A DNA stretch of 64,000 nucleotides, from NCBI GenBank assembly GCA_950097015.1, contig CATNEN010000002.1, positions 5,084,001 through 5,148,000 of the forward strand. Reading direction: 5' to 3'. Both the position numbers and the translations under genes were made by a program. This DNA comes from Macrostomum hystrix (taxonomy: Eukaryota; Animalia; Platyhelminthes). Within the stretch, counting starts at the first letter, position 1; each line of letters begins with the position of its first letter. Under the pieces are notes generated by a model, which worked only from the letters and a program-made list of their open reading frames with translations, ran no database searches and was not told where the DNA came from. This document shows, one piece after another, positions 1 through 64,000 of this stretch.

Positions 1-205
1 ACTTCGTTGACCCCGAAAGAAGCACATTCAGGCTTGAAAGCGAACTCAAAACTCAAACAGGCTCGCTTTGTTAGAAGTTTAGAGAAATACAAGCTAGTAG
101 TAATCTCTGAAAGAAAACACCAAAAACAGCAAATTCAAAACTGGCTATCCCACAGCTTAGCAGCAATATGCAACAATGCGACAAGGATTGGCTCAACACT
201 GCAGC

Positions 206-1522
206 TCAAAGACCGCCCGTTGTGGCCGACCTGGCGTGGGCCTCACAATAAACTCGGTCTTCAACGCAGTAATAGCCGCAGTGACGCAGTCCTATGCCGC
301 ACGTGGCGCACTTCAGGCACTCCGGGTGCATGGGCAGCCGGCCCTGGACGTTGACGAAGACTCCGCGAACAATTTCACCGCAGGCTGCGCAGATGAGGCC
401 GCCCCCACTGGCGCCGGGAGCGGGTCGAGGCACCCCAGGCTCAGGTGGGCGCACCTGGCGATAGCCGTGAGTTGCAGCCGCAGCCGAGTCATGCAGCTGC
501 GAGTTGTTCTGCTGGTAACTGTTGCTACCGCCAGCTCGATGGCGACTCGCCGCGGCCGGACCGTACGCGTAGCCGTGCGGAGTGAACGGCCTCGGACTGC
601 TGTTGTAGTTGTTGTCATAGTGACGCATCGAATTGTCCGACTTGTTGGCCGCCAGAGACGTGTTTGTGACCTTGTTTTGTAAAAATATTAGTCAAAGGAA
701 TAAAGTGCAGAAGAAATGATAATAAACTTTCTTGAGAACTTTTGAGCATGACAATGGGTGGGAATTTTCGATTTTTCGGGCTAAACTACAACAACATCAA
801 CAACAACAAAGGAAAGCTCCTGGGCCAGCATCACTCAGTTGCGCCAGCATCACTCAGGGGCGCCAGCATCACTCAGGGGCGCCAGCATCAATCAGGGGCG
901 CCAGCATCACTCAGGGGCGCCAGCATCACTCAGGGGCGCCAGCATCACTCAGGGGCGCCAGCATCACTCAGGGGCGCCAGCATCACTCAGGCTGGCTAGG
1001 CATAAAAAATAACTTGCAAACCTTCGGCAGATCAGCGAACATGCTTCCACTGCCAGCAGGAAATCTAGCGCCAGCAACTGGCCGCGCTGGGGGCGTGTGA
1101 GGCGGCTGATGGTGCTGCTGCTGCTGCTGATGCTGCTGGTAAAGCTGCGTCACTGGCTGCACAGAAGGCCTCCAAATATTCACGCCACCTCCGCCGCCTC
1201 CGCCACCACCTTCAAAGTCGTCGTAGATGCCTCCGCCACCGCCGCTGCTGCCGCTGCTTCCACCGCGTCGCACCATGAGAGCAACCTCATTCCCGGACCT
1301 GATGATGGCCATCTTGGCTGCCTCGTGCTGCAGATAGTCCGTCGGCTGGCCGTTGATGCCGACCACGAAGTCACCGCGTGCCAAGCCGCAGCGATCGGCG
1401 ACGGTGCCCGGGGCGACACTCTCAACGCTGAGCGGGAGCTGGTAGTCGATGCCGCCCTGCAGACGGAAGCCCCAGGAGTAGGACGGGTCTGGACGGCGCA
1501 GGCTGACGTGGTGCACCGCCAT
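206..1522 (-). CDS. PDZ and LIM domain protein (ALP/Zasp/PDLIM-like), 2 exons, ~321 aa
   Basis: Exon 1 1522-1022 encodes a PDZ domain (SWGFRLQGG...GINGQ...MVRR) plus a Gly/Gln-rich linker, with donor AAG|GTTTGC. Exon 2 670-206 follows acceptor AACAAG|GTC and ends in one LIM domain (CAACGEIV...HPECLKCATC...YCEAH). The phase-0 join gives LPK|VTNT. Confidence 0.9.
826..990. repeat. 19-bp minisatellite (CAGCATCACTCAGGGGCGC) x ~8.5 in the PDZ-LIM intron
   Basis: Tandem copies directly visible. Confidence 0.95.
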
Positions 1523-2733
1523 TTTCGCTCGAGTCCCGGCGGACAGGCGGGCAGAAGGATAGGCAAGGGGTAACTAGAAATGCAAGAAAGACCAGAAGAA
1601 AAATTGAAAAGAGAAAAAAATTGCAAGAAACGAAACAGTTTGGTCTTTTGCTAGCACCGCCTCCGGCAAAGAAAGTGCCTTCGAAGTTGTATGACTTTTG
1701 AGGCTGTCCTTCACCGACCGCGGTTGGGACAGAGAAAAGGAGGTAGACAGACAGAGGGCCAGGCGAATGCGGAAAGAGCTTGAAGGTTGGAGAATGGTGA
1801 AATGTCAGAAAGATCGTTGGATGTGCATTCAATGATACGAGGCGCGTACATATAGCGTATTTTGCTAATGGCGAACTTTAGGATTCAGACGTGAGGATCC
1901 CTGCCACTTCCAGAACAACAGGATTCATCGGCAAAACCTCATTCCCCATCACGAAATTCCAGCCCATTGCGTCCACCCTCGCCCCGGGCCGCTGAAACGC
2001 TGGAGGCTAGAAAAGCAGGCGCTGTACAAGCCTCGAATGGCAAGTTTCGCTAGAAGCCACAAGCAAGAGATGCTTGCTGGAAAGAGGATTGCGGGAAAAT
2101 TAGAGAAAAATGCTGCACAAACGAAAAGGTTTCCACAGCACAGCTGCTGCTGGAGTGCGCCCCAGCTACCGTGTGAAGGCACTCCTGCAGTCCCTTTGAA
2201 AGCGCTGCAATTCGACCGCGGATCGGACAAGGAGCCAGGAGGAATAGCACACGAGCCCTGCACTTTTTAGTTAGCCAAGCAGCGAGTCAAAACTGGGAGC
2301 GTCTGTGCGATAAATTGGAAACTGGAAAGACTGTCATGGTGACATGCTTTGAAACAGAAAAATAGAGAATTGAAAGTTGGTTAGAAAATGCTTGAATTCG
2401 CAGGGCACCTAGTTTGGAACACTTTCTTGATGAAATAGCTTGAGGTCAACTAAATATTTTAAAGTGCTAATTTATTGAATTAATAAATATGAATATTTTT
2501 GTATCATCATTTTGGGTAGAAACTTATGTGGGTGTGACGTCCTTTTCAGTCTTTGGACTGAACGGCTGTACACAGGCTTTGGAAACGCGTTGAAAAATTT
2601 GCGATCCATAAATTAATGAGTCTAAGTTAAAATTCCGATAATAACATTCACAGAATTTTAATGTAGCTTCATTTCATGAAAAATAATCAATCAGTCGCTG
2701 CGAAAATTCAGAACACATGCTAAAATTTCCATT

Positions 2734-3098
2734 AGGGGGTCAGTGGCAGAGCGGTTATCGCGTTTGCCTCTCGCACGACGGTCCCTAATTTCGATTCCAC
2801 GGCGAGGCCACATTTATTTGGGGCGCAGCCGCGGAGAGAAGGCTTGGGGGCTTGTCGTGCAATTTACGCCCTTAAGGGCCAACCTCCAAGGCACAGTGAA
2901 ATGTACACTGACTGATGATGAGAAAGGCAGGGCAGATGTACACACCTGTGTGAGCGTGTGCCTACGTACGGTATCTGTGTGTGCGTGTGCTCACGAGTCA
3001 GCGAAATGGGCAGAATTGCCTCCTCGCTGGCTGCGGGTCTAGTGTCACCAAATGATGTGCCATTGCCCGCAGGCCTCCTGCAGTTATTATTATTATTA
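2734..3098 (+). mobile_element. tRNA-derived SINE family 1, full-length copy
   Basis: Head with A-box TGGCAGAGCGG and B-box-like TTCGATTCC; ~365-bp body; (TTA)n tail. Flanking target-site duplication CTAAAATTTCC(C)ATT at 2720-2733 and 3099-3113. The body recurs about 12 times in the window. Confidence 0.85.
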
Positions 3099-3986
3099 CT
3101 AAAATTTCCCATTCTACAACATTGCAAAACATTGGCGTCGTCGAGGTGTCTGGTGGCAGAACAAACCAATATAGTCAAAATTGTTCAGCTCAAAAAATTT
3201 CAGCATGTAACCATGTCGGCTATTACTGCAAGAATAGGTGGGTATTTGAAACACCTGTGGTATCTCTTCAGGGGAAATAGCGTGATCTTTCTACTGTTAA
3301 GCCCCAGACAAGCAATTGTTCTTGTGGCAATGTGGCAATGAGTACTATGCTTTGTTTTCTGAAGTAGTAAGTGTGGATTTTTTCTCTGAGATTTTTTTAA
3401 CGAAAATCACGTCAAGCGCAGTGGTGTTGCTAATCAAATTATTCTTTCAACGAAGCGCACGAGTCGTTCTATTAAAATTCCGAAAATCCGAACAGCGCCT
3501 GCTCCTGTATCTATGAATTCATCTCTAATGGAAACATTAACGGACCAATGGCACCCAAAAAAGAACATGAATTTCGTTCTGTACTTCGACTCTACACTTT
3601 GAACAAGTTTCTCAATAAATCTCAATGCTATGTTATTGATACAACTAAAAAGCAAGTGCAGAGATAGGCCATAAGAAGTTATCTTTGTCAGTCCCTCATG
3701 AATGGTTATATATTTTAAGTATCGAATATATCTTTCAGCATAGTGACACAATGCGCTTATGTTGAGACTCGCGACGTTTATTACTGGATAGTCAAGTATT
3801 TATTGTTGGATACCAAATCTTATGCATTAAATATTGTTTTGGTGCGAATGTTTTGCACAGTAAACTAGGTCACATTCTTGAAAATTGTGTTTTTTTACTT
3901 AATCCCACGTCCTGATCCATTGTCACCATGGCTCTAGAAGTACTTCGTATGACATTGTTGACTGTCGATTTCAAATTAGCAGCCCC

Positions 3987-5611
3987 TTAAAGCATCAGCA
4001 TCTCGAACTCCATCAGAGAATAAGAATAACCATAATTGAGATTCCAGATGATTCCCTGCGCATAAGAACCATTAATGGCTATGGAGCTATCCTTGTATAC
4101 TCCGTTCGGGTTGGTGCAGTGGCAGCTTCTAAACCACCAGGCGCCTCGAAAAAAAGCCGCACAATTGTTTTCATCTAAATTGTCGTTATCATCATCCATC
4201 GTGCTGAACTTCTGGCCATGGCCGTTAGAGAAGCAGTCTCCGATACCAGGACTGGCTGAGAAGCCGGAAACTGACAGAGGGTATTTGTAACCTGCCGGAC
4301 CAACAGACGCGCTGGAGTACTCAGCCCAGCCCACTGGGCCGTTCCACGGCGTCATCAGAAATCTCACCTTTCTGGGCGTAAATGAAGTCAGCGAGTGCAA
4401 CACATTCAGACCTGCAATTTCAGGTGAGCTATGCTCAGCAGATTAGAAACTCTTGTGTCACTGATGGCTAAATGCCTCAGTATTGAACCTGACATTATAA
4501 AAAGCCGAGGCAAAGCACACAATTACTCTGGACCTTCAGTTCAAGCTTCTCAAACTCGTTGACTCACTCTTATTCGGTGTAGACTTTAGTTAGCAACAAA
4601 AACGTGTACTTAGCGATTCGGGGTATATAATACCTTGATCGAATTACGAAACTCGCGCGAATATTAAGGGTGAGGGCAGGGGTGGGTGAAAGTGAGAGAA
4701 AAAGAGCCAATCACGAGAGCAGGGGGTGGGTGACATTGAGAGAAGTAGAGAGCCAATCACGAGAGCAGGGGGTGGGTGACATTGAGAGAAGTAGAGAGCC
4801 AATCACGAGAGCAGGGGGTGGGTGACATTGAGAGAAGTAGAGAGCCAATCACGAGAGCAGGGGGTGGGTGACAGTGAGAGAAGTAGAGAGCCAATCACGA
4901 GAGCAGGGGGTGGGTGACAGTGAGAGAAGTAGAGAGCCAATCACGAAAGCAGGGGTGAGAAAAAGCGATTGGAGTACGAGAATATCGTACTCCAATAACC
5001 AGGCAAGTTAGTGGTTAGTGGCTTCGAACAGGGCGCTCGCTACTGCAAGTGAAGGGCGAGATTCACTGAAAGCCGTAAATCATACCAATCCAGTAGTTTC
5101 CGTCGGGTCCCTCGCCGAACTCGCTCTGGTACTGAGTCCAGTTGCGATAAAAGTCCACCGAACCGGACACCCTGTGCTGCACGGTGGCCCAGCAGTCAGT
5201 GCTAAATGTCTGCAATGCGGCATGCGTAAAGAATAAGCTGGTAGATTTTACTAGCCTCAATAGGAAAAATGTTCTCAAAACACGCACCCAAACTTGTTCA
5301 GTTCCCTTGTTCAAATTGCGGCACTTCCTGCAGTGACTCAGGCCCAGACGACACCTAAAGTGAGTGCACAGGCTGGAGCTCGCGTTGAAGGTCGCCAGCT
5401 GCACAGCGGAGTCGCTGCTGGCAGCGGTTAAACATGCGATTCTGGTGGCATCAGCGTATGACTTCGCAACCTCATAGTCGGACATTCTCTCGCGGCTCAG
5501 CCACCACCTTCGCTCCGACGTCACGGCTCGTCCGGGTGAGGGAGCGAAGACAGCCAGAAGCAGCAGAAATGCCGCTTTCAATGCGTAGTTTTTCTGCAAG
5601 CCAGTTTTCAT
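3987..5611 (-). CDS. FReD gene A: secreted PAN-like/Cys-rich + fibrinogen C-terminal domain protein, ~290 aa, intact
   Basis: Exons 5611-5288, 5209-5086 and 4411-3987; GT-AG introns in phase 0 and 1. Hydrophobic signal peptide; [16 protein letters not shown]; [19 protein letters not shown]...NYWIG; FSTMDDDND..NCA..GAWWF.SC..NPNG; GIIW. Confidence 0.9.
4531..4966. mobile_element. MITE-like element in intron 2 of gene A carrying a 46-bp tandem array (~4700-4950, ~6 copies)
   Basis: Starts near GCTTCTCAAACT and ends AAAGCAGGGGTGAGAAA. The same ends and one copy of the internal GGGGTGGGTGACAGTGA..AGCCAAT motif recur at 20890-21197. The array (AGAGCCAATCACGAGAGCAGGGGGTGGGTGACATTGAGAGAAGTAG) is certain; the transposon class (hAT/Charlie-like ends) is tentative. 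Confidence 0.45.
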
Positions 5612-6049
5612 TGCGCAAGGCTTTTGTCACTAAGTCTCGTCTCAGTGTCAGGCTTTATCAGCAACAATCAACTCCCTCGGTTAATTTCGTTTCCGTCAAG
5701 AAACTGTTTGGCCAACAATGAAAACTTTGTTTGCTTTTGAGTCCAGTTGAGCTGAGTTCTGCGAATCCTGCCTTGGTGTCTTAGTTTCAGATGCATTGCT
5801 AACTTCCGCTAAGTCTATATTTCTTTGTTTTGTCTCAGCAGCCATCAGCAGACTATCAGATCCATTGTTCCTTGGAAGCTATTGCGGAAATCGGCAAAAC
5901 AATCCAATGACAGATCGGGGCTTAAGATCGAATACGAGTCCTGAAAATTACGTCCTGAGGATTTTTATAGCAAAAATTCATTTTTGACAACCTTTGCATT
6001 TAGCATTTGCCACCTTAGGAAAAAAGAACGCGGCTTCTATGGTCTCTTA

Positions 6050-6390
6050 GATAGCATTGAGCCCATGCAGGTAGTATTCAACGCAGGTAACATTCAGCAA
6101 CGATAGCATTGAGCCCATGCTGGTAGTATTCAACGCAGGTAACATTCAGCAACGATAGCATTGAGCCCATGCAGGTAGCATTCAACGCAGGTAACATTCA
6201 GCAACGATAGCATTGAGCCCATGTTGGTAGTATTCAACGCAGGTAACATTCAGCAACGATAGCATTGAGATGAGCATTTGATCGTGATTAGCATTGCTCA
6301 CAGGTGACATGGAGCACAGGCAACATTGAGTACAGGTAGCATTGAGCCCAGGTGACATTGAGCACAGATAACATTGAACACATGTAGCAT
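6050..6390. repeat. 52-bp tandem repeat x ~4.3, decaying into ~18-bp subunits
   Basis: Unit AGCATTGAGCCCATGCAGGTAGTATTCAACGCAGGTAACATTCAGCAACGAT recurs at 52-bp spacing from ~6053, followed by degenerate AGGTARCATTGAGC units. Confidence 0.9.
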
Positions 6391-6795
6391 TCTGCTGAGA
6401 ATAGCTGAATTTAAAAGACTTTTGACGAGCAGTTCGTCAGTAGTTTATTAAATCGTCGATTTAATTCCTGATAAGGTGTGCAAATATTTTGGGACGCATC
6501 TGTCAATTTAAGTTTCCAGTGGTTAATTCATTTCTGGACTAGTTAAACACAGTGGGAAGGCGGAAAAGTTGGATTTCATAATTTAAATAATGAAATTTAT
6601 CTTTTTGTGCCTTCAAAACAGTGCTCGGCGACACAGGTAGTGCGTTACAGAAATACGGTGCAATGGGGCATTTTTACTCTCAAAAATTAAAACCGGTTTA
6701 AAAAGATTGTTTTTTTCGAGACCTTACGTCACGAGACTTTCATCTCGTCCGTCATTTTCAACTCCTTGATGATTCTCACACGCAGAATAAACATT

Positions 6796-7903
6796 TCACA
6801 GTATCAGCATTTATATCTCCTTTAATGATTAACGATAGCTGTAGGGAATTGCCCACATAATTCTTTGAGCATTTGGACCGTCGATCGCTTTAGCAAAGTC
6901 CATGTAATTTCCATTCGGATGAGCACAGTAGCACGAGCTGAACCACCAGCCACCTGGATACCGTACAGCACAGCTGGTCGCATAAGAATCATGATCAAAG
7001 TCGAAGGTGGTGAACTGAAGGCCAGCGGTCGACAGGCAGTCTCAGACTCCGACAGAGGCAGAAAATCCGCGCAGCCAGAGCGTGTAGTTTGTAGACTCAG
7101 GACCCACGGCGAAGCTTGAGTACTCAGCCCAGCTCTCGGTGTCATTCCACAGCTTCATCAGGACTCGCAGCTTCCGACTTCCAGACTTGGTCATTGCGTA
7201 CAAAGAGTTCAATTCTCAATTGGAAAAGATTGGAGAACTTTGAACTGTTCATACAAAATATGAAAATTTTAATACGATCGCACTAGTCAGACAACCATAA
7301 TGCTGCAAAGTTGATCAAAACGGTACTCAAAAGTAGAAACTTTCGTTTAATTTATTTTATTAGGTTTCGGACGAGGTGAATTTTGTATTTTTAAGCCCCT
7401 GCAGTTTAAAAACTCTTGATTACCGATCCAGTAGTTTGAGTGGGGTCCTTCGCCGAACTCATTTTGGTACTGAGTCCAGTTGCGGTAAAAGTCCACGGAG
7501 CCGGACACCCTGTGCTGCACGGTGGTCAAGCACTCACTGCTGGCTGTTTACAGGGTCGTAAATTAACGAATGGACGTTTGAGAGAGTTGCAAATGCAGCA
7601 ATAAATCTGAAAGTTCATTGCTTTTGCACTCACCCACATAATTTTCCGTCCCTGTTCCACATTGCGGCACTTCCTGCAGTGACTTAGGCCCAGACGACAC
7701 CTGAAGTGAGTGCACAGCCTTGAGCTGGCGTTGAATTCTACTAGCGGCACAGCACACGGCTGGCACATTCAATGCAGCGCATTTTATATCAATAGCAGAC
7801 TCTCCGCGGTTGGCCGCCAATAGCGACCTTCGGTGCCTTCGCTGGTTTCAATCGATGCCACTGCTTGAATGAGCACAGCCACCAATATTAGATTCAGACT
7901 CAT
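6796..7903 (-). pseudogene. FReD gene B, pseudogene
   Basis: Exons 7903-7634, 7547-7424 and 7214-6796. Stops at 7784-7786 and 7769-7771 with deletions in exon 1. Exon 2 acceptor is AA instead of AG (7548-7549). In-frame TGA at 7042-7044 (Gly in paralogues) and TAA at 6829-6831 and 6811-6813. Confidence 0.9.
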
Positions 7904-8599
7904 TTCTTTGCGATTCCAAGTAAAAGCTTGTCGTTACCATGATTTCGAAGAAACTGCATTGATGCTTGAGGTAGCTTTTATGCATGAAGTTATAAGCACG
8001 CAGGCTGCAGTGTCACCAACAGCAGCCAATGCTAAAACTTGCTTCCGCCCTTGAGTGATTCTGGGGCGCTGCTCGACACCCGGGAGCGATTTCCGCCTAC
8101 AATGTGCGCGTCGTCACGATGCGCGGCCTCGCAATATGACTTTTGCTTGCAGCGAGTGAGATCCGATTCTCGAGACTAAACATGAGGTAGGTGTAACTTG
8201 CATGGACAAACATGCCACCTTCTTCGTGATGCAGCCCGATGCATTTGTCGGTGTGATTCGGTTAAAAATATTCCGAACAAAAAGTAAATCGCTGAAGAAG
8301 AAACGTATTCCACAGGAAATCTATTAGACACTGGCGATATTAATCCATGACGCTGTATTATACGGATTTGAAATTACCTGTCGTAAGATTGCATGAATTA
8401 TATTTATTATTTGCCTCGTTCTTATATTAGACAGTACGGTATGTGAACATTCCAAAGTTATATCATCCCGTGTATAAAGAGATTTCTATATTTTTTCTTC
8501 ATTTTAAGTACAAAATAAAAGTTTCGCAGCTGTCCATAATTTGTCAGGCCAAAATGTATTGCTTAACAAAAATCGGTAGTAAGTGAAGTGAGTCACTAG

Positions 8600-9945
8600 T
8601 CTAGCTATACGTAGTTGTAGCTTCACTTGTAGTTAGCCTAACGCTTACCTTGTGTGCTCCTTCTCTTGCGCAGCTTTTCTTCATTCCCTCTTTGTTCTTT
8701 TCACTGGTGGCTTCACTGGTGGGCGCCTCTCTGGGATTTTTACTGTAGTGAGCCACTGCTTAGGGGCCTATTGGTGTCTCACTAGCTGTCAGTAGCCCCA
8801 CCTGCAAGGTAGCTTAGGTGTCCCCTTTTTGCTAGCATTGAGTGGCTGCCCGGCCCGCCCTCTCTGGCGTTGTCTGGTCTGTCCCTCTCTGCCCTTCCCT
8901 TCCCGGCGGCGCCTGCACTTAGAGTGTGTTGTCTCTTCCCCCCAGGGATGAGTCATCACCTCTTTGTCCCGCGCTGGCTTTGTTGTCCCTTGTCCTTTTC
9001 TTTGTGTGTGGTTGTCTGCACTCAGTCAGCACGTGATTCTCCTCATGTGACTGGCCTCTCTCTTTGTCTATTAAAGTGCAAGTAAACATGTTTACTGCAC
9101 TTGGGGCTTTATTATGGGACAGGAGCCTACGTAGGAGTGACGTTTCTGGCGCCACTGACGTCAGTTGCTATTTTTAGAAACCACGTGATTCCATCACGTG
9201 TTTTCTAACTCTGCACTGACCCTATGGGAGGCCCCTGCCTATAAAAGAAAGCCCCCCGCTCCTCTGGTCCTCATCCCTTTCTCCCCGGCTTCACCTTGCC
9301 GCTTCCTGTCATTAACGTTTTCTCTGACTTATTTCAGTCTCTCTTGTCAGTGCCATCGAGTGTCTAAGTTTCCCACTTCAGTCTCTGCGTGTGGCTGCTC
9401 GCAAGCTCAGTTCTGGCTAAGTCCCGAAACTAACTTAGCCTTCCCCCACCACCCGAGCTACGCAGGACACTGACAGCCTTTAACTGCGACTGAAACTCTG
9501 CACGGTGTGCGCTTCTCAAGACTTCGTGACTTTATCTCTTTCGGGCCAAGGATCCTTCACCTCACCGAAGGCAGAAGTCCTGACGCCCTGGTGGCAGCGC
9601 TACTACTACACTACCTAGTATTCTTGGACTTCATATTGGAGTTCGCCGGATCCCGCATTGTTAGCAGGACGACCGGTACAACATTACTATAAATGCAGAG
9701 CTCCCGAGCTCCCGACTTTTCACACTATGCTTCCCTTCCATCCAACCTCTGGATTCTGTCGCGTCGGGCTTAAGTCTCACTCTGCTTATTTTGCCCCTAT
9801 AGTGGCCTCTGATTTTGGCGCTTCGGTTCGCCCTCACCTTCACCCTTTTGGTATTTTATCACGTTGAGGATCTGACTAATTAAATTTCTTTCCTGCCCTC
9901 CCGCCCGAGTCGCTGGAACGCTGGAATTCGATCAGCACTTTACAT
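8600..9945 (+). mobile_element. LTR-like segment (possible solo LTR), boundaries uncertain
   Basis: GC-richer and pyrimidine-biased relative to flanks; CACGTG x3 (9030, 9182, 9195), TGACGTCA at 9156, TATAAAA at 9240, AATTAAA at ~9878, ends ..TTACA. No target-site duplication found. Confidence 0.35.
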
Positions 9946-10268
9946 CGAAGAGATCATTAACATTGTTATTTTCGGCGGCCCACAAGCTCGAGTTTCCCCG
10001 AACAAGAGCCCGGACTTCTGTGGTAGCAGCAATTACCCTACCAAGCTATCTGACAGAAGAACTTTCGTTAAGTCTTCATATTGGAGTCTGCTGAAAGTCG
10101 GTATTAACTTTGAACGACCAACAGCCACAACATAAGGACTTAAAAACGACTTTCGACTTGATAAATAGTTTAAATGTTAACGCTTTTTTAGGCACATTGT
10201 TCAAACAGTAGTTTTTCTTCAGTTGTCACTGTTGTCGATTTTTGTCAACTTTCCAAGGAGCTGAGAAG

Positions 10269-11418
10269 TCAGAAGACCAGCAACTCAATCTCCATCAGGG
10301 AATAATTGGAGCCGTAGGGAAAGAACCAAATGATGCCCTGAGCGTACGGGCCACTAATAGCATCGGGGAAATTCTTGTACTTTCCGTTCGGATGAAATTT
10401 GAAACACGAAGAGAACCACCAGCCACCAAAGTAGTACATGGCACAGTTTGTTGCATGGGTATCGTGATCGGCGTCAAAGGTGCTGAACTGCGTGCCGTTG
10501 TGGGAAGAAATGCAGTCTCCGACTCCGGCAGAGGCAGAAAATCGTGAAATGCTGAGCGTGTAGTTTGTAGACTCAGGACCCACAGCGAAGCTTGAGTACT
10601 CAGCCCAGCTCTCGGTGTCGTTCCACAGCTTCATCAGGACTCGCAGCTTCCGACTTCCAGACTTGGTCATTGCGTACAAAGAGTTCAATCCTCAATTGGA
10701 AAAGATTGGAGAACTTTGAACTGTTCATACAAAATATGAAAATTGTAATTCAGTCGCAATAGTCCGACAACAATAATGCTGCAAAGTTGATCCAAAAAGG
10801 TTCCCAAAACTAGAAAATGACGACACTTTCGTTTAATTAATTTTACTAAGTTTCGGACGAAGTGAATTTTGTACTTTGAAGCCCCTACAGTTTAAAAACT
10901 CTTGATTACCGATCCAGTAGTTTGAGTGGGGTCCTTCGCCGAACTCATTTTGGTACTGAGTCCAGTTGCGGTAAAAGTCCACGGAGCCGGACACCCTGTG
11001 CTGCACGGTGGTCCAGCACTCACTGCTTGATGTCTGAATGGTGAAGTTTTAAGAGTATTGTGTGCAATTTATCATGAAAACGAATGCGCATTTTTCATTT
11101 CGATACTGCCGATATACTCACCCACACTCGCTGAGCTCCCTGGTTCGCATTGCGGCACTTCCTGCAGTGACTTAGGCCCAGGCGACAGCTGAAGTGAGTG
11201 CACAGCTTTGAGCTGGCGTTGAAGGCCACCATCTGCACGGAGGAGTCGGCAGCTGCGATGCATTGCAGCTCGAACTGTACAGAAAACCGGTGGACAAGCT
11301 CGTAGTCAGAGAGACTCTCCTGACTGGATGACCAGATGAGTTCGAACGATGTGCTCAGGGCACCAACTTGAAGAACTGAAATCCCTCTGAGCAGCAGGAC
11401 TATGGCCTGGGCGATCAT
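10269..11418 (-). CDS. FReD gene C, ~280 aa, intact
   Basis: Exons 11418-11122, 11033-10910 and 10690-10269; canonical splice sites; open frame; same motifs as gene A. Confidence 0.9.
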
Positions 11419-12478
11419 CTCTTACCTTTGCTATTTTACTCGGCTCTCGCAAGACACGCAGGCTCATGAACCAAAGGAAGCTCATGGAACTTTTATGCAC
11501 CGGTTCGATCAATATTTGCTGAATTAATGGATGCAATGTGAAACCTTCCATCAGCAACCTCTTTGTTTGCCGATCAGAATCAGCAAACAATGCTATCATA
11601 TGAGTCTCATTACTTAGCGCAAAATGGCTTTCACTGATCATATTGATTCTGGTATTTCATCCTAGCTGTATTTGCGTGCGAGTTCCTTGCCTGAAATCAT
11701 TCAAATCAGCTTCCGTTTTGATGGAAATTTTTTTTACAAACTTTCTCATTGCCTTTGATTATTTTTCTAATAGAAAGTATCCAAGTATCTAGAAAATTTT
11801 CGAACAGAAACGCAATGGATTCGCATTCCTGATGAAATGATCTGATGTCTTTTCATCTACGTGGGTTTGCTTTTTCATTTTTATTAAAACTGAACCTTGT
11901 ATCTGAAATGTAGGTGTAATACGTGTAAGAAGTACAGTAGCGATCGTATTTTCTTTTTAAAATGAAATAAAACTATGGCCTCTAGGATCGAATTTGAATT
12001 AAAATAAAATAGTGATCAAAATTAATATTTTTTACTAAACTCACTAGCCTCTCTTTTATTACCGTGGTTTCCTGTGTCATTAAATATGGTATTTTGTTCT
12101 CGGCTGTCAAGCTTAGGAATTTCCGAACAGTGCCTGTCATTGTCTCTGTATTGTATCTAAACAGAATCGAAAATTCGTTCTCTACTTCGACTCAAACAAA
12201 ATCGGCACATTTAACTGTATGCCTTCGTGATCTGGTTAGATTTGATTGTTAGGTACTTTTTCCCTGGAGAAATCCGTCTTAAACGTTTAATAAAAATGCC
12301 CGAGATTTTTCCACCCACTGATTCTACGAGTATTGTGTCTGAGAAACTGTGCCACAAAGTTTATCCTGTGCTTTTTTATGGTCTTGGTGTTGCAAACCAG
12401 TTCAACAGTATGAACTACGTCAAAAATGTTTCAATGGTTTCATTAGGCTGCCATCATCAGAATTAGCTTTCATGCTGC

Positions 12479-13857
12479 TCACAACAAAAGCATCTCAAAC
12501 TCCATCAGTGAGTAGTAGTAGCCATAGTTCATCCTCCAAATCACTCCTTGAGCATACGCGCCCCCGATGGCAACAGAGGAATCCTTGTACACACCGTTCG
12601 GGTGCGTGCAGTGGCAGGCGCTGAACCACCAGGCGCCAACATAAGACATTGCGCAGTTTGTCGATGAACCATCGTGATCGGCGTCCATAGTGCTGAAATT
12701 CCGGCCATTGCTACTGGAGAAGCAGTCTCCAATTCCAGGACTGGCAGAGAAGCCGGATACGCTCAGGCGGTATTTATCCAGTTCTGTGCTGATGGAGACG
12801 CTGGAGTACTCAGCCCAGCTCTCCGAGCCGTTCCAGGGCTTCATCAGGATCCGCATCTTTCGCGGCGCAGGTGACGTCAACCTGTGTAGCGCGTTTAGCC
12901 CTATGGTAAAGGCAAATGCATTTGGCATTGAGAAGTGCCGAGTAACCACATAGGGGGTAAGTAGCAGAGCACTCTAACGCGTTGGCTTCCCGTACGAAGG
13001 TCCCTGAGCTCGATTCCGCAGCGAGGCCACATTCATTTGGGGCGCAGCCGCGGAGAAAAGGCTTTGGGCTTGTCGTGCAATTTACGCCCTTGAGGGCCAA
13101 CCTCCAAGGCACAGTGAAGTGTACACTGCACACTGCCTCACGATGAGAAAGTCAGGGACAGATGCCCGCAGCCCTCGTGAAATACGATCGTATCGTTTTT
13201 ACAACTAGTTACACATTAAAACGAAACGCTGTGACCTTAAAACTCTAATCACCGTAATCTAGACCCAAAATACGGAACAAATAAGCCAGACATAGTTGCA
13301 TTTGTCCTGATGGCTCAAAATGGCTCTTAAAGTAGCATCAGAAAATCTACCAATCCAGTAGTTTCCGTCGGGCCCCTCGCCGAACTCGCTCTGGTACTGA
13401 GTCCAGTTGCGGTAGAAGTTCACCGAGCCGGACACCCTGTGCTGCACGGTGGTCCAGCACTCACTGCTGAATGTCTGCAAGGTTTCAATGAACGCGCATC
13501 CAGAGCACAGTTAGAAATCAGTTTATTTTGTGTCGATTCTGCACTCACCCAAACTCGCTTCAATCCACGGTTCACACTGCGGCACTTCCTGCAGTGACTC
13601 AGGCCCAGGCGACACTTAAAGTGAGTGCACAGGCCGGAGCTGAAGTTGAAGGCCGCGAGTTGCACAGTTGAGTCTCTGCTCGCAGTTGCGATGCACTGGA
13701 CTCTGGACCGCGCTTTGAACAAATTCACGACCTCATAATCCGAGAGGCTTTCACGACTCGACCACCATTTTTTCTCCGAGGTGGCAGCTTCTGGTGCAGG
13801 ATGCAGGACTGCTGCAAGCAGCAACAGGCTAGCTGGAACTACCTGCCAGCTCTGCAT
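12479..13857 (-). CDS. FReD gene D, ~284 aa, intact
   Basis: Exons 13857-13549, 13474-13351 and 12900-12479; canonical splice sites; signal peptide [18 protein letters not shown]. Confidence 0.9.
12952..13163 (+). mobile_element. SINE family 1, 3'-truncated copy in intron 2 of gene D
   Basis: Matches the head and first ~210 bp of the 2734 copy (GAGCTCGATTCCGC..GGGGCGCAGCCGCGGAGA..CTTGTCGTGCAATTTACGCCC). Confidence 0.85.
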
Positions 13858-15440
13858 GGCAGAGGACTTCAGAGTCGCTGCCTACCTGATATTTGCCCTA
13901 GCTTTATACCAGCATGCAGTCCGGAAGCTCTTTGATTGAAAGTTTTTTAACTTCCGTGCAATGGCGGCCCTTGTTTCATGAGCTCAAATGTTTGCACTGC
14001 TTTTCAAACCCGTGTTTTGAACGTTTTTGCTTACTTTGTTTTAACGAAACGTACGAGCGTAGTTTCCAAGCATTTGACATTGTTGGCAACACATTTTAGC
14101 ATCATTTTGCAGTACTTATAGTGCTATAGTTCCTAATTAGCAAAGCGCCAAGGTATATCAGTGTCTCATCTTTCTGCATCTGTGTGGTCCCGAGTCTGGT
14201 TTCAAACGACTCAGTATCTCATGTTTCTCAGAGAAAACCGCTTGTGTTGGTCACTCTCTGGATGGGAAAACAAACGGATGCACTTTTTCAACTTCTTACA
14301 CCGAGCAGGACATCGCTGCGCCGAATGATACTCTGGCGGCTCGATAGCGTAGAAAGAGCACTCTATTTTCCCCTGAAGAGATACCACGGTATTCCAAATT
14401 CCCACTGCCTACTTCACAATGGCTCCCAAACCGAATGACCGATTTTCGTGAAATTCCACCATATGGATCAAAATTTTCCCAGATTTACGATTATCAAAAT
14501 TCAAAGCCATGCGAGTAAGCATCGTCGATATATTTAGCAATTCTTATCGAAGACCCTTGTGACAATGGACGACTAGCAATGCTCTGTATAATCCTTCATG
14601 GCGAATCCATTTGGTTTTATTGTATAACAATTAAAAATAAAATTAATACGATATATACGACATGTACATCATGTAATTTTGTGAAAAGAAACTATAATAT
14701 CTATATTGGTGGTTTTTGCCACTAGATCTAGTGGACTAATGGGCTTAGTGCGCACTAGAAGCAACTAAAGGGGAAATGTACCGAGCAAGGATTTAAAACA
14801 GAACGATTGAGTCAACAAAGGGGCGGGCAGGATGCGTAGTCTATGGGCTAAAAGGACGATAGAAGGCGAACAATTAAAGTGCAGTGAAACGTACTGATTA
14901 ACTAATCGGTGAGCATGAGAGGAAAGAGGAGAGTCGAAGGAAACGACCAGAAGGAATTCTGGAGGAAATATTTCCGACAATTCTATTCTCTGCTCGTACG
15001 AGCGTAAATGTGTGGATCAACGACTCTCGCTTGAATTTTGCTAAAAATAAACATTACACGCTCATGTTTCAGAGCAATTCAGAGCAATGCAATACAATGC
15101 TGCACTTTTCTGAGCATTGCTGAGACGCTCTGAATCATTAACAGTTTTCAGGGCCTCAACAATAGAAGGGTTCCCTGCCGTGGTAAATGTCTGTCAAATA
15201 GAGGATTTCAAGTCAAAGCAATGAAATAAACTTACGTACAACAGAAATTGGATGGGCAAAATGTATATATTCCCTTACTGCTGGTACAGTGGGTTTCTGA
15301 CAATAATTTGCAGCAATAGAATACTTTCTATATATGCAGGTGCTGGGTACAAAATTGATTACCACTGTCATTTCCGTTACCTGCTCCCAAGACACTTTTC
15401 TATGCATTCAGACAAGCCTATTTGATTCTGTGACTAGAGG

Positions 15441-16804
15441 ATGCAGTTAGCTACTCTTCTGGTGATGCTGTTGCATGTCTGAGATCCGCTGGCGGAAGCT
15501 ACTTCAACAATCCGAATATGGCGGCTCAGCTGGGAAAGCCTTCCTGATTACGAGGTGGTGACGTCGCTGAAGGCCAGTTCTGAAGTTGAATGCGGCGCAA
15601 AAGCAGTGATTCAGTGATTAAAGTGATTCAGGCGCACTGCTCCTGCTCTTTAACTCGAGCTTCGGTCTGTGCACTCTGTGCAAGTGTCGCATCGGTCTGA
15701 GCCACTGTAGAAAGTGCCGCCGTGTGAATCACGGAGCTCAGCAAGTGTGGGTGAGTCGGCCTTTTTATCCGTTTCTTAACGTTAAGGCGATTAGTGTCGA
15801 TTGCCTCCTTACAGACGGCCAGCGAAAAGTGCTGGACCACCGTGCAGCACAGGGTGTCCGGCTCTGTGGACTTCTACCGCAACTGGACTCAGTACCAGAG
15901 CGAATTCGGTGAAGGACCTGACGGAAACTACTGGATCGGTAAAGTACACTTTCGCACAGGGTCGTTTCACAAGCTCTAAATTTCACAAACCATAACTTTC
16001 CCAAAATCTAATTCTCACAAGACTTAATTTTGACAAAGTCGAAACACCGTGTGCAGAAAATTCACAAGCACTGAAGGTTCATCATGCTATTGAGGATATA
16101 ATGAATATAGCGCTTGTGGAAGCTTGTAAAGTTTTGAGCTTTTGCTGTTCTCTGCATGCCTTTTAGGCGTCGTAAAGTTTAGGGCTTTTGAAATTTTGTT
16201 GTTGTTAAATCTGCTGAACTGCTTATTTTTTCGATGTTGTAAATATTACGGGTGATAAAATTTAGGTTGTGTGAAAGATTCTCGTTTCGACGCTCTCCAA
16301 TTAATGGTTTGTGAAGGCGACCCTTTCGTGGCTTGCCGAAGGCTCGAGATACGGTTTCCAAAGCCGCTTTCGTATTTATAGGTTTGGAGTCGCTTCACGC
16401 CCTGACTGCGTCAAATCCCCGCAGGCTGAGGTTCCTGATGAAGCAGTGGAACGGTACGGGGAGTTGGGCTGAGTACTCCAGCTTCTCCGTGGGCCCAGAG
16501 TCAGATAACTACACTCTGACAGTGCCCGGCTTCTCAGGGAGTGCCGGGGTCGGCAACTGCTTATCCTACCACAATGGAATGCAGTTCACCACATTTGATG
16601 CCGACCATGACACCTATGAGCTCAACTGTGCTGCAGCGTTTCAACGGTGCCTGTTGGTTCACGGCTTGCATATGTGCTTTCCCGAATGGACAGTACAAGG
16701 CCTTCCCGGATGCGTTAAACACAACGTTTAGTCGGGGCATAATTTGGAAATTGAAGCATGGATACTACTATTCCCTGATGGAGGTCGAGATGTTGCTTGT
16801 TTAG
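15441..16804 (+). pseudogene. FReD gene E, inverted pseudogene
   Basis: Exons 15441-15750, 15815-15938 and 16382-16804. TGA at codon 14 (15480-15482); frameshifting duplication at ~15604-15630; +1 frameshift at ~16639 (NCAAAF / NGACWF). Confidence 0.85.
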
Positions 16805-17231
16805 ACTATGGCTTTTCAGTTTTATAGCATTTGTTGTTTAGTTGACAATGTTGAATAATTTCCAACCACATGCAGTACTATGAGTAGTTTCACTCTGACT
16901 GTGTGTCAGGCTTTCTGAGAGATGCTGGCTTAATGATTTTTTTCTTCTGTAATGTACTTGAGACAAACTCAAGAAGGTTTCTAAGCTTTATACGCTCTGA
17001 GCACTGGAGTACTCAGCCGCTAGGGCATAGTTCAGGCCACATTCGGGAGTCAGCGGAATGGGCGGAATTGCCTCCTTGCTGGCAGCAAGTTGAATCATAC
17101 ATTAGTAAAACATAAGTAATCTTGCGAAAATTTGCAGATTGTGCCGAAATCGCCAAATACGAGCGTAGAATTAAAAATAATGCGTTACACTTCGTATTGT
17201 GTAGTTGCGAAAGGTAAAATTGTGTTGTACC

Positions 17232-17813
17232 TGTGGTAGCGTGGCACACACAATTGGTAAAATAACCAAGACAGGAACGCTATACTCAGACAGGAATTAT
17301 ACCGGCCTCAACGCTGTGCCTCTTCGCAGTGAAACAACCTGGTAGTCAGGCTCGGATTGCTAAGTTTCTCACTCGTGGGGACGGGAGTTCTCTAAGCACC
17401 AAGTAATCTTAGTCTTAGGTCCACTTCTAAATAGCGTATCTAAGTCACTAGGACTTGACACAAAGAGAGTCAAATGAAATCGCTAACTAGCCTGGGTGTG
17501 CGACTAGGGTACACGAAGTGAACTACCACGATGCATACACCAACCGGCGTATTCCTCAGACTGTGCTCTACTTATAGTAGGAGCATTTGAGCGATATTCT
17601 GTCAGTCTTCTTCCGAACCGAAGCGATTGCACCATGGCGTGCAATATGACTCAGTGCGCAGACAGATCTGGAACAAGAGAGAGAAGAGGAGGGGGTGGCG
17701 AGCGGAGGTGAGTGTGCACGGGAAACCGCAGACCTACCTACTCCCAAGCCCTCCCACAGAACTAGGGCAGCTCTGACTCCACAGATTGCCTGGAGGCTGC
17801 TCAGCAGACTACA
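17232..17813. mobile_element. Probable solo LTR (~580 bp)
   Basis: Ends TGTGGTAG...GACTACA (TG..CA with a short inverted repeat); internal TATA-like CTATAAGT on the - strand. Flanks GTACC/GCACA match only 3 of 5. Confidence 0.4.
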
Positions 17814-18427
17814 GCACATAAATTGTATCGTCGACCCGTTCAAATTTCTAAAAAGAACAATTTAGAGATAAAACTTTTAATTTCACTTTTCAAATGCAAT
17901 AGAGAAAACTATTGCACTTTGAGGGACAAGAGGAACGGGAAACCACTGAAACCACTGAAAGGTACTTTATAGAGATATTTATAATCGGAGAACAGCTAGC
18001 TACCATCATACATTAACTGAAGTTTTTTCTAGTGCTTATGAAAACATAATCATGGCGCTGATGCTTTTTGTCCTTTGTCCGTTTCCTTTTTCATACTTTT
18101 CTCTCATTTTTATAACCTACTTTTGATTTAAATAGTTGGTTCATCACAATATAAAACTATTAGTTTGATACTCGTACATTTGTGGCTATTTTACCATTAA
18201 TTCATCAAAAATAGCAATTTTCTAACTTTTGCGCCCGAACACTGTCAAATGAGGGATAAGTATATTTGGATCGCTTTCTTCTTGTTGCTTGAGTAAGTTT
18301 CTTGCATTAGAACTATTTTACTGAGTCCATTGTGATTGCAGTGGACTCCAAGCAAAGCTCAATTTGAGAGTGCTTCATATTGGAAACCATATTCCAGATC
18401 TGATTCTAACAGTTACATTCTCACTGT

Positions 18428-19939
18428 TCATAAAACGAGCAGTTCAATTTCCTTCAGAGAGTAGTAGAAGCCGTAGTTGTAATGCCAGATGATGCCCTGC
18501 GCATAATCGCCTCCGATTGCATCTGCAAAGTTCTTGTACTGGCCGTTCGGGTGGGCGAAGAAGCAGCCGCCGAACCACCAGGCTCCGACGAAGGACACGG
18601 CGCAGTTTCCGCCCCAGATGTCGTTATCTGCATCGAAAGTGGTAAACTGTTGACCATTGCTCCTATCGGACAGCGCGTCACCAACTCCACTGCTGGCAGA
18701 GAATCCCGAGACACTCAGTCTGTACTTGTCGCTAGCGGGACCGATAACAAAGCTGGAGTACTCGGCCCAGCTTTTCGATCCGTCCCAAAGAGTCATTAAA
18801 AATCGGAGCTTGCGGCTTCCGGATGATGTGAACTTGTGCAGCCAGTCTAAACCTGATGACGGGTAGATGACGCAGACCACGTGATCAAAGTAAACACCAA
18901 AATATAAGTTTCTAAGTTCTCTAAATGCTGCTGTACAGTGTAAGAGAAGTATAATCCAAATAAACTAAGGCTATGAAAGTGGAGTGGTAAATGGAAGAGC
19001 GCAGTTAACGTGGTTGCTCCTCGCACAAAGGTCCATGAGCTCGATTCAGTGGCGAGACCATGCACCTTTATTTAAGGCGCAACGACGGATAGAAGGCTGG
19101 AGGCTTGTCGTGCAATATGCACCCCTTTCCGAGTGCAAAGACTCCCAGGTTTAATGAACCCCTGTGTGCACCCCTGTGTAAGTGTGTGTTTGCGTGCAGT
19201 ATCTGTGTGCCTGTGTGCTCAGGAGTCAGCGGAACGGGCAGAATAGTCTCCTCACTGGCTGGGGGTCTAGTGTCACTAATAATACTAATGAGCTATTATT
19301 TAGTAAGTATTATTTATTAATTTATACATTTTCATTTAATACAATTATTATTTTTATTAAATACAATGTTGTCAATATGTCAAACGCCAATGATCCTCTT
19401 GCAGCAAAACACTCTACCAATCCAGTAGTTTCCGTCGGGTCCCTCGCCGAACTCGCTCTGGTACTGAGTCCAGTTGCGATAAAAGTCCACCGAGCCGGAC
19501 ACCCTGTGCTGCATGGTGGTCCAGCACTCATTGACGGTTGTCTAAAAGCACAAAAAGTTCATGTGAATCGATTCCTTGAGAATATGCAGATTGAGAATAA
19601 CAAAGGTTGATGCCATAAGAGATACGTTTAGCTCACCCATACTTGCTGGCTACCCGTGGCAATTGACCGACAACTCATACAAGATCTCAACCCCAAGGGG
19701 CACCTGAGATGATAGCAGAGGCCAGAGCTAGAGTTAAACGCAACAAACTGCACAGCTAAATCTGTGCTGGCAGCTGCAATGCAGTCAGCAAGGTTTTCCA
19801 TGGTATTCGACCTTAGAGTCTCAAAGTCGAATAGATTGGACCGACTCAACCGCCAGGTACTTTCGATCGAGCCGCATTCCGCTCTGAAATGCCAAACCAA
19901 TCCTAGAAGCAGCAACGCACTCGTCGAAGCTTGCCACAT
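18428..19939 (-). CDS. FReD gene F, ~283 aa, intact; divergent exon 1
   Basis: Exons 19939-19637, 19541-19418 and 18852-18428; Cys block reads [16 protein letters not shown]; canonical splice sites. Confidence 0.9.
18981..19290 (+). mobile_element. SINE family 1 copy in intron 2 of gene F
   Basis: Head GAGCTCGATTC; body CTTGTCGTGCAAT..GGAGTCAGCGGAACGGGCAGAAT..GGTCTAGTGTCAC; (TAA)-type tail. Confidence 0.8.
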
Positions 19940-20889
19940 TTTATGAAGTCAGTATTTTGAGAGTTTTTGGCATGTGGCGAGTTGATCTTTATTTTTTTAC
20001 TAACTTTCAAGTCTGGCAGCTGCTTTTTAGAGCTTTCAAACTTTTTTCTGCTTTCTAGGTTTTATCTGACTGCAGATTGGTTGTTGTCAGTCACGTGGCC
20101 TTCTGTCTAACTCAAAGTCTGGATTTCTCAGAATTTTTTATCGCGAATCCAAGTGGGAATTAAGAAGAGCGCGACTGGCAGGTTGAGGCCGATTGAGGCT
20201 GAAAAGTCTCACCAAATCGACAACAACCGGCTAATTGTGTGACGTCAAAATTTGCACCTCTGAAACGTATCAAAGTTTATTGGAATCTTGCAGCAAGAAA
20301 ATAGTTTTCTGTTTGTAATTAGCACACATTTTTATCGCAAAGGTATTAAAAATTGCTGTTATAAGTGCTTCTGCTCCATACCTTGCCATTTGAGCAGTAT
20401 CAAATTTCTCTTTATCGGCTTCATCACCTGATCTTCTTTCCAGCTCTGTCACGTTAGAACTTGTGACTGCGACCAGCAATGCATCTTCTGCCACGCGGAA
20501 ATAAGGAGTTCAAGGTGAAGGACAAATTCAAAACTATAGACAGCAGAAGCGGCTATGAGTCCTGAATAGCAGGAGAGAAAAACAATGGAGTCACCTTGCA
20601 GCTTTGCTCATTGCTTTGAAGCACTGGCAATGAAAAGGGAGAGCTACATGCGAAGCTGCGTGGGAAGTTTCTACGAGAAAACGCATGTAAAACCCACTGC
20701 TGGTCGTCAAGGCAACCATGAGAGAAAAAGTAGGCGCTAAATGGTTTGCTTCATAACTTCATGCAGTTTGAAGAATGTTAATAAAATTTTAAGATAAATT
20801 ACAATGACAGTGAGAGTGAGCACACTCAATTTAATCTCATTTGTCCCAATACTCAACCCAAAAATGCAAAAAGACTGAGGCGATCGAAG

Positions 20890-21197
20890 CACACTTCGAT
20901 GGTCATCAACTCCGGCTTCTCAAACTCTTACTCTTTTATTAATCGCATGTTTACTTTATATGCTCCTCGATGAAGTTCTAAATTTAGACTTTGATTTCTT
21001 ATTGAGTCGCACTAAATTGAGTCCTTACAAAAAGAGACAGCAGTGCTGTTTTGCACAAAACAAACAGGTTAGGCTTGCATGAAATTTACTCACTCGCACA
21101 CAGGCAAAGAGTGGCGGCGGGGGTGGGTGACAGTGAAAGCGATGCTCAGCCAATAACAGGTTCAGGGGGCTAGAAAAAAGCAGGGTAAGAAACACTT
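20890..21197. mobile_element. Second copy of the MITE-like element seen at 4531, with a single internal motif
   Basis: GGCTTCTCAAACT start; ACTCGC..GGGGGTGGGTGACAGTGA..AGCCAATAAC; end AAAGCAGGGTAAGAAACAC. Confidence 0.4.
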
Positions 21198-21504
21198 TGC
21201 TTTTGCATAATAGGGGAGATGAAAAAAAATTTTAATCGACATTTAATGATTCACAGTAGTTTCTTCGAGTTTTTTAATTGCACGTGAGTAACAAAATACT
21301 TTAATCCAACTCTTTTGCAGGAATTTTAAGTAAGTCACGTGTTTTCTATTTTTTCTGTGAGGAATAAAAAAGATCACTGACCGATTTAACTACACCAACC
21401 AATACAGCTGCGTCAAAACTCTCGAACGAAACCAAACACGTGGGTCGTCTATTCCATCGATCCATTCGTCTTTAGAACCAATTTCCAACAATTGCAAAAG
21501 CAAT

Positions 21505-22653
21505 TCAGAAAAGCAGTAGCTCAATCTCCTGCAGTGAGTAGTATCTACTGTAGGGATATCTCCAAACGATGCCATTAGCCAGTTCGCCGCTAGTAGCGTC
21601 AGCGAAGTCGTGATAGATTCCGTTCGGGTTCGCGTCAAAGCAGGACGAGAACCACCAGCCGCTGCGCACCGTGAGAGCGCAGTTGTGGATCCAGGTGTCA
21701 TGGTCAGCATCGAAGGTGGAAAATGGTTCACCGTTCGATCGACTGGCCAGGGAGTCACCGACTCCTTCACTGGCGGAGAAGCCGGACAAGCTCAGCGTGT
21801 AGTTCTCGGACTCCGAGGCCACGGAGAAGCTGGAGTACTCAGCCCAGCTTTCAGTGCCATTCCACAGCTTCATCAGGATCCTCAGCTTCCGGCCTCTGTA
21901 CTGAGTTAGAGCATGAAGCGAGTTCAAACCTGTGGGATTGATCGAAATTTTAGATTCTATTCACTGTACACAAATATCACAAAATTTGTGAGTAGTTGTC
22001 ATCCAATAGAAGTCGCGCTCTAGTCTGCAATCTGAAACACAGAATAACATCCGACTATTCAAAACAAATCAAAACAGCGACTTTTTCACAACAAAGTTTT
22101 AAAATAGCAGAATCAATTAAAAGCGGTTGCTAAAGAATTTTTTTATACCAATCCAGTAGTTTCCGTCGGGTCCCTCGCCGAACTCGACCTGGTACTGAGT
22201 CCAGTTGCGGTAAAAGTTCACCGAGGCGGACACCCTGTGCTGCACGGTGGTCCAGCACTCACTGATGATGGCGATCTGAAAGCGAAATCATGTAGATGAA
22301 TAAAGTCAGTGCTCAAGAAAGCTCATTGAGCTGTCACTCACCCACACTCGCTGAGCTCCCTGGTTCGCATTGCGGCACTTCCTGCAGTGACTCAGGCCCA
22401 GGCGACACCTGAAGTGAGTGCACAGCCTTGAGCTGGCATTGAAGGCCACCAGCTGCGCTGCGTAGTCGATTGTTGCTTCAACAATGCAGTCCATTTCCGT
22501 AGCAGTTGTGTACGACTTGGCGGCCTCATAATCTGCGAGGCTGTCAAGACTCGATCTCCATTTTCGTTCAACCGAACTGACTTCACTGGCGTTGCAGTTC
22601 AAGACTGCAGCTAGCTGGACGAGAGGAATGATCGCAATCGGATTCAGTCGCAT
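21505..22653 (-). CDS. FReD gene G, ~287 aa, intact
   Basis: Start MRLNPIA at 22653; exons 22653-22342, 22275-22149 (127 nt, one duplicated ATC codon) and 21929-21505. Confidence 0.9.
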
Positions 22654-23099
22654 ACTGCACTTCTTCCTGCTTTGGCAAAAGCTTTTGAAATTTTCTCTTC
22701 GCCAAGCAAACAATTTACTTAACAGTTTTCAGTCGTTTGTCTTCACTTGAATTGTTTTGCGTGACAACTAACTCTTCTGAAAAGCTCAGTTTTATCGAAA
22801 TTTCTACTATTGCGTCTGAATTAAAAATTTAATGGGGTTCAGGAAAAATGTAGCATAATTCCTTCATTTTTCTTTAAGTGGCACTTCACATTCTGGTTAG
22901 ACTGTTAATTAGTGTAGCAGGTATGCTGGCAGACAAAGTCTAGCTTTTTAGATGCTTCGCTAACAAAATCCCTCAATACCCTCGGTAATCAAACTAACTA
23001 GAAGACTAGCTCTGTACCATTCAGGTAGAGGCCTTCCAGCGCAGACATTTTCTCTGAATTTCGGTCAGAAGTTTTTATGCCCTTGCCTGGAATACACTT
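22145..23099. repeat. ~950-bp segment duplicated at 29157-30097 (promoter, exon 1, intron 1 and exon 2 of genes G and I)
   Basis: Near-identity by eye (8 substitutions in the 312-nt exon 1, one local indel patch upstream). Identity stops 4 nt into intron 2 and after ..GCCTGGAATACACTT upstream. Confidence 0.95.
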
Positions 23100-23207
23100 A
23101 CGTCCCACATCAGCAGTGGCCAGCTAAAAGGTGTTGTCATGCACTAGTGTCAGCAATACTTCCTGGATCTACGAGTCAGTATTGTTTACAGACCCATACA
23201 GACCCAT

Positions 23208-23345
23208 ACTAATAATAATAATAATTGCAGGAGGGCTGCGGGCAATGGCACATCATTTGGTAACAATAGACCTGCAGCCAGCGAGTAGGCAATTTTGCCC
23301 ATTTCGCTGACTCCTGAGCACACACGCACACAGATACTGTACGGA
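23208..23345 (-). mobile_element. SINE family 1, 3' fragment with (TTA)n tail
   Basis: Reverse complement of the 2960-3098 part of the full copy. Confidence 0.8.
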
Positions 23346-23365
23346 GGCAGAGTTACCCAAAGTGG

Positions 23366-24052
23366 TGTTGTGCCGTGCATATGCACTTTGCCCTGCTCTG
23401 TGTGTGACCCGTGTTTATGTCTGTCCAACCCCTTCCTGCGCCCGTGCCTGCCTAGGTCAGGGTTGGTAAGAGGCTTACGCCTCAACCCTGGCCTAGCCCC
23501 TCTCTCTGCTCTGCGCCCACCTGCCCATGCCCAAGCGTTGCGCAAGCCCTGTCACGCCACCTCTCCACCCCTCCCCCGCCTGGACCATTCATATTGGCTG
23601 GGGGCCGGTAAGTCCTGTGGCCCAGGGTTTGTGGATCGTTTCTCTCTCCCCCTTCTCCATCCCTGTACCGTAAGTAAATAAGCTTGTTTTTCTATCTGCA
23701 AATCCTCGCGCTTGTGTTATCTATCTGCCAGTCCGGGTCTTGTTTAATATTCACGCGCTGCCAATGCACGCCGTTCCGCTATCAGCTTGAGTGAGAAAGC
23801 ATAGGTGAGTTCGTGTCTTCTTTCTTCCGGGAGTGCCGCGTTGGGCCGGTGGGAAGACTGAGTGAACTTTCGCTCCGTTAGGGACCTGCTGAGACGAGTG
23901 AACTCTCGCTAGTCCCAGGGTGGTTTTTTCTGCGAACTCTCGCGGAACCAATCCGACTTGTTAGGCCTAGGCAAGGGTTGGGCTGGGACCTGGGTGTCTC
24001 GGGCGGTGGACCCAATCCCATCTCCCGTCGGCCAATAGGCCAAGACACAACA
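23366..24052. mobile_element. LTR-like element interrupting or abutting the SINE fragment
   Basis: Ends TGTTGTG...CACAACA (7-bp inverted); flanks GTGG/GTAG; GC-rich with CCAAT boxes and TAAATAA. No coding capacity seen. Confidence 0.35.
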
Positions 24053-24344
24053 GTAGCGGAAAATTCACTCACTCAGTCACTCAGAGCTGACAAAATTCAC
24101 TATATACTACTGAGAGCATTGAAGTTGGACTTTGAACTCAGGATATTCACTTAAAAAATACAAGCAAAAGAGCTATAGGAAAGTGGTCCCTTCAACTCCC
24201 CTTGCACCGGATTGGCCGTGGCACCCGGCCAATAGGAATGACGCCAGCCACCACCCCCGACCAAGATCCAAACCCACCCGACCCCAAAACCCACCCCAAC
24301 CCAAACAAGGACCCTACTATCCTACTGTCCACCCCATTCCAATA

Positions 24345-24706
24345 ACTTATAATGATGATGATAATAATAATCATAAGAATAACAGCAGGTCGGCGACAAT
24401 GGCACATCATATGGTGAAAGTAGATCCGCAGCCAGCGACGTGGCCATGTAAACTCGCACACAGATACTGTACGCTGGCACACGCTCACACAGGTGCGTAC
24501 ATCTGCCCTGACTTTCGCATCGTCAGGCAGTGTAAAATCTCACAGTGCCTTGGGGGTTGGCCCTCAAGGCCATAAATTGCACGACAAGCCCCCAAGCCTT
24601 CTCTCCGCGGCTGCGCCCCAAATGCATGTGACCTCGCCGCGGAATCGAGCTCAGGGACCTTGGTGCGAGAGGCAGACCTGATAGACCTCTCTACCACGCA
24701 CCCTCT
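24345..24706 (-). mobile_element. SINE family 1 copy with internal deletion
   Basis: Reverse complement: tRNA-like head GGTGCGTGGTAGAGAGG..GAGCTCGATTCCGC, family body, (TTA/TCA)n tail. Confidence 0.85.
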
Positions 24707-25465
24707 AGTCCCAAAAATTTAATCAAGGAAAACTGAAAGGTTCAAATCAATATAAGCAAAGGATCAAAAGGCGCAGAAAATATGAAGGCCTATTGTTTCT
24801 CAAAACACTAAAGACGACAATAAACTCAACTCGAGAAGTCCAATTTATTTTCAAGGTCGATCGACCCATATTTTAGCAGTTTCTTCCAGTTTTTTTAGTA
24901 CATCCAACCATGAATTCATATCTCGAGCATTTATAGCTTCTTAATCAGATATTAAAAGCCATATAAAGGACGAAAAAATCTAGATTAAAACCGACAATTG
25001 ATATGATATCACACACAAAAACTTAATTCGCAACTTATCCATTCCCAAGATATTACTTTTTATTAAAAACAAAAAAATTCGTCTGACTACTCACAGTAAA
25101 GGCAAAAGCTACTTTCATACTCGTATGAGACAATCAGCAGCCCAATTTATACATTTCGTAGAAACTGAAGTACTCAATTAGATAGCGAAATATTTGAAGG
25201 AAAATCTGTAGGTCCTGGCCTTTTATTCCATACTGTAAGTGAAAACACTTAGTGAATAGCAAGTTTTTTAAGTACATCGTTTGGAAAAAAGTTGTTTAAA
25301 AATGTTTTAACGTCAGTATATAAAAATATTAGTATAATAGTTGATTACCGAAAGTAACCACAAGCTAAAAGTTCCGTACGTGGGTCCTGCTTTTGATAAT
25401 TAAAAAAACTTTAAAGCATATATTCAAGTTCGATATTTTTGCCTTCCTACATAAAATCAAACCTT

Positions 25466-26766
25466 TTAAATAATCAGCATTTCAATCTCTTTCAGTGAAT
25501 AATGATAGCTGAATGGGACACTCCACATGATACCCTGTGCTTTCGGACCATCGATCGCATCAACAAAGTTCTTGTACTGCCCGTTCGGATTAGCCAGGTA
25601 GCACGATTTGTACCACCAGGCGCCAGAAAAGGACACCGCACAGTTTTCTGTCTTGGCATCGTGATCCGCATCCATTGTGGAGAACTGCAAGCCGTCGCTG
25701 TAAGTCAGGCAGTCTCCCACCCCGCGTGAAGCAGAGAAGCCTGAAATGCTGAGCGTGTAGTTTGTGAACTCGGAACCCACTGAGAAGCTGGAGTACTCGG
25801 CCCAATACTCAGTGTCATTCCACAGCTTCATCAGTACCCTCAGCTTCCGGACTGATGGCGAAGTCAGGGCATGCAGCGAGTCAAGTCCTGTAGATAAATG
25901 TGTCAATAAGATAGGGAATTTTCCGGAATCTGATTGTTGCCACTAAACTGCTATGCGCCTACCAATCCAGTAGTTTCTGTCGGGTCCCTCGCCGAACTCT
26001 CTCTGGTACTGAGTCCAGTTGCGGTAAAAGTCCACCGAGCCGGACACCCTGTGCTGCACGGTGGTCCAGCACTCACTGATGGCTGCACTTTGCAGCAGCT
26101 GAAATTGAGGCAACATTGCTTCGCAAAAGAATTCAGACAGCTTAATAATAATAATAACAATAATTGCAGGAGGGCTGTGGGCAATGGCACGTTATTTAGT
26201 GACACAAGACTACGCAGGCAAACGCTCACACAAGTGTGTACATCTGCCCTGACATTTTCATCGTCAGGCAGTATAAAATCTCACTGTGCCTTGGAGGTTG
26301 GCCCTCAAGGGTGTAAATTGCACGACAAGCCCCCAAGCCTTCTCTCCGCGGCTGCGCCCCAAATGAATGTGGCCTCGCCGTGGAATCTAACTTAGGAACC
26401 GTGGTGCCACCGACCCCCATTCAGTCAGCTTGTTTAGTGGAAAACAAGTGACTTTGAAAGCTCGCTCACCCAAACATGCTGATTTTCCCTGCTCTCACTG
26501 TAGCATCTTCTGCAGTGGCTCAGGCCCAGGCGACACCTGAAGTGAGTGCACAGCCTTGAGCTGGCATTGAAGGCCACCAGCTGCACAGTTGAGTCTTGGC
26601 TAGCAGCTGCGGAGCACTCGCTTGGAGACTCGGCGCGGTGCGACGTCCCGGCTTCGTAGCGAGATGGGTTGTCGCGGCTTGACAGCCAGACTTTAACGGT
26701 TGTTGGAGAGGCCGGCTGCAGGAGCAGTGCTAGCAGAAGAGCCAGTGAGGCATTGGCGAATCGCAT
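25466..26766 (-). CDS. FReD gene H, ~284 aa, intact
   Basis: Exons 26766-26470, 26098-25963 (in-frame acceptor TTTCAG|CTG gives 4 extra codons) and 25887-25466. Confidence 0.85.
26142..26420 (-). mobile_element. SINE family 1 copy in intron 1 of gene H
   Basis: Reverse complement of the family body, with a (TTA)n tail at 26142-26165. Confidence 0.85.
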
Positions 26767-27287
26767 TCCGTGTATCGCTTGCGTGAGATGATTTTTGCAA
26801 GCAAAGAAACTTTGAATCTCTTATATGCGATTTCGAATAAAATGAATAAAAAAAACTTTCAGTGTGCTAATCAAAGAACTAGAAATGTCGAGGACAAGAT
26901 AGGTAATTGGATATTTATACGTTCTATTTACAGACAGCTCGTGACCCGGAAAATTTTAGTATTTGCGGATGTGAGCCAACATAAAAATGTTACGTTTACA
27001 TGTGCAAAATGCACTAATTTGTTAACTTGTTAGTTTGCTAATTTGCTTGCGTAACTCACCTTTTGTGTTTTTTGAGAGATCTGCTGTCGTGGGTCTGAGA
27101 ACTGTCAAGATTTCTAGGCTCTATTAAAAAATATGTCACAGCGAATGGCAGTGTGTTTATGGAGCCTCGATAAGCAATTCTGATTGGTTCGCTTAACATG
27201 AGATTATTTTGGATGTCTACTTGCATTGTATTCGAGAAAAATTTCTAGCATGATGACTTTTAAAAAACTAACAATGGTCAAAATTTC

Positions 27288-27614
27288 AGGGGAGAGCAGT
27301 TGATGTGTTGCCTCTCGCACCGAGGTCCCTGAGCTCGACTCCGCGGCGATGCGACATTCATTTGGGGCGCAGCCGTGGAGAGAAGGCTTGAGGGCTTTTA
27401 TGTCATGTGCAATTTACGCCCTTGAGGGCCAACCTCCAAGGTACATAGAGAGTGCACACTGCCTGACAATGAGAAAGTCAGGGCAGATGTACACACCTGT
27501 GTGTGTGTGCTCAGGAGTCAGCAGAATGGGCAGAATTGCTTCCTCGCTGGCTACGGTTCTAGTGTCACCAAATGATGCCATTGCCCGCAGCCCTCCTTTA
27601 ATTATTATTATTAT
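27288..27614 (+). mobile_element. SINE family 1 copy
   Basis: GCCTCTCGCACCGAGGTCCCTGAGCTCGACTCC head, family body, (TTA)n tail. Confidence 0.85.
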
Positions 27615-28557
27615 CATTTTTGTTTGTTTATTATTAGTTTCGATTTCCGCCTTCAACATTTATATTACATTTATAAAATAAGCGCACACTTTTCCTGAAT
27701 TATGAACTTTTGTTTTGTTCGGCTGTTTAGTCCATGGACTGGGGGTGCCACACCCACCGTCAACTACCCCAGCTAATGCAAGCTTGCTTGCAGTACTCAT
27801 TTAATAGCTTTACTAATGAATAACATAGGTAACAATGGTCAAGACAGTGTTAACTGTGTTGTTATGTGACACAATTTTCCATTGTAGTCGAATCGAACTC
27901 TCAGCTTTCAAGTCGTGAGTTAAACCAACTTGGTTTTACATATGTATTGTTAATTTATGAAGGCCCGTTCGCAGAAAAATGGTGTATTTACAATGTCACT
28001 TATTCTCATATTATATATGTTCATAACAGCACAAATTGACAAGACAGAACAGATACAATAAAAAACCCTTTGGACTGCGCAAATTTTTATTATGTTTACT
28101 TTCCAAGACGACTTGAATCAGTATGTACGAGTAAGAATGTTAGATCGTGAAGACTTTTGTAACTTCCTTATGTATATCTATACCAAGGTTATATAATGCT
28201 TCTCCACTCTGCGTCAATAGTTATACCAAATAATAGTTTGGAACTTTTTTATTCAAGCAAGGTGAATAGTTCAAACAGGAATTTCCTTTTAAGTTAAAAA
28301 ATATTGCTGTAGAAGAAGCAGCGAAGTTCCTTTTCAAAGATATCACAAAATTGCAAAATGTTTGTATCGGGTGAACTGCATGACAGTTCGTTCATGAATA
28401 ATTGCCAGCAAAATTCTTGCATGAAATTGCTGTCGGGACAGCATAACGGCTCAGGTAATTTTAATGACGATTGATGCGTATCTGCCAGGTCAACACTTTT
28501 TCTGCTTATTGTGTCTCATTGTTGCGAACTTGACAGGTGGCATAGGGCATCGGCTTG

Positions 28558-29662
28558 TTAGTTAATCAGCATTTCTATCTCTTTAAGTGAGTAGTAGAAT
28601 CCTGAAGGAACACTCCAGATGATGCCCTGAGCATATGAGCCTCCGATAGCAATTGGAAAGTCCTTGAACTGTCCATTCGGATGAAATGCGAAGCACGATA
28701 CGAACCACCAGGCACCATTGTACATTACAGCACAGTTTCCCGAATAATAATCGTGATCAGCGTCAAATGTACTGAACTGAGTATTGTTGTGGAACGACAT
28801 GCAGTCCCCGACACCAGGAGAAGCAGAAAATCCAAAAACACTGAGCTTGTAGTTTGTAGACTCGGAACCCACGGCGAAGTTCGAGTACTCAGCCCAGCTC
28901 TCGGTGTCATTCCACAGCTTCATAAGTACTCGCAGCTTCCGATCTCCAGACTTTGTCAAGGTGTGTAGCATGTTCAGACCTGAACAGAAATTGTTTGTTT
29001 AAATGCAGCAGTTATGATCAGAAAATTCCCAAGGAACCTCCATGAAAACGAATGAGCCACAACGAAGTTAGCACTCAATCGTTACGCATAACCCCCTATT
29101 AATTTCCTTGGTCAGATGGGCTCGCGCAATCTCTCTCGCCTCTAATTTTTAGCATCATACCAATCCAGTAGTTTCCGTCGGGTCCCTCGCCGAACTCGCT
29201 CTGGTACTGAGTCCAGTTGCGGTAAAAGTTCACCGAGGCGGACACCCTGTGCTGCACGGTGGTCCAGCACTCACTGATGGCGATCTGAAAGTGAAATCAT
29301 GTAGATGAATAAAGTCAGTGCTCAAGAAAGCTCATTGAGCTGTCACTCACCCACACTCGCTGAGTTCCCTGGTTCGCATTGCGGCACTTCCTGCAGTGGC
29401 TCAGGCCCAGGCGACACCTGAAGTGAGTGCACAGCCTTGAGCTGGCATTGAAGGCCACCAGCTGCGCTGCGTAGTCGATTGTTGCTTTAACAATGCAGTC
29501 CACTTCCGTGGCAGTTGTGTACGACTTGGCGACCTCATAATCTGCGAGGCTGTCAAGACTCGATCTCCATTTTCGTTCAACCGAACTGACTTCAATGGCA
29601 TTGCAGTTCAAGACTGCAGCTAGCTGGACGAGAGGAATGATCGCAATCGGATTCAGTCGCAT
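28558..29662 (-). CDS. FReD gene I, ~285 aa, intact
   Basis: Exons 29662-29351, 29284-29161 and 28979-28558. Exons 1-2 are near-identical to gene G; exon 3 is different. Confidence 0.9.
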
Positions 29663-30712
29663 ACTGCACTTCTTCCTGCTTTGGCAAAAGCTTTTGAAAT
29701 TTTCTCTTCGCCAAGCAAACAATTTACTTAACAGTTTTCAGTCGTTTGTCTTCACTTGAATTGTTTTGCGTGACAACTAACTCTTCTGAAAAGCCCAGTT
29801 TTTTTCGAAATTTCTACTATTGCGTCTGAATTAAAAATTTAATGAGGCCATGAATAATTGTAGCATATAGCATAAGTGGCACTTCACATTCTGGTTAGAC
29901 TGTTAATTAGTGTAGCAGGTATGCTGGCAGACAAGTCTAGCTTTTTAGATGCTTCGCTAACAAAATCCCTCAATACCCTCGGTAATCAAACTAACTAGAA
30001 GACTAGCTCTGTACCATTCAGGTAGAGGCCTTCCAGCGCAGACATTTTTCTCTGAATTTCGGTCAGAAGTTTTTATGCCCTTGCCTGGAATACACTTCTC
30101 CGTCAATGATGCCCCTGATGATCCAGGAAGCTGGACTGCTGTGACTGCTACCGTCTGAGATCGCCGCATTAAGTCGATTCTACAAAACCAGCGAGCAGAA
30201 GAGAGTACAGTACGTATAAGTTTTCCAGGTAGAATCACCCGAAAACAATTTTCAAACACAGAATTTGAATACTGTGACATTTTCGCTCGTACTCACATTC
30301 AAATATGAGCAAGCGAATATTTTTTTAGGAAAATTCTGCTTCATTCTCACTTCAAATTTTGTTGTCGTCTATAAAAACAGCTGGTATTATAAACGAAATT
30401 CTTCGTTTTACCTAAATTTGGCTATTTACGCTCGTAGCTTGCAACTTGCCACTGATCAGGTCGACAAGATGACTAAAATATAACAGCTAGGTTTTGTCCT
30501 AAAATGTCCAGCCTAACAACTCAAGGTTTATACCCAACGCATCTCAGAATCTAACCTATCTCTCAGCAAGTTGTCTAATCCGTTACGATGCTTGACTGAC
30601 TAGCAAGTAGCAATGATATAGCCAAACGAAACCGATGTCTTCAAAACAATGAGAGGTGAGACAGTCATGCATGATTGATACGCTGTTAAAAAACTATATT
30701 ATTGTCAAGTTC

Positions 30713-30852
30713 TAGCTAACCTCACCTACCTGAATTGATGTACAATTAGCACCTGTCGATATCGAGCGAGCTGGGGTTGCCTTTCTTGGGAATCGGCACG
30801 GTAATTGACAGGTGCTAATTGTACACCAATTCAGGTAGGTGAGGTAGGCTAC
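30713..30852. mobile_element. Small MITE or foldback with a 38-bp inverted repeat
   Basis: CCTCACCTACCTGAATTGATGTACAATTAGCACCTGTC (30720-30757) pairs with 30807-30844 with one mismatch. Confidence 0.7.
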
Positions 30853-30857
30853 TCGTA

Positions 30858-31790
30858 CCGTCCTGGGCGCTCTACGATTGAACAAGTCACCGCAATCCGC
30901 TGCGTCATTGAGACCTGCAGAACGCGTCAGCTGTCAGGTCTCAATCGGCTTCGTCGACTTCAGAAAAGCATTTGATTCTGTAATCAGGTCCGCGATTGCA
31001 GCGGGTCTGGCTCAGCACGGAGTACCCTGGCTGATCATCAAGGTGTTCATGGACTTCTCTTGCGGCTTATGCGCCTTCATTAACACCAGTGATGGCCCAA
31101 CTGAGGAATTCCTAACGACATCCGGAGTCCTCCAAGGCGACACGCTGTATCCCTTCCTCTTTGTGGTTGTGGTTGACTTCGTGTTGCGACAGGCCATCAG
31201 CGAAGAGGACAGCTTCATCCTTGCGCGCCAGCGCAGCTCTCGCTAACCGGAAGTGCTTCTCGGCTGCCTCGCGTATGCTGACGACATCGCGTTCCTGTGC
31301 CGTGACCCCGAGACGGCTCAGTGAGCCCTGCATCGCCTGGCGCTGGAAAGCTCAAAAGTCGAACTGCAGATCAACGCCACAAAGACCAAGGTGCTGTGCG
31401 TTTGCACTGCAACAAGGCCCGACCTCTACCTGCCGGACGGCGTACCTGTGGACGCCTACGATGATTTCTGCGACCTAAGGTATGTCGGTAATAAGCGCTG
31501 ACGTAACTGTGGAGATACGCATGTGTATGGCCTGGCGCGCCACGCAGCTGTTGCGCTCGATCTTCAAATCCGAGGACACTGACTTTCTCAAGCTGTCCTT
31601 GTTCCAAGCAGCAGTGCTTCTCCTGGCCTATGGCAGGAAGCGGTTCCTTTAACGCCGGCGCGCGATGCCACCATCGATGCTGCTCACCAGCTGCATGTGT
31701 GCTGCTCTCGGCATCAGCGCTAACGAGACCATCAGCAATTAAGACTTCTACGCTCGCAGCGGCAGGAAGTCGTTGTCCACCACCAGGCTA
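30858..31790 (+). mobile_element. Degenerate non-LTR retrotransposon (LINE, RTE-like) reverse transcriptase fragment
   Basis: RPGRSTIEQV, FVDFRKAFDSV, GVLQGDTLYPFLF, LAYADDI and QINATKTKVL motifs, with stops and frameshifts. Confidence 0.9.
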
Positions 31791-32453
31791 CACTTATTTA
31801 GCATATATGAATTTGTATATTTTACACACTGACAGGGTACGTTAGGTTTAAAATATTGGATAAAAAAGTTATCATCAGGACAGCTGCTAGAATAACAGTT
31901 AACTTTAATAAACTGCAGACACTTGCACTCAATGCAGGTTTACAGAGCACTCAGTGAAAGCAGTCTGTACTACAGACAGCACCTGTTTAATTTCCACGTG
32001 CTATACCAGATCAATGAGTTTATTTTAGAGTACACACAATAAACAAGAAAGTTCTTAAAAAAACAGTAGAAAAGTTGACACATAATTATGATAACAAAAA
32101 GTTGAACTCAGTGCCTTAAGCTGTAATTTTAGGAACATAGACTGATTTAAGTAGTCGACAATAAAATATTTCTTAAGAATTACGACTCCTTGACTATTTG
32201 TGTGTCAGAGATTCAGCATTCAGGTCTATCATACAATAGTGTAGGGGATTTAAAATTAAAGTTACATAAAATTCAACCCAAGCGAAAGACAATTTGCTAG
32301 ATAATGGCATAATGAGGGTCATTTGGCATATGAAAGGAGATAATGTCTGAATTGGGGGATGATTTAGCATATTTGATTAATTGACCAACTAAGCCGACTA
32401 AACCTGGGCAGAAAGCGCATTTTTTAACTCAAGTATCACCAGGTGCTAGAGAT

Positions 32454-33053
32454 CTATCTATCTATCTATTTTGCAGGGGGGCCCGGGGCACTTGTCGCAC
32501 AAGCGACGGAGCGGCACGCCCCCGACCGGCGAACTAGGCGCTTTTGCGCCCATCGCGCCGCCTCCCCTGAGCAGGCACCACACACAGCAGCACAGACCAG
32601 CCGGGGAGGGCAGGAGGCACCCAGAATAGGCAGCAGTGTCCCACACCCCAGCCCCACACGCACATAGCAGACCAAGCCGGGGCGGAAGGCTGATAAGAAA
32701 TCAGTCCTCAGGGGGGGCCGGGTGATGAGTGTACACTTATCCAATCGCGCTGACGGAAGTCCAGAAAGCGCGCGGCGGTGTACACCCGCCCTCCAGCCAC
32801 CCCCCGCAAGGTCTCACGCCCCAGCGCCAACGCACACGCCACACAACTCACGCAACGCAGAACAGGCACACAGAGGTAGGAGCGAAGCTATTATTTCAAG
32901 CTTTGATTGCACGAAATATGGTGCACCTCCGCCGGTCGCTACTGTCCAAACCCCCCAACAAGCCCCGAAATTAATCGTGAATTGAAGGGTAAATCGAACT
33001 AGCGTCCTTTGGAGTGCGAGGCAGCGACGTTAGCCGCTGACCCACTCGCCCCT
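32454..33053 (-). mobile_element. tRNA-derived SINE family 3, 600 bp, recent insertion
   Basis: Perfect 13-bp target-site duplication AGGTGCTAGAGAT (32441-32453 and 33054-33066); head AGGGGCGAGTGGGTCAGCGG..AGTTCGATTT; (ATAG)n tail. Confidence 0.85.
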
Positions 33054-33475
33054 AGGTGCTAGAGATTCAGGACTATCGTACAATAGTTATTGATAAAGGA
33101 TACAAACTCTATAAGAAGTACAATGTATTTAAACATCGATTTTTTAATGCAAATGTAGGACGAGAAAAAAACTGAACAAAACTATGATCACCATATTTAG
33201 TGTCAATGAATGCCTGAACTTGAAAAATTGAAATGTAATATCAACCTAGAAAATTAAAAGAAAAAACTTTGGTATATAGGCTAAAAAACCGTCAGAAAAA
33301 ATGCTTCTTATTAAAATATCGATCCAGAGTTTGGAATAGTTAGTAAATTGTATATTACTAAGACAATATGAGAAGTCGCAGCTAACGCGAAATCGTGAAA
33401 AGTCACTATAAAGGTTAAGTATTTTATAGTGACTTTGGCAAGCTGAAATTTGACCTCACATCGCATCGCACCTAT

Positions 33476-36400
33476 TCACTCCACCTGGACTGACTGGCCG
33501 ATGAGAACAGTTACAAACTGCTCATCTGGCACATCCTGGTCCAACCGTTCCGCCGCCAGATCCTTGGGCGGATCCATCGCCGCCTGATAAATTGAAGAAT
33601 TGGAAGGCTGACCCGTGCGTTCACTTGATTAGCGAACTCGAGACACCTGACAATATACAATTTTCTTACCTCACTAGTGCCCATATCGAAGGTTCCCCAG
33701 TGAATGCCGACAGATTTGGCACTATCCAAGTCTTTGTGAATCCATACGGCCTCTTTTGGTGAGACGTGCTGTGGACTGAGCAGGTGTCTGCAATCAAATG
33801 GTCACTGAGGTTTAATCTGTGTTTTAGTCTCATCACTGGGGTTTAATCAGTGTTTTGGTATCGTCACTGGGGTTTAATCTGTGTTTTGGTATCGTCACTG
33901 AGTTTTAACCTGTATTTTGGTATCGTCACTGGGGTTTAATCAGTGTTTTAGTATCGTCACTGGGGTTTAACCTGTGTTTTGGTATCGTCACTGGGGTTTA
34001 ATCAGTGTTTTAGTATCGTCACTGGGGTTAAACCTGTGTTTTGGTATCGTCATTGAGGTTTAATCTGTGTTTTGGTATCGTCACTGGGGTTTAATCTGTG
34101 TTTTGGTATCGTCACTGACTTTAATCTGTGTTTTGGTATCGTCACTGGGTTTTAATCAGTGTTTTAGTATCGTCACTGGGGTTTAACCTGTGTTTTGGTA
34201 TCGTCACTGAGGTTTATACTGTGTTTTGGTATCGTCACTGAGTTTAATCTGTGTTTTGGTATCGTCCCTGAGTTTAATCTGTGTTTTGGTATCGTCACTG
34301 GGGTTTAATCTGTGTTTTGGTATCGTCACTGAGTTTAATCTGTGTTTTAGTCTCATCACTGGGGTTTAATCTGTGTTTTGGTATCGTCACTGAGTTTAAT
34401 CTGTGTTTTGGTATCGTCACTGGGGTTTAATCTGTGCTTTGGTATCGTCACTGGGGTTTAATCTGTGCTTTGGTATCGTCACTGAGTTTTAACCTGTATT
34501 TTGGTATCGTCACTGAGTTTAATCTGTGTTTTGGTATCGTCACTGAGTTTAATCTGTGTTTTGGTATCGTCACTGGAGTTTAATCTGTGTTTTGGTCAAG
34601 TATCAAATACCTGGGCAGGTAGGCGCCTATTGGAATAGCCGACAGTCGCATTGGACCAAACTGCTGTCGAATCTGTTTGAACAGTCTGTCCTCGTAGCCG
34701 GTATCTCCGCCGAAGAAGCAGTTGCTGCCACCATCCGGTCTCAGAACGTAGCTGCCCCACAGGCTGCGATTCGTGTCCAACATGCTGCGAGAGCTCCAGT
34801 GCTTGGACGGAGTGAAAGTGATGGTCAGGCCGCCATCAAAGCTGGAATCGCTGCTGCCTTTTGAGCTCTGTTGTTGCGAGTTCGTATTGGAAAAATATAA
34901 TGAGACTCGTCAAGCTGTTATTCTACGAAATACCAACATAGTTAATTACAATATACGCTCGTACTCAATAATAACAGCCCACATGATGAAATTTTGTAAG
35001 CATAATTTTTTGCTGGTTTTTACCACCGGACACCTCGACGAGAATCATTGAATATCTCGACAGTGCTGATGTTTTGTGATTCTGGAAGTTGTTTCATCGT
35101 GTTCTGCATTTTTATGGCGATTAGTTGAATATTTTAAGACATACAGAAAAAAAGAAATATGTGGGCATTTGAAATACCCCTCTATGGTATTTTAGTGTAA
35201 AAAACTACTTTTTTAACACGCACAGGAAAGATTGTGCATTTGTATCACGCGGGGTGGCTTCATAATTATAACAAAAACAATCAGGCCACAGCTACAGCTT
35301 GAATTCACTAAGACTTACCGGACTTGCCTTAGCCGGCAGCTGAACATTCTCCCACCACTCTAGCTCACGGATGTTCCTACATCCCAGGCTCTGCATCAGG
35401 CGACCATCGCCTTTGGGCACGCAGAAGACTGCATTCGGCTGCAGCCTGGCGAGCTGCTGGATGGTGGCGGAGTCAAAATGGTCATAGTGGTTATGGCTGA
35501 TGCACACAGCATCCAAAGGCAGCAACTGTTCCAGGCCGCAGGGAGGCTGTCGATAGCGCAGCGGTCCGGCGAACTGGACGGGCGAGCAGCGCTGGCTGAA
35601 CACCGGGTCGAACAGGACCCGGTGCCCGGTGTCAGCGAAGGAGAACAGGCAGCAGGCGTGGCCAAGCCATGTCAGTGAGACGCCGCTGCTGGGCTGCTGC
35701 GAAAAAAGGCAAGAAAAAAACATTTGAAGACAGAAAGACTGCAACATCTTCCAAAATTATCCACAGCAACTCTCAGAGCACATGCTCGTCCCATATACTA
35801 TTTAATGTATAATTTATCGTTCATTTCGGCGCAGAGAACGCCTTGGGTGCTTGTCGTGCAATATTGACGACTACGAGCTAATTGAAGATTGCGAAGATTC
35901 TCATCTTCACACTGCCTGAAGATGAGAAAGTCAATGGCAGATGTTCACACCTATGAGTGCGTGCCTGCGTACTGTATATCAGTGTGTCACATGCTGCGGT
36001 GACAAATCCACCAACACATATTTCATTGTTAACAGTAGAACTAACAATTACCCCTTGACAATTTTTTTGTTGCACCAGGAGGGAACAATGCAAGCACACG
36101 AAACGCAAGAACACGGGCCAAATTTTTGTTGCTTAATCAATGCCAGCTCTTGAGACCGTCGAGATATTTGTTTTTTTTCTGGCCGAAGGTCAGTTTTTTT
36201 CCATTTGTGCTAGTGTATTTTCATACACCCATTTACACGAATTAGCACTGCGCCTCAGTGCGGCCTTGCCAGGCCTTCAAACTTTATCAGCATGTCATCC
36301 GAATCTGCGTCATCTCCGTCTTAGGTGGTCACCCACTTTTATCTAGACGAATTCACTGGAACTTCAAGGGCTACAACTGGTAGAAATTGTAGGCCACCAT

Positions 36401-36889
36401 GGACATCCTGGCACGAATTTCTCCAATTTCCACTGAAGAAGCCTAAATATTAGGCGCAGCTCAACTACATTGCAACATTGCAACATCGCCTAGTCTGTCA
36501 ACCAATCAGTCACCAACTAACGCTGCTAGCATTCAGTCGCTGCCAAAAAATTGATAAATGAGTAAATGTTATACCCACTAGACCCACTGTAGCTGGACAC
36601 TCACAAGCACAACTGGTTGGTGCATCACTGGAAACATCTGATCCAGCTCAGCCTGTGTTGGCTGCCTGGGCTTCCTGCACAGGTTGCACTTGCAAATGAA
36701 GTGCCACAGAAAAGCACAGCAGTTTGGCAGTTGGAAGTGAAATGGAGACTCATAAACTTGGGGGCAGATGCCGCAGCATGGTCGGCGAACTCGCGGCTGA
36801 TAAAGCTGGTCAGACCTCGCAGAGATGACCCTTGTCCTTTCATTAACAGCATAGGCATCGGGCTCTCTAGTCAGCTGGCTGCTTGACAT
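33476..36889 (-). CDS. NAPEPLD: N-acyl-phosphatidylethanolamine-hydrolysing phospholipase D, 5 exons, ~381 aa
   Basis: Exons 36889-36605, 35696-35319, 34867-34611, 33787-33670 and 33583-33476 splice in frame. Metallo-beta-lactamase motifs TWLGHA, FDPVFS.RCSP, ISHNHYDH, HWSSR, FFGGDTGY, IPIGAYLPR, IHWGTF; N-terminal ELDQMFPV as in NAPE-PLD. Confidence 0.92.
33801..34597. repeat. 31-bp minisatellite x ~25.7 filling NAPE-PLD intron 3
   Basis: Unit GTCACTGGGGTTTAATCTGTGTTTTGGTATC. Confidence 0.97.
35829..35995 (+). mobile_element. SINE family 1, degenerate internal fragment in NAPE-PLD intron 1
   Basis: CTTGTCGTGCAAT..CACACTGCCTGAAGATGAGAAAGTC..GGCAGATG matches the family body. Confidence 0.6.
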
Positions 36890-38508
36890 GCTTTGTGCAT
36901 ATGATCTGTTTACTGATTGGTCTGAAAGCAGTAAGTTATTAAAATAGTGAGTGATTAAGAATTTAAGAATTTTCAGAACATGTCCTGTTTAATCTACAAC
37001 AGAGAAAAGTTTTAATAATAGATATGTCATATAGCTAAGCATAAAAAGATATCTGATAAAAAGGAGGCTATTTGAAGAGAACAATATTTTTACATCTAGC
37101 TATTTCCTACAAAACTAGCTATGGGACTAGGAACCCGCCTTCTAGAATTACAAAATATGAATTTATTGTAATTTTTGTACAGTGTAAGTGGCTATATGAT
37201 TACTTAATTAATGGAGAAAAAACAGAATAAGACAAGAAATGAGTTACATACAAAAATATTATTTTGCCTTGAACTTTTTCTCTCCAGAAATAGCTTCTAT
37301 AACTGAAGTATAAACACTGTTCAAGTAGCCAGCAAACATTAAAAAGGAAATATATATTTTATTTTAACTGCCAGCCTTCTAAGTCATGTTTCTTAATGAA
37401 TGCTAAAGCAATAATATTACTTTTTTGAAAATTCATTGCTAGCAATTCTAAAAATAATTTAATACTATATTAACAATTTGTTGGATGCAATTGCATTAAT
37501 TCAACTTATTTTCCTTATAACTTGAAAATAAAGGCCCAAAAATTTAAATGCTGAAAGCTGTGTACACTGCTATAGCTTCTGATTTAAAACATAAATAGCA
37601 GTTTAAGCAACAAAAACAATTACTATTTATATATATATACCTTTAAAGTTTTTTAGGATTCTATTTATAGCCTACTAAAAAGCAAAAGTAGACTTTGAAA
37701 GCTAAGAAACATACTGAACTTATTCCACTTGTTAAGGTTAACGGTGCTAAAGTTGAGCATCGACTTATGAGTTATGACATAGATGTAACTGAGAACAATG
37801 GTCAATTGGCACCATTTGTGAAGACAAATGAAAAATGTTTCGAAGAAAATTTATTATTTGAAAATAAACATATCGTAAAAAGTTGAATTTGAAAGTTGAA
37901 AGTTGAAGAATGTAATGAATGAATGAATGTAACTACATGTATATATAAATAATTATCTCATACTTAATCTTGCTGTAAATCTAGCTATTTTGTTTCTTAA
38001 ACTGTTAAGAAACTGTTACAGTTTTACTTTTTATTTCAAGTTTAAACCAACGTTCGGTGGCATTTTGTGAATTATGAAGAACCATGAATTAGTGCTTCAC
38101 CGACGAGTATTACAACACAAATCATTTAAATCACTGTATATGCTATACAGTCAGTTTCTTGTGTTAGCTGAATAGTGTAGTATTGATGTAGCTCAATAAC
38201 TCAACTCAACTAAGAGCTAAAAACGGTAATAATTACAACAAAGTCATGTGAAATTTAATATGATACTGTCGCATATTTTACGTAAATGATACAAAAAATG
38301 TACTACAATTTTTTACATAAATCTATTATTCTTTGTAGCAAGTTTAAATATATAGTCATCAATGATATATTTTAGATTTCGTTCTTTAACTATTTTATAA
38401 TGTAAATAATATATATAGATCAAGCAGTGTATATTCAAAGTAGAAATTCCGAAGAAATAAACATTCTGTAGACAATCAGAAATTCTGCAGCTCAGAAAAC
38501 CGTCTCCG

Positions 38509-41002
38509 TTAAGCTTTTCCTACGTCATGGGGCTCAACTTTCCGCCCAAACAGCAGCCGACCCAGCGATGCCGCCAGGACGAGCAGCTCGCTGAGGGTGA
38601 GAAAGCTCGCGCCGAGCCAGACTCCCAGTGCACCGCCGAAGTCGCTGAGCAGGTCGTGAATCTGGAATTTTCTCGACACAGCGTAGTGCAGCATGGTGTC
38701 GGACTGGTAGTGGATGAACACCTTTGATGAATAGGTTGGTTAGAGGAGTAAGTGTTGGAAAGTATACGTATGTTGTGATGAGTTGTCTATAATCATATAG
38801 ATGTGGTTCAAGTTTTACCTTTAAAATAACATTTTTACCTTTATAACTTTAAAATATTTACTTCCGAAAATGTCTTCCCGAATCACTATAAAATGACACC
38901 GCATATAAACGCGAACCGCCAAAAGTGCTCGTGAGAGTACCTCATAAGTTGTTTTTGCATTTTCAAATAAGAACTCACCCTAAGAAAGTACCATGAATCT
39001 GTTTTATTGTTGAGCACACCTTCCGGATAAGCATCGACAATCTCGGATGTGTCGTTAACCATCGCTTTCCTAAGAGCATTGAGAGCATTTTTCAGGTACT
39101 CCGCAGTCCTGATCTCAGACGAGTAGTTCCGATGGCCGCCAGGTGTCAGGTGGGGCCAGCCGTAGCTGTCGGCGTCAATGACGCGCTTGTACCTGACGCA
39201 GGCATCCAGTGGGCAGCCGGTCACCTTGGAGCCGTTGCAGATCGAGTTATGCTTGATTCGATTGCTGAGGTTGCGCTGAATTTCGAGAGCTCTCGCGAAC
39301 TCGGCGTCGCTGGGAAAGTCCGCCTCAAACTTGGCGCAGTCTCGATATCGGTTGGCGATCTCCGAGAAAACGATGATGCCCGAGTAGGAGCAGTTGAAGT
39401 CCCTCACAATGATCTGGGAGCACTTCAGAGCATTGCAGTGGGCCTGGCTGTAATTGATTTTGAACTTGCTTATTACATCCTCAACGAGGTAGCTGACATC
39501 ACTTGCGCAGTCACTTGAGTCTGTGTTTTCGTACATTGTTGGCGAGACCTGCAGCGAAGAACAGAACAGAACACATCATGCAGTGCTAAAATCTCGATTG
39601 CTTCAGGTTCGATTTTAACATCTTAGGGAAAAGTGTGAGTGGCAGAGCTGAAGAGCGACTATCGCACTTGGGACTAAGATCGTTTAATTTGGTGCACGGC
39701 CGCTGGGAGGTTTGGGCGCTTGTCGTGTGCAATTTACGCCCATATGACGGCTGACACCCCCAAAGGCACACTGAGAGTGTACACTGTCAGATACTGAAAA
39801 CGTCATGGCGGATATAAAGTCATCCTTGTGAATCCGAGGTTTGCATGCTCACATCGGGGTCAGCGTCGCCTTTCACCAGTGCATACAGATATTGTTATCA
39901 AATTACGGCTCATGCACACTGCCGTGAAACCACGAGTTTTTTATGCAATTTTTTTAATATTCTTACGAGTGGTGATATAAAATGTGCAATCGTGCATTTT
40001 GGTCTCGTTTGATAATGTAGTGTGGAAGAGCCTGGGGAAATAGAAAATAACATCAGAGAGCCTTTCAGTCACCTCTATGTCGTAGTGAAGGCCGTGACTG
40101 AGCTGCATGCTCTTCGTGCCAAGGACGGTGTGAGAGTTGATTGCGTCAGTACTGTCCACAAAAAACAGCTGAAGCGTATCGTCGCCGCTCTCCTGCAGAA
40201 GCAGCTTCAGCGCCTCGTTCTTTGCCCAGTCAGTTTCAAAGACGCTGTTAAGCGAATTGCTTGTCCGCGGCCGCTTAAACAGCAGCAGCTTCATGGCTTC
40301 CTGTCCAAAGGGCACCTGACTGAGCTTTAGCCGGTGAATGAGGTCCTGAAGAATCAGTCGGTAGCAGACCATGAGCTTATCGTTCACATCCGCCAGGTAG
40401 CTGCGAAAGTCGTAGCACTTTCCGTCAATCTGGTCGCCGTAAGTGAAGCCCACAATGACATCCTGGGGCCGAGGCCGCACTTCTCTGGCTATGGGCAGCC
40501 GGTAGAACAGGCGCTTGAAATGAGCCGTGTAGGACACCTGTCCCTTATCCTGACCGGCCTTCAGACTGACATTTAGGTAGCGCCTGTAGGCTGACTCCAG
40601 CTCTCTCCTAGCCGAGTCGTTCAACAGACGCAGTCGATAGGTTGAAACCAAGTCGCTGTTGCACAGTACAATGTCTGGCAGGGTTGCGGGAATGCTGACC
40701 TCCGTCATGCTCATGGTTGTGGGGAAGTTGACGTACTGTGACGTCAGCACGTACAGGTGGTACACGGACGCAACCAAACACGCTGAAATCAGCAGCATCC
40801 AGAGAATTCGAGCCCCCAGCGAGTGGGACTTGACGCACTGCCCAACACCGTGGGTGCTGGTGCTGCTGAGCCATTCCGAAATCACCAGCTTTGCGCCATT
40901 GGACGGCGACACTGAAGTACTCGCCATCTGTTGCGGCGGCTGCGGCTGCGGCTTCACCTGCAGCTGGTCATGCTGATAGAAGCCGCTGTCAGAGTTCTCC
41001 AT
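38509..41002 (-). CDS. DEG/ENaC (amiloride-sensitive sodium channel family) subunit, 3 exons, ~570 aa
   Basis: Exons 41002-40073, 39548-38979 and 38721-38509, all phase 0. STHG pre-TM1 motif, TM1, LPDIVLCN, Cys-rich thumb, TM2 LLSDFGGALGVWLGASFLTLSE with the GAS filter. Confidence 0.9.
39630..39865 (+). mobile_element. SINE family 1, old degenerate copy in ENaC intron 1
   Basis: GTGGCAGAGC..CTTGTCGTGTGCAATTTACGCCC..AGGCACACTGAGAGTGTACACTG. Confidence 0.6.
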
Positions 41003-41689
41003 TCTGTAATTTTCGTTTCCAATTTTCTTTCTGATCTTTTAACTACCTTAAATGCGAATTCGGTACCAAAACTCACCAGCCCCCCGGCCAAATCGATAGA
41101 TGTGATTTGATTAACAATTTGATGATCCAATGCAAATTTGCTCAGTGTAAAAACATACGTTTCAGTATGCTTTGGTGTGTGCTAACTGCAGGTAAGGCAG
41201 GCTGGACATGCAGCAGGCTGGTTCCTAGTCCCAAATCACAATCTCAACCAATAAACTGTTCGGTATTTGTTAACCTGTCTGCTGTGTGGATTAGATTATT
41301 AAGCCAGTACTTCAGTATCGGAGCCTCATGGTGGACAGCCTGATGCCGTACAGTGATTCAAGACAGCTATTCAAATACACGCAAAAAGCCTATAGAAACA
41401 TGAGATTATCTGAGACCTTGTCGATAAGGCGGACTTCTGCGGGTGGCAGTGACTGTGTGAGTCTATATACGTATAGCTCTTTGAACTCTTGGGAATAGCG
41501 ATTTAGTGAGGCCAAGTTGGCATCAAGCACAACGGCAACCCAGATCGCAGTTGTTATGAATCGGCCCTGAATCGAATTATTCTTAATTGCCTAATTGAAA
41601 AGTATATTTATCCTGCAGTTCGGACCTAAAAAAAGCATTTTAGTGATCGTTTTTACATCTGTATCTGAAATAGAATTAATCATTATATG

Positions 41690-41975
41690 TTATTACGCGG
41701 GCCCTTATTCGGGGCCAGATGTGCAGCCGACAGCACAGTCGCAGCTATTGCGCGGCGCATCTGAAGGCTGCGAACGGTTGTTCAGTCCATGGACTGGTGG
41801 GACGCCACACCTACCCTCAGCTGCCCCCGATAAAGTCTGGTACCCATTTAACAGCTGAACTGAACAGGTGAACTGATGCCAAGCAGAGTTAAGTGTCTTG
41901 CTTAATCAAAGTCGTGAATCGAACCCCCGACCTTTAAGTCGCGAGTCCGAAACTAATCACTAGGCTACCACCTCC
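41690..41975 (-). mobile_element. tRNA-derived SINE family 2 with a CORE/MIR-like central domain
   Basis: Head GGTAGCCTAGTGA..GGTTCGATTC, then GCAAGACACTTAACTCTG..CAGCTGTTAAATGGGTACC. Related copies at 49500-49630 (-), and degenerate copies at ~27715-27925 (-) and ~44350-44545 (+). Confidence 0.7.
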
Positions 41976-42065
41976 ATCTTCATCATTATTTTTTTCATAA
42001 ACGAATAAATCAAAGCTTCAACACGACGTCTGTCAGCTGACACAGGGTCTTCAATCGATGGTCTC

Positions 42066-43823
42066 CTAGAGAAGGAGCATCTCAACTTCCATGAGAGAAT
42101 AGTTGAAGCCGAATGGCTTGCTCCAGATGAGTCCCTGGCCAGAGCTGCTCAGAGCAGCTGGTAAGTTCTGATAAGCTCCGTTCAGCTGGGCGTTGAAGAA
42201 GCAGCTGGGTCCGTACCACCAGGCTCCGCGGTAGTGTTTGGCGCAGTCTCTCTCCGCTTCAAATGGATAGTCTTTGGTAATGAACGCGTGGCTGCTAGAG
42301 TTGGCTAAGGCATCACCGATGCCCCAACTGCCTGTAAATCCGCTCAAACTCAAATAGTAACTGGGCCCTTTTACTGAGAAGCTGGCATATTGGGCCCAGA
42401 ATTCGCTACCGTTCCACAGCTTCATCAGAATGCTCAGCTGCCGGCTCGTGTCCTTAGTCAGGCTGTCCAGATTTTTCAGTCCTGAAAATGCACTGGCTTT
42501 GTATATCTTCGTTAACATTGCGGGATTGTGCTGGGGGTGGGTGGCAGAGCGGTTTATGTGTTGCCTCTCGCGCCAAGGTCCCTGAGCTCGATTTTGCGGC
42601 GAGGCCACATTCATTTGGGGTGCACCCGCGGAGAGAAGGCTTGGGGGCTTGTCGTGCGATTTACGCCCTTCAGGACCAAACTCCAAAGCACAGTGGAGAG
42701 TGTACACTGCCTGACAATGAGAAAATCAGGGCAGATTACACACCTGTTCCTGTGTGCTCAGGAGTCAGCGAAATGGGCAGAATTGCCTTCTCGCTGGCTG
42801 CGGGTCTAGTGTCACCATATAGTGTGCCGTTGCCCACAGCCTTCCTGCAGTTATTATTTGTTTTATGCGGCTATTCATTGCCTCTGTAAATGAGTAACTG
42901 CAGCTCACCGATCCAGTAGTTTCCATTTTCATCCTGGCCAAACGGATTGTTTTTGTAGTCATTGAAGCTCCTATCGAAACTAACGCTATCCGACACTCGG
43001 TGCTGTATCGTTATCCAACAAGCTGTGCTTGTAGTCTGAAAATATTTATTTCTTTACTCAAAGTAAAAGCACTTTATAAGTTGCACCTCAAAATTTGGAA
43101 CATTTTCGGCCTGATTTGATTAATTCGATCAACGTAAACTAAGGAATTTCCCCATAGTGAACTAACTTGACAAATAATCGCACCTGTTAGTTGAGACATT
43201 GCTCCCAATCATTTCGCCAATTATCCCCCAATCACTTGGGAAATTATTTCATCGGCAGAAAAACTATCATCATCATTTTGGCAAGTTACCCCTTGTTGAC
43301 AGATCCACATTTTGTTTTTCTAGTTGTCACTGGCAAATTATCCCCCTCAGTTGAAATCCCATCAGCTGGCAGTTATTCTGTCCTGTCTGAGGTCCCGCGT
43401 ACAAGAAAGCCCATGCTGGAAGTTCGTGTGTCTAAAATTCGATCCGGACAAATCTAAAAGCTGTGCTAAACATGCATTCAGCGAGAGTGGCATTTTATTT
43501 TACAACTTTAACAGGCTTACCCAGACCGCTTGGTTTCCGCGGTGTCGGTTGCGACACTTTCCGCAGTGCTTGAGGCCCAGACGACAGCGGAACACCTGGC
43601 AGAGCCCGGTGGCCGCATCGAATGTGGACAGGTGAGCGGAGTCCTCTCGGCTGCTGACAACCTGGCACTGGACGTCCGACCTTACAGACTGGGAGTTGAT
43701 TAATTCATAGTCGGCCAGGTTGTCGAAGCTTTTCGTCCAGATTTTCGGCTGCTCGTCTGTGTTGAGCTCCTGACAATGAGCCATGCTGAATAGGATCAGC
43801 AGGAGGCACAAAATTTGGCGCAT
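42066..43823 (-). CDS. FReD gene J, ~281 aa, intact, divergent outlier
   Basis: Start MRQILC at 43823; exons 43823-43521, 43035-42909 (TTSTACWITIQHRVSDSVSFDRSFNDYKNNPFGQDENGNYWIG) and 42481-42066; same intron phases as A-I. Confidence 0.88.
42535..42862 (+). mobile_element. SINE family 1, full-length copy in intron 2 of gene J
   Basis: GGGTGGCAGAGCGG head, family body, CTGCAGTTATTAT tail. Confidence 0.85.
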
Positions 43824-44607
43824 CCTACGCCAAGATTCAAGAAAAATTATCTGAATAATATTGCGTTCCAATAAACTTTCCAGCCGAAGACGTTGCGCTG
43901 TTAAGGCAGAAATAAAAACTTTCTTCTTAAGCTGGATCTATCCGACAATCGGGTATCTTGGCGAGCTGCTATTCAAGTTGACAAAATTCTGAAGACATCC
44001 GACAACGGAAGCAAAAGCAGTGGTGAAGATTAGCTGCCAAAGCCGATCGATCGATCACCAATAGGCCGACAAGCGTCAAGGAGAGTGACAGCCTCGAATG
44101 CCACGCAACCCTTGTGTAGGTAGCAAATTTCGCATTTTTTTAATTGGCGCGGGTTTCCTGAATGCATGCCAATACAGAAACCGATGCGGTAGCACCGTTT
44201 GAAGTAGAAATATGAAACGAAACGTGATTGTATTTACAAATACTGCAGGAGGGTTGCGGGCACTGGCGCATCATTTGGTGACAGTAAAAAACAAGAAACT
44301 TTTTTATCGATTTCAAACTTCGCTTTCGCATTTGATGACGGTTCAGCACGCACTGAAGCTAGTAAGTTTGTCTCCCAGCTGTTCGACGAGAGGTCGGTAG
44401 TTCGAATCTCAACCCAAGAGAATAAAATCTATGTCCTTGAGAAAGTCAATCTTTAAGTTCAGCCAGCTGTAAATGTCCCAACATAAGTCGGTGTCTGTGG
44501 CGGCATCTCCAGTCCATGGACCAAACAGCAGTACGCAGCCGCTGGATGCTTTGTTGACAAGTGCACCTACATGCAAAATTACTTTATTGAATATGTAGTG
44601 TATCACT

Positions 44608-45123
44608 TGTTACTAGGCTTAGCATCTATTCCGACTCCTTGACTAGTTAGCCATCGCCACTGCATAGTCTAGATTAGTCGGTTAGTAAAATAGTTAGATT
44701 AGTTGGAGCCTTATGGTGTCAGCATACGAGAACTGTGGCCGGTATTTCTACGGTTTTTCCATGGCAGTTTTGGCCCGCCCACGGAAATTTTGCCTGCTAA
44801 ATTTTTCCAGCCATTGAGAAAGCTCCAAGGCTCCTCAGCCACTAGCAAGCGTGTCAGCAGGCTGGGCGGGGTCAGAAACGGCTATAAATATGAGACACGA
44901 GCGCGTGGAGCATGCGGAGTCCCAGACTTGAGTTTGGAAAAGCTCAATAAGAGTCACCAGGTCTCCATATCTCGAGTTTCATGTGTTATTCATTTTCAGC
45001 TGACAGGTCTGAGGCGAGAGATGTCTTACGAGACAATCGACCCAAAGGTTAGATCTAAGGTTAGATCCAAATTCTAGCCTTAAACTTATCATTCCGCCCT
45101 TAATCCGCTTAACGCTTACCACA
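44608..45123 (+). mobile_element. LTR-like segment
   Basis: TGTTAC...CTTACCACA ends, GGGCGG box, TATAAAT at ~44884, CAATAA downstream. No target-site duplication found. Confidence 0.3.
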
Positions 45124-46799
45124 ATTTAAAAAAATGTTTTTTAAGAAAGGCGAAAGATCGGGTAATTTTAGATACTTTTCTTCATGTTTACTCGTAGTGA
45201 CTTAACCTACAAGTTTAAGCCACCGACAAAGATGTTTTGTTTATTTCTCGAGATCTTGTTTTTCTAACAGAATTTTTTGTAAAAAATAGCAAAAAGCGAC
45301 AAAAAAGGAATGAAAAAAACTACTGACAGTCAATGAATGAATTTTTTCTTCACCTTAGCTTGTCTGTGACTCGACCGATACAACTGACTGCGAAAATTAA
45401 CAGAATGTTGACAATAATGGCAATAAATTGGTTACAAATTAGAGAAAATAAAATCACAAGACGCATAGCATAGTTATATTTGTTAAATGAAAAATGTTTT
45501 GTAAGAAATCAAGAGAACAATGGTTAGCAGAAAAGCAATACTGGGGACAAACTTCACACAATGGGACATCATTTTTTAGACAGCTTGTGTAAATACAAAG
45601 CCTCACTTTCAATGCTGAAGCTTTTTAGTACTAAGTCTTCTGTATCGTTGTAATATTTAATTAGATCGGGTTGCTTTGGCGACGGGAGGAAAAAGTTTGA
45701 GTGAAAAATTCGAGCAGACATACACTTAGCTTTTATAGCCTTCTAACAATTGATTGTAACTGATTGTAACAATTGTTGAGCGAAGCAAAAAAACATCTCA
45801 GACAGCTAAGTAAAATAAAAGGGATATAAAATGAAAAAGTTAGAAAAAAAAACAAAAAACGTATTTATATTCCAAAGAACTAATGACACGCGCGCATGTT
45901 AATATTAAAATGTGTAGAAAGTGAAATACAAAAAAAATAATTTAAAACGCTTTTAATTGGAATGTATGAATATAAGGGGCATTAAAAAAAGCAACAGTTA
46001 AAAATTCATTTAAACAATACACATGCCACATCAGAAAAGTTTAATACCAGCAGTTCAAGAAATTAGGAGTGCTCAATAAAATATCAAGAACGCACAAAGA
46101 CCAGCAGATAAAATCAGTGCAGATAGTGTTAACTAAAGTGTGTGTTAAAAAATTAAAGTTTAAATAGCGAGACTGTATATATTTGTCTGTGACAAGTGAC
46201 TTATTCTCTCAATACAAAAAAGCATTTTAAACATGCAAAATAAAATCGACAAACCTTGGCTTGTATTAGATAAATCAAAATACAACTTTTGTGTATATAT
46301 AAAAATGAAAAAGATGTCTACATTGGCAAATATATAAAGCTTACATAAAGACAAAATCAAAAATACATATTCAAATTATAACTATATCACCTGTAAATTA
46401 GATACAACGCATCTTGTTTTGAAAGATGCGAGCAACAGAAGTTACGAAAGAAATTGAATAGGCATCTTCGCTTATGTTTTTCGATACATATCGGCTAGAC
46501 GTTCAATTGTTGTGCCTTTTGTATAGAATTTGTGACTATATCGATATAAAATATTCCGAGCAATATTTGCCATGTAAAATCTGCCAAATAATTAGGCGCC
46601 TATTGCCTATTGACAACGAAAACCCGATTTTTATCTTGACTCGCGTAAGTATAAGTTTTACAATACATATCGGCTAGAAAAACATTAGATAGAGTCTAGA
46701 TTAGCCGTTTCTTCTTTAAATAAAATACTTACGAGTACTATTTATGTTTTTCGACACATATAGGCTAGACATGAAGTTAGAATTTGTCACCGCTGGTTT

Positions 46800-49700
46800 C
46801 TATCCGGTCCATCGCTGGTCCACGCTGTCGGCACTGAGCGGCCGTTCGCTGTGCCGAAGCCACAGCCGCTGGACCACAGTCGATGGCAGCCGTTGCAGGC
46901 CCAGGTAGGCGGCGTGAAGCCGATTGGTTAAACAGCGCACGGTGGCCTGAAGACAGGGAAAAATTTTGCGAAAATAAATTTGATAAGAGTCCTCATAAAA
47001 TTCAGTCAAAATACAATTACAGACTGAAAGGTAATTACAGACTGCGAGGTAATTACATACTGATAGGCTATTACAGACTGACAGGCTATTACAGACTGAC
47101 AGATAATTACAGAGTGACAGATAATTTCGGACGGAAAGGTAATTACGTCAGATAATTACACACTGAAAGGCGATTACAAAATGACAGGCTATTACAGACT
47201 GACAGGTAACTACAGACTGACAGGTAACTACAGACTGACAGGTAACTACAGACTGACAGGTAACTACAGACTGACAGGTAACTACAGACTGACAGGTAAC
47301 TACAGACTGACAGGTAACTACAGACTGACAGGTAATTACAGACTGACAGGCAACTACAGACTGACAGCAAGCCGCTCACCTGGCAAGGCAGCTGTGCCCT
47401 CAGCTCAGTCTCCAGCCGCTGCCGCAGTCCTGGCAGGAGGCTGACACCGCCGCAGAGCAGGACGCTGCGGGCTACGTCGCGTCGATAATCCACAGGGCAG
47501 GCCAGCACAGCCTGGCGGATGGCGCGGCTCAGAGCTGGCGCGTCGACGCCCAGGAGCTGCGGGTCGAATATCGCCTCCACGCTGGCGAAGCGGCTCTCGG
47601 AGTGGGTCAGCTCCTGCGAAGCGGATGGGAACAAGCTTAAGAAAGCTGAAACAGCACTATTCCCTTAACAGTAGAAAGAGCACGGGCCGCTTCACGATAG
47701 CTCCCTAATCGAATGACCGATTTTAGTGACAGCCCATCATCTGAATGAAAATATTCAGCCATTTACGAGTGACGAGAATCGTTGGATATCTCGACGATGC
47801 CGATGGTTTGTGGAAGTTGTTTCATTGGAGAGAGGGGAAATTTCAGCCAGTTTTCAGCCAGAAAATGTTGGAAGATACAGAAAAATGTGGGCAATTGAAA
47901 TATCACAGCGGCCTTCTCTACTGTTAAATACTGAATCCCACCTCACCTGTCTATAATCTGCGGGCACTGCATAATCGGCTAGGCTAATGGTGGCCTCATA
48001 TTCAGCTTCGGCTTCCTGGCAGCGCGTCAGGTCCTTCTCGTAATCCTGACTGACGTAGCAGCTGCGCTCCAGAGCCAGGCGAACCAGCAGCTGCTCAGTT
48101 GGGGAGTGCAGCCGGTAGCGGTACCTGGCCAGGCCTGTGGACAGGTGCTGGCTTAGCCTGTGGCCGCCAATGTCTGGCTTGAGACACCCGGCCAGCACGG
48201 GAGAGTGCTCCAGGTGGGCGGCTACCTCAGCCTTGGAGTGCGGAGAGAGGTGATGGATTACAGAATTTCTTGATGGATTACAAGATTTGATGATGGATTA
48301 CAGGATTTGAGGATGGATTACAGGATTTGGTGATGGATTACAGGATTTGGTGATGGATTACAGGATTTGATGATGGATTACAGGATTTGATGATGGATTA
48401 CAGGATTTGGTGATGGATTACAGGATTTGATGATGGATTACAGGATTTGATGATGGATTACAGGATTTGATGATGGATTACAGGATTTGATGATGGATTA
48501 CAGGATTTGGTGATGGATTACAGGATTTGATGATGGATTACAGGATTTGATGATGGATTACAGGATTTGATGATGGATTACAGGATTTGATGATGGATTA
48601 CAGGATTTGATGATGGATTACAGGATTTGATGATGGATTACAGGATTTGGTGATGGATTACAGGATTTGATGATGGATTACAGGATTTGGTAATGGATTA
48701 CAAGATTTGATTGTGGATTACAGGATTTGAGGATGGATTACAGGATTTTGTGATTGATTACAGGATTTGATGATTGATTACAGGATTCGATAATTCATTA
48801 TAGGATTTTATTGTAGATTACAAAATTAAATAACAAATTACAGATTGAACGGTAGACTACCGAATTAGAGGTTATAATACAGAATCGGTTGGTAGATTAC
48901 AGACCTGATAGCCGAGCTGCACGACCACCCCGGATGAGCAGCCGTAGGCCAGCAGGCAACTCAGGCTCTGGCTCGCCATGGCAACAGCGTCAAGTCCCAG
49001 CCGGTCTAGCAGCAGGTCGGCTAGAAGTCGGCGCGACGCGGCGGAAGTCTCGCGCGGCACAGCGACCAGCGCGGAGCAGCGGCGCACGTCGACAGAGGAG
49101 CCGCCGGCAACGCCGAGTCCTCGCAGCAGAGGCCGAACCGCGGCTTCTAGCAGGGCCTGCAGGGCACCAGGCGGCTGCTGGAACAGCGGCACCGGCAGGC
49201 TGGTGTTCGGCCGCACTGGGAAGGCCAGTCGGCATCGGTCTCGAACCTCCGGCTGATAACTCGCCGCGCCTGTGGCCACCACCGAGCCGCTGTCGCGATC
49301 CAGAGCCACCACGCTAGGCATGTACACCTGCGGCACCGTGGCTGCAGAAGAGTTTATCAGAATGGAGTTATAAGCAAACTACACTAGTTAAACAGAGGTG
49401 TAAGTAGTAAGTAAAGAATTGACTTACTTTATTGTAAAAAATTATGAATTCTATTCTTAAAAATGGCTCGCTACTAAAGATAGTAAAAAATTATTCCATT
49501 ACACCTGCCCCTATTGGGTGATTGGAGTGATTTAACTGAAGCAACGCAGAGTTAAGTGTCTTTCAAAAGTCTAGAATCGAACCCACGATCTTTAAGTCAT
49601 GAGTCCGACGCTCTAACCACTAGGCCACAACGTTAGACTTATATTCTTAAAATCCCAAATATGTAGCTGTAAGTCTTAAAAACTCCATTCACGCATAATA

Positions 49701-50112
49701 AAATCCTTAAAATTCTTTCAATTTGAAAACCAAAAAAATCCCCTAAAAATGTTTTTACTCACGCTCTTCGTACATCCAGCCGGCTCGAATAGAGCAGCTG
49801 CCAATGTCCATTAGGATGATGTCCTGTCAGGAAATTGTGGTAATCAAGTAGTCCATCTACTGTACTCTAAGTAGCAAATAGCGAACATTTTAAATCAAAC
49901 AAATCCGACGAAGCTGCGAAATTTCTCACCTTTCTGCCCCGATAATTGATTGACTCAGCTGTGACCGGCCGCACGTAGAGAGCCTCGCTGATGTCAGCGG
50001 TGTGGGCTCGCAGGGCCGCCAGCCACTGACGATGCTCCTCGGCGCTGGCGCAGCGAACTGTGGTGAATCTGCCGCACTGAGATGAGGAGCGAATGGACTT
50101 GTGCTCAAATGT
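46800..50112 (-). CDS. Divergent actin-fold (actin-related) protein preceded by the C-terminal part of a PH-like domain; 5' exons not located
   Basis: Exons 50112-49930, 49823-49763, 49341-48905, 48231-47947, 47613-47380 and 46946-46800 splice in frame (449 codons). IILMDIGSCSIRAG (actin P1 loop), SQSLSCLLAYGCSSGVVV, ESRFASVEAIFDP, CPVDYRRDVARSVLLCGGVSLLPGLRQRLETEL. The first exon has the PH-type VRCASAEEHRQWLAAL. Confidence 0.85.
47015..47368. repeat. 18-bp minisatellite (GACTGACAGGTAACTACA) in the last intron of the actin-like gene
   Basis: About 10 clean copies at 47195-47365 plus degenerate copies leftwards. Confidence 0.95.
48248..48903. repeat. 20-bp minisatellite (GATGGATTACAGGATTTGAT) x ~27 plus degenerate copies filling an intron
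   Basis: Tandem copies directly visible. Confidence 0.97.
49500..49630 (-). mobile_element. SINE family 2 head fragment
   Basis: TGGCCTAGTGG A-box, GGTTCGATTCT B-box, then AAGACACTTAACTCTGC as in the 41690 copy. Confidence 0.7.
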
Positions 50113-50199
50113 CTGGCAGAATAGCAAACTTCACATTCTGACATGTCGCTATCACGGTACTTATTTCAGTATACCACCTTGATCCTTCCTTATGCCATC

Positions 50200-50810
50200 C
50201 CTATCATAGTGCATATCGTCCCTATCCTACTGTATCTCGTTCTTATCCTACTGTATCTCGTCCCTATCCTACTGTATCTCGTCCCTATCCTACTGTATCT
50301 CGTCCCTATCCTACTGTATCTCGTCCCTATCCTACTGTATCTCGTCCCTATCCTACTGTATCTCGTTCTTATCCTACTGTATCTCGTTCTTATCCTACTG
50401 TATCTCGTTCTTATCCTACTGTATCTCGTTCTTATCCTACTGTATCTCGTTCTTATCCTACTGTATCTCGTTCTTATCCTACTGTATCTCGTTCTTATCC
50501 TACTGTATCTCGTCCCTATCCTACTGTATCTCGGCCCTTATCCTACTATAACTCGTCCTTATCCTACTGTATCTCGTCCTTATCCTACTGTATCTCGTCC
50601 TTATCCTACTATAACTCGGCCCCTATCCTACTGTATCTCGGCCCTTATTCTACTGTATCTCGGCCCTTATTCTACTGTATCTCGCCCCTTATCCTACGAT
50701 AACTCGTGCTTATCCTACTGTATCTCGTTCTTATCCTACTGTATCTCGTTCTTATCCTACTGTATCTCGGCCCTTATCCTACAATATCTCGTCTCTATCC
50801 TACTGTATAA
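50200..50810. repeat. 21-bp minisatellite (TATCTCGTYCYTATCCTACTG) x ~28
   Basis: Tandem copies directly visible; produces the spurious LYLVPIL ORF. Confidence 0.97.
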
Positions 50811-51989
50811 AATATTTTTTTCTTTAATATTTAATTCTAAAGCTAATACACAGTTTTAATCGTAATCGAAGCCTTAAAAAGCAACAAAAAAGCAAGACTT
50901 TCAGTTGAAATTCTTTTAACTTAAGAAATATCTATTTAAACGAATTCTCAAAACTGGTACTCTGCTGCTGCAAGCCTTATTTGCACAGATTTCCAATTTA
51001 GATCGACAGCCTTCAGGCTTGAGAATCTTTTAAATTCTGGAGTCCCAAATATTTCTTGGAATTCGCCACGCAGAACTAAAATATCTGGGCAAAGGAAAGG
51101 ATTGAAATAAATTTTTGTCTTAGAAGCCAAAAACCAATGCCAAAATCCTTTGAAGATCAGAAATATTCTCGACAAGAAACTCTTAGTAGACAACAGAACC
51201 AACTACCCCAGCAGACGTGCTCAGAAAGCATTGTGATTCCCAGGGCAATATATGAGCAGATTAAAGCTATTATAGTTCTCGCGGATATATTGCAGTGCCG
51301 GCTGCCGCACTGAGAGCAAGATAAAACTGGTAGCCATGGCCTATACAGACAGAGAGATATAGACTCAGAGAGAGCTGGTAGTGAGAAGCTGCTGCTGCTG
51401 CTGCTGGGAGAACACGCGCACACAGAGCTGGGCCTATCTTTTGAGCGCTTTACCAGCTGTGTCTGTAATTTATTGAATTATGCAAATATGTCCCTCTCCA
51501 ACACATGGCCGCATGAAGGGGAGAGGAGAAAGGGAAAGCGAGAGGTGGCCACTGCGAGTTTTGTTTTGCAGTTTCTGCTGCATTAACTGCGGCCCTCCCT
51601 ATCTTTCGCACATTATTCCACTTTGTGTTTTAACGTATGTGTGACGAAGGCTTTTGTGCTGCTTTTAAAAAGCGAAAAGATGAAACGGCTTTAGAACTAC
51701 GCTTAGAACTTAGGCTGAAGGCTTTGGAACTACGTTACTAAAACAACAGAAGAAAAATTCACGCCTTAAAGACTGACGTGGCAATTTGCCTAAGTGGCGA
51801 GCGACACAGCAGCAGCAACAAGCTTGGCTTGTGGGATAAAAACAGAAAGTGCTCCAGTTGAAATGATAGTTCTAGCTTGCAATTTCAGTGCTTCGCCTAG
51901 CTTAAGGCTGGCTTTTTACCTGTTCTTTCTGGAGCAAAAGAACGAACGAAATTCAGATCGCAGAATGAGATGGAAGAGTACAGAAAGGA

Positions 51990-52148
51990 AAGGTAAATTA
52001 CAGAATCGGATGGTAGATTACAGAATCGGATGATAGATTACAGAATCGAATGGTAGATTACAGAATCGAATGGTAGATTACAGAATCGAATGGTAGATTA
52101 CAGAATCAGATGGTAGATAATAGAATCGGATGGTAGATTACAGAATGG
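51990..52148. repeat. 20-bp minisatellite (ATGGTAGATTACAGAATCGG) x ~8
   Basis: Tandem copies directly visible. Confidence 0.92.
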
Positions 52149-52704
52149 GATGGGACACATCAGTGAGGAGTGAAAAGTATGAGGTGAGGATAAGTGGATT
52201 TTTGTGATTGTGTGTCAAGCGTATCGTAGCCCATACTGTGCTCAAAATGGCACTCTCAGCCAGTTGGATACTCAAGGGCTGCAGGTCGCATTTTGCAGGT
52301 CTGATTGACAGCAGCGGCAGTGGCTGCGCCAAGGGCGGTTTTCATCCTGGGTATTGTTCTCAGGAGTGGCCGCAGAGTGAGATGGCAGGCACGCAAGCGA
52401 ATCCGGTGAGCAGATGTTGCACGAAGGCATGGGTTGGAATGCTGTGACCAGCGACTACCTGGCTGCATGACTATTTACATCCTCAACAGCTGGGCAATCA
52501 CTTACTGTCATCATCCACGCGACAGAGGGTCTGCAGGGTTTAAAGCCAGTCAAATGTAGCTGGCTCTCCGTCACACAGCTGTTTTAGGCTGATAAAATTT
52601 AGCAATCAACAAATAGTGAAACTAGATAGCTCTAAATTAAGTAGTCAGCAGTTTTTAAGTGCCTCGATGCAACAACCCCAAAACAGCCAAGGTCAGGTGA
52701 GGAT

Positions 52705-53335
52705 GAGGATAACCCCTTCCTCCCTATCAGTCAGGCAGCCACAACCCCCTTCCTCCCTATCAGTCAGGCAGCCACAACCCCCTTTCTCCCTATCAGTCAG
52801 GCAGCCACAACCCCCTCCCTATCAGTCAGGCAGCCACAACCCCCTCCCTCTCTATCAGTCAGGCAGTCACAACCACCTCCCTCCCTATCAGTCAGGCAGT
52901 CACAACCCCCTTCCTCCCTATCAGTCAGGCAGTCACAACCCCCTTCCTCCCTATCAGTCAGGCAGTCACAACCACCTCCCTCCCTATCAGTCAGGCAGTC
53001 ACAACCCCCTCCTCCCTATCAGTCAGGCAGTCACAACCACCTCCCTCCCTATCAGTCAGGCAGCCACAACCCCCTCCTCCCTATCAGTCAGGCAGTCACA
53101 ACCACCTCCCTCCCTATCAGTCAGGCAGCCACAACCCCCTTCCTCCCTATCAGTAAGGCAGTCACAACCCCCTCCCTATCAGTCAGGCAGCCACAACCCC
53201 CTTCCTCCCTATCAGTAAGGCAGTCACAACCCCCTCCCTATCAGTCAGGCAGCCACAACCCCCTCCCTCCCTATCAGTCAGGTAGCCACAACCCCCTTCC
53301 TCCCTATCAGTAAGGCATTCACAACCCCTTTTCTT
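52705..53335. repeat. ~33-bp minisatellite (CTATCAGTCAGGCAGCCACAACCCCCTTCCTCC) x ~19
   Basis: Tandem copies with variable C-run length. Confidence 0.95.
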
Positions 53336-56300
53336 CGCTAGCAATAAATCAGAAGCTCTAGTTACTGTTCCTAAAACACAATTAAAGGAAATGCCTTTAA
53401 GTCTGAAATACGAAAATCTTGAAATGACAACGCCAGGCAGCTGTTTATCTTAAAAATCGAAAGTCTAAAATCTTGATTTAAACAAACTTATGAAGCAATC
53501 CGGCAGTGTCAGCAAAACTAAAGCCAACAGCTGTTGTCTAACCGAAAGCAGCTGGACAACTAAGCAATTTTTCAAGATCCAACCTTCGCTACTTTTTTCT
53601 GTAACTGCAACTGTCACTTTCTGGAACTTGACACGCACAGAAAATAAACTTTTCTAGAATTACTTGTCTAGACCTTATTGACTTGCGGCGAAATGAACAG
53701 TATTCTAGGTTTAAAAAATATTAATTTTCGACGAAGACATGGCTTTCCCACGCAACGCCAAGAACTGCAAATACGAGTATAACAAAGTATAACAGAATTT
53801 TGCAGTATTCCTAGATAATTTACGATGAGCACTATTTAGCCAGCCATAAATTTTAATTTAGCTAAAACAATCCCATTATCATGTAGGTGATCTAAATCAG
53901 GCAGGTGATTTACAACCTCCTCAAGCTGCACATTTTAAGGGCCCGTACGGCTGGCAGATTAAGTTGAAAATAAGTATCTATAAATTTATGATCCCAGATA
54001 CACGTGGGTTAAGCTACATAATAAAACGAGCTAATATCGATGAAATTCTCAAACGAAAAGCCAATGAGACATGGGGCATGAGTTAGACGCAAGCGAGTGG
54101 GTCATAGGAATAGAGAGATCACAGTCACAGCACAATGGCGATGCGGGAAAGTTGCATTGCAGAGAGCAGGCGCAAATACAAAGCGAATGAGCTTGAGTCT
54201 CCCATTTTCGTATTTTGAAACTGCAGTGGAAGCAGACAGAAAAAAACCACAGGAAGACGCGGTACGCCGCCAAGACACGGGTAGCAGAGGTCCGCACAAT
54301 GACAACTTCCTGAGTAGCGTACTCAAAAAAGCTATTTTACTACTTCCTATTGAAATATGCGCGGATGAGTGCCATTGTGTCGCAAGCAATCAGTAAACTG
54401 CTCAGCGGGTTAATAAAAAACTTGCTAACGCTTCTGATCAGTGTCTATGTGGAACTTTGGTAAGCACTGGAAAACACTGCGTCTCTATCGCTGTGGTAGC
54501 CTAGCGGTTACAACAATGAGTTACAACAATAATTTAGTACAAGCATCAGCTGGTGTAGACATTTTGGTGAGCGGCCTCCACAGTCCGCGGACTAAACAGC
54601 TGTACACAGCCTTTGAAAGAGCCGTACATGAAATGTAATTGTAAATGTTAATGTACGGAGAACTATCTGTCTCCCTGAGATTTTTTGAAATCTCCTTGAG
54701 CTTTTTCTACAACTCCTTGAGATTTAAAAAAAATTCCTTGAGGTTTTTTAAGCATTCCTTTATGTATTCTCCTTTAAGCATTCTTTGGATGGCTGAACGA
54801 CATAGGTGCGTAGCTGTTCGTAGTACCGAATTTCTACTAGCCCAATCATTCTTTCGTCAGCCTTAAGAACTGGCACTCCCAGAGCAGTCGGCAAAGTATT
54901 GTGGCAAGTGTTTGAGAATAAACTAGAGACGTTGGGAAAGAGAGCCAATTGAATGCTTCCTAAGTTGCTCTCTTCCATCCATTCTTCACTGGCCTCTCCA
55001 CCTGTCCTTCAAATCGAGCGGGCAAACTGCAGAGACGGCAGAGAAGCCCAGTCACTCTCTCTCTCACCCTTGTCTCACACTACTCATTTCATAGATTTCT
55101 TTGCCCCTACTTTGGAAGGCTTTCTAATCAGACGGAGAGGAAAAACACCTCAGCAAGAAGGAAGGAGGAGGAGTTGACATCAAATAAAGGCGCGGGTAGA
55201 GGCGAGCAGTGGCGAGACTAGCTCATGTCACGTGACTTACAGATTTTTCCCGGAGAAAAATGGAACGAGGAGGAATGCAGGGCTAACGAATTGGGCGGTG
55301 GGTTGAGAGTTTAATCAAGGGGCCACAATGATATCGCAGGGCATTTTACTTTACTGCTGCAGGAGATGATTAAGAAGTCCAACATTTGAAAAGAAACTTG
55401 CCTCCAAAGACGGCAGAAAAAGAAGATTAAAGAAAATGGATGATCGGCTTTCATCAGGATTAACAAGCGGCTTCGATATAGGAAAAGCTTATTATCCTGA
55501 TAGAAAAGTTCTGGATTCATGAAAGCGAACAAGAACGAAAGTTTATACTCTGAAAAATCCTAAAAATGTAATATTGTGTTTCCTAAGATTCGAAATTGCT
55601 AAAGCGAATAAACTAAACTATGGGGTCAGGAAAGTCTAAAAAGATAGATAGACACACACAGTCGACATGGACAATTGAATTATACGAGTAGAAGGCAAAA
55701 GCTCTGGGCTATGAAGCTACTTTTTCTGATAGAATAACAGACTACGAGTATAAGATGGGGACACAGATAAGATATTAGAAAGACAAATCACCTTCGGCCT
55801 TCCTAAAAAAATGTGCCCATAGCGACAATAATTATTGTCTCTTATTTGGTTTCGTCTTTTATTAGCGTAATAGGCTATACCAAACAACGTCAGCATTTGA
55901 TACAGATTAAACGTTCTTGAAGCGACTGAAAAGGTCTCCAAAGCGTCAGGATGTTGTGGAACAAATTGTATCTAACAGAATCCTAAGGTGCACTCGTATA
56001 TTGTTCTTTGTTTTAAATAATTTCGAACTGGCGACTCTGCTTGGCTTTTACAACGAAATGGTCGCGTCTCGGAGGACGCCATGAAGAGCTTATATAGAGG
56101 TCCCAGAGTCGTTATAGAGTCTTCATTTGAAGGGTCCTTAAATGCTATCACATTCTACTCTGACTCGAAGTTCTACTGACACTACAACCAGTTTTTACTC
56201 ATTATTGTGCTCAAAGTTATAATCAGAATTTGCCAATCCGTTAGCTGTGGAAATGTTTTGCTCAAGGCCAAAGTACTCACAGCAATTAGCAAGCTAAAAC

Positions 56301-57792
56301 TTGGAGGAGGAAGTAACCAGATGAGTTTAGCCCTCTTGGCAGCTCATTAGTTAGCTGATGTGAAGCTGCATGAAGGGGGCATTGTGCATACGTTGCAAAA
56401 AAGAACTGTCGTGCCAATTAGCCCGCCCAGCGACGGGAAAATGTTGACTTGAAAAAAGCCAATAAAATAAGAATTAAACGACAATGAAGGAACGATAGCC
56501 GCTCAATTACTTGGGGAGTGTGGATTTCTATTTAAAGATAGGTAAGGATGACGCCAGTGTTTCAGGCTGGCCAAGCACTCTGGGAATAGTTGGGAATAGT
56601 GCAGTCAGTTTTGGGAAGAGCAGCATGGGATAATTATGTTTGCTGCATCAGGTACCGACAATCATGAGGTGGAGGCAACGGCGTGAAGACATCAAATAAA
56701 AAAATAGAACAGCGTGCTCAGCTCAGCGGCTAGCTTAAGCCTAAATAAAGAGACGGCTAAAAGTGCCTTGAGGCAAGCTCGACTTAAGTATGTAGAAGGC
56801 CAAGAAGTGAGTGAGCGACCGAGTAAGCGACGTGGCAGATGCCGGGTCTCTCTGTTCACTGGTCTGCCCAGCGGGTGTGAGAGTGTGCTCAAGTGAGTTC
56901 GTGACTCGCTCTGTCTTTCTTTAACTCTCTCTCAGCCCTCTCTTGGCACTACTCCAAAACTACTTTCCCAAGCTGTTAATGGAGTTGTAGTAGAGCAGGG
57001 CAGGGAGAACCAAACAAACAAGTGAAAAATACATCTGGCCGAGAAAAAAAAGTATTAGAAAAGGGAGGAAGCAAGTCTGCAGGCGGAAGCGAGGAAGAAA
57101 GAGCGGCCAAGAGAGAAATAGCGAGAGAAGGGTGAGAGACGTGACGTGATAGACTACAATTTGTCAGAATGGAATTCACACGTCAGTTTTTTCCCCTCGC
57201 TCATGGTACGAGCAGCATAACAGGGGTGTATATTTATACTCGTAGCTTTATAAGGGGAGTTGGAAATAGCTAGCTGTGACAAGGCGGACAACGTGCAGAA
57301 GTGCTTAAAAACAAACGTCATAAGCAATATAACCAGCAACAGCAGCAGAAGTGTCAAAGGGTGGGTTGGAAGGGTGGATAAAGCCCCAATTTTTTCAGCC
57401 GCCAACCAGTCGTTCAGTATTTCTCTCCTGCAGGTCTGAGACACTCAGCTGCTCTGTGCCACTCCCTGCCCAACAAGAGGGAGGGAAAGAGGGAGGTCTG
57501 ACACTGCGATGAGGTTGGAAGAGGACTAGAGGCAAAAAAACTAGGGGGGGACAGCTATGGGGTTGATGTAGAACAAACATCCCCTATTGGATGCTGGAGG
57601 CTAGTGCTGAGCATTTTAAAAGCCATCTACAGGGGAGCGGGTCCCGGGGACTATAAGAACCCGCTATAGGCCAGGAGTGTTGGCAAATCCGACACACACA
57701 GCTGTGAAGGAACACATTGCTACTCTCTGACAAAGCATCCCAGTTGAACAATGCCCAACAGAGGACCAGTTGGAAATATCCTCGGACCTGCG

Positions 57793-60700
57793 ATGACAGC
57801 CCAGCTGCTGCTGTTGCTGATTTGCTGCCTTAGCAGCGGAGTGGCTTCTGCTAGAGCTGGCGGCCTCTACCGCTGGGCCTGCGATCGAGTGCCAGACTGG
57901 GCAGTCAAGGAGCCGGAGATTGGCGACGGAGGCTACGAACTGCAGGTGCTGCCGATGAATGCCACGCAGCCAATGCCGATGGTGCACAGATTTGAGCCCG
58001 GGGCCACCTACAGGGTGATGATAAAGACTCGCTATCCGGGAGTTGTATTTAACAACCTCTACTTGACAGCCGTCAAGCAGTCAGTGTCGCTGCGATCCGA
58101 GTACATGAACGGCGTCGGCCAGTTCAGACACCTGCCAGCTCCGGCAAGGACGCAGAGCGATCCTGACTGTCCCGGCGTGGTGACCGGTATCGAGTCGGCG
58201 AGGCGAACCAACCAGTTTACACAGGTTGAGGTTAGTAAGGACTAGCGTAGTGCCCAACAAACTAACCAGAACTTTAAAGAAAAACTAACAAAAATAATAA
58301 CAGAAATTCGCTCTCCATCCTCTTCAAGGTGCACTGGACAGCTCCGTACAGTACTGGCAGCACAGCTGATTGCGTCTCATTTCGTGCGACTGTGGAGTAC
58401 GACCGAGAGTACTTCAAGGATCAGGGCATGCTCACAAAAGACATCTGCCCATCGATGGAGTCGCATGCGCCGATGCCGGCCGATCAGCCTGCGCAGCCGC
58501 CGCCGCCAACGCTGCCTCTATCATCCTCTGCACGAGAAGGTGGCGACTCTTCAGCAGCAAGCGGCCAGCTACTGGACATGATGAAGATGCGCCGGCGTCA
58601 CATTGAAGAGTGCTGCGCCTGCGGCCACGCCGTCTATAGGATGGAGATGCGCGGCGTCTGGACTAGGCACAATCACCCGAACGAGTTCCCGACAGAGAAG
58701 CATGACTCGCATTGGACTAGCATCATCGGTAAGTGTGGACTCAAACATGAGAAACACAAATTCGTCAAACAGAAAATATAGGATTCTGTTCATATCCTGA
58801 GAATTTCTAGAACATAATCGATACCGACTCAGGCGTTAGAAAGTCTTCATCTTTCCGTTCTAGATCTGTAAGGCTTCAATTTCTTGACGTCGTTCTCGCT
58901 GCTTCTGTTTCCGACAAATAGGCAAGAAACTGCAGCCAAGATCGAAAGCCTATAAGCAGGCTGCCACAGTATCAAGACAAGGCTTCAGGGACACTATAGG
59001 CTTCAGCGGTGCACGTGGCATCGACTAGAGTAGGCCGAAATTTTGCGTGTTTCAACCGGGATATTAGCAGGAACATTTGCAGGACTGGAAAGGGATGGAT
59101 CAGTAACAGGTGAGTCAAGCAGATCTAGGGAAACGATGTTGTCAAAGATGAGCCAGCAAATGAAAGGCAGAATGAAAAAATTCTCCGGTCGATGCTGGCG
59201 ACGCTTGGCGTGCAACAAGCGGCCTTGCGTGTGGACCATTGATTTCCATTTCGAAGCCGTCTAAAATAGCTCAGCCCGTGGCCGGAATTAATTGGAGGCG
59301 GAGGAGGAAGTTGATTATCGCCGGGCGCATCAAATTCAGCGACCCTTCAGTTTCGGCGTCTTGCCACACGATGAGCGGAGGGTGAATGAAGGACTGGATC
59401 AATAGGGGCACGGCAGCTAACGATCGGCTTCGACGAGGCTTTATTTTCGATGGCGTAGACGTCGCAGGCCGTCACTCCCGCGAGGGCCCAGCGGTAAACA
59501 GCGGAACGACCGAACAAATTCATAAGCTGTGCCAATATCACTTTGATAGACTAAATCAAAAGCCGAGAACGTCCAGTGGGTTTATCCCATCAGAATGCAA
59601 ATCAACTAGGGCATGTAGGAGCCTCACTGGTTCAACTCTTCTTAACTGTTCAAGCCATTGAAACTTTCTTACAACTTTACAGGCGTGACGCACTCGCAAG
59701 CCTACAACATATTCTACATTGGCGGCAAGGCCAAAGCCGGGGTCAAGTCGGTCTGCGAGACTGGCGACACCACGCAGCTAGAGAAGGAGTTCAAGGAGAA
59801 GGGCCGGTGGAACATTCTTAATGTGATCAAGACGCACGGACTATGGGGCGAGGACAACCTCGGCGATACTCGGTAGGGCACTGATTCGCTTAATTTACTG
59901 TTTCTAAAATTGTGTTTCCCAGTCTGAGGGTTGATCAAGGTCACGAAAAAGCGACGCAATTTTTAGGTCAGACATCATTCCACCCAAAGTGGCTCACAGT
60001 TAAGGACATTAGCCGGGAATGAGAGAGCTTCGATCTGGGAAAGCAAGCATAAATTTTGTTCCGAGCAATTCGAATTATATTGCCAAGCTCCCAGTGCAAG
60101 CAACCTGCAACTTCGAGAACGAAGGCTGAACGAATTAAGCGGCGGAATCGCGCGGGCTGTTGATCGCAAAAGAGGCCGTCGCACCGGATTTGGTTAAGGT
60201 CTAAGGCCCGAGCAACAAATGAATGCAATTTCGCAACAGAATTTCTTTGCTCGATGACTCCATGAGGATCAGGGAGGCGGGCAGGCGGGCGGATGGGTTG
60301 AAGGAATGGAGGGCCATCGCTAGCGAGCCTTGAACAAGGAGCAATTATCTGATGGTCTCGACACACTGCGTGTGCTCTGTATATTGATTTCCTGCCGCGG
60401 AGTCTGTGAGGGTGCTAGGGAAAGATTGAGTCGCACATGGACGAGTGCGAGAGTGAGGCATGGCACTTTCACACGCAACAGCTGCTCTCCAGGGAGACAG
60501 TCAAAGTCGGCTATTTGACTTAGCAGACTAAAAAATACATTATTAGACCATGTCTCATCGGAGGACAAAACACAGCGCCGGATCGGGGTTAGCTGGGGAT
60601 TATGAGTTCCGATTAATCCCAAGAGATCTAGTGGATCTAAGATTAACATTTTACCCCTTTGTCATATCTTGCCATTATATATTTTAGATTTTGTGTTTGA

Positions 60701-63700
60701 TCTAGCCTACTAATTTCATGTCAAAAGCTCTGGGATATTGAAATGGTGCATAATAGACTAAAGGGATGACTAATACTAGTGGCAAGCTGTAAGCACCTAG
60801 GAAGAGGTGATGACAGGGCAGGGACTAAGTGAAGCGTTAATAAACCTTACAAAAATTGGCGTGATTGATCATCCCGCCAGAATGCGGGTTCACAAATACC
60901 TCATAACTACTTCTATGTGCAATAAAAGGGCTTATATCAATAGTGAAACCTAAACGCTGTTTAGGCATGAGTTGCTAAATAAAGAAAAAACTATTAAGCG
61001 TTAAATTTTTAGTGTTACCATTTTTAACAGCCTAGCAGGCTAGAGAAACTCTTAGACTTGAATTTCATTAGTATCTTATAAATATACCGATTCTACTTTC
61101 TTTAAAACAGCACCGCATTGTTTTCCGTGAATCGAACTCATCACCTGCTGTCATTCCTGACGATGCTGGGCCCCTCGCCAGACTGGTGTGCCGGCACAGA
61201 TGATCTGGACCTCTGCCAGACTGGATGCACCTGGAAGCGAGAGATTCGCATCCCGCTGTACCCGTGGGACGCTGGGACCAAGTCTGGCAGTCACTATCAC
61301 ACCCGAGAATCCAGACCAGAGGATGACGTCATTCGCTACCTGGGCCGGGGCGGCTTCTATAAAAAGGGGCCGTTTGAAACGGACGAAACCGGTCGAGCAA
61401 GACCAGTCGCCGAGCTGGTGGTCACCAGGACGCGACCGACTCACGACTGGGTATGCGAGGATACCGGTCTCACAAGCGGCGAGCGGCCGCAGTCTGACAG
61501 GCCGCCTTCGTCATCGTCTTCACCGTCGGGCTCGTCGTCCAGAGGCAAAGGGCGAGAATCCCAGGGCGGACGTCGGGAGCCACTGTGGAGAGCGCAGAAT
61601 CAACGCGAAGGCTCTCTGATTGACACCTACCCGGACATGATTCAGAAGAAGATGCGCATGAAGTGCCTCGTGTCACCCTGGGGCAGTTGGAGCGCGTGCT
61701 CCAGCACCTGCGGCAGCACCGGAGTTCGGCGTAGAGTACGACGACTGGAGACCAACCTCATGGAGGGCCAGTGCGAGCGACTATTTCATCTTAATGTGAG
61801 ACCACCTTCAGATAATCTTTCTGGGTTCCCAAATAGTTTTAGAAGTGTTTGAGTCTATCGTACTGAAAACAGTGATAGGAGATGAGATGAGACGTCTGAA
61901 AACGACGGCAAGGCACAAAGTTGTCCAAAAGGTTTTGCAAAATCGCAGTAAAGCTACGCCCGTACGATGCGTCGTACGGAGAATGCTGCAACAGCTCGAA
62001 GTAAAGAGGCCCTAGAGTAGTTTCTGAGTCGCTTGCAACGTGACAGAGGAGTTAAGATTTTTAAAGGAGGCATTTGAAATGAAATGAATGTCATGGTAAC
62101 GCCTCAGGTTGGAAATACAGATGAGACTATTAAAAATCCTAGCGGCCTAACGAAGCGAGCTACGATACGAGTCGCTCGTAGTGGCGAATATAAAAATAAT
62201 GTAAAACGCAATACAGACAAATAAATGCTTTGATTCAGCATCAATTCCGCATTGGGCACCCAACTGAATTCTTGCTTTGCAAAAAAGAATAACTAATGAT
62301 TCTGAATCCAAGAACAGTGTGGCGATCAGTCGTTTTTCACATAGCAACGCTATTTTTCACATAGCGGACGAGGGGAAAGGCAATCGCTTATCGCGGAGCA
62401 AATGTTTATCGTCCCAGTAGCAGGCGCGCAGAAAAAAACCTTAATCCTACCCACGAAATCCGAAATCCAGAAGCCCTGGCGGTCCTGAGCCACAAACAGC
62501 TTAGAGGGACTGCGACATTTCCGTCTGCCGGTGTGCGGGTAGTCAGTCGAATGGGAGAAAAACCCGCCTCGGGAGAATCGGGAAGAGAAAAAATTTCTGG
62601 AAAGCGCGCAAGTTCCAAAAAATATTGCACACAAAGAATAAAATAGTTGGGCCTGAAAAACGTGAAGCAAACAACAAATGCTGCTATAAACTACGAAATA
62701 GTGCCCCGGGTCTCCTCTATGCCTTGCCTATGATCTTTTTGCGTGTCTAAAAGTCAAGTCGAAATATAAACACACAAGATAATCAAGGGCCTGCGATAGC
62801 GGGGGCTGCACTATTGCCCGCAATCAACAGGGCTAGGTGGAAATTTATGGCACGCGGGGCTTAACTGACATCCTAGAGGCCATTATAAATTAGTTATCTC
62901 TAATTAGATTAACGCAACAGAACAATGAACAATAGCGACAATTTCTTTGCGCAGATTGATTGTTGTTATTCACCTAATTCAAGTTTTCAAAAAATTAGGC
63001 TCGTAGTAAACCAAGGATTAAAAATAAGATGTCTTAGAAAAAGGTACTATCCCTTAGCTTTGGAACAAGGTACCATCCCTTAGTTTTTGGAACAAGCTAA
63101 CATCCCTTAGCTTTTGGAACAAGCTAACATCCCTTAGCTTTTGGAACAAGCTAGCATCCCTTAGCTTTGGAACAAGATACCATCTCTTAGTTTCGTGAAC
63201 AAGATACGATCCCTTAGCTTTGGAACAAGCTAGCATCCCTTAGCATTGGAACAAGCTAGCATCCCTTAGCTTTGGAACAAGCTAGCATCCCTTAGCTTTG
63301 GAACAAGCTAGCATCCCTTAGCTTTGGAAAAAGCTAGCATCCCTTAGCTTTGGAACAAGCTAGCATCCCTTAGCTTCGGAACAAGATACCATCCCTTAGC
63401 TTTGGAACAAGCTAGCATCCCTTAGCTTCCGAACAAGCTACTATCCCTTAGCTTTAGAAACGCCACTGTCCCTTTGCAGCGAACTAGACCTTTTAGACCT
63501 TTTTAGGCTAAAAAGGAAAACCGACCTCGAAATATTCACTAACTCTTCGTGGCTTTACTAACCCTTACAGGAAACTGAAATCTGCATCCCGGATGAGCTC
63601 ATTTGCCAATACAGCGACTGCGCTGTCAACGAATGGAGCAGCTGGGGTGCTTGCGAAGCCGAGTGCAACGGCCACGGCGAGCAGGAGCGCTACAGGTCTT

Positions 63701-64000
63701 TGTACACGCCTGACAAGTGCCCGATGACCCGCCAGAGGGAGATTCACGTGCGCGAAGTGCGAGGCTGCCGGCGCTCCTGCAACGCCAGGGACATCTGCAT
63801 TCAGGAGTACGACGAGGGCCGACCGTGCAGTGGAGGCGAAGGCCGGTTTTACTACTACAACATCGAAGCAAGGAGCTGCCTTCCGTTTAACTATCGAGGC
63901 TGTAAGGGCAACACAAACCGATTCGCTAATGAAGAGAGCTGTCTAAACGTCTGCAAACGTGGGCTGAGCAATGTGTCAGCTAGGGACTTGCTCACAATGG
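57793..64000 (+). CDS. SPON1: F-spondin (spondin-1)-like: signal peptide, reeler, spondin_N, TSP1 repeats, Kunitz; runs off the window
   Basis: Exons 57793-58230, 58329-58728, 59683-59872, 61111-61795 and 63571 to the end splice in frame. CCACGHAVY, LLSFLTMLGPSPDW, LYPWDAGTKSG, WGSWSACSSTC, EWSSWGACEAEC, Kunitz FNYRGCKGNTNRFANEESCLNVC. Confidence 0.92.
63045..63455. repeat. ~26-bp minisatellite (GGAACAAGCTAGCATCCCTTAGCTTT) x ~15 in spondin intron 4
   Basis: Tandem copies directly visible. Confidence 0.95.

Follow-up and report, generated by a model that had tools for sequence, protein, structure and literature searches.

A tandem gene cluster in the flatworm Macrostomum hystrix probably encodes small secreted lectin-type proteins with a PAN-like module and a fibrinogen domain

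A stretch of 64,000 nucleotides from the Macrostomum hystrix genome (contig CATNEN010000002.1, positions 5,084,001 to 5,148,000; hereafter the window) probably harbours ten tandemly arranged loci, eight working genes and two pseudogenes, that belong to a Macrostomum-restricted family of small secreted, lectin-type proteins that combine a PAN-like module with a fibrinogen domain. Each protein would run from a signal peptide through a PAN/apple-like module of ~80 residues and a basic, cysteine-containing linker into a fibrinogen domain of the ficolin/tachylectin-5 type. This last domain would begin at its B subdomain, with the PAN-like module occupying the place usually taken by the A subdomain. 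The P subdomain, encoded by exon 3, is predicted to bind, most likely, acetylated or other glycans via the usual Ca2+-stabilised pocket, and we infer that the proteins are secreted, bind glycans and recognise microbes or surfaces. A literature search found no paper on Macrostomum fibrinogen-related proteins.

Searching the window by tblastn with the exon-1 and exon-3 peptides of a single copy returns exactly ten loci (E 1e-12 to 1e-60), i.e. paralogues A to J at 3987-43823, eight of them open and two (B and E) disabled; the same search finds no further locus in the window beyond 3987-43871. A MAFFT alignment and a reading of the splice sites place GT-AG introns at two positions common to all ten loci, intron 1 lying in phase 0 after '...VW' and intron 2 in phase 1 within the Gly codon of 'YWIG/L'. 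On the number of paralogues, on which are open and on their shared intron positions and phases, these approaches agree with the preliminary description of the sequence, as does the extent of A to I (3987-29662, ~25.7 kb) with its placing of nine copies within 26 kb. Its figure of about 124 nt for exon 2 is matched exactly by A, B, C, D, E, F and I (124 nt), with slightly longer exons in G and J (127 nt each) and in H (136 nt). The exons are joined in the same way in P0002 and P0004, two full-length proteins of M. lignano found in the database.

The eight open models encode 280-290 aa and, like pseudogene B, lie on the minus strand. Gene A (3987..5611; 290 aa) is intact, with exon 1 at 5611-5288, exon 2 at 5209-5086 and exon 3 at 4411-3987 including the stop. 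Pseudogene B (6796..7900) retains a degenerate exon 1 ending at 7634, exon 2 at 7547-7424 and exon 3 from 7214; its lesions comprise stops in exon 1, an exon-2 acceptor changed from AG to AA, and exon-3 stops at 7044-7042, 6831-6829 and 6813-6811. Two intact genes follow: C (10269..11418; 280 aa; exons 11418-11122, 11033-10910 and 10690-10269) and D (12479..13857; 284 aa; exons 13857-13549, 13474-13351 and 12900-12479). Pseudogene E (15441..16801), the sole copy on the plus strand, has exon 1 at ~15441-15750, exon 2 at 15815-15938 and exon 3 at 16382-16801, and is disabled by a stop 13 codons past the ATG, by an exon-1 frameshift or insertion, and by an exon-3 frameshift following 'NCAAAF'. 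Gene F (18428..19939; 283 aa; exons 19939-19637, 19541-19418 and 18852-18428) is intact, as is gene G (21505..22653; 287 aa; exons 22653-22342, 22275-22149 and 21929-21505), whose exons 1 and 2 are nearly identical to those of the likewise intact gene I (28558..29662; 285 aa; exons 29662-29351, 29284-29161 and 28979-28558). Between these two lies gene H (25466..26766; 284 aa; exons 26766-26470, 26098-25963 and 25887-25466), also intact, which owes its longer exon 2 to an in-frame shift of the acceptor by 12 nt in the upstream direction, following the insertion of a SINE-like repeat into intron 1. Gene J (42066..43823; 281 aa; exons 43823-43521, 43035-42909 and 42481-42066), intact and ~12 kb away from the rest, is the most divergent copy. 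An Rfam scan of the window gave no matches.

The fibrinogen part is the most readily identified. Exon 3 of the eight intact genes and of pseudogene E scores 64-109 bits against Pfam Fibrinogen_C (PF00147; cut-off 22), aligning with profile positions ~76-218 at E 1e-17 to 1e-31 (8e-24 for gene A), and exon 2 aligns with positions 30-78, again as seen in gene A. These matches confirm the fibrinogen-related identity proposed at the outset, and the proteins are presumably secreted, as had also been proposed. In every copy and homologue the match starts at profile position 30-42, and the A subdomain (positions 1 to ~37, with the N-terminal disulfide) is not recognisable by the Pfam profile in any of them; a profile built from the family aligns to PDB fibrinogen chains only from chain residue ~46. 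For the fold of the whole protein, full-length P0002 of M. lignano was taken as a stand-in for the window proteins, whose exons were searched singly and joined solely to check frames and compute dN/dS; no contig encoding P0002 was found on record. Its model (mean pLDDT 86.8) superimposes on M-/L-ficolin, MFAP4, tenascin-R and tachylectin 5A with Z 27-28.6 over 182-191 residues, and on ficolins, the fibrinogen gamma chain and tachylectin 5A with Z 25-28.6 and rmsd 1.6-3 over 180-191 residues. In its predicted structure, this homologue has the fibrinogen C-terminal fold with B and P subdomains.

Several details of exon 3 suggest a possible lectin. The closest sequence matches of gene D exon 3 are ficolins 1-3 and tachylectin 5A (E 1e-21 to 1e-22). 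Alignment to M-ficolin further shows that the D-x-D-x-D calcium motif and its flanking Cys pair are kept in A, C, D, F, G, H and I, both being lost in J, while the pocket Tyr (M-ficolin Y271, mutated in PDB entry 2wnp) is kept in A, C, D, F and I, replaced by Leu in G and Lys in H, and deleted in J. The conserved Ca2+-site and acetyl-pocket residues suggest a lectin role for the family, and because the pocket positions differ between paralogues, their ligands probably differ too.

The front module is harder to place. Exon 1 of all copies encodes a signal and a module with five cysteines, followed by an invariant linker, G/H-C-R-K-C-R-N. Pfam searches of the exon-1 modules, singly and as a set (n=33, E up to 10), gave scattered chance matches only and no PAN domain (PF00024, PF14295, PF08276). 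Folded alone, the gene D module forms a helix-on-sheet structure (pLDDT 81.4), and the best ten matches of this model among 48,161 PDB representatives are all PAN, apple or MANEC domains, with Z only 4.1-5.5. Foldseek against the PDB returned nothing at E 0.001 or better, its weak rows including the PAN/apple entries TgMIC4 apple-5, plasminogen and SML-2; shape matches in the ESM Atlas are PAN clusters (TM 0.54-0.67, each score weak), and a language-model feature search likewise leads to PAN_1 clusters (0.90-0.91). When aligned by hhalign with PAN_1 domains of the same genome (P 1e-3, probability 22%), the module shows the expected Cys register: two of the four core PAN cysteines, the outer pair Cys31 and Cys53, are present, and the inner pair is replaced by Ala/Ser and Val/Ala. 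The exon-1 module thus probably resembles a diverged PAN/apple fold minus one core disulfide.

Other identities for exon 1 were considered and rejected. An IgSF domain is contradicted by the absence of any Ig match in Pfam and by a helix-on-sheet fold in place of an Ig sandwich, a collagen region by the absence of a Gly-X-Y run in the translations and of a collagen match in Pfam, and a coiled coil by Pfam, the translations and the module fold. The preliminary description had excluded the same three, correctly on all of this evidence.

By sequence, the module was found in Macrostomum only, 14 of its 15 matches among 1.84 billion representatives being M. lignano proteins, which fits the lineage-restricted expansion that had been suggested for these genes. 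The genome carries the exon-1 module at least 51 times; outside the window it lies immediately ahead of a fibrinogen exon in 39 of 40 instances. What had been described as a ten-gene family is, on these sequence data, a single cluster within a larger family, restricted to Macrostomum, whose 50 or more genes follow two plans, one with three exons and one with two. An exon-3 tree of genomic copies from inside and outside the window together with M. lignano proteins is star-like; it splits only the three-exon from the two-exon subfamily (support 100/99) and contains no supported one-to-one orthologues.

Within the cluster, dN/dS is lower in exon 3 (0.18) than in the N-terminal part (~0.4), and pairwise dN/dS gives no sign of pervasive positive selection; the copies are, by these estimates, old (dS is saturated) and under purifying selection. 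Synonymous divergence is uneven along the gene, with dS at 0.38 in the core and 1.7 or more elsewhere, and the central core was probably homogenised by gene conversion. The cluster would evolve through old tandem duplication, copy loss and gene conversion, the last of which would keep the middle of the gene (exon 2 and the 3′ half of exon 1) almost unchanged even as its two ends diverge.

How the front module arose allows for more than one answer. Instead of an acquired PAN domain, it might be the family's own A subdomain, no longer recognisable from sequence, which would have gained two extra strands at its N-terminus and, in the loop whose usual sequence is DMDTDGGG, an insertion rich in cysteine. 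We consider this origin unlikely. The module's constant pairing with a fibrinogen domain starting at HMM position ~40 would fit such remodelling, and so would the Cys31-Cys58 spacing of 26 residues, which comes near the ~27-28 of the canonical A-subdomain disulfide in ficolin and gamma-chain sequences. Alignments point both ways: the family profile aligns to ficolin-3 from position 55, within the module, and those of the P0002 model with ficolins begin at model residues 32-40 and reach up to 191 residues, ~10-15 above B and P alone, whereas the Fibrinogen_C profile and PDB fibrinogen sequences fail to align with the module, which hhalign puts in register with PAN_1. The module folded by itself also argues for PAN/apple, as no fibrinogen chain appears among the best 50 of the 48,161 PDB representatives, nor do the ESM Atlas matches depart from this pattern. 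Taking the PAN/apple-like reading one step further, the module may have structurally replaced the A subdomain to yield a rigid two-lobed unit, with diversifying ends around a conversion-kept centre that runs from the C-terminal half of the PAN module through the CRKCR linker into the first part of the fibrinogen fold, a design amounting to a germline constant/variable repertoire of 50 or more genes; this combined proposal is speculative, and we regard it as quite doubtful.

Function is likewise open to other views. A lectin-like fold could serve a role other than immunity, be it in mucus, the glycocalyx or adhesive and reproductive secretions, or as a matrix organiser like MFAP4 or tenascin—a real possibility, if a somewhat unlikely one. 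The fibrinogen domains of MFAP4, tenascin and angiopoietin match the P0002 model as well as those of ficolins do (Z 26-28), and purifying selection overall, with no pervasive positive selection, would suit such a role; the nearest sequence matches, however, are ficolins and tachylectin 5A, and a large, clustered, pocket-variable family with turnover, as seen in pseudogenes B and E, would be the usual pattern of a recognition repertoire. The avidity of ficolins and FREPs comes from multimerisation, which has no visible basis here because a collagen or coiled-coil stalk is absent, another point in favour of a non-immune role. So is the fact that PAN/apple domains frequently mediate protein-protein contacts (PMC7588048). 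It is highly improbable that the majority of copies are silent relics, either still open by chance or newly inactivated, and alike only through gene conversion: although two of the ten are visibly dead and a query for RNA sequencing runs with 10240-13950 listed none, the other eight still have uninterrupted frames of 280-290 codons and undamaged GT-AG sites despite saturated synonymous divergence, dN/dS values of 0.18-0.4 speak against relics, and full-length homologues have been kept in M. lignano. A cluster of working genes for secreted, lectin-type recognition proteins is the reading we prefer.

Free-living flatworms are models of regeneration and reproduction, and their secreted recognition molecules are almost undescribed. 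The cluster supplies exact models of genes in a large lectin family that is restricted to the genus and whose front module is probably a stripped PAN/apple fold replacing the fibrinogen A subdomain, and its paralogues appear to illustrate cleanly how a core held constant by conversion can coexist with ends that diverge. Binding of microbial glycans, if it occurs, would make the proteins obvious candidates for a humoral immune system in flatworms; otherwise, they would show the extent to which the fibrinogen fold can be rebuilt.

Among known systems, the best sequence and fold matches of the flatworm fibrinogen part are the ficolins (M-, L- and H-) and horseshoe-crab tachylectin 5A, with which most flatworm copies share the Ca2+ motif, the flanking disulfide and the pocket Tyr. 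Unlike ficolins, the flatworm proteins have no collagen-like stalk, and the PAN-like module and CRKCR linker stand in for a recognisable A subdomain. The snail IgSF-FREPs and mosquito FBNs likewise form tandem clusters whose paralogues undergo birth-and-death turnover and gene conversion; snail FREPs, however, carry one or two IgSF domains and an interceding region upstream of the fibrinogen domain, whereas the flatworm proteins are without IgSF. The closest architectural parallel comes from molluscs, where PAN/apple and fibrinogen domains are combined in B. glabrata FREP1/Bg179, four C. gigas genes and some Lottia FReDs (PMC7588048), and for which the ESM Atlas contains a PAN_1+EB+Fibrinogen_C cluster. 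Both groups of proteins join a PAN/apple or PAN-like module to a C-terminal fibrinogen domain, form expanded lectin families and are secreted, presumably so in the flatworm. Yet Pfam recognises the PAN domains of the molluscs, which have IgSF or EB modules as neighbours, while the flatworm module escapes Pfam, has one core disulfide fewer, directly adjoins the B subdomain of the fibrinogen domain and lacks sequence relatives beyond Macrostomum. The likeness is one of architecture and may or may not reflect common descent. The PAN/apple plus fibrinogen architecture is already reported in molluscs, and the flatworm cluster, as a local part of a family of at least 50 genes, is a real lectin expansion of a fairly ordinary invertebrate kind whose front end is unusual.

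Queried by tblastn with peptides from exons 1 and 3 of a single copy, the window yielded ten fibrinogen-related loci (A-J) and none beyond 3987-43871; nine lie on the minus strand and only E on the plus strand. Aligned with MAFFT and read together with their splice sites, these loci share a single gene plan. Exon 1 leads from the ATG through a hydrophobic, signal-like N-terminus into a module of ~80 residues with five conserved cysteines and closes in phase 0 on '...VW', followed by GTGAGT; exon 2 measures 124 nt (A, B, C, D, E, F, I), 127 nt (G, J) or 136 nt (H) and ends in phase 1 inside the Gly codon of 'NYWIG'; exon 3 (416-425 nt) extends to the stop. The exon-2 acceptor of H is displaced 12 nt upstream, behind a repeat insertion and with the frame kept. 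Eight models are open (280-290 aa), while B and E are dead, carrying stops, a lost acceptor and frameshifts between them. The splice model is supported by two full-length Macrostomum lignano proteins, P0002 (290 aa) and P0004 (288 aa), which have exactly the same joins, '...RVW' to 'TAGSDCW...' and '...NYWIG' to 'LNSLHALT...'. The preliminary description of ten paralogues on a constant three-exon plan, eight open and two disabled, is thus borne out in detail, as is its placing of nine copies within 26 kb (A-I, 25.7 kb). J lies 12 kb beyond. The interval between I and J contains a reverse-transcriptase fragment at 30878-31478 (RVT_1, E 1e-5), one exon from a gene of the metallo-beta-lactamase fold at 35292-35747 (Lactamase_B_2, E 6e-12) and, at 38886-41002, the opening exons of a channel gene of the amiloride-sensitive/DEG-ENaC type (ASC, E 7e-13).

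A SINE-like interspersed repeat of ~300 bp, its copies 74-90% identical, occupies introns of D, F, H and J as well as intergenic sequence (2773-3101, 12999-13164, 19023-19124, 26099-26470, 27317-27621 and 42570-42866); a further copy (23206-23271 and 24470-24666) is apparently split by ~1.2 kb of other sequence. In H, the repeat coincides with the displaced acceptor.

Every exon 3, which encodes the P subdomain, matches positions ~76-218 of the Pfam Fibrinogen_C model (E 1e-17 to 1e-31), and exon 2 supplies positions 30-78. Positions 1 to ~37, the A subdomain, are unmatched in every copy and homologue examined, and a whole-family profile aligns with fibrinogen-domain chains of known structure from no earlier than the Trp in 'CWTTVQHR' (chain residue ~46). 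What stands in this place is the exon-1 module, which has no Pfam match, either singly or over 33 modules. Among 1.84 billion representative proteins, its profile found 15 hits, 14 of them M. lignano 'Fibrinogen C-terminal domain-containing' proteins; the one remaining, from an alga, is a spurious Cys-repeat match.

Folded alone (33 rows, gene D first), the module gives a model with a pLDDT of 81.4 (core >90) and the order strand, helix, two strands, helix. In an exhaustive structural alignment with 48,161 PDB representatives, the top ten matches are all of PAN/apple type (Z 4.1-5.5), including the plasminogen N-terminal domain, apple domains of factor XI and kallikrein, HAI-1 MANEC, TgMIC4 apple-5, the SML-2 lectin and the HGF N domain. 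An ESM Atlas shape search returned PAN_1, PAN_2, Apple and MANEC clusters (TM 0.54-0.67), and a language-model feature search PAN_1 clusters (0.90-0.91). Finally, five PAN_1 domains that Pfam recognises in this genome, together with a PAN-like stretch from the M. lignano protein P0007, were compared with the module by hhalign, which gave P 1e-3 and a probability of 22%, in a register that places the outer PAN cysteines on Cys31 and Cys53 of the module and the inner pair on Ala/Ser and Val/Ala. Because these four lines agree, though each is weakly scored, we take the module to have a diverged PAN/apple-like fold lacking one core disulfide. It could instead be the A subdomain native to this family, reshaped until it resembles PAN, which we consider rather unlikely; the module does occupy the place of that subdomain, and its 50 best matches among the 48,161 PDB representatives, when folded alone, include no fibrinogen chain. 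In P0007 itself, residues 25-100 form a canonical four-Cys PAN-like stretch fused upstream of a family member; this is probably a merged gene model, and according to it ordinary PAN modules adjoin the family in the sister species.

After the PAN-like module comes an invariant linker, G/H-C-R-K-C-R-N; one more Cys lies immediately ahead of the fibrinogen Trp. C-R-K-C-R-N is unchanged over 33 modules of both subfamilies described below (for instance in exon 1 of D at 13549-13620, and in loci L002-L016). Its R-K-C-R conforms to the shortest consensus for furin-type cleavage, R-x-x-R, and at the same time forms a basic patch. The stretch may serve as a cleavage site, in polyanion binding or solely to hold disulfides.

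For the whole protein, P0002 was folded as a stand-in for the window proteins, from a 65-row alignment of database proteins and exon-wise references (mean pLDDT 86.8). The model matches M-/L-ficolin, MFAP4, tenascin-R, angiopoietins and tachylectin 5A (Z 26-28.6), and the sequences nearest to exon 3 are ficolins 3, 1 and 2 and tachylectin 5A (E ~1e-21 to 1e-22). Alignment with ficolins reveals the D-x-D-x-D calcium motif, lost in J, and the Cys pair around 'GAWWF..C'. The Tyr altered in the M-ficolin mutant Y271F (PDB entry 2wnp) is kept in A, C, D, F and I, replaced by Leu in G and Lys in H, and lost in J; the residue directly after the second pocket Cys is His, Phe or Tyr, depending on the copy. 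Since calcium motif, Cys pair and Tyr are mostly kept, most copies look like competent ficolin-type pockets, differing exactly at ligand-contact positions. The best-supported reading is that the proteins are probably secreted, Ca2+-dependent glycan-binding proteins of the ficolin/tachylectin type whose pockets differ between paralogues. Lectin repertoires of this kind usually act in immune recognition, a candidate role here. A matrix role of the MFAP4 or tenascin kind would fit the fold equally well, MFAP4 and tenascin-R being among the matches of the P0002 model, and no multimerisation stalk is visible in the models. Several mature window paralogues (C, F, H, I) have an odd number of cysteines, and the Cys of 'GDC' in exon 3 has its partner, 'CHC', only in A and D; such residues could link dimers by disulfides in place of a stalk.

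The family reaches well beyond the window. The module profile matches the genome 51 times. Of these matches 40 fall outside the window, and 39 of them are followed on their own strand, after a few hundred bases, by a Fibrinogen_C match; fibrinogen matches in the whole genome number at least 161. Two gene plans share the CRKCR linker: the three-exon plan, which recurs in further clusters (e.g. C2:4.465-4.480 Mb, on the contig of the window, and C39:19.70-19.71 Mb), and a more divergent two-exon plan, with the PAN-like module in exon 1 and fibrinogen positions ~40-218 all in exon 2. The latter comprises loci L001-L016 (e.g. C38:22514000-22516000 and C7:9591500-9593200), with longer, Cys-terminated C-termini ('...ECL/ECM').

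Within the cluster, pairwise dS is saturated (median ~1.7-1.8) in exon 3 and the 5' half of exon 1 and 0.38 from mid exon 1 through exon 2, where the share of identical codons among identical residues rises from ~0.5 to 0.7-0.9. At 0.18 for exon 3 and ~0.4 for the N-terminal part, dN/dS indicates purifying selection. Between G (21505-22653) and I (28558-29662), near-identity (dS 0.02-0.05) extends from the upstream region through exon 1 and intron 1 into exon 2, while their third exons are saturated. This indicates a recent conversion or recombination event whose breakpoint lay close to the donor site of exon 2. In the locus alignment, B (6796-7600) and C (10269-11040) are almost identical over exon 2, intron 2 and the start of exon 3; the dead copy B therefore still takes part in sequence exchange. 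An exon-3 tree is star-like, with no supported one-to-one orthologue in M. lignano. Together, these results suggest old duplicates that turn over by birth and death, with gene conversion limited to the constant core.

Expansions of fibrinogen-related proteins with varied N-terminal partners are well known. A literature search for such proteins in Macrostomum or flatworms found no description, and the M. lignano homologues in UniProt, the only relatives found among database proteins, bear an automatic name only. PAN/apple domains are reported to accompany fibrinogen domains in FREP1 of Biomphalaria, in four genes of the oyster and in some FReDs of Lottia (PMC7588048), and a mollusc cluster of the ESM Atlas has the architecture PAN_1+EB+Fibrinogen_C. 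Set beside these systems, what appears new is a PAN-like module that is invisible to Pfam, its direct replacement of the A subdomain and the restriction of the family to the genus Macrostomum.

Follow-up and report, generated by a model that had tools for sequence, protein, structure and literature searches.

The window analysed here, a stretch of 64,000 nucleotides from Macrostomum hystrix, contains an array of ten genes. Two of these, G (21505-22653) and I (28558-29662), are encoded on the minus strand and combine near-identical 5' parts with 3' halves that diverged anciently. Both genes have intact reading frames and splice sites. Their features are listed in Table 1, where the starts of exon 3 (21929 in G and 28979 in I) were taken directly from the sequence. 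The segment identities reported below were obtained with exon 3/intron 2 limits that were about 5 nt off, which did not materially change any figure.

Table 1. Positions of the features of genes G and I and of the paralog between them.
Feature	Position in the window	Strand	Basis
G shared 5' flank of 445 bp preceding the ATG, presumably promoter and 5' UTR	22654..23099	-	Alignment to I
G exon 1, 104 codons for a signal peptide, a variable N-part and a conserved Cys-rich end	22342..22653	-	Translation, tblastn
G intron 1, GT..AG, within the shared tract	22276..22341	-	1 mismatch in 66 nt versus I
G exon 2, Fibrinogen_C positions 41-77, holds the 3' recombination interval 22145-22217	22149..22275	-	Pfam
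G intron 2, unalignable to intron 2 of I	21930..22148	-	47% identity
G exon 3 and stop, Fibrinogen_C positions 78-216 (B and P subdomains)	21505..21929	-	Pfam, E=3e-29
I shared 5' flank	29663..30097	-	Repeat search and alignment
I exon 1	29351..29662	-	Translation, tblastn
I intron 1	29285..29350	-	Alignment
I exon 2, one codon shorter than exon 2 of G	29161..29284	-	Alignment
I intron 2	28980..29160	-	Sequence reading and alignment
I exon 3 and stop, clusters with H, B and C	28558..28979	-	Pfam, E=1e-31; exon 3 tree
Gene H, sole paralog between I and G	25469..26688	-	tblastn

Homology searches were performed exon by exon, without the spliced, joined protein. Exon 3 matched the Fibrinogen_C family of Pfam (PF00147) with 102.9 bits in G and 110.9 bits in I, at a curated cut-off of 22, and its matches in the PDB included angiopoietin, ficolin and tachylectin 5A. 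Exon 2 reached 31.4 bits against the same model, and exons 2 and 3 jointly covered model positions 41-218. Model positions 1-40, the canonical start of the A-subdomain, were absent, and exon 1 did not match any family in Pfam, so that no IgSF domain was found upstream of the fibrinogen domain. With its Cys-rich end, exon 1 carries a lineage-specific replacement, which the search with this N-terminal domain detected only in 15 cluster representatives. All named family members that were recovered in a word search with a full-length relative were proteins of Macrostomum lignano, and the M. lignano relatives share 52-68% identity with the genes in the window. An Rfam scan of positions 19900-32500 gave no match. 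These similarities suggest that G and I are secreted, fibrinogen-related (FReD) lectin-type genes with a presumptive lectin function. Their third exon carries the putative ligand- and Ca2+-binding part of the fibrinogen domain (positions 78-216), but it represents about two thirds of one domain and is not an autonomous module.

Repeat search, blastn and MAFFT delimited a tract at 22145-23099 in G that corresponds to 29157-30097 in I, with 25 mismatches in 939 aligned bases (97.3% identity) and 5 indel events. The tract is composed of upstream DNA, exon 1, intron 1 and most of exon 2. The original prediction had described these blocks as about 97% identical and had counted eight substitutions in exon 1, five of which change amino acids. 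Both statements were borne out, the remaining three substitutions being synonymous (dS 0.042, dN 0.021). An excess of change in exon 1 over the non-coding DNA of the tract was not significant (Fisher p=0.058). Intron 1 is almost invariant between the two genes, with its single mismatch in 66 nt, and the first introns of the other paralogs are 33-60% identical to that of G. The shared 5' flanks (22654-23099 and 29663-30097) are 96.8% identical. Within this otherwise near-identical tract there is a divergent patch of 40 nt (22835-22874), which includes a 12-nt indel and concentrates 12 of the 14 upstream mismatches.

Behind the tract the similarity collapses. G and I differ at 10 of 436 sites in the 5' coding part versus 165 of 427 sites in exon 3 (Fisher p=4e-46). 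As had been noticed earlier, the identity stops after the GTAT of intron 2, beyond which intron 2 is unalignable and the exon 3 products have diverged. Indeed, intron 2 shows 47% identity, which is the random level, and exon 3 shows 61% identity at the DNA level and 58% at the protein level, with a saturated pS of 0.76. The diverged peptides that had been quoted as examples are present in the two sequences.

The original prediction regarded exon 2 as invariant and located the breakpoint at its donor site, and neither view could be maintained. Exon 2 of G is separated from that of I by a one-codon indel at 22268-22270 and by a GT/AG dinucleotide change at 22187-22188 (Val/Ser), of which the GT is unique to G. 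The breakpoint at the donor is an appearance only, as A, D, F and H match as well, completely or almost so, in the final 69 nt of exon 2 and the GTA behind it. The last site exclusive to G and I is 22226. Because several paralogs are identical from 22217 through the GTA, the join may lie anywhere in 22145-22217, and its simplest placement would be at 22189-22217, inside exon 2. Among A, D, F, G, H and I, exon 2 has dS values of 0-0.2, whereas dS in exon 3 exceeds 1, which makes exon 2 the natural homologous anchor.

The other end of the tract is of a different nature. It lies 445 bp before the ATG, and the DNA beyond 23099 in G and 30097 in I is unrelated between the two genes. The 445-bp flank had no match besides I, since the seven other upstream regions tested (B was omitted) scored within the range of shuffled controls, and blastn searches with the upstream flanks revealed no further match anywhere in the 64 kb window. 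No relic of an exon 1 was found upstream of G or I, and the 5' junction displayed no clear microhomology or other repair signature. Thus, the tract ends on the 3' side in a homogenised exon 2 and on the 5' side in DNA that is common to no other tested paralog. Since the tested paralogs lack this DNA, pre-existing homology at the 5' end is unlikely.

Separate phylogenies of exons 1 and 3, as proposed in the original prediction, proved to be significantly incongruent. The exon 3 tree rejected a clade of G and I (AU p=0.00027), placed I within an H,(B,C,I) clade with a support of 96/96, and kept G separate from all other paralogs. Conversely, the tree of the N-part of exon 1 joined G and I with a support of 97/96 and rejected the grouping (C,H,I), which represents the exon 3 kin of I (p=3.5e-7). 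This incongruence supports the view that G and I are real mosaics. A Sawyer-type permutation of runs over all pairs was also significant for many pairs, but this result was treated as descriptive only, because the shared low-variation core confounds it.

G and I are probably alike in front and unlike behind because about 0.95 kb was recently copied between two old gene copies, in an ectopic event that would have been homologous in exon 2 and non-homologous upstream. According to this model, G and I would belong, as old members, to a tandem family of ten secreted FReD lectin-type genes. A single event, recent relative to the age of the genes, would have carried the 445-bp 5' flank, exon 1 with the intron that follows it and a minimum of 50 nt from the start of exon 2 (22226-22275) from one of the two to the other. 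It would have overwritten the front end of the recipient, whose intron 2 and exon 3 remained unchanged. Strand invasion could have occurred in exon 2, where the near-identity among paralogs would have allowed the 3' end of the copied tract to be resolved via homology; synthesis would then have proceeded leftwards through the donor, and the far end would have been joined non-homologously. The result would be two intact genes with a common presumed promoter, signal peptide, N-terminal segment and A-subdomain, which differ in their B and P (binding) subdomains. We infer the repair pathway from the two ends of the tract: as the 5' end lies in DNA that the old paralogs do not share, one-sided, conversion-type repair appears most likely. 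One-ended invasion and long-tract conversion are established pathways (reviewed in PMC4888836). A young tract within an old divergence, with both loci in place, is what characterises interlocus gene conversion, together with incongruent trees inside and outside the tract, and the G/I pair, with its single H in between, displays both. It should be noted that a later indel adjoining the tract could conceal an originally longer duplication.

A direction of transfer had been suggested by branch lengths, with all changes on G, but this claim was dropped because a comparison with 26 relatives, made to polarise the amino-acid differences, yielded a mixed picture in which donor and recipient were not separable. 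As the 5' cassette is the young part, however, it is more likely that the promoter and N-terminus moved than that the binding module did. The original prediction of a swapped ligand-binding module is therefore upheld in that exon 3 holds the putative ligand- and Ca2+-binding part, but not with respect to what was moved.

The original prediction had offered conversion or unequal crossover as the cause. A recent recombination-type copy anchored in exon 2 explains our data best, but a simple crossover does not account for them, as the upstream identity stops and H is single. Specifically, unequal crossover in exon 2 between misaligned paralogs would generate a hybrid gene together with a duplication of the intervening DNA, and a later deletion would have had to remove the DNA upstream of position -445. 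Exon 2 would be the best homologous target for such an exchange, and G, H and I are arranged in tandem in the same orientation. Nevertheless, we regard this scenario as unlikely. The upstream end of the tract in DNA without a counterpart at the tested paralogs does not fit a plain unequal crossover, and the presence of only one H, with no second copy in the 64 kb window, argues against a simple duplication of this kind. In addition, the window holds no second gene with an I-type or G-type exon 3, neither upstream flank was matched within it, and the scenario would require two events and a fortunate endpoint of the deletion. A recent duplication of the whole gene would likewise leave the 5' part young and the 3' part old if conversion from a third paralog had afterwards overwritten intron 2 and exon 3 in one of the copies, and the B-C tract is an instance of a tract in this array that extends across intron 2. 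This scenario is improbable as well, because the other exon 3 sequences of the window reach at most 75% identity to that of I and at most 65% to that of G, and because it invokes two events and, in the 3' flank, a tract end beyond any recognisable homology.

We attach very little probability to an assembly artefact, be it a mis-join or a false duplication in the paralog array, even though Macrostomum assemblies are known for separately assembled haplotypes and short-read polishing (PMC10468722). Alleles would have exon 3 in common, a repeat of 0.95 kb at 97% identity is short relative to long reads, and both chimeras have intact frames and splice sites. Nor can the copies be a collapse, because they differ at 25 sites and by 5 indels. 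Equally improbable is a recurrent germline or somatic exchange of cassettes, in which the invariant core would act as a dedicated hinge that re-pairs 5' and 3' halves. There are several discordant tracts in this one array (G-I, C-G/I and B-C), and the core is conserved at synonymous sites, which speaks in favour of such a system. However, the tract ends vary by pair, as is the outcome of ordinary conversion; the B-C tract continues past the exon 2 donor and across intron 2; and a single pairing of the G/I type is present in the window.

Hybrids that arise by non-allelic homologous recombination between tandem paralogs are known from the red/green opsin, glycophorin, CYP2D6/2D7 and KIR genes, where the copy number changes and the identity reaches the edge of the duplicated unit. 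G and I resemble these hybrids in uniting the 5' part of one paralog with the 3' part of another through a join in a conserved exon, but their copy number is apparently unchanged and their identity stops after 445 bp. The designation as natural exon shuffling in the original prediction does not apply. As in classical exon shuffling, exons have been newly combined behind a single promoter. The latter process, however, involves intronic recombination and autonomous, phase-compatible modules from unrelated genes, whereas G and I are paralogs, their join is located within or at the edge of an exon, and exon 3 makes up just a part of a single fibrinogen domain. A closer parallel is the region-limited interlocus conversion in immune-type lectin and receptor families, such as that of Biomphalaria FREP3, whose variants arose through gene conversion together with point mutation (PMC7588048). 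Here too, old paralogs have near-identical internal tracts, the trees of gene parts are incongruent, and the binding domain is fibrinogen-related. Different from FREP3, the G/I tract includes a non-coding 5' flank and intron 1, and its upstream end lies in non-homologous sequence; moreover, G and I lack the IgSF domains of the Biomphalaria FREPs, and nothing in the assembled sequence points to somatic events. Recombination, gene conversion and segmental duplication have been proposed for the mosaics of the sea urchin Sp185/333 (SpTransformer) clusters (PMC3091723, PMC5103432). These are likewise small, clustered immune-type genes that form mosaics, but they belong to another protein family, their mosaics consist of repeats and elements within one exon, and flanking microsatellites have been implicated, none of which is seen here.

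The G/I pair is a clear-cut instance of a familiar process and does not call for a new mechanism. It provides a well-delimited natural example of how a new receptor-type gene may arise in one step, when a promoter, a signal peptide and an N-terminal part are copied onto the binding half of an old paralog, with a conserved exon at one junction and non-homologous DNA at the other. The ten-gene array as a whole is a patchwork of such tracts, and the pair shows patchwork evolution in the lineage-restricted FReD arrays of Macrostomum. This mosaicism matters for annotation and orthology calls, since the trees depend on the exon chosen. There is a slim chance that the core at the end of exon 1 and in exon 2, which is invariant at synonymous sites, serves as a recombination hinge in the germline or even in somatic cells. 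If so, it would constitute a combinatorial diversification system for the lectin repertoire, in which promoter/N-terminal cassettes are re-paired with binding-domain exons. Our findings are relevant to the evolution of lectin repertoires in flatworms.

Ten paralogous three-exon genes encoding a fibrinogen C-terminal domain were found in the window by tblastn (genes A to J, see the Table). Gene E is the only family member on the + strand, and it is probably a pseudogene, because its exon 1 and exon 3 matches each fall in two frames. The array is interrupted between genes I and J by an unrelated ORF of the amiloride-sensitive sodium channel family (PF00858, E=6.5e-13). The exon limits of genes G and I, the pair studied here, were taken by reading the window sequence; in both genes the frames are open and the introns are of the GT..AG type.

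Coordinates of the gene array, the G and I gene models, and associated tracts and repeats
Feature	Position	Remarks
Gene A	3990-5515	tblastn
Gene B	6799-7753	tblastn
Gene C	10284-11406	tblastn
Gene D	12491-13791	tblastn
Gene E	15492-16798	+ strand; tblastn
Gene F	18434-19882	tblastn
Gene G	21505-22653	tblastn
Gene H	25469-26688	tblastn
Gene I	28558-29662	tblastn
Gene J	42069-43826	tblastn
G exon 1	22342-22653	phase 0
G intron 1	22276-22341	
G exon 2	22149-22275	
G intron 2	21930-22148	
G exon 3	21505-21929	stop included
I exon 1	29351-29662	
I intron 1	29285-29350	
I exon 2	29161-29284	
I intron 2	28980-29160	
I exon 3	28558-28979	
G-I tract	22145-23099 (G), 29157-30097 (I)	
Divergent flank patch	22835-22874 (G), 29845-29872 (I)	
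Exon 2, examples from A-I	5087-5200, 13352-13465, 19419-19532, 25964-26077	
Exon 2 of J	42910-43026	
C-G tract, end of exon 1	11122-11235 (C), 22342-22452 (G)	
B-C tract	~7140-7540 (B), ~10620-11026 (C)	
Interspersed repeat	23206-23349, 24361-24707, 26134-26407, 27309-27618	third copy in H intron 1
Interspersed repeat, further copies	2733-3101, 42535-42858, 12951-13170, 19020-19279	
Imperfect palindrome	30713-30851	upstream of I
Reverse-transcriptase fragment	30878-31246	+ strand
Sodium channel family ORF	39941-41002	- strand

A repeat search, blastn and pairwise MAFFT all identified the same tract shared by G and I. Over 939 aligned bases it contains 25 mismatches (97.3% identity, in agreement with the roughly 97% of the original prediction) and 5 indel events. 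The mismatches are distributed as 14 of 433 aligned bases in the 5' flank, 8 of 312 in exon 1, 1 of 66 in intron 1 and 2 of 124 in exon 2, which also carries a one-codon indel and is therefore not invariant as had been proposed. The eight exon 1 substitutions were correctly counted before, five being replacements and three synonymous (dS 0.042, dN 0.021). A feature missing from the earlier description is a 40-nt patch of the presumed promoter where 12 of the 14 mismatches in the flank cluster together with an indel of 12 nt; outside this patch the flank is ~99.5% identical. The patch could be a secondary event, patchy repair or a mutation cluster. Beyond the GTAT of intron 2 the two genes are unrelated, as first noted: intron 2 is 47% identical, while exon 3 is 61% identical in DNA and 58% in protein, with synonymous differences saturated (proportion 0.76). 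The mismatch density differs sharply between the 5' coding part and exon 3 (Fisher p=4e-46). The incongruence expected of separate exon trees was likewise borne out. In the exon 3 ML tree, I falls within the clade H,(B,C,I) (support 96/96), from which G is excluded; constraining G and I to group lowers the log-likelihood by 25 units (AU p=0.00027). With the variable front of exon 1, G and I come together (97/96), and a grouping (C,H,I) is rejected (AU p=3.5e-7). Together with the contrast in mismatch density, this incongruence establishes the mosaic as real at the sequence level; the pair was probably produced by ectopic recombination between tandem paralogs.

The breakpoint had been placed at the exon 2 donor, but paralogs A, D, F and H also match there, being identical or one base off from 22217 through the end of exon 2 and GTA. 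The last site specific to G and I is 22226, and 22218 is common to D also. Since the later exon 2 sites and GTA are not specific to G and I, the join is to be sought somewhere in 22145-22217. Positions 22187-22188, inside this uninformative stretch, read GT in gene G alone: at the first position, I and each of the seven further A-H paralogs in the comparison have an A, and at the second, I and most of those seven have a G. If this difference predates the event, the join would fall within 22189-22217 and so be 40 nt or more upstream of the donor; this is the simpler reading, because the alternative is a double mutation within a 97% identical tract.

At the other end, identity stops 445 bp upstream of the ATG. 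No similarity was found between this flank and the upstream DNA of seven other paralogs (B excluded), the local alignment scores being 12-17 for these paralogs and 383 for I, against a shuffled range of 11-21. The DNA beyond the tract end has no blastn matches elsewhere in the window, and a search upstream of G and I revealed no relic exon 1. Introns cannot be aligned even between the genes most similar in exon 3, as exemplified by intron 2 of C and I (36% identity). It is very unlikely that the old G and I had alignable upstream DNA in common before the event, since among the genes compared the flank matches only I, no relic exon is present and the introns of relatives are unalignable; with such homology very unlikely, the upstream tract end looks like an illegitimate junction. 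An interspersed repeat of ~350 bp, with copies 77-91% identical in introns and spacers of the array, adjoins this junction in G but is not at the junction itself; copies within 19900-32500, the stretch scanned, have no Rfam match. Upstream of I lies an imperfect palindrome of ~139-144 nt, for which blastn gives 75% self-complementarity. After it comes a degraded piece of reverse transcriptase oriented away from I (RVT_1, 25.8 bits, under the Pfam cut-off of 29.6).

The original prediction allowed for conversion or unequal crossover. A conversion-type transfer of the tract between G and I is, in our judgement, the probable explanation, whereas a simple crossover in exon 2 predicts that identity runs further upstream, that H is present twice and that the hybrid's exon 3 recurs in another gene. 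As all three are absent from the window, a crossover would require a further deletion that happened to end at -445. If instead a whole gene was duplicated and its 3' part later replaced, two events are required, as is a donor at least 97% identical to one exon 3; the window contains none, the best exon 3 identities being 75% for I and 65% for G. An assembly artefact can be regarded as highly improbable: 30 positions or events distinguish the copies, exon 3 would be the same in alleles, and a 0.95-kb repeat is short relative to long reads.

For the conversion-type transfer, we infer a repair pathway in which the broken gene would have invaded its paralog at exon 2 and copied the donor's intron 1, exon 1 and flank, its other end being captured by non-homologous joining, all in a single event. 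When the G-I differences were polarised against 26 relatives the signal was mixed, so that either gene may have been the donor. The proposed repair belongs to the known family of one-ended and long-tract conversion pathways (PMC4888836). The mosaic is of a known kind, its modest extras being a promoter-inclusive tract and one non-homologous end.

Conversion-like tracts recur elsewhere in the array. The nine paralogs A-I have 84-96% DNA identity in exon 2, with J (60%) outside this homogenised set, and among A, D, F, G, H and I the dS of exon 2 is 0-0.2, compared with more than 1 in every pair for exon 3. The last 110 nt of exon 1 of C are 95.5% identical to G and 93.6% to I (dS 0.08), against 47% between C and G at the front of the exon; this is a second short conversion-like tract, stopping at the exon 1 donor. 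A tract of at least 90% identity also links B, whose exon 3 contains in-frame stops, with C; it extends from exon 2 across intron 2 (91%) and reaches the first half of exon 3. Because tract ends vary between pairs and the B-C tract crosses the exon 2 donor, this donor does not appear as a fixed joint or general breakpoint. The array pattern is one of ordinary, repeated conversion.

The view that a ligand-binding module was swapped is not supported, as exon 3 covers only Fibrinogen_C positions 78-216/218 (Pfam) and exon 2 positions 41-77, so that one fold is split. In alignments with angiopoietins, ficolins and tachylectin 5A, exon 3 corresponds to the B and P subdomains, the region that contains the Ca2+ site and ligand pocket in the established structures of these proteins. 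Exon 1 has no match to any Pfam family, and its peptide matched only 15 cluster representatives among 1.8 billion proteins searched. A full-length relative used as query retrieved ~40 Macrostomum lignano "Fibrinogen C-terminal domain-containing" proteins, at most 68% identical to any window gene. The window would accordingly derive from a Macrostomum species other than M. lignano, with M. hystrix and M. cliftonense (PMC10468722) as candidates, or from a locus missing in that set of proteins. G and I are predicted genes that may both be expressed, and their products are putative sugar binders. They now have in common a presumed promoter, a signal peptide, an N-terminal segment and the A-subdomain, while each has its own B and P subdomains. 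What the exchange split is thus a single fold, and no whole domain was moved; the conserved core probably ensures that the halves still fit together.
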